Assembly (NCBI GenBank): GCA_040880145.1
Contig: JBBDIZ010000024.1
Span: 12,423-76,422 of the forward strand
Origin: Simkaniaceae bacterium
GTDB lineage: Bacteria > Chlamydiota > Chlamydiia > Chlamydiales > JAJFMI01
Direction of reading: 5' to 3'
Length of the DNA stretch: 64,000 nt
Both the position numbers and the translations under genes were made by a program. Shown one piece after another: positions 1 to 64,000 of this stretch; position 1 is the stretch's first letter, and each line of letters begins with the position of its first letter. The notes below the pieces were generated by a model. It was not told the DNA's origin and searched no databases. It saw nothing but the letters and a program-made list of their open reading frames with translations.

Positions 1-1
1 T

Positions 2-208
2 GTCATTAGTTTAAATTTGGGGCTTCTCAACCTACTTCCGCTTCCGATTTTAGACGGGGGCCATATTTGCTTTTCTCTAATTGAAATGGTTCGGAAAAAG
101 CCACTGAAAGCAAAAACAATGCAAAGGTTAATTATTCCATTTGTTGTCATCTTTATTCTTTTCTTTCTCTTTATCACGTTTCAAGATATTTTGAAGATCT
201 ATAGGTAA
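2..208 (+). CDS. rseP: RseP-like site-2 protease (peptidase M50), C-terminal fragment; 5' end lies outside the window
   Basis: The frame is open from the window edge. The peptide [17 protein letters not shown] matches the conserved NLLPxPxLDGG motif of RseP/YaeL proteases and is followed by a terminal TM helix. Confidence 0.6.
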
Positions 209-212
209 AAAA

Positions 213-746
213 ATGAAATTGAAATTAGCCTATTACGGTTCTAAATGGCTTCGTAAAAGAGCAAAAGAGATCGATGCAATTACACCTGAGATTAGAGAGT
301 TGGCAGCAGCCATGATTGACCTCATGAATCAATGCAAGGGGGTGGGAATTGCTGCAAACCAGGTAGAAAGAGACCTCCGAATTTTTATCACTAAATGTCC
401 CTTCTATAATCAGGAAGACGAATGGATAGAAGGCGAAACCTTGGTCTATATTAACCCAAAAATCATCTCACATTCTGATGAACTGGTGATCTTTGATGAT
501 GGCTGCCTGTCTATTCCTGGAGTTTACCGCGATCACCCGCGGCCTAAACATATTCAAATTGAAGCTCTCGACTTAGAGGGTCAACTCATAAAAAAAGAAC
601 TATCTGATTTTGAAGCCTTTAACTTCATGCATGAGCTCGATCATTTAAATGGAGTTCTCTTCATCGACCGCTTAGATCAAAGAGCGCGAAAGAAGTTGAA
701 GCCGCAACTTCAAGAGATTAAAAAAAAGTATTCTTCTTCCACTTAG
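213..746 (+). CDS. def: peptide deformylase
   Basis: 177 aa with the three deformylase motifs GVGIAANQ, DGCLSIPG and HELDHLNG. Confidence 0.9.
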   Translation: MKLKLAYYGSKWLRKRAKEIDAITPEIRELAAAMIDLMNQCKGVGIAANQVERDLRIFITKCPFYNQEDEWIEGETLVYINPKIISHSDELVIFDDGCLSIPGVYRDHPRPKHIQIEALDLEGQLIKKELSDFEAFNFMHELDHLNGVLFIDRLDQRARKKLKPQLQEIKKKYSSST

Positions 747-752
747 CATAAA

Positions 753-1092
753 TAGACATCTTGCATAACCCCAATTCTCTGCCCCTGCCCTTGCCCCTGC
801 CCTTGCCCTTGCCCGATTAGTGTTTTTTTTGAGCCATTTTCACTAGCATGGACACTATTAGGTAAATGTTCTATTATAACATCCGCTAGTATGACAAATT
901 CTATTGCCACTTGGTATACGGTTAATTTCTCATGGTCTAAAAGAATTCGTTTCTGTACAGAAGGAACGGCTTAAAAAATAGTATTGTGTGCCAGAACTTT
1001 TTCAAACTTTTCGGGCAAGGGCAAGGGCAAGGGCAAGGGCAAGGGCAGGGGCAGGGCAAGGGCAGGGGAATTGGGGTTATGCAAGATGTCTA
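753..1092. repeat. 340-bp palindromic element: 25-nt unique termini plus C3/G3 hexamer microsatellite arms around a ~190-bp non-coding core
   Basis: Left arm 753-815 is tagacatcttgcataaccccaattc followed by GCCCYT hexamers. Right arm 1012-1092 is its reverse complement with four extra GGGCAA-type units. No credible ORF lies inside. Confidence 0.8.
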
Positions 1093-1095
1093 ATT

Positions 1096-1124
1096 AAAAA
1101 AACCCGGAGAAGATTCCCCGGGTT
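1096..1124 (-). terminator. rho-independent terminator downstream of dnaK
   Basis: The minus strand reads AACCCGG, a 10-nt loop, CCGGGTT, then a T-run. It starts 24 nt after the dnaK stop codon. Confidence 0.7.
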
Positions 1125-1147
1125 GTCAATTGGAAGAAAAGTAGGGC

Positions 1148-3064
1148 TTACTTTTCTCCTTCGTCAAGAACTTCAACTTCAGCATCCTCGATATCAGGAT
1201 TATCCTGATTAGAGGAAGAAGCTTCGCTTCCGGGCATGGGGCCGGCTTCAGGAGAGGCGCCGGCTGGGCCTTGCATATTCTCGCCAATTTTCTGAATCGC
1301 TTGATTGAGATCATTTATACAGGTGCGCATTTGATCGACAGCGCCTGATTCTTTTGCTGTTTTCAGAGCGTCGATTTTGCCTTGAATTTCTGAGACGATT
1401 GCTTCAGGAAGCTTTTCCGCATAATCAGTAAGAGCTTTTTCTGATCGGAAGATTAAAGCATCTGCCTCATTTTGGGTATCGATGCTCTCTTTGCGCTGTT
1501 TATCTTCATCAGCATTCTCTTCCGCATCTTTTACCATACGGTTAATTTCATCCTCAGAAAGCCCTGATTTTGCTTCAATTCGGATATTCTGTTCTTTACC
1601 TGACTTTAGATCTTTTGCTGAAACGCGCAGGATCCCATCGGCATCGATGTCGAAGGAGACCTCGATTTGCGGTGTGCCGCGCGGGGCAGGCGGGACATCT
1701 GTCAGGTCAAAGCGACCAATTTCCTTGTTGTCCTTTGCCATGGGACGCTCTCCCTGAAGGACCACAATGGTCACAGCAGGTTGATTATCTGCAGCTGTTG
1801 AGAAAGTCTGCTTTTTTTGCGTCGGAATGGTTGTATTTCTCTCAACAAGAGGAGTCATCACCCCGCCGAGAGTTTCAATTCCGAGGGTAAGAGGGATCAC
1901 ATCCAGAAGAAGAACATCCTTCACATCACCTGAGAGAACTCCCCCTTGAATGGCAGCTCCACATGCAACAACTTCATCGGGGTTCACACCTTTATGGGGC
2001 TCACGTCCAAAAAGCTCTTTGACACGCTCTTGAACAAGAGGCATGCGCGTCATACCACCGACTAAAATGACTTCATGAATCTGCTCTTTGGAGAGCTTGG
2101 CATCTTTAATGGCGTTTAAGCAAGGCTTAATGGTTCTTTCGACAAGCTTCATTGTTAATTCTTCAAATTTAGCTCGTGTCAGAGTGAGTGTTAAGTGTTT
2201 AGGCCCAGAAGCATCCATGGTGATAAAGGGCTGGTTAATCTCTGTAGAAGTTGTGCCGGAAAGCTCAATTTTTGCTTTCTCAGCAGCATCTTTTAATCGC
2301 TGAAGCGCCATTTTATCTTTCGATAGATCAATGCCATTTTCGCGTTTAAACTCTTCAAGGAGATAGTTAATGATAGCGGTATCGAAATCATCACCGCCTA
2401 AATGCGTATCGCCATTTGTTGCTAGAACCTCGACGACACCCTCTGAAATCTCTAAGATAGAGATATCAAAAGTACCGCCTCCGAGGTCATAAACTGCTAT
2501 GTTTTGATCCGCTGTCTTATCGAGACCATAGGAAAGAGCAGCAGCTGTTGGTTCTGGGATAATACGCTTAACGTCAAGACCTGCAATGCGTCCTGCATCT
2601 TTTGTGGATTGACGCTGGGAGTCATTGAAGTAAGCCGGAACAGTGATAACGGCTTCGGTTACTTTTTCTCCAAGGTAGGCTTCTGCAGTCTCTTTCATTT
2701 TTGTTAGAATCTGAGCGGCAACTTCTTCAGGAGTGAGGTCATTCCCATCAACTTCAAAAATCGCATCACCTTTTCCATTTGCTTTGACTTTATAAGGAAC
2801 GGTACTGATTTCACCTGCTACTTCTGAATATTTACGGCCGATAAAACGTTTTGTAGAATAAAGCGTCTTTTCAGGGTTTGTCACCGCTTGGCGCTTGGCG
2901 GGAACTCCAACCAATCTTTCATCTTTTTTGTAACCGACGATTGAGGGGGTTGTGCGCGTACCTTCTGCATTCGCAATAACCTTCGCTTCTTTTCCTTCCA
3001 TGATTGCTACGCAGGAGTTTGTTGTCCCGAGATCAATCCCAATAATTTTGGATTTTTTAGCCAT
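1148..3064 (-). CDS. dnaK: molecular chaperone DnaK (Hsp70)
   Basis: 638 aa with Hsp70 signatures [17 protein letters not shown] and [11 protein letters not shown]. grpE and hrcA lie immediately upstream. Confidence 0.97.
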
Positions 3065-3067
3065 ATT

Positions 3068-3601
3068 TTACGACTCCTTTTCTTTTTCTAAATTAATTCT
3101 TTTTGCGACCTTTACCTTTGAGGGGCGTAAAATACGCTCTCCCGATTTGTAGCCGCGGATAAACTCTTTTAAAATGGTACCCTCTTCCACATCATCTCGA
3201 TCCTCAACCTCCATGGCTTCATGCAGGTTGGGATCAAACGCCTCTCCAAGAGAGTCATAAGAGTCAATACCATTATTTTTTAATACATCTTTTAGCTCGG
3301 TTAAAATCATACGGAAGCCAAAAGCCCAATTTTTGACCTCATCGCTCATATTTTCGCTATGACCCAGGGCACTTTCAAAGTTATCCAGGGGAGCTAAAAA
3401 GTCTTCCAAAACACCCTCTGCAGCAAACTTGACCATCTTCTGACGCTCTTTTTGCATTCGTTTTAAGGTATTTTCATTATCTGCAAGAGCTTGAAGATAC
3501 TTATTTTTATAATCGAGCTCTTCCTGCTCTTTTTGAATCTCTTCGAGCGTCACACCCTCATTTTCATGGGCGGACTCCTGATTTTTCTCTTCATCACTCA
3601 T
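3068..3601 (-). CDS. grpE: nucleotide exchange factor GrpE
   Basis: 177 aa with an acidic coiled-coil N-terminus and a conserved FDPNLHEAM region. It sits between hrcA and dnaK, 3 nt from the dnaK start. Confidence 0.9.
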   Translation of the reverse strand: MSDEEKNQESAHENEGVTLEEIQKEQEELDYKNKYLQALADNENTLKRMQKERQKMVKFAAEGVLEDFLAPLDNFESALGHSENMSDEVKNWAFGFRMILTELKDVLKNNGIDSYDSLGEAFDPNLHEAMEVEDRDDVEEGTILKEFIRGYKSGERILRPSKVKVAKRINLEKEKES

Positions 3602-4721
3602 GGTATTGCCTTTTATCTTCTATTAAATGATCTACTTTCACATCCATCACCTCTTGATTGGGTTGACGGAAGGAGATTTTAAAAGCGTGGGTGCTTTTTG
3701 TTAAGGATTGACTGAGCAGGCCGCTAAAATTACGAAGCAGTCCAAAAAGACGAGGGTAGTCGACTCTTGAAGGGCCAAGGAGCGTAATCACACCGGCAGA
3801 TTTGCCTTGAATGCGGTAAGGAATGCAAATCAGTGCGGCATCAACCTCATCATTAGTAAAGGAGGAGAGATCCTCACTTCCAATAAAAAAGGTGAGTTCA
3901 TCGCGCTCAATCGTTTCAGTGATCAGATGGCTCAAAAGTGTGGGATTTTCAAAGAGAGAGAGAGAGGAGCCAAGAGCTCTTGCATCATTAAGCTCTTCGA
4001 ACTTCAGAAGCTGAGAAAACCCCATTCGATAAATATCACGAGAGGAGAAATTGGCATAATTCACAATGTGACGCAATAAAACCTCATGAAAAAGATGGCT
4101 TAGAAGCTCTTCTTCATCATCCATAAGTGCTTCACACTCTTGTCGATGAATTTTACATTTAAGCTGCGTTTCAATTCGCTTTAAAGAGAGATAAGAAAAG
4201 CGTCTTTCAAGAAATAGGGTTTCAGTACGAATTAATCCAAAGTCCGTAATGATCACAACTAAGAGCTGTTCATCGTCAATCTTCACAAGTTTGACATCAC
4301 GAATTTGATCATGATCAAAACGGGGAGCGGAAAGCAAAACAGCCAAACCCGTTATCTCTGAAAGAGCCTGTAAAGAACCTGAAAGCATTTTCACAACCTC
4401 TTGGCTTTCAGATTCGATACGGCCTTCTAGAAATAGACGATCTTCCGGCTTAATATCGGTGGTATGCGCATGAAAAGCGGCATAACTTTTCAGCCCAAAC
4501 GCTGTCGGCGTTCGGCCACCAGAAGAGTGAAGCTGCTTTAAAAAGCCCCCTTCCTCTAACTTGGCATAGTAGTTCCGAATGGTCGCAGAGCTTAAATGAT
4601 CAAAGCCGTTTTCCTTAAGTGTATTAGAACCAATAGGTTGACCACCTTCAATAAAAAGCCGAATTAGCCCTCTTAAGACAGCTTGCTCACGCTCTAGTTT
4701 CGCTGATTTACCTTTTTTCAC
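3594..4721 (-). CDS. hrcA: heat-inducible transcription repressor HrcA (GTG start)
   Basis: 375 aa with an N-terminal winged-helix-like region (GGQPIGSNTL). It is the first gene of hrcA-grpE-dnaK and overlaps grpE by 8 nt. CIRCE-like sites lie upstream. Confidence 0.88.
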   Translation of the reverse strand: MKKGKSAKLEREQAVLRGLIRLFIEGGQPIGSNTLKENGFDHLSSATIRNYYAKLEEGGFLKQLHSSGGRTPTAFGLKSYAAFHAHTTDIKPEDRLFLEGRIESESQEVVKMLSGSLQALSEITGLAVLLSAPRFDHDQIRDVKLVKIDDEQLLVVIITDFGLIRTETLFLERRFSYLSLKRIETQLKCKIHRQECEALMDDEEELLSHLFHEVLLRHIVNYANFSSRDIYRMGFSQLLKFEELNDARALGSSLSLFENPTLLSHLITETIERDELTFFIGSEDLSSFTNDEVDAALICIPYRIQGKSAGVITLLGPSRVDYPRLFGLLRNFSGLLSQSLTKSTHAFKISFRQPNQEVMDVKVDHLIEDKRQYHE

Positions 4722-4748
4722 TTAGCACCAACACCTTTTTTCTGCTAA
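4722..4748 (-). promoter_or_regulatory. CIRCE-like operator 1, abutting the hrcA start codon
   Basis: The minus strand reads TTAGCAGAA-N9-TGGTGCTAA versus the consensus TTAGCACTC-N9-GAGTGCTAA. The 9-nt spacer is exact, and the arms match 6/9 and 7/9. Confidence 0.5.
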
Positions 4749-4758
4749 ATCTACTCTG

Positions 4759-4787
4759 ATTTTAACAGAGGATGCCGGAAAAAGCAA
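4759..4787 (-). promoter_or_regulatory. candidate sigma-70-type promoter of hrcA-grpE-dnaK
   Basis: The minus strand reads TTGCTT-N17-TAAAAT and lies between the two CIRCE-like sites, 38 nt upstream of the GTG start. Confidence 0.45.
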
Positions 4788-4792
4788 GTTTT

Positions 4793-4819
4793 TTAGCACT
4801 CTAATCCTTAGATTGCAAA
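4793..4819 (-). promoter_or_regulatory. CIRCE-like operator 2, upstream of the candidate -35
   Basis: The minus strand reads TTTGCAATC-N9-GAGTGCTAA. The right arm matches the consensus 9/9 and the left arm 7/9, with an exact 9-nt spacer. Confidence 0.55.
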
Positions 4820-4845
4820 AAAAAGCCACCTATCTAGAGGTGGCT
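4817..4845 (-). terminator. rho-independent terminator of the 4877-5359 gene
   Basis: Stem AGCCACC, an 8-nt loop, and stem GGTGGCT, followed on the minus strand by a T8 run. It lies 32 nt after the stop codon. Confidence 0.65.
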
Positions 4846-4876
4846 AATTATAAAATGATCTATGATTGAGCTTCAA

Positions 4877-5359
4877 TTAAGAGGCTGCAGATAGAGCCAT
4901 CGGAATAGTAAAAAGAATTAGAATCAGAGCTAGAAATAAGAAGGGAGAAGCGATTGCAAGTGTAAAAAAATGAGTTAGCAAAATACCTGCGGTGAGCGAA
5001 GCTAAAAAAAGACCCGCACTTAGCAGGGTTACCCCAATAAGAACTTTTTTAAAATTAGTAGTTACTTCTTTTAATTCATAAGTGGTCCCGTCTATAGGGA
5101 TCTCCTTTGCAGGGGTTTCGGCTATAGTGATCTCCTTTGCAGGGGTTTTGGCTATATAATATCGAGAGCTCCCATCTTCTATAGTTAGAGGGATCCCGTT
5201 TTTATATATAGGGGTCTTGTCTGCATATCGAGAGATCACGTTTTTTATAGTTAGAGGGATCCCGTTTTTATATAGATATTCGTTTTCTGGGTTGTTTTTA
5301 AACATATCTATTTCTGTAACGTTATGCGAACTTATATTAGATTGATTATTGACTGACAT
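4877..5359 (-). CDS. hypothetical membrane protein with internal repeats and a C-terminal ~55-aa bilobed hydrophobic domain (Inc-like)
   Basis: 160 aa. A 22-aa unit YKNGIPLTI...SRY occurs twice and ETPAKEI occurs twice. The C-terminus VLIGVTLLSAGLFLASLTAGILL...LAIASPFLFLALILILFTIPMAL forms two adjacent TM helices. The gene has its own terminator. Confidence 0.5.
   Translation of the reverse strand: MSVNNQSNISSHNVTEIDMFKNNPENEYLYKNGIPLTIKNVISRYADKTPIYKNGIPLTIEDGSSRYYIAKTPAKEITIAETPAKEIPIDGTTYELKEVTTNFKKVLIGVTLLSAGLFLASLTAGILLTHFFTLAIASPFLFLALILILFTIPMALSAAS
5099..5290. repeat. intragenic direct repeats (30 bp x2 at 5099-5156; 66 bp x2 at 5159-5290)
   Basis: gatctcctttgcaggggttt(c/t)ggctata is duplicated with a 30-bp period. 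atatcgagag...tagttagagggatcccgtttttatata is duplicated with a 66-bp period. Confidence 0.75.
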
Positions 5360-5469
5360 TTGTTTTACCTCTTTAGTTTATTATTTATTAATAACTAAAT
5401 CATAACAATTATTTAATAAATAGTAAACAAAATATTTATACTATATTTATTGTACTAATATTCAAGTGT

Positions 5470-8400
5470 TTAGTTGATGAGGTCGATTTGGTGGTCGCTC
5501 GAAAGGTTCTTCTCGAATACTGCGGGATCGCGGATTACAAGAGGAAGAACGTCGACAATTGTGGGCTGCCAGGATAGACCTCGCTTGTAGACCAGGCGAG
5601 CAGCAATGTAGGAGGCGATCATGGCTTTTTTATGGACCTCGGGGATGTTTGTCAAAATGCGCTCTTTGTAATTTTCTCTTAAGAATTGGGGGCAAGAGCT
5701 TAGAAGACACTGGATAAGAGGGTCATTGTGGTTTTTTGAAAGGGCAATGGTTTCGAGATAATCGAGGATTTGGTAGGTGAAGGTGTTGATGCGCTCGGAG
5801 ACCCATTCGGAGATATCGGTGAAAAAGGCTCCTGTTTCTGCATGGGTGCGGATGATCAGCTGAGCTTCAAAGCGCGCTTTTTCAGCGATGAGGTTGAGGA
5901 TTTGGGGCATGAGGATTTTTTTGTGATTCACAAATTCATCATCATTTAGTACAAGCCCAATCAATACTTCAAATGAGGAGCAGATAACCCCTCCTTTATT
6001 GGCAGAACTATCTTTAATGATAATGGTTCCGGCAAGCTCGAGTTCTCTTCGAGCAATAGGAGTGAGATAAAGATTGGCGCCTTCGATGATCGCCTTTGAT
6101 GAGGGGTGTTTGTTTTCGTCGAGATATTCTGTCCAGTTCTGGTCATTAAGAGTTCGAGGGCGGCCGCCTGCAGGGACAAAGACATCGGTTTTTACTTGGT
6201 GGACATTGTGTCGGAGCAAGTGGTTCATATCGTTGCCCGATAACCACTCTTTGACAAGCTCTCCTTTTTCTTTACGCCAGCAAAGGGTCTGTTTCGAATA
6301 GGCAGATTGCTCTTTTTTTGTGAAAACATCTAAGAGAAAGCCGCCGTCATGGAGGAGCTCAGGGGGATAATGGCGGATCGATTGGGATTGTTTGAAGAGG
6401 TTGACCATCGCCTCTAGATCGAGTCCTTCCGGATCGTAAATGGTTCCTGAAACATCGATAAGGGCTAAGAGCTTGGCTGTTTTTGGGTAATATTTATAGA
6501 GGTTATAGATTTCATTTCCGGCGACATCGCCGTCAGGCCCTCCTGAAATCTTTATCGTAAAGGGCTCTTTTTTAGGATCAATGCCCAAAAACAGAAGCGT
6601 TTCTTCCATGCAAACATTTACGCCAAGCGAGGTGACTCCAAACTCTTTGTGATTGATCCCGTAGGTGGGTTTTGAAGAAATAAAAGCGCTGCCGACTTTA
6701 TACTTCACGCTTTTACTAAATGCTGCAATCCACTCGATCATCTCATTGTGCATATTCTCATCAGGCCCGAGATAGATGTATTCGGGATTTTTATAGTAGT
6801 CAACGATGTGTTTAGCTTTTAATCTGCCATCTTCCTCACAATTGATTAAGGACATAAAACTGTGAATAAAGCCGCGCTGCGTTTGATAAAGATATTGAAG
6901 CTTTTGTTCTTTTTTAAATGTATCGATAAACGATGCAATTTCATCGAGGGGAATTTGTGCGAGCTTCAGTTCTTTCTCGTAGATTTTAGCCTCAAATAGA
7001 AGCCGTTCATAGGGTTCTAGAAAAATAACTGCTTTTGAGCCGCCTTCCGGGATGTCTTTGTTTTTCTTTTGCTGGGTGTAGGCCAGATTATAACATTCGG
7101 TGAATACGTTATTGCGCTCGCTAATCATTTGTTCATATTTTTGAGGGAAAACAGTGCGAAGTCCTCCTCGAGAAAGGTCTTTGAAACGGATATGAAATCC
7201 AATAAAGTACATTCCTTGGACAAAGAAGATACCAAAGGGAAGATCCGGAAATTTTTCTGTTCGATCAAAGGGAAGTGCGTCTAAATAGGAGGGGTCTAGG
7301 CGGTAAGATAAGCCGACTTTATTATTGCGGTAAAAATTCGTTTTCAAGGTGTAGGTGATAAAATTCAACCCTTGAAGTAGGATGTTCTTTCGCCTCATAT
7401 CATTGATTTGATTTCCTGTGTCGAGCGCTTCAACAAGAGTTTCAAATTTTGTTGACTTTATATTAAAGCTCTGAATATCAGCATTGTCAGGGTGGAATTT
7501 CTCTTCAAAAAGCTCGCAAAGCTTGACGGTTAGTTCAGGGTGGCGGCACAAGCCTTCTTCAATATGAGATAGGCTATAAAGGTTGGGATCTGCGTGGACT
7601 AAGGCTTGGTGGCAAAAATTCACCATTGTTCTTAAAAAATTACCAAGATTTCCTCTAACTAACTGGGGGGTAATGAAAACTTCTTCAATTTGATCTTGAT
7701 CGTCAAAGTATTTCAGCGTGACAAGCTCGCGTAAAAAATCATCGATATCACTAGCTTCCCAGGCGGGCCGGTCATCAGCCCCATGAAGTCCTAAGGATAA
7801 AATGAGAATATTCTGCTTTTTATAAGGATCGATATAGGTGGCATTTACCCGCGTCAGGGTTAGATTATGCCGATTGACAAGTTTCGCCAGCCTATAGAGG
7901 AAGCGGTGCTTTGGGGCATTTCTCCAAGCGAGCACAATCTGCATGGAAGGAGTGTTTTTCCCTTGGCTTTCCCAATCTTTATTAAAGCGGACTTCATATT
8001 GGCAGCGATCTCGAACGAGCGCTCGTAAATACATATCTAAGGCGATCGTCAATCTTTCGTGCGTAACAGAGCGTACAAAACGGGAGTTAATCCCTTCGAT
8101 TAGGTGATAAAAAAGATCTTTTGTAAGCTCAGGGTTTTGCTTTTTGACCTCTTTAAAAAGCTTAGATTGCTCTTCAGTTGAAAGCATTTTCTTTGCAGAC
8201 TTCTCTGTTTCATGGAATTCTGTAAAAAAAATGACGCCTACGCGAAGTTTTTCCTTGCAGCCTTCAAAAGGAGGCGGCTCATCGGAAACGAAAGTCATAT
8301 AGTTTTTAATGCCATACATATTGTAGTGCTTTAAAATTCGAATATCAGCATCAGGGGAGTCTAAACAAGAGACAATCGCGCAGTTTTGTAGTCGAAATTG

Positions 8401-8601
8401 AGAAAAGTAGTCTTGAAGAGGAAATCCCATCAAATTATGGGCTACCATGATCACATGCAGGGGTTCGACCTCATCAAAGAAGCTTGGGGGCATATGGCTC
8501 TCTAGCCAATGGATATAGTCTTCAAAAAGACGACTCTCTTTTTGAACAACCCCTTTTAACTCTTCATCCGAAAGGCGTTTTTTGTCGGAGTTATCCGCCA
8601 T
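5470..8601 (-). CDS. NAD-specific glutamate dehydrogenase, large (~115 kDa, GDH2-like) class
   Basis: 1043 aa with motifs SRGGLRTV, GPDENM, GINHKEFGVTSLG, GGPDGDVAGNE, PAGGRPRTLN and EGANLYLT, as recalled for the large NAD-GDH family. Confidence 0.8.
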   Translation of the reverse strand: MADNSDKKRLSDEELKGVVQKESRLFEDYIHWLESHMPPSFFDEVEPLHVIMVAHNLMGFPLQDYFSQFRLQNCAIVSCLDSPDADIRILKHYNMYGIKNYMTFVSDEPPPFEGCKEKLRVGVIFFTEFHETEKSAKKMLSTEEQSKLFKEVKKQNPELTKDLFYHLIEGINSRFVRSVTHERLTIALDMYLRALVRDRCQYEVRFNKDWESQGKNTPSMQIVLAWRNAPKHRFLYRLAKLVNRHNLTLTRVNATYIDPYKKQNILILSLGLHGADDRPAWEASDIDDFLRELVTLKYFDDQDQIEEVFITPQLVRGNLGNFLRTMVNFCHQALVHADPNLYSLSHIEEGLCRHPELTVKLCELFEEKFHPDNADIQSFNIKSTKFETLVEALDTGNQINDMRRKNILLQGLNFITYTLKTNFYRNNKVGLSYRLDPSYLDALPFDRTEKFPDLPFGIFFVQGMYFIGFHIRFKDLSRGGLRTVFPQKYEQMISERNNVFTECYNLAYTQQKKNKDIPEGGSKAVIFLEPYERLLFEAKIYEKELKLAQIPLDEIASFIDTFKKEQKLQYLYQTQRGFIHSFMSLINCEEDGRLKAKHIVDYYKNPEYIYLGPDENMHNEMIEWIAAFSKSVKYKVGSAFISSKPTYGINHKEFGVTSLGVNVCMEETLLFLGIDPKKEPFTIKISGGPDGDVAGNEIYNLYKYYPKTAKLLALIDVSGTIYDPEGLDLEAMVNLFKQSQSIRHYPPELLHDGGFLLDVFTKKEQSAYSKQTLCWRKEKGELVKEWLSGNDMNHLLRHNVHQVKTDVFVPAGGRPRTLNDQNWTEYLDENKHPSSKAIIEGANLYLTPIARRELELAGTIIIKDSSANKGGVICSSFEVLIGLVLNDDEFVNHKKILMPQILNLIAEKARFEAQLIIRTHAETGAFFTDISEWVSERINTFTYQILDYLETIALSKNHNDPLIQCLLSSCPQFLRENYKERILTNIPEVHKKAMIASYIAARLVYKRGLSWQPTIVDVLPLVIRDPAVFEKNLSSDHQIDLIN

Positions 8602-8639
8602 AGTAATATTACCTCTTATTTTTAATTATAATCAGGTAA

Positions 8640-10556
8640 TTATTTTTTTAAAAGCCTAAGGCTATTTAATCCGACAAGAATCGTACCTCCTTCATGAAGG
8701 ATCACGGCAAGATAAAGGGGAATGTAGCCAAGAAGCGCGGGTGTTGTTGCAAGAAATATCACTCCAAGAGCAAGAACTAAATTTTGTTTTACGATTTTAA
8801 GTGTTTTTTTGGCCTTGTGCGTTAACCAAACAAGAAGTTCTAAATCATCGTTAAGTAGGATAATATCAGAAGCATCAATCGCCGTATCGCTTCCGATTTT
8901 TCCGAGAGAGATGCCGACATTGGCTCGGGTTAAAGCGGGAGCATCGTTGATTCCATCACCAACCATAGCAAGATTTTTCTCTTTTGCGATGAGTTTCATT
9001 TTATCATCGGGCTTAAGGCTTGAGCGATAATTGGCGATGTCCAAGCTTTTTGCAATAAAGGAGGCATTTTCTTCGTGATCCCCTGTGTACATTAAGATTT
9101 TGTAAAAAGACTTGAGTTTTTTTATAGTTTCTTTCATGTGCGGCCGGAGCTTATCGCTGAATTTAAATAGAAAAAGCTCTTCATCGATGAGTAGAAAAGC
9201 AAGAATTTCTCCTTCAGAAAAAGGAATCGAGGGAGGGTTTTTCAGTTTAGATAAAATGTAATCGCGGTGGCCGATGAAAATAGGTTTGCCTTCCCATTTT
9301 CCTTCTAATCCGTAACCTGGATGGGAGTGAAAGTCTGTGATTTTTTCAATGGGAAATTCTTTAGCATAATCGATGAGTGCTGTACTAATGGGGTGGGTTA
9401 CGGATTTTTCGAGTTCCCGTGCTAAAGAAATGGCTTGGGCATTTGTGATAGTTTTCTGCCTGATGGGAACAAGGTCTGTAACTTTCAGCTCGCCGGTTGT
9501 TAGGGTTCCTGTTTTATCAAAAGCCAGCGTATCGCAAGCGGCTAGAGCATCGAATTGGACACCTCCTTTTAGTAAAATTCCTTTTTTTGCAGCGGCGCTT
9601 AAGGCGCTCAAATAGGCGGTAGGAGTGGCAATGATTAGGGCGCAAGGAGAGGCGGCGATAAGAAAGGCAAGAGATCGGTAGAGGGAGCCTTCTGCTGTAA
9701 GGAAGGGGATCTTTAACAGAAAGGGAAAGGTCAGGGCAAAAAGAGCAGAAAGTAAGATAATGGTTATGGAATAAGCCTTTGAAAATCGATCGAAAAGTCT
9801 CATGACCTTTGGTTTGGCACTTTGCGCTTCATCGATGAGCTTAAGAATGCGGGAGAGAGTGGACTCGGACGAGCTTTTGGTAACTTGAATCAAAAGCGTG
9901 CCATCTAAATTGCGACTACCCGCTTGCACATCATCTCCAGCTTTTTTCGGCTGAGGAAGGCTTTCTCCTGTGAGATGAACAAGATTGAGTGTGCTCGCAC
10001 CCTCTAAGACAAGGCCATCTAAGGGAACGATTTCACCAGCCTTTACGAGAATGCAGCTTCCAACAGAGATCTCTTTTACCGATTTTTGAAAGGTTCGCCC
10101 TAGCTCTGAAAGGGTTGCAAAATGGGGGGTGATTTCATGGAGATGATGAAGAGCTGATTTCGAGCGCATCGAGACACTTTTTTCCATAGCTCCTGAAAGA
10201 GCAAAAAGAACAAGAAGAAGGGCGCCTTCCATTGGGGATCCGATTAATATGGACATAAAGGCTGCAAGCGTCATTAAGACGTCGATATTGATCTCTAAGG
10301 CTTTAATATCCTCAAAAGTATCAATTAACGCAGGTGTGCCTGAAAAAAAGAATACAAATGTGAGAAGAAGCGGCGTGATGTTTAAAGAAGTAAAAGAAAA
10401 GATAAAAGCCAAAAGAAGGAGGAAAGCGGATAGAAGAGCGCTTTTTAAAGGAAGGTTCCGTCCCCATTTTTTGGATGAAGGGGTTAGAAAGGGGCTTACG
10501 CTCTCCTCTTTGTCTGAGGCAAAGAACTCATCAAAAAGATAGGGGGTGTTTTCCAT
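8640..10556 (-). CDS. P1B-4-type heavy-metal translocating P-type ATPase (start moved to MENTPY)
   Basis: Motifs are DKTGTLT, GDGINDAP, a transmembrane SPC motif (AASPCALII) and a terminal-helix HEGGT. There is no N-terminal CxxC metal-binding domain. The ATG at 10556 overlaps the upstream stop as TAATG. Confidence 0.85.
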   Translation of the reverse strand: MENTPYLFDEFFASDKEESVSPFLTPSSKKWGRNLPLKSALLSAFLLLLAFIFSFTSLNITPLLLTFVFFFSGTPALIDTFEDIKALEINIDVLMTLAAFMSILIGSPMEGALLLVLFALSGAMEKSVSMRSKSALHHLHEITPHFATLSELGRTFQKSVKEISVGSCILVKAGEIVPLDGLVLEGASTLNLVHLTGESLPQPKKAGDDVQAGSRNLDGTLLIQVTKSSSESTLSRILKLIDEAQSAKPKVMRLFDRFSKAYSITIILLSALFALTFPFLLKIPFLTAEGSLYRSLAFLIAASPCALIIATPTAYLSALSAAAKKGILLKGGVQFDALAACDTLAFDKTGTLTTGELKVTDLVPIRQKTITNAQAISLARELEKSVTHPISTALIDYAKEFPIEKITDFHSHPGYGLEGKWEGKPIFIGHRDYILSKLKNPPSIPFSEGEILAFLLIDEELFLFKFSDKLRPHMKETIKKLKSFYKILMYTGDHEENASFIAKSLDIANYRSSLKPDDKMKLIAKEKNLAMVGDGINDAPALTRANVGISLGKIGSDTAIDASDIILLNDDLELLVWLTHKAKKTLKIVKQNLVLALGVIFLATTPALLGYIPLYLAVILHEGGTILVGLNSLRLLKK

Positions 10557-11272
10557 TACTGTAAAATCTCGATTAGAAACGTCAGAGTGAAATAGCCGAT
10601 TAAGGCAAGTGAAAGAGTCCAACTGACTTGACGGATTAGGTTGTTTTGATTTTTTTTAGCAAGTAAAAAGGTGAAGCAGGCGGAAAGAGTCAATGAGAGG
10701 GGGAGTAAAGCATGAAAGCGAGCTGCAATGAGCAATACCAAACAACTGAGGCTTGAGCCTAAAAAAGCACCAAACCCTTGTCTAAGGGGATGTTCAAAAC
10801 TCTCTAAGGTCAATCCCAATTCTTCTTCTAGCATGACTTTTAATAAACGATTATCATCGGCCATCAAGACCTCTACAGTCTCCTCGAGTAAGCTTCCGGA
10901 TAGTCCTTTAGCGCGGTACATCTCCAATAGTTCTTCTTTTTCCTGAGCGCGATGATGAAGAATCTCATAACGCTCTTCTTCAATCAGGCGATGAAGACGC
11001 TCTAATCGGAAATAACCGAGCTGAGCAGAGCGGCCTGTTTTCCAAAGAATCAGAGGGATTGAAATGATAAAAAGGGTGGAGGAAGAAGAGGGGAGAAGGC
11101 TTAGAAAAAGAAGGATAACAGCCAGTTCTCTGCCGCTATCACAGAATGCCGAGAGAAAACCGGAGCTTTCTGTTCCATGCATTTCACCTGAAGCGCAAGC
11201 CCCTTTTTGGCGAGCCCGAAGGAGGTGTTTTTTGACATCAGTGCCTTCAAAATGTTTTGCATCTTTTTTCAT
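10556..11272 (-). CDS. VIT1/CCC1-like membrane protein (putative Fe/Mn transporter), divergent
   Basis: 238 aa. The central cytoplasmic stretch EEERYEILHHRAQEKEELLEMYRAKGLSGSLLEETVEVLMADDNRLLKVMLEEELGL resembles the VIT-family metal-binding loop and is flanked by TM helices. The N-terminal GxNDG motif is degenerate. Confidence 0.5.
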   Translation of the reverse strand: MKKDAKHFEGTDVKKHLLRARQKGACASGEMHGTESSGFLSAFCDSGRELAVILLFLSLLPSSSSTLFIISIPLILWKTGRSAQLGYFRLERLHRLIEEERYEILHHRAQEKEELLEMYRAKGLSGSLLEETVEVLMADDNRLLKVMLEEELGLTLESFEHPLRQGFGAFLGSSLSCLVLLIAARFHALLPLSLTLSACFTFLLAKKNQNNLIRQVSWTLSLALIGYFTLTFLIEILQ

Positions 11273-12543
11273 TAATTTAGCCGATCAAGTCCTCCGAGAT
11301 AGGGTCTAAGTACTTCAGGCAGAGTAATCGATCCATCTTCATTTTGATTGTTTTCTAAAAGAGCAACCATAAGTCGAGCGGTTGCGACACCCGATCCATT
11401 TAAGGTGTGAACGAGCTCAGGCTTTTTCTGCCCTAGCCTATAGCGGATTTTAGAGCGCCTTGCCTGGAAATCGCGACAATTTGAAACAGAGGAAACCTCA
11501 TAATACCGATCTTGACCCGGAAGAAAAACCTCGATATCGACGGTTCGAGAAGCTGCAAAAGCCATGTCGCCTGTGACAAGAAGCATATTTCGGAAGTGAA
11601 GGTTCAGCCCCTTAAGCACTTCTTCGGCCGATTGAATCATTGACTCAAACATTTCATCACTCTTCTCAGGTTCTGTAAAAGCGAACATTTCAACCTTGTT
11701 GAATTGATGCACACGGATCAATCCGCGCTCCCCGGCGCCGGCGGCGCCGCTCTCTCTTCGAAAACAAGGGGTATAGGTGATGTATTTTTTAGGCAATTCA
11801 TCTTTCGAAAAAATTTCATCTAAGTGCATTCCATTGAGAGAAACCTCGCCGGTCGGAATTAATGTAAAAGGGTAATCAGGATCATCGAGCTTATAAAACT
11901 GACCTTGAAATTTTGGAAGCTGCGCAGAGGCATACATGGCCTCCTCTTTTACCAGGTGAGGAACAAGACAGAATGTGAATCCATTTTTCAAATGAATATC
12001 GATCATATAATTGAGAAGCGCCCACTCAAGGCGCGCTCCCATATCCCGATAGATAGGCCACCCCGTTCCAGTGAGTTTTGCCCCCCGCACAAAATCAAAA
12101 ATGCCCAATTTTTCATTGAGCTCAAGGTGATTTTTGGGAGAAAAAGAGAATGAGGGGGCCTTTGAAAAGGTTTTGATGCAAACATTTTCCTTAGGGTCTA
12201 GAGAAATTTTGACATCGTGATCTGGAATGTTCGGAAGATAAAGAAGGCGTTTTTCAAGTTTTTCTTCGGAAGTTTTTAGTTCAAGATTAAGCTTTGAAAG
12301 AGATTCTTTTATTTCTATAACTTTTGATGTAATCGTTGAATCATCTTGACCTAGGCGTTTTTTTTCACCGATTTTTTTAGAGGTTTTTTTAAGATGGGAG
12401 CGTAATAATTCTGCCTCTGTTTTCAAAGAACGCACTTGCTCATCGATTGATAAAATTTCTTTTAAATCGATGGTTGGATCCTTTGACCTTAATTTCTTTT
12501 CAATTTCTCGAGCGTTGTCTCTAATTTTTTTTATATCTAACAT
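11272..12543 (-). CDS. serS: seryl-tRNA synthetase
   Basis: 423 aa with an N-terminal coiled-coil arm and a class II core (FRRESGAAGAGERGLIRVHQFNKVE, NGSGVATARL). Confidence 0.95.
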   Translation of the reverse strand: MLDIKKIRDNAREIEKKLRSKDPTIDLKEILSIDEQVRSLKTEAELLRSHLKKTSKKIGEKKRLGQDDSTITSKVIEIKESLSKLNLELKTSEEKLEKRLLYLPNIPDHDVKISLDPKENVCIKTFSKAPSFSFSPKNHLELNEKLGIFDFVRGAKLTGTGWPIYRDMGARLEWALLNYMIDIHLKNGFTFCLVPHLVKEEAMYASAQLPKFQGQFYKLDDPDYPFTLIPTGEVSLNGMHLDEIFSKDELPKKYITYTPCFRRESGAAGAGERGLIRVHQFNKVEMFAFTEPEKSDEMFESMIQSAEEVLKGLNLHFRNMLLVTGDMAFAASRTVDIEVFLPGQDRYYEVSSVSNCRDFQARRSKIRYRLGQKKPELVHTLNGSGVATARLMVALLENNQNEDGSITLPEVLRPYLGGLDRLN

Positions 12544-12667
12544 AATTTTTTTTACCGGTTGATCTCATATTTTAGCCCTAAACCCATTAAAAGGGGAGTG
12601 AAAAATATCCCTTATATGTTATAAAAGAGGGACATCCTATCATTAACCCTCCAAAGTAAGATTCACG

Positions 12668-13774
12668 ATGGCCAAATCAAACGAAAAAAAAGAAGCAAAA
12701 AATCCTTTAATTCTTCGCTTTCATCGCATGTTAGATGCTTTTTCTAAATCAGATGATGAGCGCGACTTTTATATCGATCGTCAAGAGGGCTTTATCGTCT
12801 TTGTCGACTTGGACAAAAATGACGAGGAGCTCCTAGCTTTAGAGAAAGAGATTCAATCTCATGAAGGCCGTTATGTTCTTTTTCCTAAGATGAGCTATTT
12901 TGAGACAAAGAAGTTTATGGAAGGCTTTGTTAACGAAAAAGTTTATGATATCGACACAAAAGAAAAGCTTCTTGCAATTATTGCGGGCAAGGAATCACGA
13001 GAAAATTTTTTAGAGTTTATCTATGACCATGTCGCTGAAATGGAGAGATGGCAGCAGTATTATCACGAGCGCTCTCGAATTCGCATTATTGGCTGGTTAA
13101 TCGAGGAAGAGTTTGATTTTGTTTTTGAAGAAGACCTTGAAATTCAAAATAGCACGATAGAGAAGGTGAAAAGCCATCTTTTTGATACACGGGCATCTAA
13201 GGAAGTTTCATCGGCAAGGGATGCCATCAAAACAAAAGCAAAGAGCTACTATTCGACAGAGGCGCTCAATCCGCGTCCCAAAAGGGGCCGCCCTCCCAAG
13301 CAACAGCAGAAGGTTGAAGTTGAGCCTGAATTAACTCAAGACATCTATCAAACAGTTCCATCCTCTCTACGCCCTTTTCTCTTTATGCCTGATTTTTCAG
13401 GGGAGAGCGTTACTTTCTCAGCGAAGCATGATAATGAAACGCAATTTTTAGCGAGTTTAAAAGGGACAACGGCAAAAGTGGATACGAGCCTTCAAGTTCT
13501 TTCTCAGCGGTTAGAGTCACTGCGCCACCTTTCAGAGCGCTTAAGAGGAACTACAGATGAAAAGCTTCTTCAAGGCGAAGAGAAATTGATGCAGGCGATC
13601 TCTAAAAGAGAGGAGTCTGAGGGAGAGAAGGTCGTAGAAGTTGCAAAGGGATTTTTGCCGAAAAAGCGAACTTCCACTTCGACAGACGGGAAGGATATTG
13701 GAGAAAGACTTGGCCGGAAAAGAAAGGCAGGTTCTAAAAAAGTCTCTGAAATAAAGAGAAAAAAGAAATCATGA
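12668..13774 (+). CDS. conserved hypothetical protein, UPF0158-like N-terminal half plus basic C-terminal half with an AT-hook-like RPKRGRPPK
   Basis: 368 aa. The N-terminus is recalled as resembling chlamydial UPF0158 proteins. A GRP-core AT-hook motif is visible. The ATGA overlap couples it to the next gene. Confidence 0.4.
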   Translation: MAKSNEKKEAKNPLILRFHRMLDAFSKSDDERDFYIDRQEGFIVFVDLDKNDEELLALEKEIQSHEGRYVLFPKMSYFETKKFMEGFVNEKVYDIDTKEKLLAIIAGKESRENFLEFIYDHVAEMERWQQYYHERSRIRIIGWLIEEEFDFVFEEDLEIQNSTIEKVKSHLFDTRASKEVSSARDAIKTKAKSYYSTEALNPRPKRGRPPKQQQKVEVEPELTQDIYQTVPSSLRPFLFMPDFSGESVTFSAKHDNETQFLASLKGTTAKVDTSLQVLSQRLESLRHLSERLRGTTDEKLLQGEEKLMQAISKREESEGEKVVEVAKGFLPKKRTSTSTDGKDIGERLGRKRKAGSKKVSEIKRKKKS

Positions 13775-15801
13775 CGACAGAGATTAAAAAATGCAGTCTT
13801 GAAGACAAGGAAAAAAGACGCTGTTTAGCAGTCCTTAAAACGCTTTTAAGGACGCGTATTGCTGATGATAAATTAAGCAAAATGGTGCGTCAAAATAAAG
13901 GGGGGACCTTTCATCTTTCCACAGCAGGCCATGAGTTAATCGGTGCAGTCGCTACGAGTTTTCTTGTAAAAGAGAAAGATTGGGGACTTCTCTACTACCG
14001 AGATCGAGCTTACGCGATCGGAATGGGTTGCTCGCTTCTCGATCTTTTTGGCGCTTTTTTGGCGCGTATTGGGGAGCACCACTCTTCATCCCGTCAAATG
14101 CCTGAGCATTACTCTGATAAACGCCTTCGCATTCCCACCTCTTCCAGCGTTGTCGGCTCCCAATTTCTTCAAGCTGTAGGGATTGCAAAAGCAGCCCAAA
14201 TCAAGCAGAAAGATGAAGTGGTCTATGTCTCCGGTGGTGATGGTTCTTCGTCGCAAGGTGATTTTCATGAAGCATTGAATATGGCTGCGATCCATAAATT
14301 AGGAGTTATCTTTGTTATTCAAGATAATGGCTGGGCCATTTCGGTTCCTGTCGATGATCAAATTGCCGGAGCATCCCTTGCAAAGCGAAGTCGCGGCTAT
14401 GAAGGACTGTCGGTTTTTGAGATCGATGGTACGGATTTTGAAGAATTATCAAGTGCTTTTAGCGAGTCGACTCAAAAGGCAAAAAAAGGGCAGGGGCCAT
14501 CTTTGATTGTGGCAAAAGTCCCTCGAATTGCCCCTCATAGCATTAGCGATGATCATTGCAAATACAAAAGCGAAGACGACTTTAGAGAAGATGAAAAACG
14601 AGACCCTCTTCCCCGTTATAAAAAATGGCTAATCGATAGGGACCTTATCTTAGAAAGCGAGCTTATCGACCTCGAGGCCGAAATCAAGGCCGAAGTTGAT
14701 GAAGCGGCTCTTTTGGCCGACAAGCGCCCCTTTCCCGACCCGAATGACGCGAGCAGCTTTGTCTTTATGCCGGATGAAATCAAAGCCGTAGAGGGCGACC
14801 CTCTTTCAGAGACCCCTATTGTGATGGTTGATGCGCTCAATCACGCCCTTAAAGAAGAGATGGAAAAAGACCCGAACCTCGTTGTTTTTGGTCAGGATGT
14901 TGCCCATGGCAAGGGAGGCGTTTTTGGAGTGACACAATCCCTTACTGCTGAGTTTGGTGAAATGCGCTGTTTCAATACCCCTCTTGCCGAATCGACCATT
15001 GTAGGGTTGGCTATTGGTCTTGCTTTTGCGGGGCTGACTCCTGTTGCAGAAATTCAGTTTTGTGACTATATGTGGACAGGAATCAATCAAATTATCAATG
15101 AACTTTCCTCCATTTGCTACCGCTCAAGAGGGGAGTATCACTGCCCTGTAGTGATTCGGATGCCGTGCGGGGGGTACATCCAGGGAGGGCCGTACCACTC
15201 TCAGAGTGTTGAAGCTTTTCTTGCTCACTGCCCCGGTTTAAAAATTGTCATACCAAGTAACGCTGAAGATGCGAAACGACTCTTAAAGGGGGCGATTCGC
15301 GACCCCAATCCCGTTATTTTTTTAGAGCATAAAGCGCTATACCGTCAGCGCCTTTTCTCTGCACGAAAAGAGCCGTCAAAAGAGGATATCCTGCCGCTTG
15401 GGAAGGGAAAAATTGTCAAACAAGGAGATGACTTAAGCGTTATCACTTATGGCATGATGACCCCAATGGTTTATGAAGTTGCAAGAGAGCTTGAGAAAGA
15501 GGGCATGAGTATCGAAGTCATTGATCTTCGAACGATCATCCCTCTAGACAAGGAGCTCATTGCTCAATCGGTGAAAAAGACAGGAAAGGTTCTTATTGCG
15601 CACGAGGCTGCTCAAACGGGTGGATTTGGCGCTGAAATTGCGGCTCAAATTAGCGGCGAACTCTTCCATTATCTTGATGCACCGATCAAACGAATTGCTG
15701 CGAAAGATTGTCCTGTGCCTTACTCAAAAATTTTGGAAGATGAAGTTTTGCCTCAGAAGAAAGACTTAGAAAAAGCGATACGAAAACTATTTAATTCGTG
15801 A
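13771..15801 (+). CDS. 2-oxoacid dehydrogenase E1 component, fused alpha and beta subunits
   Basis: 676 aa. The N-terminal half carries the TPP-binding alpha motif GGDGSSSQGDFHEALNMA. The C-terminal half is beta-like (FNTPLAESTIVGLAIGLAFAGLTPV). A comparable fusion is annotated in Chlamydia. Confidence 0.85.
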   Translation: MTTEIKKCSLEDKEKRRCLAVLKTLLRTRIADDKLSKMVRQNKGGTFHLSTAGHELIGAVATSFLVKEKDWGLLYYRDRAYAIGMGCSLLDLFGAFLARIGEHHSSSRQMPEHYSDKRLRIPTSSSVVGSQFLQAVGIAKAAQIKQKDEVVYVSGGDGSSSQGDFHEALNMAAIHKLGVIFVIQDNGWAISVPVDDQIAGASLAKRSRGYEGLSVFEIDGTDFEELSSAFSESTQKAKKGQGPSLIVAKVPRIAPHSISDDHCKYKSEDDFREDEKRDPLPRYKKWLIDRDLILESELIDLEAEIKAEVDEAALLADKRPFPDPNDASSFVFMPDEIKAVEGDPLSETPIVMVDALNHALKEEMEKDPNLVVFGQDVAHGKGGVFGVTQSLTAEFGEMRCFNTPLAESTIVGLAIGLAFAGLTPVAEIQFCDYMWTGINQIINELSSICYRSRGEYHCPVVIRMPCGGYIQGGPYHSQSVEAFLAHCPGLKIVIPSNAEDAKRLLKGAIRDPNPVIFLEHKALYRQRLFSARKEPSKEDILPLGKGKIVKQGDDLSVITYGMMTPMVYEVARELEKEGMSIEVIDLRTIIPLDKELIAQSVKKTGKVLIAHEAAQTGGFGAEIAAQISGELFHYLDAPIKRIAAKDCPVPYSKILEDEVLPQKKDLEKAIRKLFNS

Positions 15802-16153
15802 CGCGTCTTTGACGGCGCCATTTTTTGGGGCCAAAATTCTTGCGATTTTTGCGCCTTTTCATGATTTTCTCAAAATCTGAATCCTGAGCATTTAAATCCG
15901 AAAAATGCATCAGTTTCTTCTGCACTTGTTTGATTTTTTCCGCATCTTTTTTGCTCATCTTTTTCTCTTCTTCAATCATGTCGTGCACATGGAGCATATG
16001 GGAGAGAAGACTCTCTTGCGTCTTCTTCAAACCGTCAACCTCTGCCTCGATACCGTCATTTGATTCAATGTGATTGAGTACATCCGCATTTTGAATCAGC
16101 TGATCAAGAGTCAGGCTTAAGTCTTCAACCAAACTATCCATAGAAGTAATCAT
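15791..16153 (-). CDS. hypothetical protein, acidic N-terminus and strongly basic C-terminus
   Basis: 120-aa ORF with a GGGAGA Shine-Dalgarno-like sequence upstream. No recognisable motif. Its 3' end overlaps the convergent E1 gene by 11 nt. Confidence 0.35.
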   Translation of the reverse strand: MITSMDSLVEDLSLTLDQLIQNADVLNHIESNDGIEAEVDGLKKTQESLLSHMLHVHDMIEEEKKMSKKDAEKIKQVQKKLMHFSDLNAQDSDFEKIMKRRKNRKNFGPKKWRRQRRVTN

Positions 16154-16252
16154 GACCTATCTCCCATTAGATCTCTGCCCATTTTACTGGTGTACTTCTT
16201 AAGAGAAATACATTCAAGTTTTTTTTATACTCAAAAAAAAACTACACAAACT

Positions 16253-16288
16253 TATATCGAAACCAATTCTTGAAATTTTTTCGGTATA
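16253..16288 (+). repeat. dispersed hairpin repeat unit (TATATCGAAA...TTTCGGTATA)
   Basis: 10-bp stem with one G-U pair around CCAATTCTTGAAATTT. It is homologous to the units at 20201, 24121, 42527 and 60547. Confidence 0.75.
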
Positions 16289-16345
16289 ATTCTTTACAAA
16301 AAAGCAACAAAACATTAAAATATATAATACAAACAAGGTGTTATT

Positions 16346-16891
16346 TTGATTAATGATATATCAGTAAACAATAATTATGTTGATAGCGATTATGATTTTA
16401 ATGAAGAGGATTATGATTTTAATGGTATGGAAGATAGTTCTGCCTCACCTCTTCATAAAGAGGATAGTTTATTTGACAAGGGTTTAGAAAAATTATTAGG
16501 TCTATTGAAAAAAATATTCAATATTTTTAAAATAATTTTTATAGATCCGTTTACAAGTTGCTGTACTCCAAATGACGATATAGTAGAGCTGAAAGGGGCA
16601 ACTCCAGGAGTTGGTGATCAAGACGTTCTAAATGTAAGGATTATTAATAATAAAGTATTTCTAAATGCTGATTTTTATTATTTTTTTGACTCTGAAATTA
16701 AGAAAGCTAATGATTTCAAGGATGTTATTAATAAACATTTGAATGATTTTTTGAGCAAATCCTTAAATTTGGAAAAGGTTGTCATTATAAAAGAGGCTTC
16801 TACTTATTTGCTCAGGTTCTCTTTTGAAGAAGAAGACGCTCAATCCCCCGAAGAGTTTTCTTACCCTCAGAATTTAGAAAAAACTTTCTAG
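16346..16891 (+). CDS. hypothetical AT-rich orphan protein (TTG start)
   Basis: 181-aa ORF with AAGGTG 6 nt upstream of the TTG. The N-terminus is acidic with a DYDFN duplication. No recognisable domain. Confidence 0.4.
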   Translation: MINDISVNNNYVDSDYDFNEEDYDFNGMEDSSASPLHKEDSLFDKGLEKLLGLLKKIFNIFKIIFIDPFTSCCTPNDDIVELKGATPGVGDQDVLNVRIINNKVFLNADFYYFFDSEIKKANDFKDVINKHLNDFLSKSLNLEKVVIIKEASTYLLRFSFEEEDAQSPEEFSYPQNLEKTF

Positions 16892-16948
16892 AAATCTGGA
16901 GAAAAAAACGAGCCTAATATACTATCGGCACGACTTTTTTATTAAGGT

Positions 16949-17734
16949 GTGTCAATGGTTCGGTTTTGCCCATTAGCATCGGGGTCAAAAGGAAATGCGA
17001 TTTTTCTTTCGACTGAGAAAACAAAAATACTCTTCGATTGCGGATTAAGCGCTAAGCAGCTAGAAGTTCGTTTAAATTCCATAGGGGAATCGCTTTCAGA
17101 AATAGAAGCTATTCTCATTAGTCATGAGCACACCGATCATATTCGAGCGGTAGAGATCGTAAGCAAGCAGTATCAAATTCCGATACTTGCAAATTCTGAA
17201 ACGGCTAAAGCCATTCTTGCCCAGGTCAGAGTCGAGCCTCTTTTTAAGATTTTTTCGACAGGGGAGACGTTTCACTTCAAAGACTTGGAAATTCATCCCT
17301 TTAGTATTCAGCACGACACCTTAGATCCTGTCGCTTTTACTGTTAAAACCTGTGGTTATAAAATTGGCATTTGTACAGACCTTGGATTTGCAACCTCTCT
17401 TGTTGAAAATCATCTTCGAGGCTGTGACGTTCTCTACTTGGAATCAAACCATGAGCCTTCAATGGTACACGCTTCAGCAAGGCCCATGGTCTATAAGCAA
17501 AGGGTGCTGGGGCGCCAGGGTCATCTATCTAATGAAGCTGCAGCAGAGCTGCTTCAAAAAGTAGCGCATGAGAAACTTTTAAAGGTTTATTTAGCTCATT
17601 TATCTGAAGAGTGCAACCATCCTGAAGTGGCTCTTAAAAAAGCAAAAGAAGCTTTAAGTAAAGCAGAGATTTCTGTTGAAATTGCCCATCAGGTAAAATG
17701 TAGTTCGTTACTGGAACTGTTTCTTAGAGTTTAA
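16949..17734 (+). CDS. MBL-fold metallo-hydrolase, YycJ/WalJ-like
   Basis: 261 aa with the HEHTDH (HxHxDH) motif and an N-terminal SGSKGN. Size and layout match stand-alone YycJ-type MBL proteins. Confidence 0.7.
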   Translation: MSMVRFCPLASGSKGNAIFLSTEKTKILFDCGLSAKQLEVRLNSIGESLSEIEAILISHEHTDHIRAVEIVSKQYQIPILANSETAKAILAQVRVEPLFKIFSTGETFHFKDLEIHPFSIQHDTLDPVAFTVKTCGYKIGICTDLGFATSLVENHLRGCDVLYLESNHEPSMVHASARPMVYKQRVLGRQGHLSNEAAAELLQKVAHEKLLKVYLAHLSEECNHPEVALKKAKEALSKAEISVEIAHQVKCSSLLELFLRV

Positions 17735-19065
17735 AGGGGAAGCGTTAAGCCATCATAGGCAAGTCTGACTTGAGTCATAAGATGACAATCATGAAGAATA
17801 TCGAGATGGAGTTGAACTTTGACTTGGAGGTCACTATCTGAGTGTTGAGGATCGTGGTGGGTGACCACCCAATCATGACAGTGAGTTGCATTGATAAGGG
17901 CGGTTGCATTCGAAATCGAACTATGACCCCAACCGACTTTTTTCTGATACTCTTCCGGAAAATATTGCGCCTCATGAATCAATAAGTCGCAGTCTTTTAA
18001 AAATGAAATCAAGCTTTGGTGAGGCTCTAAAAGAGGGTGATTTTTTCCGATATCGCCTGGATGGCCATGATAGCCAAGGAGCATCTCGTTATCTGTAACG
18101 TAGCCAATCGTATGATGGGGTGAGCGTATTTTAAAGCAAAGGGTGTGGCCTGGGTGGTAAGTGTAGTGAGTTTCTAAAACAAGATTGCCGATCTTGATAT
18201 GATCGCCATCTCTTAATTCTTTGAATTCAAATTCTGCTTGCATGTCATCTAGACGAACAGGAAAAAAGGCATGAGCGAGCATTTCAGAAAAAATCTCCTT
18301 TGGAGCTCGATCAAAGCCAACGGGCGCCCAAATATTGATCTTGCAACCCTTACGATAAATCGGAGCAAAGAAGGGGAATCCCGTGATATGATCCCAGTGC
18401 GTATGTCCTATAAAGAGATTGATTTCATTTTCATTCGTTAGCATTTCACCAAGAGGACGAATTCCTGTTCCGGCATCGATGATTAAAAGGTCTTTCCCGT
18501 AACGAACTTCTAAGCAGCAGGTATTTCCTCCGTAGCGTACATATTTCGGTCCGGCCACTGGATTGCTGCCCCGGGTTCCCCAAAAGCGGATATAGGAAGT
18601 CGCAATTGTCGGTGTTGGGTTGTAAAAAGTCTTATTTTCAGGAAGATCCGGCATTTTTTCAACAAAGGGAGCCGCATTAAGATTTCCTTGAAAGTAAGAC
18701 TCAACGATTAGAAAGAATTCATCAGCTGAGAAAGGCTTCTCTAAAAAATAAGTCGTGCCCCTATCCATAGCTGCGCGATAATTTTGAATCATTGTCTGAG
18801 ATGAGGTGATGATTACCCCAATTTCCTCAAAGCCCTTTTCCTTTCTCATATGACCGAGGATTTCAATTCCATGCATCTTAGGTAGCATCAATTCAACAAT
18901 AATGAGTTCAGGCTTGAAGCTGTGGAGACGTTTCAGGGTTTCAGGCCCATCAGAGGTCATTTCAATTGCATAATCACTAAAGCGCTGATCACTTTTTAGC
19001 AAGCGACGAGTTTGGGGTGAGGGATCTGCTATGAGTAGGCGTTTAGGCTCCATAGGCCTACTCAT
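17731..19065 (-). CDS. atypical response-regulator receiver domain fused to an MBL-fold hydrolase domain
   Basis: 444 aa. Residues ~8-125 are CheY-like (LLIADPS, IIVELMLPKMHG, VIITSS, LEKPF) with Glu where the phospho-acceptor Asp is expected. The C-terminal half carries GHTHWDH. Confidence 0.75.
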   Translation of the reverse strand: MSRPMEPKRLLIADPSPQTRRLLKSDQRFSDYAIEMTSDGPETLKRLHSFKPELIIVELMLPKMHGIEILGHMRKEKGFEEIGVIITSSQTMIQNYRAAMDRGTTYFLEKPFSADEFFLIVESYFQGNLNAAPFVEKMPDLPENKTFYNPTPTIATSYIRFWGTRGSNPVAGPKYVRYGGNTCCLEVRYGKDLLIIDAGTGIRPLGEMLTNENEINLFIGHTHWDHITGFPFFAPIYRKGCKINIWAPVGFDRAPKEIFSEMLAHAFFPVRLDDMQAEFEFKELRDGDHIKIGNLVLETHYTYHPGHTLCFKIRSPHHTIGYVTDNEMLLGYHGHPGDIGKNHPLLEPHQSLISFLKDCDLLIHEAQYFPEEYQKKVGWGHSSISNATALINATHCHDWVVTHHDPQHSDSDLQVKVQLHLDILHDCHLMTQVRLAYDGLTLPL

Positions 19066-19101
19066 AGCGAAAACAGACTTTCGAATCTACTCTTTTACGA
19101 G

Positions 19102-20142
19102 TTAATTTTCACTATCCGAATAGAAATAAGAAGGAGAGAGGTCTTGAGAGTAGGAAGTGACTTTGAATCCCTTATCTGTTTTTTTCATTTCAGAAACGCA
19201 TTCTATATCAATATAATTATGCCTATCTATAATCAGCTTATAGTTGTTATAAGATAAATAAAAATATATTCTATTTGTATAGATTGCAGTAATCTGATTT
19301 TTATCAGTAGTTATTATTGCATCTCCAGAGCCTTGATGTGTAGGCAGTAAGTATGTACTATTGTTCTTTTGCTTATCCATAAATTTAGCTAATAATAGAC
19401 CTTGAAAGTTGCCTATAAGGCGATTTGGAATGATTTGCGAGGCCAAAAACTGTACAGGAAGGAGTTTTTCTTCTGAGTTGTCTAATTCTTTTTTTAAATT
19501 TTCGAGTTCACTCTCAATTGATTGAAAGGGGGCTAATGAGTTATTATTTATTGAAACTTGAAATTTTCTTTCTCGATCACTTTTATAATCGTTAAGATAG
19601 GGAAGTGAATTATTGGATTTCTTTTGATTTTTCTTTAATTTAGAAGTGTATCCTTCGTTTATTTCTTCTATAATTTTTTGATTATCATCATGCTTCTTTA
19701 GGAAATTACCGGCCTTATTAGGTGCTATATTAAAAATGAGATCATTTATTAATTCTTTATTCTGGTAAAAAAGAGTATATAAGTCCCTTGACAGGTCTTT
19801 AAATGAAAAAGAATCGTCAAATTTGAGAGTCTCATCAATAGGCTGATCCCTTTTTTCTAATGCAATTTTATTTTCTAATTCATTTTTATAAATTGATTGA
19901 ATTAGCTTTTCTAGGGAATTTTTCTCTGTATAAATTTTAGTTTTTTCTAGGAATGCTAAAGCGATATCAAATAAAAACCGAATTACCGAATATTTAACAA
20001 ATTTATAAGTTTCAATTTCACCATAGGTATTAAGTCCCTTAATATAGCGGACTTGCTTTTGGGATTCGAGATGATCAAGCAATGAGCCGAAGCTATCACT
20101 ATTGTTAAGAAGGTCTATTACATTCATAAATATTATACTCAT
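19102..20142 (-). CDS. hypothetical AT-rich orphan protein
   Basis: 346-aa ORF, Asn/Lys/Ile-rich, with no recognisable motif. It is preceded by a repeat unit homologous to the one upstream of 16346. Confidence 0.45.
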   Translation of the reverse strand: MSIIFMNVIDLLNNSDSFGSLLDHLESQKQVRYIKGLNTYGEIETYKFVKYSVIRFLFDIALAFLEKTKIYTEKNSLEKLIQSIYKNELENKIALEKRDQPIDETLKFDDSFSFKDLSRDLYTLFYQNKELINDLIFNIAPNKAGNFLKKHDDNQKIIEEINEGYTSKLKKNQKKSNNSLPYLNDYKSDRERKFQVSINNNSLAPFQSIESELENLKKELDNSEEKLLPVQFLASQIIPNRLIGNFQGLLLAKFMDKQKNNSTYLLPTHQGSGDAIITTDKNQITAIYTNRIYFYLSYNNYKLIIDRHNYIDIECVSEMKKTDKGFKVTSYSQDLSPSYFYSDSEN

Positions 20143-20200
20143 TTTAACTTTAATATATATTAATTATATGTGAAATATTAATTTTAGTAAAGGAAGAATT

Positions 20201-20235
20201 ACACCGAAACAACTTCAAGAATCAATTTTGGTATA
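20201..20235 (-). repeat. dispersed hairpin repeat unit (minus orientation)
   Basis: The minus strand reads TATACCAAAATTGATTCTTGAAGTTGTTTCGGTGT and aligns along its full length with 16253-16288. Confidence 0.75.
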
Positions 20236-20237
20236 AA

Positions 20238-22598
20238 TCAATCAAAATCAAAGGCTTGTGGAGAGTCTATAAGGACTTTTCTTGGGCGGCTTCCTTCTTG
20301 GGGGCCTATAATTCCTTGCGATTCAAGCTCGTCGATTAACGCGGCGGCTCTTGGGTACCCAAGTTTGAGCTTTCTTTGGAGGTAGGAGGTTGAGATTTTT
20401 TTGCTATGAATAGCGATTTCAATGGCTTTTTCAAAGAGTGGGTCTCGGTTGTCATCTGAGGTTCCTCCGCAATTTGTAAGCTCTTCACGGCTCATGTTAT
20501 CGAAGGATTTAATGAGGTAGTTTGGGGAGGCTTGATTGCAGATGTAGTTGATGACTCTATGGATATCCTCGTCTCGTATATAAACGCCTTGTGCACGAGT
20601 CAGCTGCGAGGTACCGGGGGGAAGAAAGAGCATGTCGCCATTTCCAAGGAGGGTTTCAGCGCCATTTTCATCGAGAATAATTTGGCTGTTGACGCGGCTT
20701 GCGACTTTAAAAGCAATTCGTGTCGGAAAGTTTGCTTTGATGAGGCCTGTAATGACCTCTCGTGAAGGCCTTTGTGTTGCTAAGATAAGGTGGATGCCGA
20801 CAGCTCTTGCCATTTGTGCAATACGGGCAATGGGTGTTTCTAAGTCTGAGCTTGAGGTCATCATAAGATCGGCAAATTCATCGATAATGGCAACGATTTT
20901 TACCATTTTCTCTGGTATAGAAATGTCTAAAGCGTCCTCTAACTCTTGGTTGATCTTGCGGCTATTGAAAGCTGTGATATTACGCATCTGCAGCGCTTTT
21001 AGAATTTCGTAGCGGTGCTGCATCTCTTGAACAAGCCAGCTTAAGGCTGCGTAGGCGCCGTGAGCTTCAGTGATCACGGGAGCAACAAGGTGGGGCAGGG
21101 CTGAATAGGGGGTAAGCTCAACTTTTTTCGGGTCGATTAAGATGAGTTTGGTCTCATCGGGGTGCGCATTCATGAGAAGGGACATGATGATGGTATTGAT
21201 GCAGACCGACTTGCCCGAGCCTGTAGCGCCTGCAATGATTGCATGGGGCCATTTGACAAGGTCGCACATGACATCATCGCCACTGACGGTTTTTCCAAGG
21301 AGTATGGGGATATTAAATTGCCGGGGGTTTTTCTTATAGCGAGTGAGCATCTCCTTGAAGCCAACCTCTTGGGGGTGTCTTGAGGGAATCTCGACGCCTA
21401 CAGCGGCTTTTCCGGGTATGGGGGCGATGATGCGAATAGAGGGGGCTTGTAGATTGAGGGCGATGTCGTTTTCAAGAGTGGTGATTTTTTGAACTTTAAC
21501 CCCGACAGCCGGGTGAACTTCAAAAGAGGTGATGGTGGGGCCGCAGTTGATTTCTCCCACATGCGCTTCGATGCCAAAACTTGCTAAAGTCTCTTCTAAG
21601 ACGCGGGATTGGTCTTGCAGATCTTTTTTGTAGGTTGGGGCATCGATAAGTTTATTAGATGAAGAGAGGAGGTTGATGGGAGGAAGTTTATAATTTTTGT
21701 AGGCGCTTTTAAACGAAGCTTTTCGTTCAGTTGGAATATCTCCTGCAAGCTCGGGCCTTTTTTTCTTATTGTTGATTAGAAGCTCAGGCAGTGGAGAGCT
21801 GATTGAAGGTTTTGACGGGGCAAGTATTGGGGGAGGAGCCTTCTCTAAAAAGCGTTCATATTTAGGTTCAAAAGCGGCTTTTTTCAGTTCTTTTGGGGGC
21901 AAGGCGGCGAGGGGGGGCTTTTTTTTCTTGATTCCCCAGTCGATGTTTGGCCAGTTGCAGTTTTTGGCTAAACGTTTGCTAAACCCTATAATGGCAAGTG
22001 AAACTTTTTTTGTTCCCCGAATGACATCGAGAATTTTGATCTCTGCAAGCAGAATAAAACTCATAATAGAGGTCATGGAAAAGGTGAGAAAGACTCCCAC
22101 ATTACTCAATACTTTCTGCAGGCTGTAGCGTGGAATGTCGTGGAAGAGAAAGTAGGTGGGAATGCCTCCGAGGTTATAGCGAGTCGCTTGACTAAAAAAA
22201 GGAGACTTTAGAGTCAGTTTTTGACTTACAACGCGCTCTTTAAAAAAGGAGTAGTCCATAGAGTGTGTTTCTGCAAAGAGATTCAACAAAAAGGAGAGGG
22301 AGAGGATGAGAGAAAAAAAGTAGGTTACCTTAAAGGGGAGGTGAGGAAGTTTTCCGGAAACTAGGAGCTTCCATCCCATAAAGAAAAGAAGACCCACAAC
22401 GAGATAGGAAGTGATGCCAAAGCAGTAATTGAATAGAAAGCCAATACCATGGCCGATAAGTCCTAGCCAATTTTTTTCATGCTCGCCGTCTATAAAACTT
22501 AAGAGTGCTAAGAGCACGGTCATTGACAGTGCTAAAAAAAGCAGGCCTTTTGCTTCCGGATGGGTTGGAGATTCTGACTTATTCTTCTTCACACCCAT
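20238..22598 (-). CDS. ftsK: DNA translocase FtsK
   Basis: 786 aa with N-terminal TM helices, a Pro-rich linker, a motor domain with Walker A GATGSGKSV, and a C-terminal gamma-like winged helix. Confidence 0.9.
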   Translation of the reverse strand: MGVKKNKSESPTHPEAKGLLFLALSMTVLLALLSFIDGEHEKNWLGLIGHGIGFLFNYCFGITSYLVVGLLFFMGWKLLVSGKLPHLPFKVTYFFSLILSLSFLLNLFAETHSMDYSFFKERVVSQKLTLKSPFFSQATRYNLGGIPTYFLFHDIPRYSLQKVLSNVGVFLTFSMTSIMSFILLAEIKILDVIRGTKKVSLAIIGFSKRLAKNCNWPNIDWGIKKKKPPLAALPPKELKKAAFEPKYERFLEKAPPPILAPSKPSISSPLPELLINNKKKRPELAGDIPTERKASFKSAYKNYKLPPINLLSSSNKLIDAPTYKKDLQDQSRVLEETLASFGIEAHVGEINCGPTITSFEVHPAVGVKVQKITTLENDIALNLQAPSIRIIAPIPGKAAVGVEIPSRHPQEVGFKEMLTRYKKNPRQFNIPILLGKTVSGDDVMCDLVKWPHAIIAGATGSGKSVCINTIIMSLLMNAHPDETKLILIDPKKVELTPYSALPHLVAPVITEAHGAYAALSWLVQEMQHRYEILKALQMRNITAFNSRKINQELEDALDISIPEKMVKIVAIIDEFADLMMTSSSDLETPIARIAQMARAVGIHLILATQRPSREVITGLIKANFPTRIAFKVASRVNSQIILDENGAETLLGNGDMLFLPPGTSQLTRAQGVYIRDEDIHRVINYICNQASPNYLIKSFDNMSREELTNCGGTSDDNRDPLFEKAIEIAIHSKKISTSYLQRKLKLGYPRAAALIDELESQGIIGPQEGSRPRKVLIDSPQAFDFD

Positions 22599-22634
22599 TC
22601 AATAACATAATTCCGATTTTTTTTACAGAAAATG

Positions 22635-22709
22635 GGCGAACGACGGGACTCGAACCCGCGACCCCTGGAATCACAATCCAGTGCTCTAACCAACTGAGCT
22701 ACGATCGCC
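22635..22709 (-). tRNA. tRNA-His (anticodon GUG) with encoded G-1 opposite C73
   Basis: The minus strand reads GGCGATCGTAGCTCAGTTGGTTAGAGCACTGGATTGTGATTCCAGGGGTCGCGGGTTCGAGTCCCGTCGTTCGCC and folds by hand into a cloverleaf. The anticodon loop is TTGTGAT. There is an extra 5' G. Confidence 0.85.
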
Positions 22710-24083
22710 ATAAAAAAATGAGTCCTTATTTTCTAATAAATGGGTGATTTTCGTCAAGGCGATTGGGATAAAAAAGAAGAAAAGAAGCCAAGGCAGGGGA
22801 AGAGATTTTACATAGAGGAGAAAGGAATAAGCGGTTGGTGCATAGGTGACCGTTCGGATTAAAAAAAGTGTATAAAGCTCGGTTAGAGGCATTAGGAAAG
22901 GAAAGAGAAGGGAAAGGAGCACAAAAAAAAGGGAGATTGTCACCCCGAATGGATAAAAGAGATTATAAAAAAAGCTTAAAAGGGGATAGCGCCCAAAGAC
23001 ATGAAGAAGAAGAGGGAGGGTAAAGAAATTGACAGCAAATGATAAAGCTACTGCATTTCGAATCAATCCGGCGAGGAGGTAGATGTGTTTTTCGATAAAT
23101 GAGAGGGAGAGAGCCTCTTTGCGTTTTCTTTTGGGTAAACATCTCCAAAGCGCCTTGTCGATAGGAGCTGTTAAAGTGATAAGGCCAAAAGTTGCAAGAT
23201 AGCTGAGCTGAAAGCCGAGGGAGAGAAGGTTGAGGGGGTTGATGAGAAAAGAGAGGATAAAGGCGATAGATAGCGCATTTAAAGCGCTGCACTTTCGGCT
23301 GATCATTCGACCGGATAAAGGAATTAAAAGCGCGATCCAGGCGCGCGTAATTGAGGCAGTGGGACCAATATAAATAAAGAAAAGAGTGAGTAAAACCATC
23401 ATGGAAAAGGCAGAAGAGCGAAGAGGAAAAAAACGGGAGAGAAAAAAAGTTAAAAAGAGGGAAAGCATGGCAAAATGAAAGCCGGAAATAGCAAGAATAT
23501 GGCTTTGGGCAAGCCTGTCAAATTCGTATTTTAATGAACGCTCTTCTAAATCACCCGTTAGCAGCGTTGCAAAAAAAAGGTAGGTTTTTTTCTTTTTCAC
23601 TCGTTTTCTTAAAAACTTACGGAGTTTATTTTTCAATCGATAACGTTTTCCGGTAAATCTTGAGCTTTTTAAAGCGGCTGTCCATTTTGTGGGTTTAAAA
23701 AGGGAGAAATTTGGGCTTTTTTGAATAAGTGTTCCTTCTAAAAGATAATCTGTATCCGCGTTTGGGTGTTTTCCGTAAAGAGGGCGGAAGATATGGCAAG
23801 GTAAATTTTTGTACTCGTTGATGCCATCACTGAATTTGATGATTGTCCCGGTATATTGAGTTCTCCATCCAAAACTCGCTTGTGTCTTTTTTAATACTTT
23901 GGGGTGAAAATAGGCTGTTCCTATTTGAGCATCTGATATTTTCGGGGGGAGGCTGAAGTGGACGTAATAAAAGCTCACGGTCATTAAGATGATTAAGGGT
24001 AGGGAGCGGTTTTGTAAAAAGAAAAGCAGTGCGAAGGGGAGTGTAATGAGTCCAATACAAGAGAACAGAGCTCCAAAAAGCAT
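22686..24083 (-). CDS. comEC: ComEC/Rec2-family competence channel protein (start moved to MLFGAL)
   Basis: Polytopic membrane protein with the ComEC core LAISGFHFAMLS. The first 32 codons of the track ORF are encoded by an intergenic repeat. The 3' end overlaps tRNA-His by 24 nt. Confidence 0.75.
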   Translation of the reverse strand: MLFGALFSCIGLITLPFALLFFLQNRSLPLIILMTVSFYYVHFSLPPKISDAQIGTAYFHPKVLKKTQASFGWRTQYTGTIIKFSDGINEYKNLPCHIFRPLYGKHPNADTDYLLEGTLIQKSPNFSLFKPTKWTAALKSSRFTGKRYRLKNKLRKFLRKRVKKKKTYLFFATLLTGDLEERSLKYEFDRLAQSHILAISGFHFAMLSLFLTFFLSRFFPLRSSAFSMMVLLTLFFIYIGPTASITRAWIALLIPLSGRMISRKCSALNALSIAFILSFLINPLNLLSLGFQLSYLATFGLITLTAPIDKALWRCLPKRKRKEALSLSFIEKHIYLLAGLIRNAVALSFAVNFFTLPLLLHVFGRYPLLSFFYNLFYPFGVTISLFFVLLSLLFPFLMPLTELYTLFLIRTVTYAPTAYSFLLYVKSLPLPWLLFFFFIPIALTKITHLLENKDSFFYGDRSSVG

Positions 24084-24120
24084 GGAAAGAGCGTAGTCAA
24101 AAGCGGGAGCATCTTTATAT

Positions 24121-24176
24121 TCAAGAATCGGTTTTGCTAGCTGCGAAAATCCAATTCTTGAGGTTGTTTCGGTATA
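24121..24176. repeat. dispersed repeat, 56-bp inverted pair
   Basis: TCAAGAATCGGTTTTGC / GCGAAAATCCAATTCTTGA arms, with the right arm extending to GTTGTTTCGGTATA. Confidence 0.7.
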
Positions 24177-24203
24177 CATAGCAAAGAAGATGCAAACAAA
24201 ATC

Positions 24204-25490
24204 TTATAATGTCAAGTTGGATGGCGTGTCTGTTTTTGACTCTTCTTCGATGCAGCGATTGATCAAACGCGCACCCCGGGTTCCTGTGATATAGTGAAAA
24301 AACCACTCGAGCATGACACTAAAACGGTTGCGAAATCCGATGAGGTAGGCGACATGCAGCCCGCCCCAGATGACCCAAGCGAGAAAGCCGGTAAATTTTA
24401 GACCTCGAAAGTAGCCGACAGCTTTTAGACGCCCAATTGTGGCTAAACTTCCTTTGTCAAAGTAATTAAATTTACGCCGCTTTTCTTTTGGAGTTTCATT
24501 TTTGATGATTTTAGAGACATAAGAGCCCATTTGAATGGCAACGGGGGCAATTCCAGGCAAGATCTGCCCCTTCTTATCTTTAGTAGAGGCGGCATCTCCA
24601 ATGACAAAAATTTCGGGATAATCAGGAATGGATAGATCCTCTTCGACAAGGGCCCTTCCTTGCCGGTCAAGTGGTATATCGAGCTTTCGAAGCAATGGCG
24701 AGGCTTGATTGCCTGCAGCCCAAATTACATTGTGGCCTTCAATTAAAGTTTCTCCAATTCGAACACCCTCATCAGAAATATCGGTGACCAGCTTTTCAGT
24801 CAAAACCTTCACCCCCATTTCTTCGAGATCTTGTTTTGCCCGCTTTGAAAGTGAGGAAGGATAAGGAGGAAGAACGCGGGGCGCCCCTTCGATTAAGTAA
24901 ATTTTTGATTTTTTAGGATTGATGCGGCGAAAATTTTTAAACATGGTCTTGTAGGCGATTTCAGCAATCGCTCCTGCCATCTCGACACCTGTTGGCCCAG
25001 CACCAATGATGATAAAGTTTAAATACTTCGCAGCCTTTGAAACGCTATCTTGTCTTTCAGCCTTTTCAAAGGACATTAAGATATGCTCTCGAATCGTCAG
25101 GGCGTCTTTCACCGTCTTAAGCCCTGGGGCGAGTGCTTCCCATTCATCGTGGCCGAAATAAGAGTGCCGCGCTCCGACTGCCAAAACAAGGTAGTCATAG
25201 TTGAGAGTGTCTCCATTTCCAAGCCGAATGAGCCTTTTTTCTTTATCGATGTCGACCACATCCCCCATCATAACGGTTGTATTTTTATGCGAGCGAAAGA
25301 TTTCTCTTAAGGGGACAGCGATATCTGCAGGGGAAAGAGCAGCAGAAGCAACTTGGTAGAGGAGAGGTTGAAAGAGGTGGTGATTGGTCTTGTCGACTAA
25401 AAAGACGTCCATCTCAGCTTTTTTAAGCCTTTGAACGACCCTTAAGCCACCAAATCCCCCACCGACAACAACAACTTTTGTATACGCCAT
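24204..25490 (-). CDS. ndh: type II NADH dehydrogenase (NDH-2)
   Basis: 428 aa with two dinucleotide-binding folds (VVVVGGGFGGL and IIIGAGPTGVE). The size is typical of NDH-2. Confidence 0.85.
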   Translation of the reverse strand: MAYTKVVVVGGGFGGLRVVQRLKKAEMDVFLVDKTNHHLFQPLLYQVASAALSPADIAVPLREIFRSHKNTTVMMGDVVDIDKEKRLIRLGNGDTLNYDYLVLAVGARHSYFGHDEWEALAPGLKTVKDALTIREHILMSFEKAERQDSVSKAAKYLNFIIIGAGPTGVEMAGAIAEIAYKTMFKNFRRINPKKSKIYLIEGAPRVLPPYPSSLSKRAKQDLEEMGVKVLTEKLVTDISDEGVRIGETLIEGHNVIWAAGNQASPLLRKLDIPLDRQGRALVEEDLSIPDYPEIFVIGDAASTKDKKGQILPGIAPVAIQMGSYVSKIIKNETPKEKRRKFNYFDKGSLATIGRLKAVGYFRGLKFTGFLAWVIWGGLHVAYLIGFRNRFSVMLEWFFHYITGTRGARLINRCIEEESKTDTPSNLTL

Positions 25491-25573
25491 AATAATAGTA
25501 TATAATATAGGGAGTATTTACATGTAAATCAAAGATGTGAATAACTAAAAAACACTTTTTTTAGGGGCGAGCC

Positions 25574-26422
25574 TTAAGCATTTTTAATTCTTTCGAGAAA
25601 ATCAGCTTTTTCTACAGAGTCTTGTGGTAAGAATTTAATAAGGTTAGAAGTCATATCCCATTTTTCTTCTATAATATAGAAGTCAATCAACTCAATCATA
25701 ATATTTTCTTTTAAAAACTTGTCGTCTATTTTGTTTAAGAATGAACATATCACAATTAGTTTGTCAAAATATTTAATTTTATTAATAAACTTTATTGAAT
25801 TTTTATTTACGATCTTTTGATCGGTAATATTAGATATCGCACAAAAAGCAGTGATATGAATATTTTCGAATTCTAATTTGGTTAAATTATTAAATTCTGA
25901 ATCGTTAATTTTTATTACAATTCTATAGAAAAGGTTAGAGATGATTTTTTCTTTATAAATGTGATTGGAATTCATTAATTTTTTTTTAATAGAATTTGCA
26001 ATATTTAGGGCTGAAGAAAATTCTTTTTTTCTTAAAAAATTCGAGAATCTTGCCTCAAGTAAGCGAATATCTTGAATAGGCGCAGGGTTAGGGTCTTGAA
26101 TAAGGACTGGGTTAGGGTCTTGAATAGGTGCAGGGTTAGGGTCTTGAACAGGCGCAGGGTTAGGGTCTTGAATAGGCGCAGGGTTAGGGTCTTGAATAGG
26201 CGCAGGGTTAGGATCGTGAATAGGGGCGGGATCTAGAGGACAACAAAATTTGAAAAAAACCTCCATTAGAAACATGACGATAAGAAAAAGAGGAATAATG
26301 ATGATAAGTAGGGGCGAGAGGAGGAAATAAACGAGGATGTGCACGGTCTTGAGAACGCATGATTCCTCATTAGGAATAAGAAAGTTAATTGTTTTAATAG
26401 TATAGGGTGCAATTGTTTCCAT
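25574..26422 (-). CDS. hypothetical Inc-like membrane protein with seven PAPIQDPN repeats
   Basis: 282 aa. The N-terminal ~40-aa hydrophobic block is VHILVYFLLSPLLIIIIPLFLIVMFLMEVFF, followed by a Pro-rich 8-aa tandem repeat and an AT-rich Asn/Ile/Lys C-terminal domain. Confidence 0.55.
   Translation of the reverse strand: METIAPYTIKTINFLIPNEESCVLKTVHILVYFLLSPLLIIIIPLFLIVMFLMEVFFKFCCPLDPAPIHDPNPAPIQDPNPAPIQDPNPAPVQDPNPAPIQDPNPVLIQDPNPAPIQDIRLLEARFSNFLRKKEFSSALNIANSIKKKLMNSNHIYKEKIISNLFYRIVIKINDSEFNNLTKLEFENIHITAFCAISNITDQKIVNKNSIKFINKIKYFDKLIVICSFLNKIDDKFLKENIMIELIDFYIIEEKWDMTSNLIKFLPQDSVEKADFLERIKNA
26070..26237. repeat. 24-bp tandem repeat, 7 units (last degenerate), in frame
   Basis: Units of tcttgaataggcgcagggttaggg start at 26070, 26094, 26118, 26142, 26166, 26190 and 26214. 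Confidence 0.9.
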
Positions 26423-26544
26423 TGGATCTAATTATATCATGTACTTTAATAATTCTATATCAATAAAATAATGATTTGTCGTTTATAGGGGTTTTTTAAA
26501 AAAGGTAGCGAAAATATCGCTCTTTTCGGTAGTTTGGTGGCCGT

Positions 26545-27519
26545 ATGGTCAAATTAGAAAAACTTTTTTCAGAAAACCGTGAGAAGCTGAAGCTTACGTT
26601 AGTTACTGGGGCAAAAGGGCTTACAAAAAGGGTCAAGGTTCCTGAAATTTATCGACCCGGTTTGAGTCTTGCAGGGTATTTGCATAGCTACTCTCCGAGG
26701 CGCATTTTGATCTTTGGCCGAGTGGAAACGGAGTATTTAAGGGAGCTTGATCTCATCACAAGGCAGAGCCGTTTGGAGGGGATTTTAGGCGATAAGGTTC
26801 CCGCTGTCATTGTCACAAGGCGGTTTAAGCCTCCTAAAGAGTTGATCCAGCTTTGCACGACTTTTGACATTCCTCTTTTTCGCTCTGCTTTACCCACTAT
26901 GGCTCTTCAAAGTCAATTGACGGTGATTATGGCGGAGGAATTTTCTCCGTCGGTGTCATGTCATGGAACTCTTGTTGAAGCATTTGGGGTCGGTGTATTG
27001 ATTCAGGGGGATTCGTCTGTCGGTAAAAGTGAGACGGCTCTTGGATTAATCGAAAGAGGGCATCGCTTGATTTCCGATGATGTCGTAAAGGTTAAAAAGA
27101 AAGAGGGCTCTTATTTGGAAGGAACCGGACCTGAATTGACCCGCCATTTACTTGAAATTAGAGGGATTGGAATTATTAATGTGGCTCATCTTTTTGGCGC
27201 GGTTTGCATCAGTGAAGAGAAGCGCATCGATATCATTGTCAAACTTGAAGAATGGGATGATGATCATTTTTATGATCGTGTCGGTTTGGAAGAAAAAAAA
27301 ATCGATATTTTAGGACTAAAAGTTCCTTATCATTTGCTGCCTGTGAAGCCTGGACGTGATGTTGTTTTACTTCTAGAAACGATTGTATTAAACTATCGTC
27401 TTAAGCAGATGGGATACAATTCTGCAAAAGAATTTAATATTAAACTTCTTGATGCTATTGCTAAAAGGCAGAAACGTAAACCGGCGCCTCTGCTTTTAAA
27501 GGCAATACACGAAACATGA
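26545..27519 (+). CDS. hprK: HPr kinase/phosphorylase
   Basis: 324 aa with the P-loop and signature GDSSVGKSETALGLIERGHRLISDDVV. Confidence 0.85.
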   Translation: MVKLEKLFSENREKLKLTLVTGAKGLTKRVKVPEIYRPGLSLAGYLHSYSPRRILIFGRVETEYLRELDLITRQSRLEGILGDKVPAVIVTRRFKPPKELIQLCTTFDIPLFRSALPTMALQSQLTVIMAEEFSPSVSCHGTLVEAFGVGVLIQGDSSVGKSETALGLIERGHRLISDDVVKVKKKEGSYLEGTGPELTRHLLEIRGIGIINVAHLFGAVCISEEKRIDIIVKLEEWDDDHFYDRVGLEEKKIDILGLKVPYHLLPVKPGRDVVLLLETIVLNYRLKQMGYNSAKEFNIKLLDAIAKRQKRKPAPLLLKAIHET

Positions 27520-27542
27520 GATGAATATGTGCAAAAGTAGCT

Positions 27543-29210
27543 ATGGTTCAAACTGATCGGGAAATCGTTATTAAAGGGGTCCCTGTAAGTACAGGTATGA
27601 CTATCGGTACACTCTTTTTCATCCCCCCAAATAGTTATGAACTTCCTATTTTTTCATTAAATTCAAGTCAGGTAGAAAATGAAATTCAGCGCTTTCGATC
27701 CGCCATTGATCAAACCCGTAAAGATCTGCTCTCATTAAAAAATTATCTTATTTCTGAAGGGCACAGAGATGCTGCAACCATTATTCAGTCGCACTTGCAA
27801 CTTCTAAGCGACCCTTTTTTAACAACTTTTGTTGAAGAGCAGGTGCTAGAGAAATTACAAAATGTGGAGAGCATTTATGATGCCGTGATTTCAAATTACG
27901 AGGGCATTTTTTCAAAAGTGAAGGATCATTTCTTTCGTGAGCGCTTTTTGGATGTAAAAGATCTCTCCTATCGCGTCCTCCGCCACTTGCTGCCAAAAGC
28001 CTCTCATCCTTTTTCAAAACTTCCCAAAAATGCAGTTATTTTTGCACAAGAGCTCGTCCCCTCTGATACGGCAGAGGCGTCTCATCATAGTGTCGCAGGG
28101 TTTGTTACATTGATGGGGGGACAAACTTCTCATGCTGCACTGATTGCAAGGGCAAAGGGAATCCCCTATATCTCCAGCGTCGATGTGACTCGCTTTAAGG
28201 AGTTTCATTTAGCCCAGGTTTTGCTCGATGCCACAGCGGGAGAGATTGTCATTTGTCCAAGTCAAAAAAGATGTCAAACTTACCGATCGACTCTTTCGAA
28301 TACGCTTCAGGCTAAAGCTCCAATTTCTTTTTCTCCACTCAAAACCCTGGATCATATCGAAGTGGATCTTTTAGCGAATATCGAATCTGAATCGGATCTT
28401 CCCCTTGTAAAAAATAGCGGCACCAAAGGCGTTGGTCTTTTTAGGACGGAATTTCTGTTTCCCTTCCACGAAATTTATCGGATCTCCCAAGATGATCAAG
28501 AGAGGGTTTATACTCAAATTGTTCAATCTTTAGATGGAATACCGGTCGTGTTTCGTCTCTTTGATATTGGTGGAGATAAGGGATTTGGTTTTATAAATAA
28601 AGAGCCCAACCCGGCTCTTGGCTGTCGAGGGATTCGATTTTTACTTAATCATCCCGATATTTTCTCTCGTCAGGTGCGTGCTTTATTGATAGCCTCAGAG
28701 TTTGGTCCTATTAAACTCTTAATTCCTATGGTCACTCATTTCGATGAGCTTCTTCGTGCAAAGTCTTTTATCTTAAGTGAAGCAAAAAAGATGAAACTAG
28801 AGGCTTCTGTTCCTGAAATTGGCGCGATGATTGAAGTTCCCTCAGCAGCTTTAATGAGTGATCGATTAGCTAAAGAGTCTGCGTTCTTCTCAATTGGAAC
28901 AAACGATCTCATTCAATATACTTTAGCAACCGATCGGTTAAATCCTAAATTTTATGAAGAGGCTTCTGAGACGCTGATTAGCGTTTTAAGGTTAATTGAA
29001 ATCATCGTAAAAAATGCGCCTAATATCCCCATTTCTGTCTGCGGAGAGTTAGCGTCTGATCTCAAGTATACCGAAATTTTGCTTGGTCTAGGAATACGGC
29101 AGTTTTCTTGCGCGCCTCCTTTTATTATGAGAATAAGAGAAAAAATTTTGACGCTCTCTTTTGAGAAGGCAGAGGCTCTTTCAAAAGAGAGGCTGAAAAG
29201 AGAAGTTTAG
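27543..29210 (+). CDS. ptsI: phosphoenolpyruvate-protein phosphotransferase (PTS enzyme I)
   Basis: 555 aa with the active-site region GGQTSHAALIARAKGIP and PEP-utilising motifs GTNDLIQYT and SVCGELA. Confidence 0.9.
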   Translation: MVQTDREIVIKGVPVSTGMTIGTLFFIPPNSYELPIFSLNSSQVENEIQRFRSAIDQTRKDLLSLKNYLISEGHRDAATIIQSHLQLLSDPFLTTFVEEQVLEKLQNVESIYDAVISNYEGIFSKVKDHFFRERFLDVKDLSYRVLRHLLPKASHPFSKLPKNAVIFAQELVPSDTAEASHHSVAGFVTLMGGQTSHAALIARAKGIPYISSVDVTRFKEFHLAQVLLDATAGEIVICPSQKRCQTYRSTLSNTLQAKAPISFSPLKTLDHIEVDLLANIESESDLPLVKNSGTKGVGLFRTEFLFPFHEIYRISQDDQERVYTQIVQSLDGIPVVFRLFDIGGDKGFGFINKEPNPALGCRGIRFLLNHPDIFSRQVRALLIASEFGPIKLLIPMVTHFDELLRAKSFILSEAKKMKLEASVPEIGAMIEVPSAALMSDRLAKESAFFSIGTNDLIQYTLATDRLNPKFYEEASETLISVLRLIEIIVKNAPNIPISVCGELASDLKYTEILLGLGIRQFSCAPPFIMRIREKILTLSFEKAEALSKERLKREV

Positions 29211-29488
29211 AAAGGAAGGTTTATTCCGTCTGATTCTTTATCTATCTTCTTATAAACTGTCTCAAGGGCATTTAAAATTAGATCTTCAAGTCCCTCAGCA
29301 TCGGTGAGAGTTTCGGGATCGATCTTTATTTTTTTGAGCTCTTTTTCTCCATTCAGGGTCACTTTAATAAGCCCCCCGGCACTTTCGCCTTCGAAAATTT
29401 TCTTTTGCAGCTCTTCTTGCATCTTTGACATTTGCTCTTCAAAAAGCTTGGCTTGCTTCTTCATTTTGGCAAAACCACTTCCCATCAT
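29207..29488 (-). CDS. ybaB: nucleoid-associated protein YbaB/EbfC
   Basis: 93 aa immediately downstream of dnaX, as is usual. The MQEELQKK...GGLIKVTLNGEKELKKIKIDPE pattern is typical of the family. Confidence 0.8.
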   Translation of the reverse strand: MMGSGFAKMKKQAKLFEEQMSKMQEELQKKIFEGESAGGLIKVTLNGEKELKKIKIDPETLTDAEGLEDLILNALETVYKKIDKESDGINLPF

Positions 29489-29552
29489 TGGCTCCTTATT
29501 CTTTTTTTACATGAACAGTCTAGCACAAACAGATTTTAGAAAGGATTGCTAA

Positions 29553-30923
29553 TTACTCTTTGAATTCTTTGTGAACGCTTCCATTGAGCTCGACCCCTGC
29601 AAAACGCAGGAGGGTTTCGTAGCGAAGCGCCTTATTAGAAGGGGGGGTGGGATCTGAACTATTTTGTTGAATTTCGGGCTTAGGCGGTAAGCTCTTGACA
29701 GAGGGGGCAGGAGTAGGAGCAGGCTTAGGCGGCAAGCTTTTGACAGCGGGGGCGGGGGCTTCTTTCAGCTGCATTTCTAAAGCGGTAAGGCGGGAAAAGA
29801 GAGATTCAATCGATATGCGGTTCTTGCTCCTTATGAGGTGGAGTAAGATGATCTCTAGCTCATAGCGCTTTAAAGATCGTTTCTGTTGTTTTGTGCTCCA
29901 TTCAATGAGATAGTCGAGGATATAAAGAAGGTGCTCTTCAGCGTAGCCTTCATTGAGCTCTCTGTAAGTTTTAAGCTCAATGGGCGAGAGCATAGGGACC
30001 TCACCGCCAAGTTTAATGGAAAGGTGCAGTCGAAAATGTTCGGAAATTGAGCGGATAAAGTGGTTGAGATCGATACCGCTTTGATAGAGTGAATCGGAGA
30101 GTTCAAATGCTTTTTTTAAGTGATGCTCCAGGATCGCTTTGTCAAGTGCAAAAAAAGGCTCTTTTGAAGGAAGGCCAATGAGCTTAATTACGAGCTCTTC
30201 AGTAATGGGGCCTTCGCAGCTCATAAGCATTTGATCGAGTAAAGACTCGGCATCGCGAAGAGAGCCTTCGCTTAAGCTCGCAATAAGAGCTAAGGCAGCC
30301 TCATCAACAGAAGCATCCATTTCATTGAGTATGGTTTTTAAAGTTTGAATAATGAGACGCTCTGGAATTCTTTTTAAATCAAATCTTTGGGTGCGGCTTA
30401 ATATGGTAGGAAGGATTTTATGCGGCTCTGTAGTTGCAAAGAAAAATTTCACTTTTTCAGGAGGCTCCTCAAGCGTTTTGAGAAGAGCGTTAAAGGCCTC
30501 TTTTGTCAACATGTGAACTTCGTCGATAATGTAAATTTTAAAGCGGCCATTTGATGGAGTGTAACTGACGCTTTCATTGATCTGGCGAATGTCATCGATT
30601 CCGCGGTTTGAGGCGCCATCGATCTCGATCACATCCAAGGAGCGTCCTTCTTTGATCTCTCTACAGGATGTGCAACGGTTGCAGGGTTCTTTTTTACCCT
30701 CATTTTCCTGGCAATTCAGCGCTTTTGCAAGAAGGCGGGCGAGTGTGGTTTTTCCTGTGCCTCTAAGGCCTGAAAACAGGTAAGCATGACAAACACGCTC
30801 TAATTTTAAAGCCTGCATGAGCGTTTGGGTAATCGGCTCTTGGCCGACAACTTCAGAAAAACGTTGGGGGCGCCACTTGCGCGCAATGACTTCATAAGAT
30901 TTCATATTTTTCCCATTGTACAA
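29553..30923 (-). CDS. dnaX: DNA polymerase III subunit gamma/tau
   Basis: 456 aa with Walker A GLRGTGKTT, a zinc module CxxCxxC, and a DEVHML box. A 45-bp duplication at 29677-29760 encodes PKPAPTPAPSVKSLP twice. Confidence 0.9.
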   Translation of the reverse strand: MYNGKNMKSYEVIARKWRPQRFSEVVGQEPITQTLMQALKLERVCHAYLFSGLRGTGKTTLARLLAKALNCQENEGKKEPCNRCTSCREIKEGRSLDVIEIDGASNRGIDDIRQINESVSYTPSNGRFKIYIIDEVHMLTKEAFNALLKTLEEPPEKVKFFFATTEPHKILPTILSRTQRFDLKRIPERLIIQTLKTILNEMDASVDEAALALIASLSEGSLRDAESLLDQMLMSCEGPITEELVIKLIGLPSKEPFFALDKAILEHHLKKAFELSDSLYQSGIDLNHFIRSISEHFRLHLSIKLGGEVPMLSPIELKTYRELNEGYAEEHLLYILDYLIEWSTKQQKRSLKRYELEIILLHLIRSKNRISIESLFSRLTALEMQLKEAPAPAVKSLPPKPAPTPAPSVKSLPPKPEIQQNSSDPTPPSNKALRYETLLRFAGVELNGSVHKEFKE

Positions 30924-31022
30924 AATAAGGACAATTATGAGCTAGATTATAGCTCAGTTTGCGGGGAATCCAGAAAGGGAGTAAAATGGGCTTATTGACG
31001 ATAACGAAGAGATAAAACAAAT

Positions 31023-33149
31023 ATGACAGAGGGTGAAAAAGAACCCCCAAAGCCCTCGAAATTAAAAGCTTGGATGAGCGAAAAAGAACGTGGCAAGAGG
31101 CTTTTTATCGCCTTTTTACTGCTTCTTTCTCTTGCTCTCTTTCTTCATTTTCGTGAGGTCAGGGTGGAAACGCTCGATCCGGATACGGCAGCTCAACGCT
31201 ATGTGGTAGCGCAAGTTGACTTTGAATTTCCTGATGAAGAGTCCTCTACGATGATCAGAAGACAAGCTTCAAGCGCGATTGGACCCATTTATCGACTCGA
31301 TACGGAAACGGTCCAGAGTTATCGGCTCAATTTTGAAAAAGAGATCGTTTCGGATCCATCTTGGAGAGCCATTATTGAAGGCGATGGCTTTGATGTCATT
31401 TATAACGCTTCTGAAAAGGTGGAAGAAATCCTTTTGGAGAGTCAGTTCACGGATCCAAGAACACTGCAGAAAATTAAAGAGCTTTCGATTTCTACAAGAA
31501 ATTTTCAGCCCTTGGTCGAAATTCAAACGGAAGAAGCCGTTGTTTTACCGCGAGAATATTGGCAACGAATTCTTCAAGATCTTCCAAAATCGAACAACAA
31601 TTTAGGAAAAGCTATTCAAAGTGCTGTTGCCTATTTTTCGAAACATGACTACCAACTTGTCCGCGATACCTATACCCAAGAGGCGATAAAGGAAGTCATC
31701 GAAGCGAAAATCCCCCCTAAATATTCTAAAGTCAAGGCAGGCTCGCCCATTATCAATCAGGGGCAAAAAGTGACCCCCCGCCATTTAGCCATGCTTCAAG
31801 GAATGAAGCAGGCACTTGCCGAGAAGCAATCCCTTTGGCGGCCAACACCCATTATTGGAAGTCTGATCTTTGCCCTTATTATTCTCTCGCTCGGGGCCTT
31901 TTATTTTGCGGCAAATCAACCGGAATTTTTTCGCTCAACAAAAAATTTATCTCTATTTGCAACAATCGTCATTCTTACACTTATCATTGCAAAAGTGACC
32001 GAATACTTTATGATCCACAACGTCAATCACTTAATTGATGACGTTCGTTATCCTCTTTTTGTTCCCTTTGCGGCCATCCTCCTTGCCGTCTTAATCAATA
32101 GTGAAATCGCTTTTTTCACTTCTGTTTTTTTAAGTGTGATTATTGGGATCAGTTTAGCATTCGAACATAATCGTATGCTTGTATTGAATTTAATCACCGG
32201 TATTGTAGCGATTGTTACGACCCGAAACTTAAGCAAGAGAAAGGAGGTTTTTGCAGTCTCTGCAAAGGTTTGGCTTGTCTCTATACCGATTTTAATTGGA
32301 TACAATTTCATTGAAAATCTCTTTTTCAATGTCACAACATTTACAGATATTTCAAGCTCGCTGATTTTTATGGTGATAACGGCGATATTAATTGTTGGGG
32401 TTTTGCCTATTTTAGAGTCCATATTCCATGTGATGACCGATATCACCCTCATGGAGTACATGGATCCAAATAATGAGCTTCTAAGAAGATTGAGCATTGA
32501 AGCGCCCGGAACCTATCAGCACAGCCTGGTAGTCGGTTCGCTTTCCGAGGCTGCGGCGCAAGCGATTGGAGCTAACGGTCTTTTCTGCCGCGTTTCAACG
32601 CTCTATCACGATATCGGAAAACTCATGAATCCTCACTATTTCACAGAGAATCAAATGGGAGGATTTAATATTCATCAACTCCTAACTCCACAAGAGTCTA
32701 CTCAGGTGATTATCGCTCACGTCCCAGAGGGTGTTGCCTTAGCAAAAAAACATGGATTGCCCGAGGGCATTATCGATGTGATCAAGCAGCATCATGGAAC
32801 CACTCTTGTCTATTACTTTTACTGCAAGATGGTGGAGCAGATGGGAGGGGATACCGATGCTGTTGAAGAAGCAAAATTCCGCTACCCCGGACCCAAACCT
32901 CGATCGAAAGAATCTGCCATTATCATGATAGCCGATACCGTTGAAGCCGCTTCACGCTCAGTTGAAGATCCTTCTGAAGATTCTTTGAATGAAATGGTAG
33001 AAAGGCTTGTTTCAGATAAGGCTGATGAAGGTCAATTTGATGAGTGTCAGTTGACTTTTGAAGAACTTGGAATCGTGAAGAAGACCATTGTGAGAACTTT
33101 AGCGGTTACTCGGCATTTGCGCGTGAAGTATCCAGAACGAAAACGATAG
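31023..33149 (+). CDS. 7TM-HD membrane phosphohydrolase, PgpH-like (candidate cyclic-di-AMP phosphodiesterase)
   Basis: 708 aa with an extracellular N-terminal domain, seven TM helices, and a C-terminal HD domain (HSLVV...YHDIGK...HHGTTLV). Confidence 0.8.
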   Translation: MTEGEKEPPKPSKLKAWMSEKERGKRLFIAFLLLLSLALFLHFREVRVETLDPDTAAQRYVVAQVDFEFPDEESSTMIRRQASSAIGPIYRLDTETVQSYRLNFEKEIVSDPSWRAIIEGDGFDVIYNASEKVEEILLESQFTDPRTLQKIKELSISTRNFQPLVEIQTEEAVVLPREYWQRILQDLPKSNNNLGKAIQSAVAYFSKHDYQLVRDTYTQEAIKEVIEAKIPPKYSKVKAGSPIINQGQKVTPRHLAMLQGMKQALAEKQSLWRPTPIIGSLIFALIILSLGAFYFAANQPEFFRSTKNLSLFATIVILTLIIAKVTEYFMIHNVNHLIDDVRYPLFVPFAAILLAVLINSEIAFFTSVFLSVIIGISLAFEHNRMLVLNLITGIVAIVTTRNLSKRKEVFAVSAKVWLVSIPILIGYNFIENLFFNVTTFTDISSSLIFMVITAILIVGVLPILESIFHVMTDITLMEYMDPNNELLRRLSIEAPGTYQHSLVVGSLSEAAAQAIGANGLFCRVSTLYHDIGKLMNPHYFTENQMGGFNIHQLLTPQESTQVIIAHVPEGVALAKKHGLPEGIIDVIKQHHGTTLVYYFYCKMVEQMGGDTDAVEEAKFRYPGPKPRSKESAIIMIADTVEAASRSVEDPSEDSLNEMVERLVSDKADEGQFDECQLTFEELGIVKKTIVRTLAVTRHLRVKYPERKR

Positions 33150-33153
33150 AAGT

Positions 33154-33957
33154 CTAATATTTTTTGTCCGGATATCGGTCGCAAATCGATTTTTTTAAGA
33201 TTTTTTCAATGATTATATCAGGGATCAGCCAACGCGAAAGAAAGAGAGCAAATCGGTAGCGCCAGTCAAAAATATAGAGGCGTTTTTCTTTTTGAATTTG
33301 TTTTAAAATCAATTTCGAGGCTTTAGAGGGAGAAAGCGCTTGCTTAGTCGGGTGCTGGGGGTAGTTTTTGGCAGCTTTTAATCGAAAGGCTGTTTCAATC
33401 TGTCCCGGGCATGCGGTTAAAATACGAATTCCAAACGGAGCCATCTCTTTGTCAAATCCAAGTGAAAAATTTGTGACAAAGGCTTTTGAGGCGCTATAGA
33501 CACAAAAAGTGGGGTAGGAAAAAAAACTTGCGGCAGAAGAGATATTGAGGATCACTCCTTTTTTTTGTTTGTTTTTCATAAACCGCGCTGCAGAAAGAGT
33601 TAATTCAAGAGTTGCTCTCGCATTGATATCTAAAATAGAGAGCTGCTCTTTAGTGCTGTGCATCAACGCCGGACCATAGAGACCGATCCCTGCATTGTTG
33701 ATTAAGAGATCAATATCCTGCTCATTCATGAGTGCCGTGAGTTCTTGACAGGTCTTAGGCTCTTTTAAATCTCCGAGGTGGGTAATCACTTCTGTTTTTT
33801 TTCGCAATATTTGAGCGATTTCATAGAGCTGGGATTGATCTTTTGCGGTTAAGATCAGTTTTGTATTAAAGTTTGCAAGCCGCTCTCCAACGTGAAGGGC
33901 AATCTCTGATGTGGCGCCCGTAATGAGGGCTGTTTTGATTTTTTCACAATTCATCAA
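33154..33957 (-). CDS. short-chain dehydrogenase/reductase
   Basis: 267 aa with the cofactor motif TGATSEIA, NNAG, and the catalytic YSASK. Confidence 0.8.
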   Translation of the reverse strand: MMNCEKIKTALITGATSEIALHVGERLANFNTKLILTAKDQSQLYEIAQILRKKTEVITHLGDLKEPKTCQELTALMNEQDIDLLINNAGIGLYGPALMHSTKEQLSILDINARATLELTLSAARFMKNKQKKGVILNISSAASFFSYPTFCVYSASKAFVTNFSLGFDKEMAPFGIRILTACPGQIETAFRLKAAKNYPQHPTKQALSPSKASKLILKQIQKEKRLYIFDWRYRFALFLSRWLIPDIIIEKILKKSICDRYPDKKY

Positions 33958-35656
33958 TTAACTTTTTAACTTTTTTTTCTAGATCCAAATCAGCTTCTTC
34001 AATGGCTTTTTGGATTGGCTTAGTGATCTCTTTTTGAGTTTGTGCATAAATTTTGAGTTTGGGTTCTGTGCCGGAGGGTCTGAAAATAAAACGATTATGG
34101 TCTTTTAAATGGAAGGCAATGACATCTGACTTTGGTAAAGGAAGAGGCTCCTTTGTTCCTTCTTTTAAATTAAGGCGCTCTTGATTCAGGTAGTCATCAA
34201 TCGAGGCAACCTCCACTCCAGAGAGCTTGCTTGGAGGATGGTTTCTTAGCTGCATCATCTTTTCGCTCATCTTCTTTTTACCTTCGACTCCCTCGAAGTT
34301 TTTTGAGAGCATGACATTTCGATAGAGACCATACTTTTCATAAATGAGATGGAGAAGATCGATAAGCGTTAAGCCTTCTTTTTTGAGTTGCAAAGCGATT
34401 TCAGCGAGAAGGAGGTTGGCTGAGACTCCATCTTTATCGCGTGCGTAAGGCCCAAGTAGATAACCTTGAGACTCTTCCGCTCCAAAAAGAAATTTATACT
34501 TCTGATTACCCTCTTCCCATTCATGTATCTTTTCCCCGATATATTTAAAGCCCGTGAGGACTTCAAAACATTTTTGATGAAAAGCTTCACTGATGATCTT
34601 AAGCAGCGATGTTGTGACTATGGTTGTACAGACCGCACCCTTTTTAGGGAGGCTTTTGTTGATTTCATGGGAGTTTAAAATGTGATAGAGAAGAATGAGG
34701 GCCATTTCATTCCCATTTAATTGTCTTGGCACGCTTTTGTGGAAGACGACGCAGCCAATGCGATCTGCATCAGGGTCATTAGAGAGGAATAGGTCCGCTT
34801 CTTCTTTAATCATTTGTTCAATGCCGAGTTGTAGAGCGTTTCTCTCTTCAGGATTTGGAAAAGGGGCGTTGGGGAAATTCCCGTCGGGGGTTGATTGCTG
34901 CTTCACTAGTGAGAGGGTTGTAAACCCGGCTTCTTTAAGGGCTAAAGGGGTCAGGGTAATTCCTGCGCCATGAAGAGGGGAGTAGATAATTTTTAATTCA
35001 TGGCCGGTACGTCGATTTTCATCGCGATAGAATTGATAAGGCAAGATTGCTTCGATAAAAGTTTTGTCAAAAGAGGCGTCTACCCATTCAAATTCATCTT
35101 TAAGAGCGATTGCAAAAGGATCGGTAATTTTTTTGACCTCATCCACAATCCCCAGGTCGTGAGGGGAAACGACTTGTGCTCCATCAGCCCAATAGACCTT
35201 ATAGCCATTATATTCGGGAGGATTGTGAGAGGCTGTAATCATGATGCCGGCAGAGCAGCCATACTGCCTAACCCCAAAGGAGACGATGGGAGTGGGACGA
35301 AGCTCCTTTGTGACATAGGCTTTCACTCCATCTGCCGCTAAAACTTGCGCCGCCTCAATGGCAAACTCCCGCGAGTGGTGGCGATTATCGTAGCTAATAA
35401 AAACTTTTGGATTTTTAAAAAATCGCTTTAGATAAAGAGAGAGACCCTTTGTTGCCATCCGAATGGTGTATCGATTCAGACGTCCAAAGCCGACCCCCAT
35501 TTTCTCTCGGACGCCGCCAGTACCAAAGCTTAGGGGTTCTGAAAAAGCCGATTGGAGCTCTGATGGATCTTCTTTTTGAAGGCGTAGAATTTCATCACGC
35601 ATTGACTGCTCAATTGGACCTTGAAGCCAGCTCTCAACATTTTTTGAAAAAGACAT
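33944..35656 (-). CDS. phosphoglucomutase/phosphomannomutase-family enzyme
   Basis: 570 aa with the active-site loop TASHNPPEYNGYK and the metal loop DPDADR. Confidence 0.85.
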   Translation of the reverse strand: MSFSKNVESWLQGPIEQSMRDEILRLQKEDPSELQSAFSEPLSFGTGGVREKMGVGFGRLNRYTIRMATKGLSLYLKRFFKNPKVFISYDNRHHSREFAIEAAQVLAADGVKAYVTKELRPTPIVSFGVRQYGCSAGIMITASHNPPEYNGYKVYWADGAQVVSPHDLGIVDEVKKITDPFAIALKDEFEWVDASFDKTFIEAILPYQFYRDENRRTGHELKIIYSPLHGAGITLTPLALKEAGFTTLSLVKQQSTPDGNFPNAPFPNPEERNALQLGIEQMIKEEADLFLSNDPDADRIGCVVFHKSVPRQLNGNEMALILLYHILNSHEINKSLPKKGAVCTTIVTTSLLKIISEAFHQKCFEVLTGFKYIGEKIHEWEEGNQKYKFLFGAEESQGYLLGPYARDKDGVSANLLLAEIALQLKKEGLTLIDLLHLIYEKYGLYRNVMLSKNFEGVEGKKKMSEKMMQLRNHPPSKLSGVEVASIDDYLNQERLNLKEGTKEPLPLPKSDVIAFHLKDHNRFIFRPSGTEPKLKIYAQTQKEITKPIQKAIEEADLDLEKKVKKLIDEL

Positions 35657-35724
35657 TTCATTTGCCTATAACCATCTTTTCTTACTATAGCTCAAAACTT
35701 ATGCTGAGATAAAGCAAATTAATG

Positions 35725-35775
35725 ATATACCGAAAATGATTCAAAATCCCAAATTTTGAATCATTTTCGGTATAT
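35725..35775. repeat. perfect 23-bp inverted repeat with a 5-nt spacer (divergent member of the TTTCGGTATA family)
   Basis: ATATACCGAAAATGATTCAAAAT cccaa ATTTTGAATCATTTTCGGTATAT. It lies between the 35798 gene stop and the pgm-family gene start. Confidence 0.85.
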
Positions 35776-35797
35776 AGGCAAGATAGATATTTGGCAA

Positions 35798-36118
35798 TTA
35801 AGCGCAGCAGCAGTAAACAAGAATAAGAAAAATCAAAATAGCAGGTAATCCACCTGCGACTAATAGGGTTGCCGTGTAAGCGAATACAGCAAAAGAGATA
35901 GAAATCATCAGCACAGTAAGAACCACGCATCCGAGAATAAACAGTCCAGTGATCATTAGGCAGCTACACCCTGCAGTAAGTTCCATGCAATCGTTAGCAG
36001 CAGAGCTAATGTCTAGATCGAAGAGGTTCGAATTCTGAACGTTCTCATCATCTTGCAAAGCATGTGATATATATATGTTTTGGGCTTGTGGTGAATTTAA
36101 ACTGTTCTCTACACCCAT
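35798..36118 (-). CDS. hypothetical small membrane protein with a C-terminal ~60-aa hydrophobic domain (Inc-like)
   Basis: 106 aa with a polar N-terminal 45 aa, then LMITGLFILGCVVLTVLMISISFAVFAYTATLLVAGGLPAILIFLILVYCCCA. Confidence 0.45.
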   Translation of the reverse strand: MGVENSLNSPQAQNIYISHALQDDENVQNSNLFDLDISSAANDCMELTAGCSCLMITGLFILGCVVLTVLMISISFAVFAYTATLLVAGGLPAILIFLILVYCCCA

Positions 36119-36221
36119 AAGAAACCTCTTTTTTTGGATAATTTCTCATATTTTAAGATTATGTTTATTTAAAACCAAGAATTTTTTTTTTTGACGTGGG
36201 TGCAAAACTGCAGTGCCGCTC

Positions 36222-36394
36222 CTATAGTCGATTAAATCTTAAATGATAAAAATGGACTCAGCGAGACAAAGCTAAATAAAGCCGCAGGGCATAGGCCGAC
36301 GAAGCCTTGCCCAAGTGGGCGAGATGAGGAGAAGGATCCATTTAGCAAAGTCGTAGCAAGTTCATTTTTATCATTTAAAATTTAATCGACTATA
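36222..36394 (+). mobile_element. MITE-like palindromic element, copy 1 (~173 bp)
   Basis: ~35-bp terminal inverted repeats tatagtcgattaaatcttaaatgataaaaatggac / gttcatttttatcatttaaaatttaatcgactata. There is no ORF. A second copy lies at 38971-39133. Confidence 0.6.
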
Positions 36395-36620
36395 ACAGAA
36401 CAAACGATGCAGAAAATTGCAGCTAATATAGTACAAAAGTTTAAAGAAGGAGAGGCGAAAAATGCACTAAAAGCTTTTTTTTTAGCTCCTGAGCCTTGTT
36501 CAGAAAACTGAATTTACTATCATCCTCTTCTTGAGAAAGATTATAATTATTTATAAAACTATTTTTTTCAATTATATTTGAATTGTTCATCTTTCAACCT
36601 AATTAATTATTAAGATAAAG

Positions 36621-44560: not shown

Positions 44561-45799
44561 ATGAAGTCTTTAAAAGCGCTCCTTTTTTATCTCGATCAGG
44601 GTAGACCATTTTGTGCCGATTCAAGGAAAGCGCAAACTAGATCTATTTACTTTGCTCTAAAAGGCTTACGTCATGATGGGCATGATTTTTTAAAAGAGGC
44701 TCGAAATAAGGGGGCTGAGGTTGCGGTTGTCTCAGATGATTACAAGGGAAAAGACTTTGGTTTAACGCTTTTTTTTGAACGTGATGTGCTTCAAACTCTC
44801 CAGAGTCTTGCCGGCATTTCTCGGGAGAGGAATTTAAAGCAGAAAGTGATTGGAATTACAGGCTCTGTTGGTAAAACATCGACAAAGGAGTTTTTAGCGG
44901 CCCTTCTGAAAAAGGAATTTGTTGTTGAATATACGAAGAATTCAGAGAATTCTCAAGTCTCTCTTCCGCTGACGATTTTAAATAGCAATCCCAAGGCTCA
45001 AATTTTGATTTTAGAAATGGGAATGAGTGTCGAGGGAGAGCTCAAGCATTTAACAAAGATCGCTCAGCCTGATATAGCGCTTATTACCCGGATCGCCCTT
45101 TCACATGCGGACTCATTTTCAAATAAGGAAGCGATTGCAAGAGCAAAGGGAGAAATTTTACAATCTCCGCGCTTGAAAATGGTTGTGATGAGTGAAAATG
45201 TCTCTTCTTACCGCCCTTTCCGCGACTATCGAGGAGAAAAGTTGATTTACAAAAAGGAAGAGATGAAAGAGCCTTTGCCTCTTCAGTTTTCAGCTGATCA
45301 TCTTGTCGAAAATCTTTACGGCGCGATAAAAGTTGCGCAGTATTTAGGCATGTCTATTAGTGAAATTCGAAATCAATCGATGGAGATTGAGCCTTTTACA
45401 CGCCGCTTTTCACAGCTTGAAAAAAGAGGCGTCCTTTTTATAGATGATACGTATAACGCCAACCTGGATTCTTCACTCGCGGCTTTGAAAAATCTCCCAA
45501 ACCCAAAAGAAGAGAGTGGAAAAAAAATTGCCGTACTCGGATCGATGAAGGAGCTTGGCAATTTTTCTGAAGAGTGTCATAAAAAAGTTGGGGAATCTGC
45601 AAAGGAAAAAGTCGATCATCTCTTAACTTTTGGTGAAGAGGCTAAATGGATTGGCGAAGCTTTTGGCAGAGGATCTGAGCACTTTTCAAGTAAAACTGAA
45701 TTATTGGAGAGATTAAAAGAGCTTGCAAAGAAGGGGGATGTCGTTTTGGTTAAAGGTTCCAATTCACTTGAGATGGACTCCCTTTTGAGGGATTATTAA
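44561..45799 (+). CDS. murF: UDP-MurNAc-tripeptide--D-Ala-D-Ala ligase
   Basis: 412 aa with the Mur ligase P-loop GITGSVGKTSTKE. It is the first gene of the dcw-type block. Confidence 0.85.
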   Translation: MKSLKALLFYLDQGRPFCADSRKAQTRSIYFALKGLRHDGHDFLKEARNKGAEVAVVSDDYKGKDFGLTLFFERDVLQTLQSLAGISRERNLKQKVIGITGSVGKTSTKEFLAALLKKEFVVEYTKNSENSQVSLPLTILNSNPKAQILILEMGMSVEGELKHLTKIAQPDIALITRIALSHADSFSNKEAIARAKGEILQSPRLKMVVMSENVSSYRPFRDYRGEKLIYKKEEMKEPLPLQFSADHLVENLYGAIKVAQYLGMSISEIRNQSMEIEPFTRRFSQLEKRGVLFIDDTYNANLDSSLAALKNLPNPKEESGKKIAVLGSMKELGNFSEECHKKVGESAKEKVDHLLTFGEEAKWIGEAFGRGSEHFSSKTELLERLKELAKKGDVVLVKGSNSLEMDSLLRDY

Positions 45800-46947
45800 T
45801 GCTTCTATTTTTGCTTGAATTTCTAAAAAATCAAGGAATTCATATCCCTAACGTCTTTTTTTATCTCTCAACGCGCATGATTTTAAGCGCATTAACCGCT
45901 CTTTTTTTCACGCTTTTTTTAGGCCCTCCTTTGATATCAAAACTTCGAAGTATGAAGTGGCGTCAACCAATTCGCAAGGAAGCTGTTGAGACACTTTACA
46001 AGCTTCATGAGAAAAAGGACAAAACACCCACGATGGGGGGCGTATTGATATTAGGGGGTATGCTTTTATCTTTAATTCTTTGGATGGATTTGACTTCGTC
46101 TTTTACGTTCCTTCTCATGGTGACCACGCTTGTATTGGGAGGGGTGGGGGGATTCGATGATTATTTAAAATTAAAACACAAAAATTCGAAAGGGCTTTCC
46201 GGTCGAAAAAAAATGGGGGTCCAACTTCTTCTCGCTTTATTTATCGGGCTCTATCTTTTTTGGCCAAAGTTTCAATCGCTTTTCCCCCTGCAGCCTCCTT
46301 ACTCTTCAGAGGTGATTGGGTCTATCTACTTCTTTCCTTTTTTTAAAGAACCTTTTTTTGTGTTATCAGGTGCCGGCCTTCTTATCGGACCGCTTTTGAC
46401 TCTTTTTATCATCACAGGGACCTCCAATGCAGTCAATCTCTCAGATGGGTTGGATAGTATGGCTGCCGGGCTTCTTGTTTTTGCCTCTTCTGTATTGGCT
46501 ATCTTTGCCTTTATTTCCAGCAATAGTGAAATCGCTCGTTATTTAAATATGATTTACATAGCAGGGAGCGGAGATATTGGAGTCTATCTAGCCGCATTAT
46601 TTGGAGGGTGTTTAGGATTTTTGTGGTTTAACAGTCATCCTGCCGAAATTTTCATGGGAGACGTGGGTTCTTTACCTCTCGGAGGCATTCTTGCCGTTTC
46701 TGCAATTCTCTTAAGGCGAGAGTTTTTATTAGCTTTAGTGGGCGGGGTTTTTGTCATCGAGGCATTCAGCGTGATATTACAAGTTCTTTCCTTCCGTCTT
46801 CGCCGAGGTAAAAGAATTTTTCTTTGCACTCCTTTGCATCACCACTTTGAGTATAAGGGGTGGCCTGAAACAAAAGTGGTGTTGCGTTTTTGGATCATAG
46901 GTCTTATCTTAGCTATGCTTGGTTTAGCTTCGGTAAAGTTTCAATGA
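45799..46947 (+). CDS. mraY: phospho-MurNAc-pentapeptide translocase
   Basis: 382-aa polytopic membrane protein with MraY motifs NAVNLSDGLDSMA and GDVGSLPLGG. Confidence 0.92.
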   Translation: MLLFLLEFLKNQGIHIPNVFFYLSTRMILSALTALFFTLFLGPPLISKLRSMKWRQPIRKEAVETLYKLHEKKDKTPTMGGVLILGGMLLSLILWMDLTSSFTFLLMVTTLVLGGVGGFDDYLKLKHKNSKGLSGRKKMGVQLLLALFIGLYLFWPKFQSLFPLQPPYSSEVIGSIYFFPFFKEPFFVLSGAGLLIGPLLTLFIITGTSNAVNLSDGLDSMAAGLLVFASSVLAIFAFISSNSEIARYLNMIYIAGSGDIGVYLAALFGGCLGFLWFNSHPAEIFMGDVGSLPLGGILAVSAILLRREFLLALVGGVFVIEAFSVILQVLSFRLRRGKRIFLCTPLHHHFEYKGWPETKVVLRFWIIGLILAMLGLASVKFQ

Positions 46948-48119
46948 AAAGAGTAATTTTTGGTTTGGGTTTAAGCGGTTTGGCAGCGCTTGAGCTATTA
47001 AAGCGGGAAAGTGGAGAGCTTTTTGCTGTCGACAGAAAGCCCATTTCAGTTGAAGGGGTCAGCGTCTATAAAGAAGAGGCTTTTCCAACAAATATCTCAA
47101 TTGATGAGGTGATTGTGTCCCCGGGAGTCTCCTTTTCGAATCCATTGATTCAACGTTTTTTAAAAAGAGGGATTCCAGTGATAGGTGAGATGGAAATGGC
47201 TTTAGGAAGGGTCCATCAGCCTTGCATCGGCATTACAGGAACAAATGGAAAAACCACCACCACCTATCGAATCACCCATTTACTGAATCAGGCGGGACAA
47301 AAAGCCTGTGCTCTTGGAAATTGTGGAATACCTTTATCTTCTTATCTTCTTAACCCGGATTTAACGGAAACACTTTGTTTAGAAATGAGTTCATTCCAAC
47401 TCGAAACCATCCAGTCGAAAAAATTAGAAAGAGCGCTGCTGCTTCCCATCACAGAGGATCATTTAGATCGTTACCGCTCATTTGAAGACTATGCGAAAAC
47501 AAAGTGTCGGATAGTTAAAGCCCTTCAAGAGGGTGGAAAACTGCTCCTATTAGAGGAAACAAAAAAAAAGTTTGAAAAATATTTAAATGAAGTTGAAAGT
47601 ATCTCTATAAGGGGAGGTGTTGAAGATCTCGTCAACAAGCTCTTTGAATCTCTTCATATTGAAGTATCTGAGGAGATGAAAAAGAGCTTTCAAAGCCCCA
47701 AGCATAGGCTTGAGGAGGTCGGCACTTTTAAAGGGGTGCGTGTGATTAATGATAGTAAAGCGACAAACATAGACTCTGTCCTTTACGCTGTACACTCTTT
47801 GCCAAAAAACCTCTCGATCATTTTAGGAGGTCGTGACAAAGGAGGCGATTTTACAAAACTTGTAGATCTCTTCCGCCGCCGCGTAAAAAAAGCCTACCTT
47901 TATGGTGAGGCCTCAGTTAAAATCAAAAAGGAATTAAATGGGATTCCCTTGGAAATGGGTTCGTTTGAAGAGATGGTCAATCTAGCGTTTAAAGAGACAA
48001 AAAGTGGAGAGATTCTTCTTCTTTCACCAGCTTGCGCAAGTTTTGACTCTTTTAGGAACTTTGAGGAAAGGGGAGACCTGTTTAAAAAAATCGTTAAACA
48101 ATCAGTGATGCCATCATGA
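46944..48119 (+). CDS. murD: UDP-MurNAc-L-Ala--D-Glu ligase (start at the ATGA overlap with mraY)
   Basis: P-loop GITGTNGKTTT and position after mraY. The start MKRVIFGLGLSG fits the MurD N-terminal Rossmann fold. Confidence 0.85.
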   Translation: MKRVIFGLGLSGLAALELLKRESGELFAVDRKPISVEGVSVYKEEAFPTNISIDEVIVSPGVSFSNPLIQRFLKRGIPVIGEMEMALGRVHQPCIGITGTNGKTTTTYRITHLLNQAGQKACALGNCGIPLSSYLLNPDLTETLCLEMSSFQLETIQSKKLERALLLPITEDHLDRYRSFEDYAKTKCRIVKALQEGGKLLLLEETKKKFEKYLNEVESISIRGGVEDLVNKLFESLHIEVSEEMKKSFQSPKHRLEEVGTFKGVRVINDSKATNIDSVLYAVHSLPKNLSIILGGRDKGGDFTKLVDLFRRRVKKAYLYGEASVKIKKELNGIPLEMGSFEEMVNLAFKETKSGEILLLSPACASFDSFRNFEERGDLFKKIVKQSVMPS

Positions 48120-48724
48120 ACCGAAAAGATATCATTATTACAGCCGTTTTAATCAATGCGGGACTTTTAATTGTTCTCTTTATCAGCTCTTTGAAGCCAA
48201 GAGATTTCGATGAAAGTGTTCAGAAAAAAAAGATTGAAAAAGTAACGCACCAAGCGCAAATAAAAGCGCCCCCACCCCCAATTCTAGAGCAGAAAAGCGT
48301 AGATCAACAGATCGCCAAGGCCGCTAAAAAAATTGAAAAAAGCCCCTCAAAAATTGTTCAGCCTCTACGAGAAGAAAAAAAAGTTCCGACGCTGGTCTTA
48401 GTCGAGGTCATGCAGGGGGATAATTTAGAAAAAATCGCGAAAAGCTATGAGGTCAGCGTTGAGTCATTAATGAATGAGAATCAATTGAGCACAACAAGGC
48501 TTCAAATTGGACAAAAACTTAAAATTCCAGCTCAAAAAAATCGGCCGAAAGAAGAGATTCAAAAACTGGAAAAGCATGAGTACTATACAGTGAAAAATGG
48601 GGATAATCCTTGGACGATTGCCGTTAAAAATCAAATCAAGGTCGACGAGTTATTAAAGCTCAATGGCCTGGATGAAAATAAGGCGCGTCGATTAAAGCCG
48701 GGAGACAGACTCAAAATCAAATGA
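48116..48724 (+). CDS. membrane-anchored protein with two LysM domains and no catalytic domain
   Basis: 202 aa with an N-terminal TM helix and two LysM repeats (VEVMQGDNLEKIAKSY...GQKLKIP and YYTVKNGDNPWTIAVKN...GDRLKI). ATGA overlaps occur at both ends. Confidence 0.75.
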   Translation: MNRKDIIITAVLINAGLLIVLFISSLKPRDFDESVQKKKIEKVTHQAQIKAPPPPILEQKSVDQQIAKAAKKIEKSPSKIVQPLREEKKVPTLVLVEVMQGDNLEKIAKSYEVSVESLMNENQLSTTRLQIGQKLKIPAQKNRPKEEIQKLEKHEYYTVKNGDNPWTIAVKNQIKVDELLKLNGLDENKARRLKPGDRLKIK

Positions 48725-49824
48725 CCCGATATTTGACGTTTCTTCCTCTTCTGACCGCGCTTCTTTTTTGTATTGGGCTGATGATGGTTTTTAATACGAC
48801 AAGTGCGGAAATTATCGACCAGGAACTATCGACAAACCCTTATAGTGCATTAATCAAGCAATTGAGTTTTGCGCTTTTTGGTTTTTTGCTCTGTTTTCTC
48901 ATTTGGAGAAGTCAAGTCGATCATTTATTTGAGAGCTCGAATACTCTTTTTTGGGGAGGAGTCGTTTTACTTCTTTTAGTCTATTTTCCAGGTATTGGTC
49001 ATAAGATTAATGGGGCTAATCGTTGGGTTGGGCTAAAACCTTTTGTCTTTCAGCCCTCAGAGTTTATGAAGGTGATCCTGCCGCTTTATACCCTCCATTT
49101 CCTCTCTCACTCAGGCAGGATCGACTTCAATCTCTTTTTAAGACTTGTCGCGAGATTGTCAGTTCCGCTGCTGCTCATTCTTTTAGAGCCGGATAATGGG
49201 ACAACGGCTATGCTGATTTTAGCTATTTGTGCTCTTTTTTTTCTGACAAAAATACCTGTTCGTTATTGGGCCCTTCCTCTTTTTTCTGTAGCTTTAATAG
49301 GAGGTGCCATTGGGGCTCAAATGACCCACGTGACGGACAGAATTCGTGTTTATTTAAATCCGGAGCTGGATCTGCTTGGAAGAGGGCATCAACCCTATCA
49401 AGCTAAAATCGCCGCAGGATCAGGACAGCTTTTTGGACGAGGTCTCGGAGAGAGTCTTCAAAAATTGAATTACTTACCAGAAGCAAGAAGTGACTATATC
49501 GCGGCCATTTATGCTGAGGAATTTGGTTTTTTGGGTATGCTTTTTTTGATCGTGATTTTTATGATGATTAGTTTTCTCGGATTTACTATCGGCTCCTTTG
49601 CAAAGGATGAAAATGCTTCCTGCTTAGCTCATATTTTAACCTTTACGATCGCGATACAAGGATTTGTTAATTTAGGCGTTGTTTCAGGGCTTTTACCGAG
49701 TAAGGGGACTAACCTGCCTTTTTTTAGCCAGGGAGGTTCTTCGCTAGTTGCAAACATGATTGCTTTAACTATAATCATTAAAATAGGAAAAGAAGCGTGG
49801 ATCAAAAAAAGAAAGTTATCCTAG
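48721..49824 (+). CDS. ftsW: SEDS-family peptidoglycan glycosyltransferase FtsW
   Basis: 367-aa polytopic protein with FtsW/RodA motifs (QPSEFMK, EPDNGT, LPEARSDYI, LPFFSQGGSS) in a dcw context. Confidence 0.85.
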   Translation: MTRYLTFLPLLTALLFCIGLMMVFNTTSAEIIDQELSTNPYSALIKQLSFALFGFLLCFLIWRSQVDHLFESSNTLFWGGVVLLLLVYFPGIGHKINGANRWVGLKPFVFQPSEFMKVILPLYTLHFLSHSGRIDFNLFLRLVARLSVPLLLILLEPDNGTTAMLILAICALFFLTKIPVRYWALPLFSVALIGGAIGAQMTHVTDRIRVYLNPELDLLGRGHQPYQAKIAAGSGQLFGRGLGESLQKLNYLPEARSDYIAAIYAEEFGFLGMLFLIVIFMMISFLGFTIGSFAKDENASCLAHILTFTIAIQGFVNLGVVSGLLPSKGTNLPFFSQGGSSLVANMIALTIIIKIGKEAWIKKRKLS

Positions 49825-50843
49825 CTTGCGGGGGGTCAGGAGGCCACCTCTATCCGGCCCAGGAGCTCGCGTTGCAATTGATTCGAGAGGGAATTGAGGT
49901 ATCCTTTATAGGAGTTGATCTCGATAAATCGTCTTTCTTATCCAATGAATTTCGACGCTGCTCTTTGCCTGGAGCACCTCTTAAAAATCCTATACGCTCG
50001 ACTTTTCTTCATGCAAAAGGGCTATTAAAGAGCCTTTCCTTTATGCGAAGACAGGCTCCTCATCTTATTATCGGTTTTGGGAGTTATCACTCTTTTACAC
50101 CGCTACTTGCAGCGCGTCTTTTAAAAACACCTTACCTTATTTTTGAAGCCAATAGCGTTCTTGGAAGAGTGAATCGGCTTTTTGTGAAAAAAGCGCAAAA
50201 ATCCCTCTCGTTTTTCCCACATTCTGAAATGGTTCGGGTGAAGATGCCGATTCGCTGCAAACGAGCAACGAAAGATGAAGCGCTAAAGCACTATGGTCTT
50301 GAGAAGGAAAAATGCACGCTTTTGATTTGCGGGGGATCGCAAGGAGCTTTATCGTTAAATCAGCTTTTTATGAAAGCACTTAAAGAAATCCCTTCCTCGC
50401 TTCGACATTTTCAGATTATTCACATCACAGGCCTTGGAAAAAAAGAGGGAGAAGCGAAGCGTCTTTACAGCGCTTTTGGCATCAAAAACGTTGTGATTCC
50501 GTTTGAATTAGAAATGCACTATGCTTACGCAGCATCAGATTTGGTATTAGCGCGTGCAGGCGCCGGAACGATTGCTGATCTTGTGGCTTATGAAAGGCCG
50601 GCCCTACTCATTCCATATCCCTTTGAAACCGATGGCCACCAGACAAAAAATGCCGCCTTTATGAAGCTAGCCGTTGGAGGAGCTGAATTCTTATCAGAAA
50701 AAGACCTAACCCCTGAAAAGCTAGCTGAAAACCTATTAAATATTATGAGAAAAAAAGAGCCTATGAAAAAAGCGATTAGCTTTTTTAAAGCAAATGATCA
50801 TCGCAAAGAACTTTCTGAATATCTCCTCAAGGAATACTTTTGA
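49797..50843 (+). CDS. murG: UDP-GlcNAc:lipid I GlcNAc transferase (GTG start)
   Basis: 348 aa with N-terminal ACGGSGGHLYPA and C-terminal RAGAGTIADL. Confidence 0.88.
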   Translation: MDQKKKVILACGGSGGHLYPAQELALQLIREGIEVSFIGVDLDKSSFLSNEFRRCSLPGAPLKNPIRSTFLHAKGLLKSLSFMRRQAPHLIIGFGSYHSFTPLLAARLLKTPYLIFEANSVLGRVNRLFVKKAQKSLSFFPHSEMVRVKMPIRCKRATKDEALKHYGLEKEKCTLLICGGSQGALSLNQLFMKALKEIPSSLRHFQIIHITGLGKKEGEAKRLYSAFGIKNVVIPFELEMHYAYAASDLVLARAGAGTIADLVAYERPALLIPYPFETDGHQTKNAAFMKLAVGGAEFLSEKDLTPEKLAENLLNIMRKKEPMKKAISFFKANDHRKELSEYLLKEYF

Positions 50844-52150
50844 AGCATTTTATCGGAATCGGCGGTATTGGAATGAGCGCACTCGCTTTTTATCTTTTAC
50901 AGAAGAAAGAGAGCGTTTCCGGAAGCGATTTAAAAGAGAGTGATTTGATAACGCTGATGAGGAAAAAAGGAGCCAAAATCAATCTTCCCCATAATGACGA
51001 GGTGATCCGGCAAGGAATGAGCGTCATTTATAGCTCCTCGATCTCTCTGAACAATTGCGAGTTTTTAAAAGCGAAAGAATTAGGATGCCCCCTTCTTCAT
51101 CGATCGAGTTTTTTGACACAATTAACAGAGGGCAAAAAAACACTCTACGTAACGGGAGCTCATGGGAAAACGAGTACTTCAGCACTTTTAAGCCATCTCC
51201 TTTATCAAGCCGGAAAAGAGCCCTCTTTTATCTTAGGCGGAATTCCTCACTTTACTCGGAATCATGGGTATGCCGGAGAAGGGGAGTATTTTGTTCTAGA
51301 GGCGGACGAAAGTGACGGATCTTTTTTAAAGGGAACCCCTTTTGCCTCAATTGTAACCAATATTGAAGCAGAGCACCTCGATTACTGGAAAAGCTTTAGC
51401 GCTTTAAAAGAAGCCTACTATCAATTTTGTGAGAAGAGCACGCATCTATTTTATAATGGAGACGATCCTTTATTAAAGCGTTGGAAATTAAGGGGGACCC
51501 CCTATTTCGATCACGAAATTATCAAGGGTCAACAAGAAGGAAATCAGTTGCGCTTCCAGTTTCGGATTGCCGGAAAAATTTCACCTGAATTCTCCTTGAA
51601 TTGGGTCGGATGCCATCAAGTGAAAAATGCTTTGGCAGTCTATAAACTCGCTCTATTTTTAGGAATCGAAGAGGAGGAGATTGCAGAAGGATTTTCAACT
51701 TTTAAAGGGGTCAAAAGACGCGCTGATTATTTAGGATCTATTCAAGGTGTCGATTATTTTGACGACTACGCCCACCATCCTTCAGAGTGCCGAAGTATTT
51801 TAGAATCCTTTCGAAAAGCCTTTCCAGGCAGACGTATTTTGGCGCTTTTTGAACCCCACAAATATAGCCGTTTTCAATACTGTACCCCCGGATTTTTAAA
51901 CGCTTTTAATGCCTGTGATGAGCTGATTATTACAAATATCTATCCATCCGGAGAAAAACCGATTCCAGGGGTTTCTGTTGAGGGATTTCAAGAAAAGCTT
52001 AATCGGTCATCGCACTATGTGCCTTATGAAAGGCTCTCTGATTGTCTTGAAAAAATGACAAGAGAAAATGATCTTGTGATTACACTCGGCGCCGGATTGA
52101 TTACGCAAATTGGGAGACGACTCTTTGAAGAAAAAAATCGCCCTTCCTAA
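50840..52150 (+). CDS. murC: UDP-MurNAc--L-Ala ligase, not fused to Ddl (TTG start)
   Basis: 436 aa with GIGGIGMSALA and the P-loop VTGAHGKTSTS. It ends after the Mur ligase C-terminal domain. Confidence 0.88.
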   Translation: MKHFIGIGGIGMSALAFYLLQKKESVSGSDLKESDLITLMRKKGAKINLPHNDEVIRQGMSVIYSSSISLNNCEFLKAKELGCPLLHRSSFLTQLTEGKKTLYVTGAHGKTSTSALLSHLLYQAGKEPSFILGGIPHFTRNHGYAGEGEYFVLEADESDGSFLKGTPFASIVTNIEAEHLDYWKSFSALKEAYYQFCEKSTHLFYNGDDPLLKRWKLRGTPYFDHEIIKGQQEGNQLRFQFRIAGKISPEFSLNWVGCHQVKNALAVYKLALFLGIEEEEIAEGFSTFKGVKRRADYLGSIQGVDYFDDYAHHPSECRSILESFRKAFPGRRILALFEPHKYSRFQYCTPGFLNAFNACDELIITNIYPSGEKPIPGVSVEGFQEKLNRSSHYVPYERLSDCLEKMTRENDLVITLGAGLITQIGRRLFEEKNRPS

Positions 52151-52955
52151 CGCGATCGGGATCCTCCTTCTCTCCACTTTTTTGATTTCAGGGGGAGGGT
52201 ATGCACTCATTAGGATTATTGAGCGCATTCGTTTTCAAAGGCTTACCGATGAGCGTTATTTTTTAACCCAGTTAATACAAACAGGCCCCAAAAAGGAGGC
52301 TTTAAAGAGTGTTTATCTACAAGAACTTCTCAAGCTTTCAAAAAATAAACCTCTCTCTTTTTTCGAGTATGATAGTGAAAAAGCGGAAAAAACACTCTTA
52401 ACCTCTCCTTTGATCGAGGAGGCGAGGGTGAAAAAAATCCCCCCTCATACGCTTTATGTCGATTACTCATTAAGAGAGCCCTTCGCCATCCTCTACGATT
52501 TTGAAAATACGTTTATCGATCAAAATGGAGCCCTTTTTCCGATTCACCCCTTTTTTTCGCCTAAAAAAATTCCTGAAATTTATTTGGGGCTGGCACCCTT
52601 TGATCAAGATTTTTATGACAAAGAGTTATTCTACAAACAGCCTTTAAAAGGCGCTCAATTTGAGCTTGCCTTAGAGGTGATTCAGATTCTTTCCGAGTCG
52701 CAAAAAGAGTATGATTTTTTTTTAAAACGGGTCGATCTTTCACTGATACAGGAGCCGAGTGTCGGAAGACAGGAATTGATTATACTTATTGAAAATCGCG
52801 ATAGCTCTCTTCATTACTTGAGGCTTCCTGTTGAAAAGTGGGAAGAGCAATTAAACAATTACCTTATTTTACGAGAAAAACTCGCTATTGATGGACAGAA
52901 TCGAACGATTGACTTACGTTTACACTCTCTTGGGTACATCGAGGAAGTGTCGTAA
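52110..52955 (+). CDS. ftsQ: FtsQ-like division protein (single TM plus POTRA)
   Basis: 281 aa with N-terminal TM helix AIGILLLSTFLISGGGYALI and a POTRA-like stretch (LTSPLIEEARVKKIPPHTLYVDYSLREPFAILYD...FIDQNGALF). It occupies the terminal position of the dcw block. The exact start is uncertain. Confidence 0.6.
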   Translation: MGDDSLKKKIALPNAIGILLLSTFLISGGGYALIRIIERIRFQRLTDERYFLTQLIQTGPKKEALKSVYLQELLKLSKNKPLSFFEYDSEKAEKTLLTSPLIEEARVKKIPPHTLYVDYSLREPFAILYDFENTFIDQNGALFPIHPFFSPKKIPEIYLGLAPFDQDFYDKELFYKQPLKGAQFELALEVIQILSESQKEYDFFLKRVDLSLIQEPSVGRQELIILIENRDSSLHYLRLPVEKWEEQLNNYLILREKLAIDGQNRTIDLRLHSLGYIEEVS

Positions 52956-53019
52956 GTGATTGCATCTTCTTGTCTTTTTCTTTCGAAAAGGTTATGATAT
53001 TTTTGATCGCGGCTTTTAC

Positions 53020-53046
53020 AACTTGTTTTATTCACAAGTTTTTTTG
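53020..53046 (+). terminator. weak rho-independent terminator after ftsQ
   Basis: AACTTGT, a 7-nt loop, and ACAAGTT followed by a T6 run. The stem is AT-rich, so this call is weak. Confidence 0.4.
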
Positions 53047-53072
53047 ATTATTAACTCTGAACTGGTTAACTT

Positions 53073-53303
53073 ATGAAAGATTTTATCGCCTATATTGTAA
53101 AAAATATTGTTTCAAACCCTGATGCTGTTGAAGTCACCGAGTCTTCTGGAGAACAGACGATCATTATCGACATCAAAGTCGCTCAAGAAGATATTGCTAA
53201 AGTCATTGGCAAGCAAGGGCGTACGATTAAGTCCTTACGCATTATTGCAGCTTCTGTTGCAGCACGACTAAAGCGCCATATCCGTATTGAAGTAATCCAA
53301 TAA
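53073..53303 (+). CDS. KH-domain RNA-binding protein (KhpA/UPF0109-like)
   Basis: 76 aa with the GxxG loop GKQGRTIKSLR, typical of small KH proteins. Confidence 0.7.
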   Translation: MKDFIAYIVKNIVSNPDAVEVTESSGEQTIIIDIKVAQEDIAKVIGKQGRTIKSLRIIAASVAARLKRHIRIEVIQ

Positions 53304-53322
53304 ACCCCTTTGGGAGGTGTAT

Positions 53323-53661
53323 ATGAGCATCAAAATGCGACAAGAAGCCATTTCGGGTTTTCCTTTATTGATCATTGAAGGCCGAATTGATGCGAATGCT
53401 GTCGTCGTTATGGAGTCTAAACTCAGTGAATTTCTCTCTAAAGGAGAGAAAAAGATTTTAATTGATCTTGGACAGGTCGCTTATCTCAGCAGTACCGGCA
53501 TGCGCCTGCTTCTATCCGTAAGCAAACAGCTGAAGGAGCGGGAAGGAGAGTTAATGCTTTATGCTTTAAAAGATGAAGTACATGAAATCATTAAAATGGC
53601 AGGATTTGAAAAAATCCTCTCAATTTATCCGAGCAAAAAGGCGGTCATTGCAACCCTCTGA
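53323..53661 (+). CDS. rsbV: STAS-domain anti-sigma-factor antagonist (RsbV-like)
   Basis: 112 aa from the ATG with GGGAGG 5 nt upstream. It has a STAS fold pattern with a candidate phosphorylatable Ser in YLSSTGMRLLL. Confidence 0.75.
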   Translation: MSIKMRQEAISGFPLLIIEGRIDANAVVVMESKLSEFLSKGEKKILIDLGQVAYLSSTGMRLLLSVSKQLKEREGELMLYALKDEVHEIIKMAGFEKILSIYPSKKAVIATL

Positions 53662-53707
53662 TTTTGACGCAAGTACAATGCCCTTGAGAAAGGGCATTTC
53701 GCCTTTA

Positions 53708-54646
53708 ATGAAGAAAGAAAAAGTTTTGGTCATCTCGGGCCCGACAGCCTGTGGAAAGAGCGATTTTGCTTTGGAGCTTGCTCGACGCCTAGATGGGGAA
53801 ATTGTTTCAGCTGATTCCGTTCAGGTCTATAAAGGCATGGATATTGGAACGGCAAAAGCTACGCTCGATGAGCGTATAGATGTTCCCCACCATTTAATCG
53901 ACGTTGCTGAGCTCTTTGAACCTTTTAATGTGGCTGAGTATTGTCGATTAGCAGAGGAGGCTATTCAAGGAATTCTTTCAAGAAATCACGTGCCAATCAT
54001 TGTAGGGGGAACGGGATTCTATCTCCATAGCCTTTTATATGGCCCTCCAAAAGGCCCTCCTTCAAATATTGAAGTACGTCAAGAACTTGAAAGGCACGCT
54101 GATTTACACGGCTTAGAGCCTCTTTTTGATCATTTAAAAAAACTTGATCCTCTTTACGCCTCTTCGATTACCTCCAATGATCGCAATAAAATTATTAGAG
54201 CCTTAGAGATAATCCAGCTTTCAAATAAACGCGTATCGGATTTTAAAGTCGATCAAAGCCTCCCATTGAATATGAAGAGGAACTTTCTTTGCTATTTTCT
54301 CTTCTTTCCAAGAGAAATTCTCTATCCTAGAATCGAGATGCGCTGTGATCTCATGATATCAAGAGGGTTTCTAAATGAGGTCAAGGCTCTGATGAAGAAG
54401 GGATTAAAAGAGAACAGTTCTGCTTCAAATGCAATTGGATATCGCCAGGCAATTGAATACATTGAAGAAGGTGAGAAAAATTTTGAAGAATTCGTTCGAG
54501 CTTTCAAGCAGGCCTCGAGACGTTATGCAAAACGACAGTTTACATGGTTTAATAAAGAACCCTTGTTTAAAAAAATAAATATGAATGATTGGGAAATGGA
54601 AAGAATTCTTGAAATGATCATTAATGAATTTCAAAATCTTATTTAA
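53708..54646 (+). CDS. miaA: tRNA dimethylallyltransferase (start moved to MKKEKV)
   Basis: P-loop ISGPTACGKS, SADSVQVYKGMDIGTAK, and GGTGFY. The longer track ORF would overlap rsbV and a hairpin at 53678-53697. Confidence 0.88.
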   Translation: MKKEKVLVISGPTACGKSDFALELARRLDGEIVSADSVQVYKGMDIGTAKATLDERIDVPHHLIDVAELFEPFNVAEYCRLAEEAIQGILSRNHVPIIVGGTGFYLHSLLYGPPKGPPSNIEVRQELERHADLHGLEPLFDHLKKLDPLYASSITSNDRNKIIRALEIIQLSNKRVSDFKVDQSLPLNMKRNFLCYFLFFPREILYPRIEMRCDLMISRGFLNEVKALMKKGLKENSSASNAIGYRQAIEYIEEGEKNFEEFVRAFKQASRRYAKRQFTWFNKEPLFKKINMNDWEMERILEMIINEFQNLI

Positions 54647-54706
54647 AATTCTTTGAATCTTTAATCAGTTTTCTCTTCTCTTTAATCAGTCACTCAAGTA
54701 AGATAT

Positions 54707-56266
54707 TTGTATTATATTATTGGAAAAATGAGCTTTATGGAAGATGAGACCCTCGATATTTTAAAAGAAAAAATTAACGAAAACGACAGTATTGAAGAAA
54801 AAATTAGACTGGTGATCGAGTTTATGAAATCGACCCTTTCCTTCGGTAAAACCCCTCGATTTAAAGATTTCTGGGATGCAAAAAAATTCATACTCACTCT
54901 TTTCAAAGAAAAAATGAATCCTCTCTCTCGAAATCAATTTTGGAAGGAATATACCGATTTGACACTTGAGGCTAAGCGGTTAAAAGAAATTTTGGATGAA
55001 CAGTCCTCTTTTGCAATCGAACAAATTGAACGAGCCATTGATGTCTTAGATGAGGATCTAAAGCAATTTGAAAAAAATATCGGCAAAATAAAGGAAATCG
55101 ACTTTCCTGAAAATGCTTATACGTTGAGGGAGAGTTATTCTGAGTATAGGACGACTCAGAAAGAGTTGGGGTATTTAAATACTTTAGCCTCTCGATTGAA
55201 TGCGCTTCGAAAGGAAGTCATCAATACGGATATGCGCATCCGTTTTAAAAACAAAATTTTACTTAAACTTTCTCATATCGGCGACCAGGTTTTTCCAAAG
55301 CGGAAGGAGTTGATCAAAACTCAAAGTGATCGCTTTATGACAGACGTTGAGTCCTTTATTCAACGCTATTTTATATCTGACAACGACACTTTAAGCGGTC
55401 CTCCTCTTTATGAGCTTCGCGAAGAGATTAAAGCCTTTCAAGAAATGGCTAAAAACTTAACGGTTAACACCCAGGCTTTTCAAGATAGTCGAAAAAAATT
55501 ATCCGGGTGCTGGGATAAGCTAAGAGAGCTCGACAAAGAGCGAAAAAAAGAACACTCTTTGAAAAAAGAAACTTATCAAGAAAACTTTGAAAAAATCTCA
55601 TGCAGACTTAAGGCTTTAAAAGAGCAATCTCAGTCGATTACCTTAGCGCAGCTTCAAGATGAAATTCATGTAATTCTATCTGAAATGAAGGAAATAGAAC
55701 TCTCTCGAGAGAGTGTTAAAAATTTGAAAGACCAACTGTTCTCTATTAAGCGCGAGAAAGAAGACGAAGCCCAAATCTCTAGAAAAAAAATGCAGGAAGA
55801 GGAAGAAACTCGTAAGAAAAATAGAGAAATGGAAATCGCCGCAGCACTTGACAACTGGAGAAAAGAACTTTCTGATGATACGGATATGGAAAAGAGGGCT
55901 CAAGAGTTTGAATTAGCCATACAAGATTTAAATCTTGATGAAGATGAGAGCGTCCCATTTGAATTTTTAAAAGAAGAATTTTCTGATAAATTAGCAGAAC
56001 GCCGTGAATCTATTTTACTTCATGAAGAAGATATTACAGATAACCTTCTGGAGAAACTTGAAGAGGCCCTTCAAAATAGGCTGTCTGAAAGAGAAGCTGT
56101 GAAGAAAAGTTTAGAGAAGCTTCGAAAAGAAGTCGGGGGATCCGGGCTTGATTTTGAAAAGGCTATGGAGTGTCGATCAAGGATTGACGAATTTAAGAGC
56201 CGGCTTCAAAAACTGACTCAGGCTGTTGACAATTTAAAGAAAAAAATAGACGATATAACAGAATGA
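54707..56266 (+). CDS. hypothetical Glu/Lys-rich coiled-coil protein
   Basis: 519-aa ORF with heptad-like charged sequence throughout and no catalytic motif. The true start may be the ATG at 54728. Confidence 0.5.
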   Translation: MYYIIGKMSFMEDETLDILKEKINENDSIEEKIRLVIEFMKSTLSFGKTPRFKDFWDAKKFILTLFKEKMNPLSRNQFWKEYTDLTLEAKRLKEILDEQSSFAIEQIERAIDVLDEDLKQFEKNIGKIKEIDFPENAYTLRESYSEYRTTQKELGYLNTLASRLNALRKEVINTDMRIRFKNKILLKLSHIGDQVFPKRKELIKTQSDRFMTDVESFIQRYFISDNDTLSGPPLYELREEIKAFQEMAKNLTVNTQAFQDSRKKLSGCWDKLRELDKERKKEHSLKKETYQENFEKISCRLKALKEQSQSITLAQLQDEIHVILSEMKEIELSRESVKNLKDQLFSIKREKEDEAQISRKKMQEEEETRKKNREMEIAAALDNWRKELSDDTDMEKRAQEFELAIQDLNLDEDESVPFEFLKEEFSDKLAERRESILLHEEDITDNLLEKLEEALQNRLSEREAVKKSLEKLRKEVGGSGLDFEKAMECRSRIDEFKSRLQKLTQAVDNLKKKIDDITE

Positions 56267-56925
56267 AAACGCCTCAAAAGATAAGTGTTTTTGATCTAGA
56301 TCATACTTTGATCAATGGCAATTGCAGTTCTCTTTTTTTTCTATATTTGATTAAACGCAAAATTCTGCCTCGGCGAGTTCTTTGCTATTACCCGCTTTAT
56401 AAACTCAAATTTCATATTTTTGGCTGGTCGCTGCAAAAACTTCATGAAAGAGTTTTTAGAAAGCTTCTCAAAGGACGTTCATTTATCGATGTGAAGCAAG
56501 CTCTTTGTGATTTTTTGCTTATCAAACTTCCTGATATTTGGAATCATAGCGTCATTGCTTATCTAAAACGTGCGCAGCATCTTGGCCATTATACGGTTAT
56601 TCTTTCGAACTCACCCTCTTTTCTAGTAGAGCCCATTGCAAAACTTCTCAATGTTGATGAGTGCCAAGCAACTGAATATATCGTAGATGAACTTGGTTTT
56701 TTCCAGCGCATTAGTAAGATACTCGATGGGCCTCAAAAGGCCTATTTCATAAAAAAAATTGCGACAAAATTTTCCCTAGGTCGAGGGGATTTAACTGCTT
56801 ATTCAGATAGTTATCACGATATTGCAATGCTCGAGGCTGTTGATCATCCAGTTGCTGTAAATCCGGATAGCAAGCTCCTTCATTTTTCTCAAAAAAAGCA
56901 ATGGAAAGTTCTGTTTCATGCGTAA
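56263..56925 (+). CDS. HAD-superfamily hydrolase (subfamily IB-like)
   Basis: 220 aa with motif I VFDLDHTLI, motif II ILSNSP, and C-terminal acidic motif YSDSYHDIAML. Confidence 0.65.
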   Translation: MKTPQKISVFDLDHTLINGNCSSLFFLYLIKRKILPRRVLCYYPLYKLKFHIFGWSLQKLHERVFRKLLKGRSFIDVKQALCDFLLIKLPDIWNHSVIAYLKRAQHLGHYTVILSNSPSFLVEPIAKLLNVDECQATEYIVDELGFFQRISKILDGPQKAYFIKKIATKFSLGRGDLTAYSDSYHDIAMLEAVDHPVAVNPDSKLLHFSQKKQWKVLFHA

Positions 56926-57490
56926 AATCGGGTTTTTTGGGGGTTCTTTTGATCCCATTCATTTAGGTCATCTCAATGCCATTGTACGCATCAAAGAGCA
57001 TAAAAAGCTCGATCATGTTTATGTCTGCCCCGTTAACTGCTCACCTTATAAAACAGAAAATCCCCCTATTGCAAGCGGAGAAGATCGGTTGAATATGATC
57101 AATATCGCTCTTCATGGTCTAGAGGGAGTCTCTTCTTTAGATATTGAATTAAAACGGGAGGGACCTTCCTACACGTTTGATTCAATCAAGGAATTGATTG
57201 GGCGCGAAGGCGCTCACTATTATTTAATCCTTTCTGAAGATACAACTGCGCACTTAGAGGGATGGAAATCTATTGAAGAGCTTCTCTTGATGGCTACCCC
57301 CTTGATTATTCCACGATCTTCCAAAAGCGCAGAATTAAATAAAAAATACATTAATTATTATCATTCTCTTCCCCTAATGGAGATTAGTAGCACAGAGATT
57401 CGCAGTCGACTTAATAAAAGAGTTTATTGTCGCCATCTTTTGATAGATAAAGTCCTGGACTATATATATTCTAAAGATTTATACTTTTAA
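56918..57490 (+). CDS. nadD: nicotinate-nucleotide adenylyltransferase
   Basis: 190 aa with GGSFDPIHLGH (the HxGH nucleotidyltransferase motif) and C-terminal ISSTEIR. Confidence 0.85.
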   Translation: MRKIGFFGGSFDPIHLGHLNAIVRIKEHKKLDHVYVCPVNCSPYKTENPPIASGEDRLNMINIALHGLEGVSSLDIELKREGPSYTFDSIKELIGREGAHYYLILSEDTTAHLEGWKSIEELLLMATPLIIPRSSKSAELNKKYINYYHSLPLMEISSTEIRSRLNKRVYCRHLLIDKVLDYIYSKDLYF

Positions 57491-57524
57491 AACGATACTG
57501 TTAGGAATTATTATATTTTTACCT

Positions 57525-57881
57525 ATGAATGATGAATCAAAAAAACATATAAATGATATGGCTCAACTCATCTATGACAAGAAGGGGAGTAATATCATTG
57601 CAATTGATATCAGCTCGATTTCTTCGTTAACAGATGGCGTTATTTTAGCCGAAGGAACTATTGATCGCCATGTCATTGCACTGGCAAAAAGCATCATCGA
57701 GGAAATGAAAAAAAGAGGACAAAGTCCTCATTATGTCGATGGTTTGCAAAACGGTGACTGGATAATTATTGACTATATGGACTTTATGATTCATATTTTT
57801 ATTCCAAGTTTTAGGGAGCTCTATCAATTAGAGATGCTTTGGTCTGCCGGGGATCTAATGGAGCTTGAAATAAAAACGTAA
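57525..57881 (+). CDS. rsfS: ribosome silencing factor RsfS
   Basis: 118 aa with GDWIIIDYMDFMIHIF, typical of the RsfS/Iojap family. It lies downstream of nadD, as in many bacteria. Confidence 0.8.
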   Translation: MNDESKKHINDMAQLIYDKKGSNIIAIDISSISSLTDGVILAEGTIDRHVIALAKSIIEEMKKRGQSPHYVDGLQNGDWIIIDYMDFMIHIFIPSFRELYQLEMLWSAGDLMELEIKT

Positions 57882-57894
57882 GTTAGGATCTAAT

Positions 57895-59157
57895 ATGGCT
57901 AAAAAGAAACGCGTCGTCGTTACAGGTCTTGGTCTAGTCTCTTGTTTTGGTCAAGATGTCCGCACTTTTTATGAGGCGCTCCTTCAAGGGAAAAGCGGTA
58001 TTGGCCCTATTGAAAGTTTCCCCTGTGAAGATTATCCGACTCGTTTTGCAGGATCTGTTCAGAATTTCAATACCGAAGGGTATCTCGATAAAAAACAAGC
58101 AAGACGGACCGACCCTTGCATCCAGTACACTCTAGTTGCAGGCAAACGTGCTATTGAAGATGCTCAGCTCGATGACGACTCCCTTCAAAAACTTGATCGA
58201 ACACGCTGCGGAGTCTTGGTAGGCTCCGGAATGGGGGGGATGAAGACTTTTGGAGATGGAGTCAACACGGTTTATCAAAAGGGTTTTAACCGCTTAACTC
58301 CCTTTTTTATTCCTTACGTGATCACAAATATGGGCAGTGCCCTTCTCGGAATGGAACTTGGGTTTCAAGGACCGAATTATTCGATATCAACAGCGTGTGC
58401 AACAGCAAATTATGCCATTACTGCAGCAGCGAGGCATATTCAATCGGGTGAAGTTGATTTGATGGTCTGCGGGGGGTCTGAAGCGCCTTTAACTCCCATG
58501 GGAGTTGCAGGTTTTGTGGTCATCAAAGCCTTATCGACACGGAATGATGAATATCAAACGGCTTCGCGCCCTTGGGATAAAACCCGTGACGGCTTTGTCA
58601 TGGGCGAAGGCTCGGGTATTTTAGTGCTGGAGAGCCTTGAGCATGCCTTAGAGCGCGGTGCTCCTATCTACGCAGAGTACCTGGGGGGTGCCTTTTCCTG
58701 TGATGCTTACCATATGACAGCTCCCCGGGAAGATGGTCAAGGCGTGAAATTATGCATCGAGCAGGCTCTTAAAGAGGCTGAAATTGAAAAACACCAGATT
58801 AATTACATCAATGCCCATGCAACCTCAACACCTGTTGGAGATCTTTGCGAAGTTCGGGCTGTTCGAGACGTTTTTTTAGAACACTCAAAGAATATCTCTA
58901 TGAATTCGACAAAATCCATGACAGGGCATTGTCTAGGAGCTGCAGGCGGAATTGAAGCGATTGCAACTGTTATGGCGATCAAAACTTCGAAAATCCACCC
59001 TACGATAAATATCTTGGAACCTGAAGACGAAATCAAAAATTTTGACTATGTTCCAGACGTGGCTAAAGAAAAAAAGATCACAGCAGCTCTTTCTAATTCT
59101 TTTGGGTTTGGCGGGCATAACTCAAGCTTGATCTTTGGCCCTTACACCGGCTTTTGA
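57895..59157 (+). CDS. fabF: 3-oxoacyl-ACP synthase II
   Basis: 420 aa with the active-site Cys region STACATANYAI and His motifs NAHATSTPVGD and GHCLGAAG. Confidence 0.92.
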   Translation: MAKKKRVVVTGLGLVSCFGQDVRTFYEALLQGKSGIGPIESFPCEDYPTRFAGSVQNFNTEGYLDKKQARRTDPCIQYTLVAGKRAIEDAQLDDDSLQKLDRTRCGVLVGSGMGGMKTFGDGVNTVYQKGFNRLTPFFIPYVITNMGSALLGMELGFQGPNYSISTACATANYAITAAARHIQSGEVDLMVCGGSEAPLTPMGVAGFVVIKALSTRNDEYQTASRPWDKTRDGFVMGEGSGILVLESLEHALERGAPIYAEYLGGAFSCDAYHMTAPREDGQGVKLCIEQALKEAEIEKHQINYINAHATSTPVGDLCEVRAVRDVFLEHSKNISMNSTKSMTGHCLGAAGGIEAIATVMAIKTSKIHPTINILEPEDEIKNFDYVPDVAKEKKITAALSNSFGFGGHNSSLIFGPYTGF

Positions 59158-59600
59158 TGAAACAAGAAAAAGTGTTTGGAGTTCTACCTTTAAGAAGCGT
59201 TGATAATAAGTGGCAAATTTTAATCCTCTATCATAAAAATGGTCTTTTTTGGGGATTTCCAAAAGGACATCCGGTCGATGGAGAGCCGCCAAAAAAAACA
59301 GCCGAACGAGAGTTGTTCGAGGAAACTAATCTTGAGATAACTGAGTTTTTCAAGGGGGACCCTTTTCATGGAAGTTATACCTTTAGACGTGAAGGGCTCT
59401 TGATTGAAAAAGAGGTGGTTTTTTTCCCGGCAAAGGTCGAAGGAAAATTGAGTCTTCAGAAAAAGGAAATCATAGAAGCAAAATGGTGTTTTTTTGATGA
59501 AGCCCTTCATACTTTGACATTTCCGGAAGCAAAAAAGGTTTGTCGTGAAATAAACAATCGATTAACATTAGAAACGAATATTTTAGAGGATGAAACATGA
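59154..59600 (+). CDS. NUDIX hydrolase
   Basis: 148 aa with the Nudix box GFPKGHPVDGEPPKKTAERELFEETNL. Confidence 0.8.
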   Translation: MMKQEKVFGVLPLRSVDNKWQILILYHKNGLFWGFPKGHPVDGEPPKKTAERELFEETNLEITEFFKGDPFHGSYTFRREGLLIEKEVVFFPAKVEGKLSLQKKEIIEAKWCFFDEALHTLTFPEAKKVCREINNRLTLETNILEDET

Positions 59601-60169
59601 ACCACTCACTGACTATAAAAAATTATTTAACTAGAAGAATCCCACTTTTAAGAGACACGGCTTTGGTCCTCTTTGCTTCGATTCTAATTTCTTTATCCGG
59701 TTTTATAAAAATTCCACTTGGATTCACTCCTGTTCCATTCGTTATCCAGGTGCAAGTTGTATTATTCGCTTCGCTTCTTCTTGGAAAAAAACGGGGAGCC
59801 TTAGCGACTCTTCTCTTCTTATTTCAAGGTCTTCTTGGCTTTCCCGTTTTTTCCGGGGGAAGTTCAGGATGGACTTACATGCTTGGGGCAACAGGAGGGT
59901 ACTTGTTTGGCTATCTCGTGGCTGCCTATGCAACTCCTGCTCTTTATACTGCATTTCGCCGTAAAAGCTTTTCTGCAGTTTTCTTTTCGTCAGTTTTAGG
60001 GAATTTGATCATTTATACATTCGGAGCGCTTTGGCTATCACGGTTTGTGGGGCTTAACCAAGCGCTGTCTTTAGGTGTTATGCCCTTTATCTTAGGTGAC
60101 TTGGTTAAGATTACCTTAACAACAGGCTTCTACTCAAATCTCAAGGCTATGAAACTTTTCTCATCTTAA
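59597..60169 (+). CDS. bioY: biotin transporter BioY
   Basis: 190-aa membrane protein with PVPFVIQVQ, GFPVFSGG and GGYLFGYLVAAY, typical of BioY. Confidence 0.75.
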   Translation: MNHSLTIKNYLTRRIPLLRDTALVLFASILISLSGFIKIPLGFTPVPFVIQVQVVLFASLLLGKKRGALATLLFLFQGLLGFPVFSGGSSGWTYMLGATGGYLFGYLVAAYATPALYTAFRRKSFSAVFFSSVLGNLIIYTFGALWLSRFVGLNQALSLGVMPFILGDLVKITLTTGFYSNLKAMKLFSS

Positions 60170-60365
60170 GATTGGCGTAATATTGATTATGTTTTTTGTC
60201 CTCTATCACGGGTCCCTGTGTAATGGCTCTTTCAGATAGGGGATGGAGTGAATGAAGTTTAGGGCTTTGAAAATGAATCTTTTTTGCTGTTTTCTTCATG
60301 GCTTCATTTTGAGGTTGAGGCTCTTGAGATCTCTCCACGTGACCGCTGTCGATTCGTCTTACCAT
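60147..60365 (-). CDS. hypothetical small basic protein
   Basis: 72-aa ORF with a strong GGAGGAG Shine-Dalgarno sequence 4 nt upstream of the ATG. No recognisable motif. Its 3' end overlaps the convergent bioY by 23 nt. Confidence 0.35.
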   Translation of the reverse strand: MVRRIDSGHVERSQEPQPQNEAMKKTAKKIHFQSPKLHSLHPLSERAITQGPVIEDKKHNQYYANLKMRKVS

Positions 60366-60546
60366 AATCTCCTCCGATTTAAATGATTTTCACTATCTTT
60401 AAAAATTAAAGTTCTTAAGTCAACGATTTTTTTTCTGCTTAACACGCTCTTTTTCAAGGGTTTTTTCCATAGAGATTTCCTCTCTTATCAGACGAGCAAT
60501 TTTGTGAATTTTATTTTCTAGAGACGTAGGGCTTTCTTCTTTCTCA

Positions 60547-60709
60547 TATACCGAAACATCTTCAAGAATCGGTTTTGTCAGGCGCGAAAGCTTCCGAAAT
60601 TTGCCGGTCATAAATGACCTAATATTAATAATATGAGGTCATTTATGATCGACGAATTGCGGTGCTTTGGCGCCTGACAAAACCCAATTCTTGAAGTTGT
60701 TTCGGTATG
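60547..60709. repeat. 163-bp composite palindrome built from two outward-facing TTTCGGTAT units
   Basis: Arms 60548-60585 and 60670-60708 are reverse complements apart from a few mismatches. The inner perfect 12-bp inverted repeat is CATAAATGACCT (60609-60620) / AGGTCATTTATG (60636-60647). Confidence 0.8.
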
Positions 60710-60888
60710 AGTGTCATTAGTTCTGTTTGTATTAATTTTCATAATTACCTCTAAATTATTATTTTTTTATAATATCAAATTAATGTCAACAAGTGTTTAT
60801 GCACTAGCTCTTATTGAAATGTATGTAGACATAATTTTTTCGAAATTGCTATAATGGTTCCTTTTGCTATTTACGGAGTTAAACATTT

Positions 60889-64000: not shown

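Follow-up and report, generated by a model that had tools for sequence, protein, structure and literature searches.

A palindrome with hexamer-repeat arms between def and dnaK of a Simkaniaceae bacterium is very probably a MITE derived from a chlamydial insertion sequence

The stretch of DNA analysed here, 64,000 nucleotides and hereafter the window, carries def (213–746, + strand), identified as a peptide deformylase gene by its homologues and PF01327, and dnaK (1148–3064, − strand), identified by PF00012, which confirmed the convergent arrangement that an earlier, sequence-only reading had proposed for these flanks. The palindromic element under study lies between the 3′ ends of the two genes; 4 bp separate it from the stop codon of def, and on the dnaK side it directly follows the T-run of that gene's terminator. 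This intrinsic terminator (1124→1101) is intact and separate from the element. It is also the only terminator-like site between 600 and 1300 and lies on the other strand, leaving def with no terminator of its own before the element, and the arms of the element have no T-run after them in the def direction. An orthologous def–dnaK spacer was not found, as the nearest Def relatives (52–56% identity) have other genes downstream.

The sequence-only reading had described the spacer as a palindrome with exact inverted ends, hexamer arrays of which the right is longer, seven C-tracts and eleven G-tracts, arms able to pair into a long stem, and no similar array in the other 63 kb. All of these observations were reproduced. 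Sequence comparison revealed that 753–777 (TAGACATCTTGCATAACCCCAATTC) is the exact reverse complement of 1068–1092, and no further copy of the terminus was found in the rest of the window with up to three mismatches (0 expected by chance). Tandem Repeats Finder returned 6.0 hexamer copies on the left and 9.5 copies of GGGCAA on the right, and a recount of tracts of at least three gave 7 C-tracts in 769–814 and 11 G-tracts in 1013–1076. The motif GGGCARGGGCAR has 13 matches in the window against 0.67 expected, confined to the two arms except for one 1-mismatch match at 14488. The arms pair as a stem of about 62–65 bp, with a computed RNA fold of −178 kcal/mol (z = −12.4). They also hold the only canonical G3+N1-7 ×4 motifs in the 64 kb, with at least four G3 tracts and loops of 1–7 nt at 1013–1076 (+) and 782–814 (−), and G4Hunter means of +1.38 and −1.30. 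Rfam gave no match in the palindrome region and no rRNA match at the gathering threshold in the whole window. Small open reading frames over the arms (GQGQGQ... and similar) were dismissed as by-products of the palindrome, and a 55-aa frame (743–910) gave no Pfam match.

A full-length parent element of about 1,433 bp was identified (L012/L014, 2377–3809), in which the same termini and arrays bracket a transposase gene (P0135) and the gene of a conserved four-helix-bundle (4HB) protein. Its layout runs from a 25-bp terminal inverted repeat through (YTGCCC)n to the 304-aa transposase gene, and on through an overlapping 4HB gene of about 127 codons and (GGGCAR)n to the second terminal inverted repeat; the array corresponding to the left array of the window has 5 units in the autonomous element. 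The hexamer unit YTGCC recalls the CTTGC found within the inverted repeat. The transposase passes the NCBIfam IS5-family model NF033581 with 210 bits (cut-off 140), matches HTH_Tnp_4 and DDE_Tnp_4 in Pfam (PF13613 plus PF13359/PF01609), and is 45% identical to the transposase of ISCaa3, which has been placed in the ISL2 group of the IS5 family (PMC3196728). By this transposase model, its inverted repeats and its short target duplication, the parent is assigned to the ISL2 group of the IS5 family. Relatives with transposases 74–90% identical (L064, L065, L021) retain both the arrays and the 4HB gene; a TAGAC.T..T terminus is common to relatives at 50–60% identity, and P0139 is an intermediate relative at 55%. 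In some family copies, the transposase gene is interrupted at an A-run. The 4HB protein of the parent matches TIGR02436 with 77.7 bits and PF05635 with 83 bits, with PDB 2gsc as its closest solved structure, and this family is that of the protein encoded in 23S rRNA intervening sequences (IVSs; PMC4990558). Substitutions in the 4HB gene comprise 27 synonymous and 3 non-synonymous changes (omega 0.025), and the gene is under purifying selection.

Alignment to this parent accounted for the core of the palindrome. With blastn, 753–858 (−) aligns to positions 1332–1433 of the full-length L014 element, 860–970 (−) to 999–1109 at 91% identity, and 971–1044 (−) to 25–89. At the protein level (tblastn), 4HB residues 115–124 match 858→829 at 100%, and residues 4–42 match 970→854 at 85% identity (E = 6e-18). 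Parent segments 1–89, 999–1109 and 1332–1433 are therefore kept in the window core with their order and orientation preserved, so that the copy retains the two array-bearing ends, 33 bp of left-leader sequence and two pieces of the 4HB gene, ~40 codons from its start and ~12 from its end; the transposase gene is wholly deleted. The core, which the earlier reading described as holding no credible open reading frame, is built of recognisable gene fragments. A tblastn search of the 64 kb for a transposase gave nothing convincing (best E = 0.17, 30% identity over 44 residues), and no second or autonomous copy was found in the other 63 kb. The element is small, carries both termini and internal sequence of its parent without the transposase, and is flanked by AAT, the target-site duplication of the family. 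We conclude with high confidence that 754–1091 is a MITE, a 338-bp internally deleted, non-coding copy of an environmental-Chlamydiae insertion sequence of about 1.43 kb. The non-autonomous mobile element that had been listed earlier as one option is now documented by its parent, its sibling copies and its target duplication.

Table 1. Anatomy of the element and of its immediate flanks (window coordinates)
Feature	Position	Strand	Basis
Left target-site duplication, AAT	751–753		read directly
IRR, terminal inverted repeat of the parent's right (4HB-side) end, AGACATCTTGCATAACCCCAATTC	754–777	+	reverse complement of 1068–1091
Left hexamer array, 6 units YTGCCC, C-rich on + strand	779–814	+	Tandem Repeats Finder
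Remnant of 4HB gene 3′ end, coding ...VSMLVKMAQKKH, stop 817–819	815–858	−	blastn, tblastn
Remnant of 4HB gene 5′ part, codons about 4–42; gene middle deleted	860–970	−	blastn, tblastn
Remnant of the parent's left subterminal leader (upstream of transposase gene)	971–1012	−	blastn
Right hexamer array, 9.5 units GGGCAR, G-rich on + strand	1013–1068	+	Tandem Repeats Finder, G-tract count
IRL, terminal inverted repeat of the parent's left (transposase-side) end	1068–1091	−	sequence comparison
Right target-site duplication, AAT	1092–1094		read directly, second assembly
dnaK intrinsic terminator, intact, just outside the element	1101–1124	−	10-bp stem then T-run

The family is widespread. More than 40 related copies with 1–6 hexamers per end occupy unrelated sites in other chlamydial assemblies, and the right array of the window copy is the longest observed in the family. 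The exact window terminus had no match in either the genome collection or the viral collection. The search of related genomes for the terminus, which had been proposed with the earlier reading, turned up further copies. A 22-nt terminus recurs in five contigs of the JGI metagenome Ga0206862, where the copies comprise two elements of about 305 bp, one 94-bp arms-only palindrome and solo ends, and the Chlamydiae assembly MFD01633.bin.3.44 carries the terminus with C→T variants. A 51-aa frame in the Ga0206862 copies matched no Pfam or NCBIfam family and proved to be a chimera in which a deletion has joined the N-terminus of the transposase to the C-terminus of the 4HB protein. MFD01633.bin.3.44 holds nine full-length copies at 98–100% identity together with 17 deletion derivatives that have one common right breakpoint, plus other classes, with all loci different. 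Since derivatives sharing a breakpoint occupy different loci, non-autonomous copies have evidently been mobilised. Within a single genome, copies that are otherwise nearly identical vary in hexamer number by whole units, from 2 to 6, although sequencing error may account for some of the counts and frameshifts because the copy-rich genome is, judging from its contig names, apparently a long-read assembly. These whole-unit differences support the earlier idea of replication slippage.

The flanks of the family always read A-N/TAGAC...GTCTA/N-T, and in 23 of 36 elements the two flanks have the same middle base, against an expected 38.6% (permutation p = 0.00085). All four of the more distant ISL2 relatives with both flanks available also fit A-N-T. 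According to the ISfinder description, target duplications of the ISL2 group of the IS5 family are expected to measure 2–3 bp. Taken over the 36 elements, the statistics fit a target duplication of 3 bp (A-N-T) rather than TA, and the length rests on these statistics because the middle base differs in 13 of the 36 pairs. Any single locus can show a 3-bp duplication by chance. The observation that both ends abut TA, which had been offered with the mobile-element option, was a misreading: one copy of the A-N-T duplication supplies the T and the other the A, and the duplicated target here is AAT (751–753 and 1092–1094). A TA duplication, which would point to IS630 or Tc1/mariner, was judged less probable, given an IS5-family transposase and flanks that fit the 3-bp pattern. 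We propose that the insertion depended on a full-length copy, whose transposase, acting in trans, would have cut at the conserved AGAC... termini and duplicated a target of the form A-N-T. The pre-insertion site is predicted to have read ...GCATAAATTAAAAAAACCCGG... with a single AAT. The hexamer arrays would have been inherited from the parent and later expanded by replication slippage, from about 5+5 to 6+9.5 units, and the element probably sits between def and dnaK without an evolved host function.

Why the parent has such arms at all may be approached through its relatives. Distant ISL2 relatives (50–60% identity) that lack the 4HB gene have no arrays, whereas 4HB genes without a transposase, on cyanobacterial plasmids and in the Azospirillum 23S rRNA IVS, are bracketed by inverted tandem arrays of 6–8-nt units (AGGAGTC, GGAGATA, AGCTAAA, GACAGAG), none of which is G4-capable. 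For this reason, the arms seem to go with the 4HB module. The arrays of the parent are best read as complementary arms that tolerate shifts of register and accompany the 4HB gene, comparable to the stem of an rRNA IVS, and not as G-quadruplex devices; judged from these sequences, the property shared across the related systems is arm complementarity and not G-richness. The possibility that the hexamers are extra transposase-binding sites was considered and ranked lower, because ISL2 relatives without the 4HB gene lack arrays and the arrays around transposase-free 4HB genes are unrelated in sequence. A broader proposal, which we advance tentatively and hold somewhat more likely to fail than to stand, is that the arms represent, in chlamydiae, a selfish module of wide distribution, in which a 4HB (S23p/Avd-like) open reading frame lies between inverted 6–8-nt arrays, the repeat arms form a slippage-maintained stem that can pair in any register, and the 4HB protein serves as the module's own maintenance or mobility factor. 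The module would then have three settings: the IVSs of 23S rRNA genes, lone cassettes between genes of cyanobacterial operons (including cas operons), and a fusion to an ISL2 transposase. If this proposal holds, the chlamydial element shows how IVS-like elements can move, and the window element is a burnt-out example of the module.

Several other explanations of the palindrome were weighed against a MITE origin. That it is an assembly artefact, such as a fold-back chimera, might be suspected since short-read contigs break exactly at the arrays. Two Logan contigs of run SRR27977663 are 100% identical to window positions 1–815 and 1019–13064 but end at the arrays, leaving 816–1018 present in one assembly only. 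This identity, however, confirms the two junctions and almost the entire arrays, the two assemblies of the sample agreeing on the entire left array and on the right array minus its first unit. The arms also differ in length (6 versus 9.5 units), the core lacks symmetry and is collinear with the parent in one orientation, and siblings of identical architecture are known from other datasets, so that we give an artefact practically no weight; a palindrome of transposon debris instead explains why short-read assemblies break at this spot. A second explanation holds that the arms are a functional G-quadruplex or i-motif, selected for the spacing of their G3 tracts and regulating replication or transcription between def and dnaK. 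The motif itself is canonical, with 11 G-tracts, loops of 2–3 nt and no other such motif in 64 kb, and G-rich heptamers of Xanthomonas and Nostoc, often in inverted pairs, form G-quadruplexes in vitro (PMC4692102). Nevertheless, the arrays are parts of a transposon and present wherever it lands, copies with 1–3 units per end have too few for an intramolecular quadruplex, the units of equivalent arms elsewhere cannot form one, and pairing within duplex DNA, or within an RNA stem of 65 bp, would occupy the G-strand. The G-quadruplex pattern of the earlier reading stands as a sequence motif but is probably not the selected property, complementarity being what the relatives conserve, and a quadruplex function is very unlikely. 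Less credible still is the suggested hypervariable contingency locus, in which array slippage would switch a neighbouring gene on and off. Unit number does vary among family copies (1–10 units), but the arrays lie between the 3′ ends of convergent housekeeping genes and not in a promoter, 5′ UTR or reading frame, leaving no gene or promoter placed for switching by repeat number; the arms recur at more than 40 unrelated loci, the two assemblies agree on the left array and, except for its first unit, on the right, and because the unit is a hexamer, slippage would cause no frame shift even inside a coding frame.

The locus itself raised two further readings. A structural element specific to a convergent transcription zone, as had been suggested, is not supported, given the same arms in more than 40 copies at unrelated loci and a terminator of its own for dnaK; nor does the element match an intrinsic terminator of the convergent pair, as the dnaK terminator is separate and the arms lack a T-run in the def direction. 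A likely side effect of the insertion is that def read-through RNA would fold into a stem of about 65 bp. Hence, the element might have been co-opted here as an RNA structure, with this stem acting as an RNase III site, a 3′ stabiliser or a transcription block, which would resemble rRNA-IVS stems or Correia elements and would add to the MITE origin without replacing it. The lack of a def terminator before the element and the extreme fold speak for this reading, as does the cleavage by RNase III in the terminal stem of IVSs that encode the same protein family (PMC4990558). Siblings, on the other hand, sit in many unrelated contexts, because of which any effect at def/dnaK is probably incidental, and we regard co-option as unlikely, though deserving distinctly more weight than a quadruplex function. 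Being transposon debris, the palindrome is appropriately annotated as a MITE, and no regulation of def or dnaK should be read into it.

The parent family is of interest beyond this locus as an IS5/ISL2 element with variable microsatellite ends and a second gene under purifying selection. In the literature searched, we found no account of MITEs in chlamydiae, of insertion sequences that carry a 4HB gene, or of repeat arrays associated with adjacent 4HB genes. The 4HB protein family also occurs, as Avd, in diversity-generating retroelements, and the origin and mobility of IVSs and the function of their open reading frame have been open questions since about 1990 (PMC4990558). A transposase-linked, actively proliferating relative offers a system in which the role of the 4HB protein and the repeat arms in mobility or RNA processing can be tested.

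Among known systems, the parent most resembles the ISL2 group, in passing the IS5 model, in its 45% identity to ISCaa3, and in its inverted repeat of about 25 bp and very short target duplication. ISCaa3 is an element of 'Candidatus Amoebophilus asiaticus' with relatives in Orientia, Legionella and Parachlamydia; here too the hosts are intracellular bacteria, and the splitting of the transposase gene at an A-run in some copies is as described for ISCaa3 (PMC3196728). However, described ISL2 members and the relatives at 50–60% identity measure 900–1,000 bp, with one gene and plain inverted repeats, whereas the chlamydial family measures about 1,430 bp and has a second conserved gene (4HB) and hexamer arrays just inside both inverted repeats. 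Eukaryotic PIF/Harbinger elements combine a transposase with a DDE_Tnp_4 domain, a small accessory protein and repeated motifs inside their ends. The parent recalls them in its related transposase domain, two-gene layout and repeats just inside the ends, a likeness that we take as a lead only, since the PIF/Harbinger accessory protein is a Myb-like DNA binder, unlike a four-helix bundle.

The Correia elements of Neisseria are a bacterial MITE example with the same general features as the window element. The MITEs of Coxiella burnetii similarly are small, intergenic and without a transposase, have terminal inverted repeats and a short target duplication, can be co-transcribed with their neighbours and form long hairpins, and derive from insertion sequences by internal deletion (PMC5896051). 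The window element differs in that its parent is known and its deletion breakpoints can be mapped, that a variable microsatellite makes up more than half of each arm, and that its core is the relic of an accessory gene and not of a transposase gene.

With the 23S rRNA IVSs of Coxiella and Leptospira (PMC4990558), the element shares the protein family represented in its parent and the form of a few-hundred-nucleotide element whose complementary ends make a long stem. In Azospirillum lipoferum, the IVS arms are themselves inverted heptamer arrays, (GACAGAG/GACGGAG)n against (CTCTGTC/CTCCGTC)n, and the Coxiella IVS has a variable number of heptamer repeats beside its open reading frame (PMC4990558). 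Yet the window element is not a 23S rRNA IVS: it lies between def and dnaK and not in an rRNA gene, with no Rfam rRNA match at the gathering threshold in the window. Its stem is present, and its 4HB frame, intact in the parent, survives as two fragments. Each arm finishes in an inverted repeat of the transposase type, next to a target duplication. The purine-rich arm, moreover, is downstream of the 4HB gene here and upstream of it in IVSs and cyanobacterial cassettes.

The GGGNATC heptamers of Xanthomonas and Nostoc (Rehm et al. 2015, PMC4692102) are likewise intergenic tandem units of 6–7 nt with G3 tracts and variable number. In Xanthomonas, 70–75 of the G-rich heptamer repeats lie close together on opposite strands as convergent pairs, and most of the repeats are transcribed (PMC4692102). 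They were treated as free-standing and unlinked to transposons or 4HB genes, whereas the arrays described here are parts of a mobile element, and the chlamydial family may help to explain why Xanthomonas and cyanobacteria have G-rich heptamer repeats in pairs.

The palindrome is exact at its ends, 753-777 being the reverse complement of 1068-1092, and the terminal 25-mer has no other occurrence in the 64-kb window, even at three mismatches. Tandem Repeats Finder recovered a hexamer array in each arm, and tract counting gave seven C-tracts in 769-814 and eleven G-tracts in 1013-1076, in agreement with the sequence-only reading of this locus. The two arms are the sole canonical four-tract G-quadruplex (G4) motifs within the 64 kb, with G4Hunter scores of +1.38 and -1.30, and the RNA of the palindrome region folds computationally into a ~65-bp stem (-178 kcal/mol, z = -12.4). 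Because two contigs of an independent assembly of run SRR27977663 are 100% identical to window positions 1-815 and 1019-13064, both ending at the hexamer arrays, the junctions and arrays of the palindrome are real, the second assembly covering all except 816-1018.

The exact terminus had no match in the genome collection and was found seven times across five contigs of the JGI metagenome Ga0206862. These further copies lie in unrelated surroundings with 1-4 hexamers per end, and comprise two elements of 302 and 314 bp, one truncated copy, one solo end and a 94-bp perfect palindrome (locus L003, 6609-6702) made of two arms only, each a terminus plus 3.5 hexamers. A 24-bp palindrome consisting of two 12-bp tips alone (locus L005, 5867-5890) is an extreme derivative. 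The 51-aa ORF of the ~305-bp Ga0206862 elements matched no protein family; a database search revealed a chimera, its first half being a transposase N-terminus and its second half the C-terminus of a four-helix-bundle (4HB) protein (PF05635). Contigs encoding the source proteins of the chimera first led to a 1,121-bp derivative (L009/L010), and full-length elements of ~1,433 bp were identified at L012/L014 (2377-3809) and L013.

The parent element consists, in order, of TAGACATCTTGCATAACCTCAATYCC, five YTGCCC units, a leader, a 304-aa transposase gene, a ~127-aa 4HB gene overlapping it, five GGGCAR units and the inverted terminus. Its transposase scores 210 bits with the NCBIfam IS5-family model (cut-off 140), contains HTH_Tnp_4 and DDE_Tnp_4 domains, and is 45% identical to that of ISCaa3, a member of the ISL2 group of the IS5 family (PMC3196728); by the criteria tested, the parent belongs to this group. 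The 4HB protein exceeds the thresholds for TIGR02436 and PF05635, with the Xanthomonas protein 2gsc as the closest solved structure. Outside the overlap, diverged copies of the 4HB gene differ by 27 synonymous and 3 non-synonymous changes (omega 0.025), a constraint at least equal to that on the transposase N-terminus (omega 0.05-0.09), which marks the gene as a functional component of the element rather than junk. In many copies (L018, L019, L021, L065) the transposase frame is broken near codon 130 within a stretch of 8-9 A (ERPKKK...), so that L065 has separate ORFs of 144 and 140 aa; the break could reflect programmed frameshifting of the kind reported in ISCaa3, or homopolymer error in long reads.

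In an alignment with the full-length parent, the window copy lies on the minus strand and keeps three pieces of it (see the table). Nothing remains of the transposase gene or of the central part of the 4HB gene, and the 64-kb window gave no convincing tblastn match to the transposase (best E = 0.17). Owing to these losses, the window element is non-autonomous and non-coding. The initial view of a core without a credible ORF is correct, but the core is not anonymous, as the leader and pieces of the 4HB gene are recognizable. By the criteria tested, the element is very probably a MITE, a small non-autonomous copy of an insertion sequence; multiple copies of the family within one genome are documented in other assemblies.

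Features of the element and its surroundings in the window, with matching positions in the parent element
Feature	Window position	Strand	Parent position	Details
def	213-746	+		flanking gene
AAT target duplication	751-753 and 1092-1094			window element 754-1091
Last ~12 4HB codons, stop codon, array, right end	858-753	-	1332-1433	
Left hexamer array	779-814			6.0 units (Tandem Repeats Finder)
Promoter-like site	849-877	+		TGGACA, 17-nt spacer, TATTAT
4HB codons ~4-42	970-860	-	999-1109	91% DNA identity; tblastn E = 6e-18
Left end, array, leader	1092-971	-	1-89	
Right hexamer array	1013-1068			9.5 units (Tandem Repeats Finder)
Intrinsic terminator of dnaK	1124-1101	-		outside palindrome
dnaK	1148-3064	-		flanking gene, then grpE
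160-aa ORF	4877-5359	-		repeats at 5092-5276
282-aa predicted protein	25574-26422	-		repeat array at 26070-26224

The flanks of 36 elements with both sides available read A-N before the element and N-T after it without exception. Left and right variable bases agree in 23 of these elements, against a chance expectation of 38.6% (permutation p = 0.00085), including both G cases and 4/4 more distant relatives with both flanks. We read this as a 3-bp A-N-T duplication around an element proper running from AGACATC to GATGTCT. A 2-bp TA duplication is the less likely alternative; under the 3-bp reading, the 13 discordant pairs could stem from recombination between copies or from sequencing error.

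A protein-guided scan of species-representative genomes located the family in the Chlamydiae assembly MFD01633.bin.3.44 and in one Chlamydiales assembly. The former holds, at different loci, nine full-length copies (98-100% identity), 17 deletion derivatives that all break on the right at position 669, a different deletion class represented by two copies, and several unique deletion derivatives. Since identical deletions are present at many sites, non-autonomous copies are mobilized in trans, and the window copy would have been inserted by this mechanism. Within the 64-kb window, which covers only part of its own genome, no second copy and no source of transposase was seen. The sibling copies, the parent and the AAT duplication together support the earlier proposal of a mobile element. 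A ~2.2-kb insert splits the element at its position 348 in L016 (357-2542) and L028 (342-2525), a site where deletion breakpoints recur as well (L041, L042, L032); the insert holds a 176-188-bp mini-element with the same tips, its inner repeat being the variant ACAATTCC. In L016, L033 and L041, truncated pieces of the right end follow complete right ends in tandem.

In the source assembly, labelled Simkaniaceae bacterium by NCBI, the insertion lies 4 bp past the def stop codon and immediately beyond the T-run of the dnaK terminator, and thus disrupts neither gene. No def terminator was found upstream of the element, so def read-through RNA should span all of it and would fold into the long predicted stem. 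Co-option, in which this stem in the def RNA is cut or blocks transcription, would be an addition to the MITE origin and seems unlikely. The promoter-like site in the MITE core (10/12 matches, a consensus match only) points through the right arm to the dnaK 3' end, in antisense. The closest Def relatives (52-56% identity; L067-L070) carry an M16 peptidase gene between rseP and def and no dnaK after def, which makes the convergent def/dnaK arrangement of the window lineage-specific. Elsewhere in the window, the 282-aa protein combines hydrophobic N-terminal stretches with 6.5 tandem octapeptide repeats DPNPAPIQ (24-bp DNA repeat, 90% identity), and the 160-aa ORF, between hrcA and a glutamate dehydrogenase-like gene and without a Pfam family, carries repeats of 30 bp (2.2 copies) and 21 bp (4.2 copies).

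Inverted arrays were present at both ends of all family members seen, including relatives with 74-90% transposase identity (L064, with units GCCGGT/GCCCKT, and L021). Units per end range from 1 to 6 with a mode of 5, the window arrays of 6 and 9.5 units being the longest seen. Near-identical copies of one genome differ by whole units, which fits the replication slippage first suggested from the unequal arms. Five distant ISL2 relatives (50-60% identity; 902-1,004 bp) from Rickettsiales, Chitinophagales, Bacteroidales and Acutalibacteraceae share the terminus TAGAC.T..T and lack both the arrays and a 4HB gene.

Outside Chlamydiae, 13 4HB genes without an associated ISL2 transposase (cyanobacterial, Azospirillum and Gemmatirosa plasmid loci, L071-L083) all had 6-8-nt tandem arrays beside the ORF, bracketing it as an inverted pair in nine; this small sample is dominated by cyanobacteria, in which heptamer repeats are abundant in any case. 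The arms pair (GGGAAAA)n with (CCCTTTT)n in Nostoc sp. ATCC 53789, (AGGAGTC)n with its complement in N. punctiforme, (AGGTGAC)n with (GTCACCT)n between cas6 and cas4 of Anabaena sp. 90, and (GACAGAG/GACGGAG)n with (CTCTGTC/CTCCGTC)n in L076, a genuine intervening sequence (IVS) within the Azospirillum lipoferum 23S rRNA gene (Rfam LSU model, 644 bits). Because the units are unrelated between systems and mostly incapable of forming G4, and complementarity of the arms is the shared property, we favour reading the arrays as putative stem arms, tolerant of register, that accompany the 4HB gene, rather than as G4 elements. Two caveats to the stem-arm view are that the arrays also flank the transposase gene, and that the purine-rich arm follows the 4HB gene in the chlamydial element but precedes it in the cassettes and the IVS. 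The initial readings as a G4 element, a contingency locus or a structural element of the convergent zone found no support.

Homologous Nostoc plasmid operons carry the 4HB cassette in different intergenic gaps, following a 288-bp gene in one of L072 (2474-2851), L075 (1477-1842) and L082 (501-866) and preceding it in the other two; their repeat units are likewise different, and both differences suggest independent insertions. Lone cassettes also lie in sense orientation in CRISPR-Cas operons (L071 2495-2854, L074 1483-1839, L078 489-857), occupying the cas6-cas4 gap in Pseudanabaena and Anabaena sp. 90 and the cas10/cmr2-cmr3 gap in Picosynechococcus. At L080 (1-848; Nostoc PCC 7120 pCC7120gamma) and L081 (498-1252), a 4HB gene is near a transposase gene, in one case directly after an ISL3-family transposase gene and in Stanieria adjoining a 'putative transposase', and the 4HB gene may associate with more than one transposase family.

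In the literature searched, no chlamydial MITE, no insertion sequence with a 4HB gene and no association of 4HB genes with inverted repeat arrays was described; ISfinder was outside this search, and the element may already be registered there. In Xanthomonas and Nostoc, Rehm et al. reported arrays of G-rich heptamers, each Xanthomonas genome holding 70-75 inverted pairs, and drew no link to 4HB genes (PMC4692102). The Coxiella IVS is reported to have terminal inverted repeats at which RNase III cuts, together with heptamer repeats that vary in number (PMC4990558). The window element is no member of the IVS class, since it lies outside rRNA and its ORF is destroyed. Taken by itself, the locus is unremarkable transposon debris. 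What is unusual is the parent family, which opens the old question of the origin of rRNA intervening sequences and their ORF to experiment.

Follow-up and report, generated by a model that had tools for sequence, protein, structure and literature searches.

One 10-mer, TTTCGGTATA, recurs between genes along a 64,000-nt stretch of DNA from a Simkaniaceae MAG (the whole stretch analyzed is referred to below as the window), which raises the question of what kind of element the motif belongs to. The initial annotation treated it as the outer end of a repeated unit of about 30 nt, resembling either REP/BIME-type elements or operators of a DNA- or RNA-binding protein. The best reading is that the repeat is selfish DNA of a common kind, not a regulatory site. 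In particular, the motif is probably the terminal inverted repeat of a family of non-autonomous DNA transposons (MITEs) of environmental chlamydiae.

Copies of the motif in the window

The 10-mer TTTCGGTATA or its complement occurs exactly seven times in the window (16279+, 24167+, 29067-, 35726-, 35765+, 42543+ and 60547-), compared to 0.12 +/- 0.33 occurrences in shuffled sequences, none of 100 shuffles reaching seven. Six of the sites had been listed initially, and all of them are real, but the exact match at 29067-29076 on the minus strand was overlooked. The latter lies within the coding sequence of ptsI, and its similarity to the family ends at approximately 11 nt; it is probably a chance match rather than a copy. 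With at most one mismatch, the 10-mer yields 12 matches in the window (4.1 expected). Among the 9/10 variants reported previously, the one at 60700-60709 is correct, while the one given as 20201-20210 should read 20200-20209; additional 9/10 arms are found at 16253-16262(-) and 20226-20235(+). The 30-nt unit AAAACCNATTCTTGAAGNTGTTTCGGTATA, with up to three mismatches, is found in the window at five positions (16259+, 20200-, 24147+, 60547- and 60680+), with 0 expected. Consistent with the initial annotation, all six window loci of the family are intergenic, the gene-free share of the window being about 7.1% (P ~1e-7). A further copy, of a 73-bp form, is found 7 kb beyond the left edge of the window, which gives seven family loci in 83 kb of the source organism, one of them outside the window.

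The full-length copy in the window occupies positions 60547-60709 (unstranded, like all copies below for which no strand is given). As had been described, it is a palindrome of 163 bp, near-perfect, with terminal inverted repeats of approximately 30-34 nt, TATACCGAAACATCTTCAAGAATCGGTTTTG ... CAAAACCCAATTCTTGAAGTTGTTTCGGTATG. Folded as a DNA hairpin, its 163 nt have a free energy of -67.1 kcal/mol (z -18; inverted repeats I7, I9 and I13), the arms of I9 being 29 nt long and 90% complementary. The copy occupies the spacer that separates a small minus-strand ORF (60147-60365) from the divergently oriented aas (60889-63570), and the only ORFs overlapping it are short and spurious (24-63 aa). Over its full length it is 71% identical to L005:3363-3526 and L006:5062-5227.

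Two copies have a 36-bp mini form. The first one, at 16253-16288 (TATATCGAAAC-CAATTCTTGAAATT-TTTTCGGTATA), joins the terminal ~11 nt from the left of the full element to the terminal ~25 nt from its right and lies in a divergent spacer, 5 nt upstream of a promoter-like site (16293-16321); this 36-bp form is also found at L002:4026-4061 and L012:793-828. The second one, at 20200-20235 (AAAATTGATTCTTGAAGTTGTTTCGGTGTA, canonical end on the minus strand), lies 2 nt past the ftsK stop codon, 9 nt upstream of a promoter-like site at 20191-20163(-). Both had been annotated as short hairpins, and the 36-nt forms do exist, but pairing in them is imperfect and their stability low (-5.0 kcal/mol, z -2.2, and -1.3 kcal/mol, z -0.1). 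Similarly, the element annotated at 24121-24176 is indeed an inverted pair, but it is an internally deleted doublet of 56-60 bp (24117-24176), in which the right end, AAATCCAATTCTTGAGGTTGTTTCGGTATA, is intact, while the left arm lacks about 10 terminal nucleotides. It is flanked by the NDH-2 stop (24204) on one side and comEC on the other, and covers approximately the first 20 codons of the longest comEC ORF (ATG at 24179).

The copies at 35.7 and 42.5 kb are diverged. The former (35725-35775) is a perfect palindrome of 51 bp, TATACCGAAAATGATTCAAAAT, with the 23-bp stem and 5-nt loop noted initially (-22 kcal/mol, z -11); the phosphoglucomutase start codon follows 69 nt downstream, and the other loci contain no relatives of this copy. 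The latter (42527-42552, plus strand) is a solo end, AAATTTTGAGCAATCGTTTCGGTATA, with no fold, flanked by the start of groEL and the stop of a methyltransferase gene. These two copies agree with the main family in the terminal 10-11 nt and at about 19 of the 24 end positions, and on this similarity they are retained, with less certainty, as the putative related subfamily proposed initially. A doubtful member at 26506-26531, which precedes hprK and forms a small hairpin with TTTTCGGTA (-6.4 kcal/mol), had been called a weaker relative; it shares with the family one 8-mer, for which 1.9 occurrences are expected by chance, the family HMM misses it, and its membership is unsupported.

Anatomy of the full element and its copies in other genomes

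A search of related genomes, which the initial annotation had proposed as a check, revealed copies with the same length and ends in several other Chlamydiales genomes. The family end was found at 15 loci in five genomes (labelled Chlamydiales, Parachlamydiales or otherwise), and the flanks of these loci are unrelated to the window or only 65-82% identical to it. Eight family loci are found in one other bin, and among the metagenome matches L019 alone is convincing. Several genomes thus carry more than one copy of the family, at sites that are not orthologous.

The full element is about 163 bp long, non-coding and palindromic almost throughout, with ends TATACCGAAACAACTTCAAGAATCGGTTTTGGG. In 30 ends from eight genomes, its terminal 24 nt hardly vary; the copies resemble each other as far as approximately 80 nt inward, and in each of them the similarity breaks off precisely at ...GGTATA. 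The unit of about 30 nt described initially is a real repeat, but it is the terminal inverted repeat of an element of about 163 bp, and it is the whole element that is copied. Full-length copies (163-166 bp) are found at position 60547 of the window and in L005, L006, L010 and L015 (two copies), and a near-full copy of approximately 150 bp, at L011:4643-4792, has lost the right end. Without a nested element and one copy of the duplication, the L010 copy is exactly 163 bp long. The copies in L005 and L006 have left and right arm variants in common, including the arm asymmetry, and are 87-88% identical. Moreover, there are lineage-specific subfamilies, with mostly CCAATTC in the window, CCGATTC in the BOG bin and CCTATAG in ZJ1.bin9.

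Copy sizes across the family range from 36 to 166 bp, and solo ends together with the 36-bp forms constitute about half of all copies. The inner limits of the solo ends vary (24-71 nt), as truncation would predict. The near-identity of ends in genomes that are about 35% divergent in coding DNA suggests that either a shared transposase has persisted for long or chlamydiae have exchanged elements horizontally.

Mobility and competing explanations

Comparison of syntenic sites shows presence in one genome and absence in another. In the closest relatives (Aas identity 56-64%), the syntenic loci NUDIX-bioY-small ORF-aas-cysS contain no copy in approximately 20 kb each, and the spacer upstream of aas, 523 nt in the window, is 123-199 nt in three relatives, that is, 320-400 nt shorter and empty. 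The syntenic groEL spacer in L004 is also empty, while the window has a solo end there; the ndh-hprK spacer contains two copies in L015 and none in the window. Since the nearest relative is only 64% identical in the Aas amino acid sequence, the intergenic DNA of relatives is unalignable, and empty sites were compared by synteny and spacer length, not base-exactly.

Other elements have inserted into copies of the family. The L010 copy hosts a nested MITE of a third family, with a 9-bp duplication, CTTTCACGC. In L004, a sister family with a matching terminus, TATACCG-N5-ACTTCAA, is inserted exactly at the terminal TA of a copy, and the junctions (...CGGTA-TA-TACCGG...CCGGTA-TA-TGCAG) would fit duplication of TA or of TATA, without proving either. 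At the full-length copies, no direct repeats beyond the TA/TATA of the palindromic end are seen, and we infer a TA or TATA target-site duplication. In agreement with the features of MITEs, the elements are short (below ~300-400 bp) and lack coding capacity, have terminal inverted repeats of ~15-30+ bp, occur as dispersed copies with sharp common boundaries, and are present or absent at syntenic sites of relatives, albeit distant ones.

According to the proposed mechanism, a transposase acting in trans would bind both ends of the element and insert it into AT-rich intergenic DNA at TA or TATA, so that each junction would retain TATA. Since long palindromes are expected to be unstable, copies would then decay through internal deletion, slippage between AAAC microhomologies at the hairpin base could produce the recurrent 36-bp form, and truncation could produce solo ends. 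Such decay would yield the observed mix of one full copy with 73-, 56-, 51- and 36-bp forms and single ends, and these shorter copies indeed look like derivatives of internal deletion or truncation; we infer both the class of the transposase and the deletion route. None of the 18 genome and metagenome matches has a coding interior that could represent an autonomous partner, nor is there one beside the solo ends, and plasmid and viral collections yielded nothing or chance matches, the viral ones being inside coding sequence.

Two further observations count against a MITE family. Firstly, with solo ends and 36-bp forms so abundant, the family is closer to what is typical of REP/REPIN elements than to classical MITEs. 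Secondly, the pairing of the interior has been retained by 24 compensatory pair changes, while a DDE transposase that reads only the ends needs no interior palindromy. Both features fit a hairpin replicator, in which the 34-36-nt end would be a REP-like hairpin, the 163-bp inverted doublet would be moved by a single-copy HUH/Y1 (RAYT-like) transposase, and the singlets would be decayed remnants. Pairing is conserved along the whole 163 bp despite sequence change (86.6% of cells paired), double changes being observed in 24 of 67 pairs vs 11.1 +/- 2.4 in shuffles and 4-9 in slid controls. Moreover, singlets are frequent alongside inverted doublets, each end is able to form a small hairpin (CCGAAAC/GTTTTGG or GTTTCGG), and no DDE-type partner was found. 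Because palindromy was kept through these compensatory changes, a REPIN/RAYT-like mechanism stays a rival, although we consider it unlikely. The two REP superfamilies are defined by a GTAG or CGTC tag at the end (PMC3733652), and this tag is absent here, the ends being TATACCG... in all copies. REP units of 20-40 nt are themselves stable, usually G+C-rich imperfect palindromes, whereas the chlamydial unit is AT-rich and folds at merely -1.3 to -5 kcal/mol, and the doublet here is about 163 bp long with a conserved interior. The likeness to REP/BIME elements noted initially (and to REPINs) thus holds for the dispersed intergenic palindromes, the singlets and hairpin-forming inverted doublets, and the compensatory changes, but not for the tag or the folding of the unit. 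In addition, the sharp TATA junctions and the sister-family insertion at the terminal TA suit a TA-targeting cut-and-paste enzyme equally well, and there is no RAYT gene in 83 kb of the source genome or in the carrier-bin loci of up to 8 kb. Slightly more doubtful still is a specific version of this scheme, a hairpin-dependent REPIN analogue in Chlamydiota with a TATA tag replacing GTAG/CGTC, an HUH/Y1-type or other single-strand transposase, and horizontal exchange among distant chlamydiae sharing amoebal hosts.

The conserved 24-30 nt could also be an operator or UP-like element, through which a putative chlamydial DNA-binding protein controls downstream genes. The terminal 24 nt have indeed persisted nearly unchanged across genomes with ~35% divergence of coding DNA, every window copy is in a spacer containing a gene start, and the two best-placed sigma-70-like sites, each scoring 10/12, are preceded by the two 36-bp copies at distances of 5 and 9 nt. 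Nevertheless, we find the operator idea, already raised in the initial annotation, improbable: copies are not at orthologous positions and the syntenic spacers of relatives are empty; unlike in an operator, the distance between the arms varies from 14 to ~141 nt, truncated ends are found, and copies host other MITEs; and the neighbors are functionally unrelated (an unknown ORF, comEC, pgm, groEL, aas, znuA). Moreover, a -10 element at promoter distance from the internal TTGAAG is not enriched (at least 4/6 matches in 3% of ends vs 13.5% in the background), and the 163-bp copy has no internal promoter-like site. A sigma-factor promoter of the form TTGAAG ... TATA was rejected as well, the spacing being 9 nt instead of 16-18 and the flanks of 29 ends showing no enrichment of the -10 hexamer.

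Transcribed RNA hairpins (terminators, stabilizers of mRNA 3'-ends or small RNAs) are very improbable: long forms make very stable hairpins, four window copies lie 1-27 nt past the stop codon of the upstream gene, and covariation supports a hairpin in some single-stranded form, but no copy has a T-run (as noted initially) or overlaps a terminator-like call, no Rfam family matches, the folding of solo ends and 36-mers is not significant, some copies are in divergent spacers, in which transcripts do not end, and RNA effects would be consequences of insertion, leaving the spread of the family unexplained. At the gathering threshold, Rfam 15 finds two tRNAs alone in the window, the 163-bp copy getting sub-threshold miRNA-hairpin noise. 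An intrinsic terminator was also rejected, as direct reading of the flanks revealed no G+C-rich hairpin followed by a T-run, and the terminator scan was negative. A DNA-uptake sequence is improbable, since copies are too sparse for it and conservation covers 24-34 nt of an element whose boundaries are defined.

Significance and comparison with known elements

The best reading remains a new family of MITEs with TA or TATA as the target, present in this Simkaniaceae MAG and other environmental chlamydiae. It is an ordinary kind of element; the literature search found no paper with the motif and no description of MITEs in chlamydiae, where IS expansions have been described (PMC9723776, PMC13229535). 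With this reading, selfish DNA accounts for the intergenic "mystery" motifs, seven or more in number, which are thereby kept from being mistaken for a regulon. Elements of such kind can break short-read assemblies, and the chlamydial ones could serve as strain markers.

The Correia elements of Neisseria (CREE/NEMIS), the classic MITEs of bacteria, resemble the chlamydial family in many features (PMC5039591, PMC3184786, PMC10969869): they are non-coding, ~100-160 bp long, with terminal inverted repeats of ~26-30 nt beginning with TATA, fall into long and short size classes, lie for the most part between genes and often 5' of them, and form long hairpins, a cognate transposase being known for neither. 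The Correia inverted repeat of 26 bp is tatagtggattaa(c/a)a... (PMC5039591). Beyond TATA, however, the ends are unrelated (TATACCGAAAC... vs TATAGTGGATTAA...), the chlamydial element has no detected internal sigma-70 promoter, and the host phylum differs. Correia elements reportedly duplicate a TA target, an observation attributed to Buisine et al. in 2002. A separate family in the window, at 36223-36394 and 38972-39143, resembles the Correia end, the copy at 36223-36394 matching 16 of the 17 leading bases.

Rickettsia palindromic elements (RPEs), the Coxiella QMITE and the Cardinium MITE are also palindromic selfish repeats of ~100-170 bp, which proliferate in obligate intracellular bacteria and are patchy between lineages, but they have no sequence similarity to the chlamydial family. 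Moreover, RPEs are characteristically found in frame within protein genes, whereas the chlamydial copies all lie outside genes, except possibly at the 5' end of comEC. ERIC/IRU elements of Enterobacteriaceae differ in sequence and hosts, but are likewise intergenic imperfect palindromes (~127 bp) with terminal inverted repeats and TA flanking both termini (PMC3184786). By analogy with Correia and ERIC elements, the chlamydial copies may alter expression or mRNA stability of adjacent genes.

Terminal inverted repeats of a 163-bp element

The over-representation of the 10-mer TTTCGGTATA reported in the initial annotation is real: the 64 kb contain 7 exact matches to the 10-mer or its complement, compared to 0.12 +/- 0.33 in shuffled controls preserving the dinucleotide composition, and with one mismatch allowed there are 12 matches versus 4.1 expected. 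The 30-nt unit AAAACCNATTCTTGAAGNTGTTTCGGTATA has 5 matches in the window at <=3 mismatches, and none in any shuffle. All six family loci lie within the approximately 7.1% of the window that is intergenic, and none of the copies has a T-run or a terminator call, both as initially described. The copy coordinates given there are correct apart from one, which is off by one (20200-20209, not 20201-20210). One more exact 10-mer, absent from that list, is found at 29067-29076 on the minus strand within the ptsI coding sequence; its likeness to the element stops at ~11 nt, and it is probably a chance match. For the site upstream of hprK (26506-26531), supposed to be a weaker relative, the likeness to the family is limited to an 8-mer, and it is not detected by the family profile.

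The exact-pattern scan, using one genome per species, identified 15 loci with the unit, distributed over five bins. Two of these bins bear the label Chlamydiales or Parachlamydiales, two (ZJ1.bin9 and binchicken_co200_5) are MAGs without a label, and one is labelled 'Acidobacteria'. Assemblies carrying the element are the Simkaniaceae MAG of the window, CAJCHM01, JAKBAE01, JAGVMG01, JBLFWS01 and CAZEYJ01. The sequences flanking the 15 loci either have no relation to the window or match it at just 65-82% identity. When all ends are aligned on the motif, similarity is lost abruptly after ...GGTATA at the outer edge of every copy, and on the inner side it runs on for ~80 nt in many copies. Full-length near-palindromes of 163-166 bp are found at 60547-60709 in the window and, among the compared loci (denoted L), at L005:3363-3526, L006:5062-5227, L015:4449-4611 and L015:4684-4848. 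The near-full copy L011:4643-4792, of ~150 bp, has lost its right end, while L010:131-566 is interrupted by an unrelated MITE with the 9-bp duplication CTTTCACGC, and comprises exactly 163 bp after removal of the insert and one copy of the duplication. Since the aligned copies run inward and end sharply, and the full copies are 163-166 bp long, the initially annotated unit is, according to the alignment, the terminal inverted repeat of a ~163-bp element, with TATACCGAAACAACTTCAAGAATCGGTTTTGGG as the consensus end, whose first 24 nt are almost invariant across 30 ends.

Apart from the full-length copies, there are shorter forms of 97 bp (L008), 73 bp (L029:2089-2161, upstream of znuA, in the same organism 7 kb left of the window), 56 bp (window, 24121), 51 bp (a subfamily copy in the window, 35725) and 36 bp (window, 16253 and 20200; L002; L012), as well as solo ends with a variable inner limit from 24 to 71 nt. 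The 36-bp form corresponds exactly to ~11 nt from the left and ~25 nt from the right of the full element, joined at AAAC, a tetramer present in both arms. Long palindromes are known to be unstable, and this form probably arose by recurrent deletion across the hairpin base; alternatively, the 36-mer could be mobile in its own right.

The strength of predicted folding differs between the forms. The 163-nt palindrome 60547-60709 (-67.1 kcal/mol, z -18) and the perfect 23-bp inverted repeat at 35725-35775 (-22 kcal/mol, z -11) were confirmed, while the two 36-nt copies, initially described as hairpins, are weak ones (-5.0 and -1.3 kcal/mol), and the solo unit 42527-42552 has no fold.

Mobility and genomic context

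The copies in L005 and L006 have a common asymmetric combination of arm variants, with 87-88% identity along the full length, and thus the element was copied as a unit. Diagnostic variants are genome-specific, in particular, CCAATTC in most window copies, CCGATTC in the bin 'BOG_genome_mining.12' (BOG bin) and CCTATAG in ZJ1.bin9. The genes of the window are chlamydial (ftsK, comEC, ndh, pgm, groEL, hprK, ptsI, dnaK, bioY, aas), and the nearest homologues of Aas outside the source organism have 64%, 64% and 56% identity. The closest relatives retain the gene order NUDIX-bioY-small ORF-aas-cysS with no element copies in ~20 kb each, and the spacer containing the 163-bp copy is 523 nt long in the window versus 123-199 nt in these relatives. 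Moreover, the groEL spacer has a solo end in the window and no copy in L004, and the ndh-hprK spacer, which has no copy in the window, is occupied by two full ones in L015. These comparisons are evidence for mobility of the element and against a conserved site. The operator reading proposed in the initial annotation is not supported at orthologous positions, as the syntenic aas and groEL spacers of relatives contain no copies.

A Logan contig (SRR27977663; locus L028, whose start corresponds to window position 60661) from the source organism terminates within the right arm of the 163-bp palindrome, an effect expected from a repeat or palindrome on short-read assembly.

No Rfam family matches the element, the only matches in the window being two tRNAs, and the long hairpin yields only miRNA noise below the threshold. 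Neither sigma-70-like promoters nor terminators were found inside the 163-bp copy. The internal TTGAAG was considered as a promoter -35 box and rejected, as -10-like hexamers at promoter spacing are not enriched in the flanks (scores of at least 4/6 at 3% of 29 ends versus 13.5% in the background). Promoter-like sites matching at 10/12 positions are located 5 nt downstream of one 36-bp copy (16293-16321, plus strand, TTTACA-17-TAAAAT) and 9 nt downstream of the other (20191-20163, minus strand, TTTACT-17-TATAAT), each of them at a distance of 58 nt from the start of the following ORF. We regard this proximity of the 36-bp copies to predicted promoters as a probable result of insertion into promoter-proximal DNA rich in AT. 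In the longest comEC ORF, the start ATG at 24179 is directly followed by TATACCGAAAC, and therefore the first ~20 codons would be element sequence; an alternative in-frame ATG at 24083 precedes the apparent first membrane helix.

Nested and neighbouring repeats

A sister family of ~168 bp (TATACCGGCGCTACTTCAAACG...) has three copies, ~94% identical, in the BOG bin (L003:1475-1641, L004:5730-5897, L005:1-~170), with ends TATACCGGCGCTACTTCAAACGTACCTG; TATACCG-N5-ACTTCAA is common to it and the family under study. The sister element in L004 is inserted precisely at the TA that terminates a family copy, ...CGGTA-TA-TACCGG...CCGGTA-TA-TGCAG. These junctions fit either a core TACCG...CGGTA with TA duplication or CCG...CGG with TATA duplication, and prove neither of them, as TA is palindromic and belongs to the end. 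No target duplication longer than TA/TATA was observed at any aligned copy. The MITE nested in the L010 copy (259-522) represents a third family, with ends CAGGGCCTTTTAATTAAAA... and a clean 9-bp target duplication. Thus, as seen in L010 and L004, element copies are themselves targets of other MITEs.

The BOG bin, titled 'Acidobacteria bacterium BOG_genome_mining.12' (CAJCHM01), contains 8 element loci (in L003-L007, L010 and L014). Given this number of loci with a chlamydial repeat, and the synteny of L004 with the groEL to tRNA-Cys region of the window, its taxonomic label looks wrong, or the bin mixed.

Another palindromic MITE-like family, unrelated to the one under study, is represented in the window by two intergenic 172-bp copies in opposite orientation (36223-36394 and 38972-39143; 90% identical). 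Its ends of ~48 nt (TATAGTCGATTAAATCTTAAATGATAAAAATGGACT...) stop sharply at TATA, and 16 of 17 leading nucleotides of one arm coincide with the Neisseria Correia repeat tatagtggattaaattt... (PMC5039591). It was found in none of the other loci compared.

Three more repeats were observed in the window. An inverted repeat at 732-1113, flanked by def (213-746) and by the 3' end of dnaK (1148-3064, minus strand), has 83-nt arms, 81% complementary, built of GGGCAA/GGGCAG hexamer runs. Seven tandem 24-nt repeats (TCTTGAATAGGCGCAGGGTTAGGG) at 26070-26237 probably encode an 8-residue repeat within the ORF 25574-26422 (minus strand), which has no Pfam match. A 50-nt direct repeat (5159-5208 and 5225-5274; 90% identical, spacing 66 nt) is located inside the ORF 4877-5359 (minus strand).

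Hairpin conservation and classification

Three genomes contributed six full-length copies to an alignment in which standard pairs make up 86.6% of pair cells. Changes on both sides are seen in 24 of 67 pairs, compared to 11.1 +/- 2.4 in shuffles (0 of 500 reach 24) and 4-9 in partner-slid controls, an excess that is not a probability, as the copies are related and come from only three genomes. The alignment does show that the two arms change together. This co-variation along the element leaves room for a less likely rival reading, in which a single-stranded hairpin would be the substrate of a REPIN/RAYT-like or other HUH enzyme. REP families are marked by a GTAG or CGTC tag (PMC3733652), which is absent here, and the unit, rich in AT, hardly folds; both points argue against REP membership.

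Of the 18 genome and metagenome hits, none encloses a coding sequence or is accompanied by a second end at IS distance, and no meaningful match to the element was found in plasmid and viral collections. Bacterial MITEs are operationally defined as short, non-coding elements that end in inverted repeats, occur as dispersed copies and form a long hairpin (PMC3184786, PMC10969869), and the element shows each of these properties. As for two further MITE features, the junctions fit a target duplication of TA or TATA without proving it, and no parent IS was found among the hits and collections searched. IS expansions have been documented in chlamydiae (PMC9723776, PMC13229535), and no description of Chlamydiota MITEs or of the motif TTTCGGTATA/AAAACCNATTCTTGAAGNTGTTTCGGTATA was found in the searchable literature. 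We consider it fairly likely that the family is a new MITE-like selfish repeat family, and not an operator. Of the two initial suggestions, the one of a selfish repeat similar to REP/BIME is thus retained, with the family being MITE-like, and the operator is not.

The closest design is that of the Correia elements of Neisseria. For neither of the two has a cognate transposase been found, and, while their end sequences are unrelated, both have ends starting with TATA, exist in long and short forms, and are intergenic, often being located 5' of genes.
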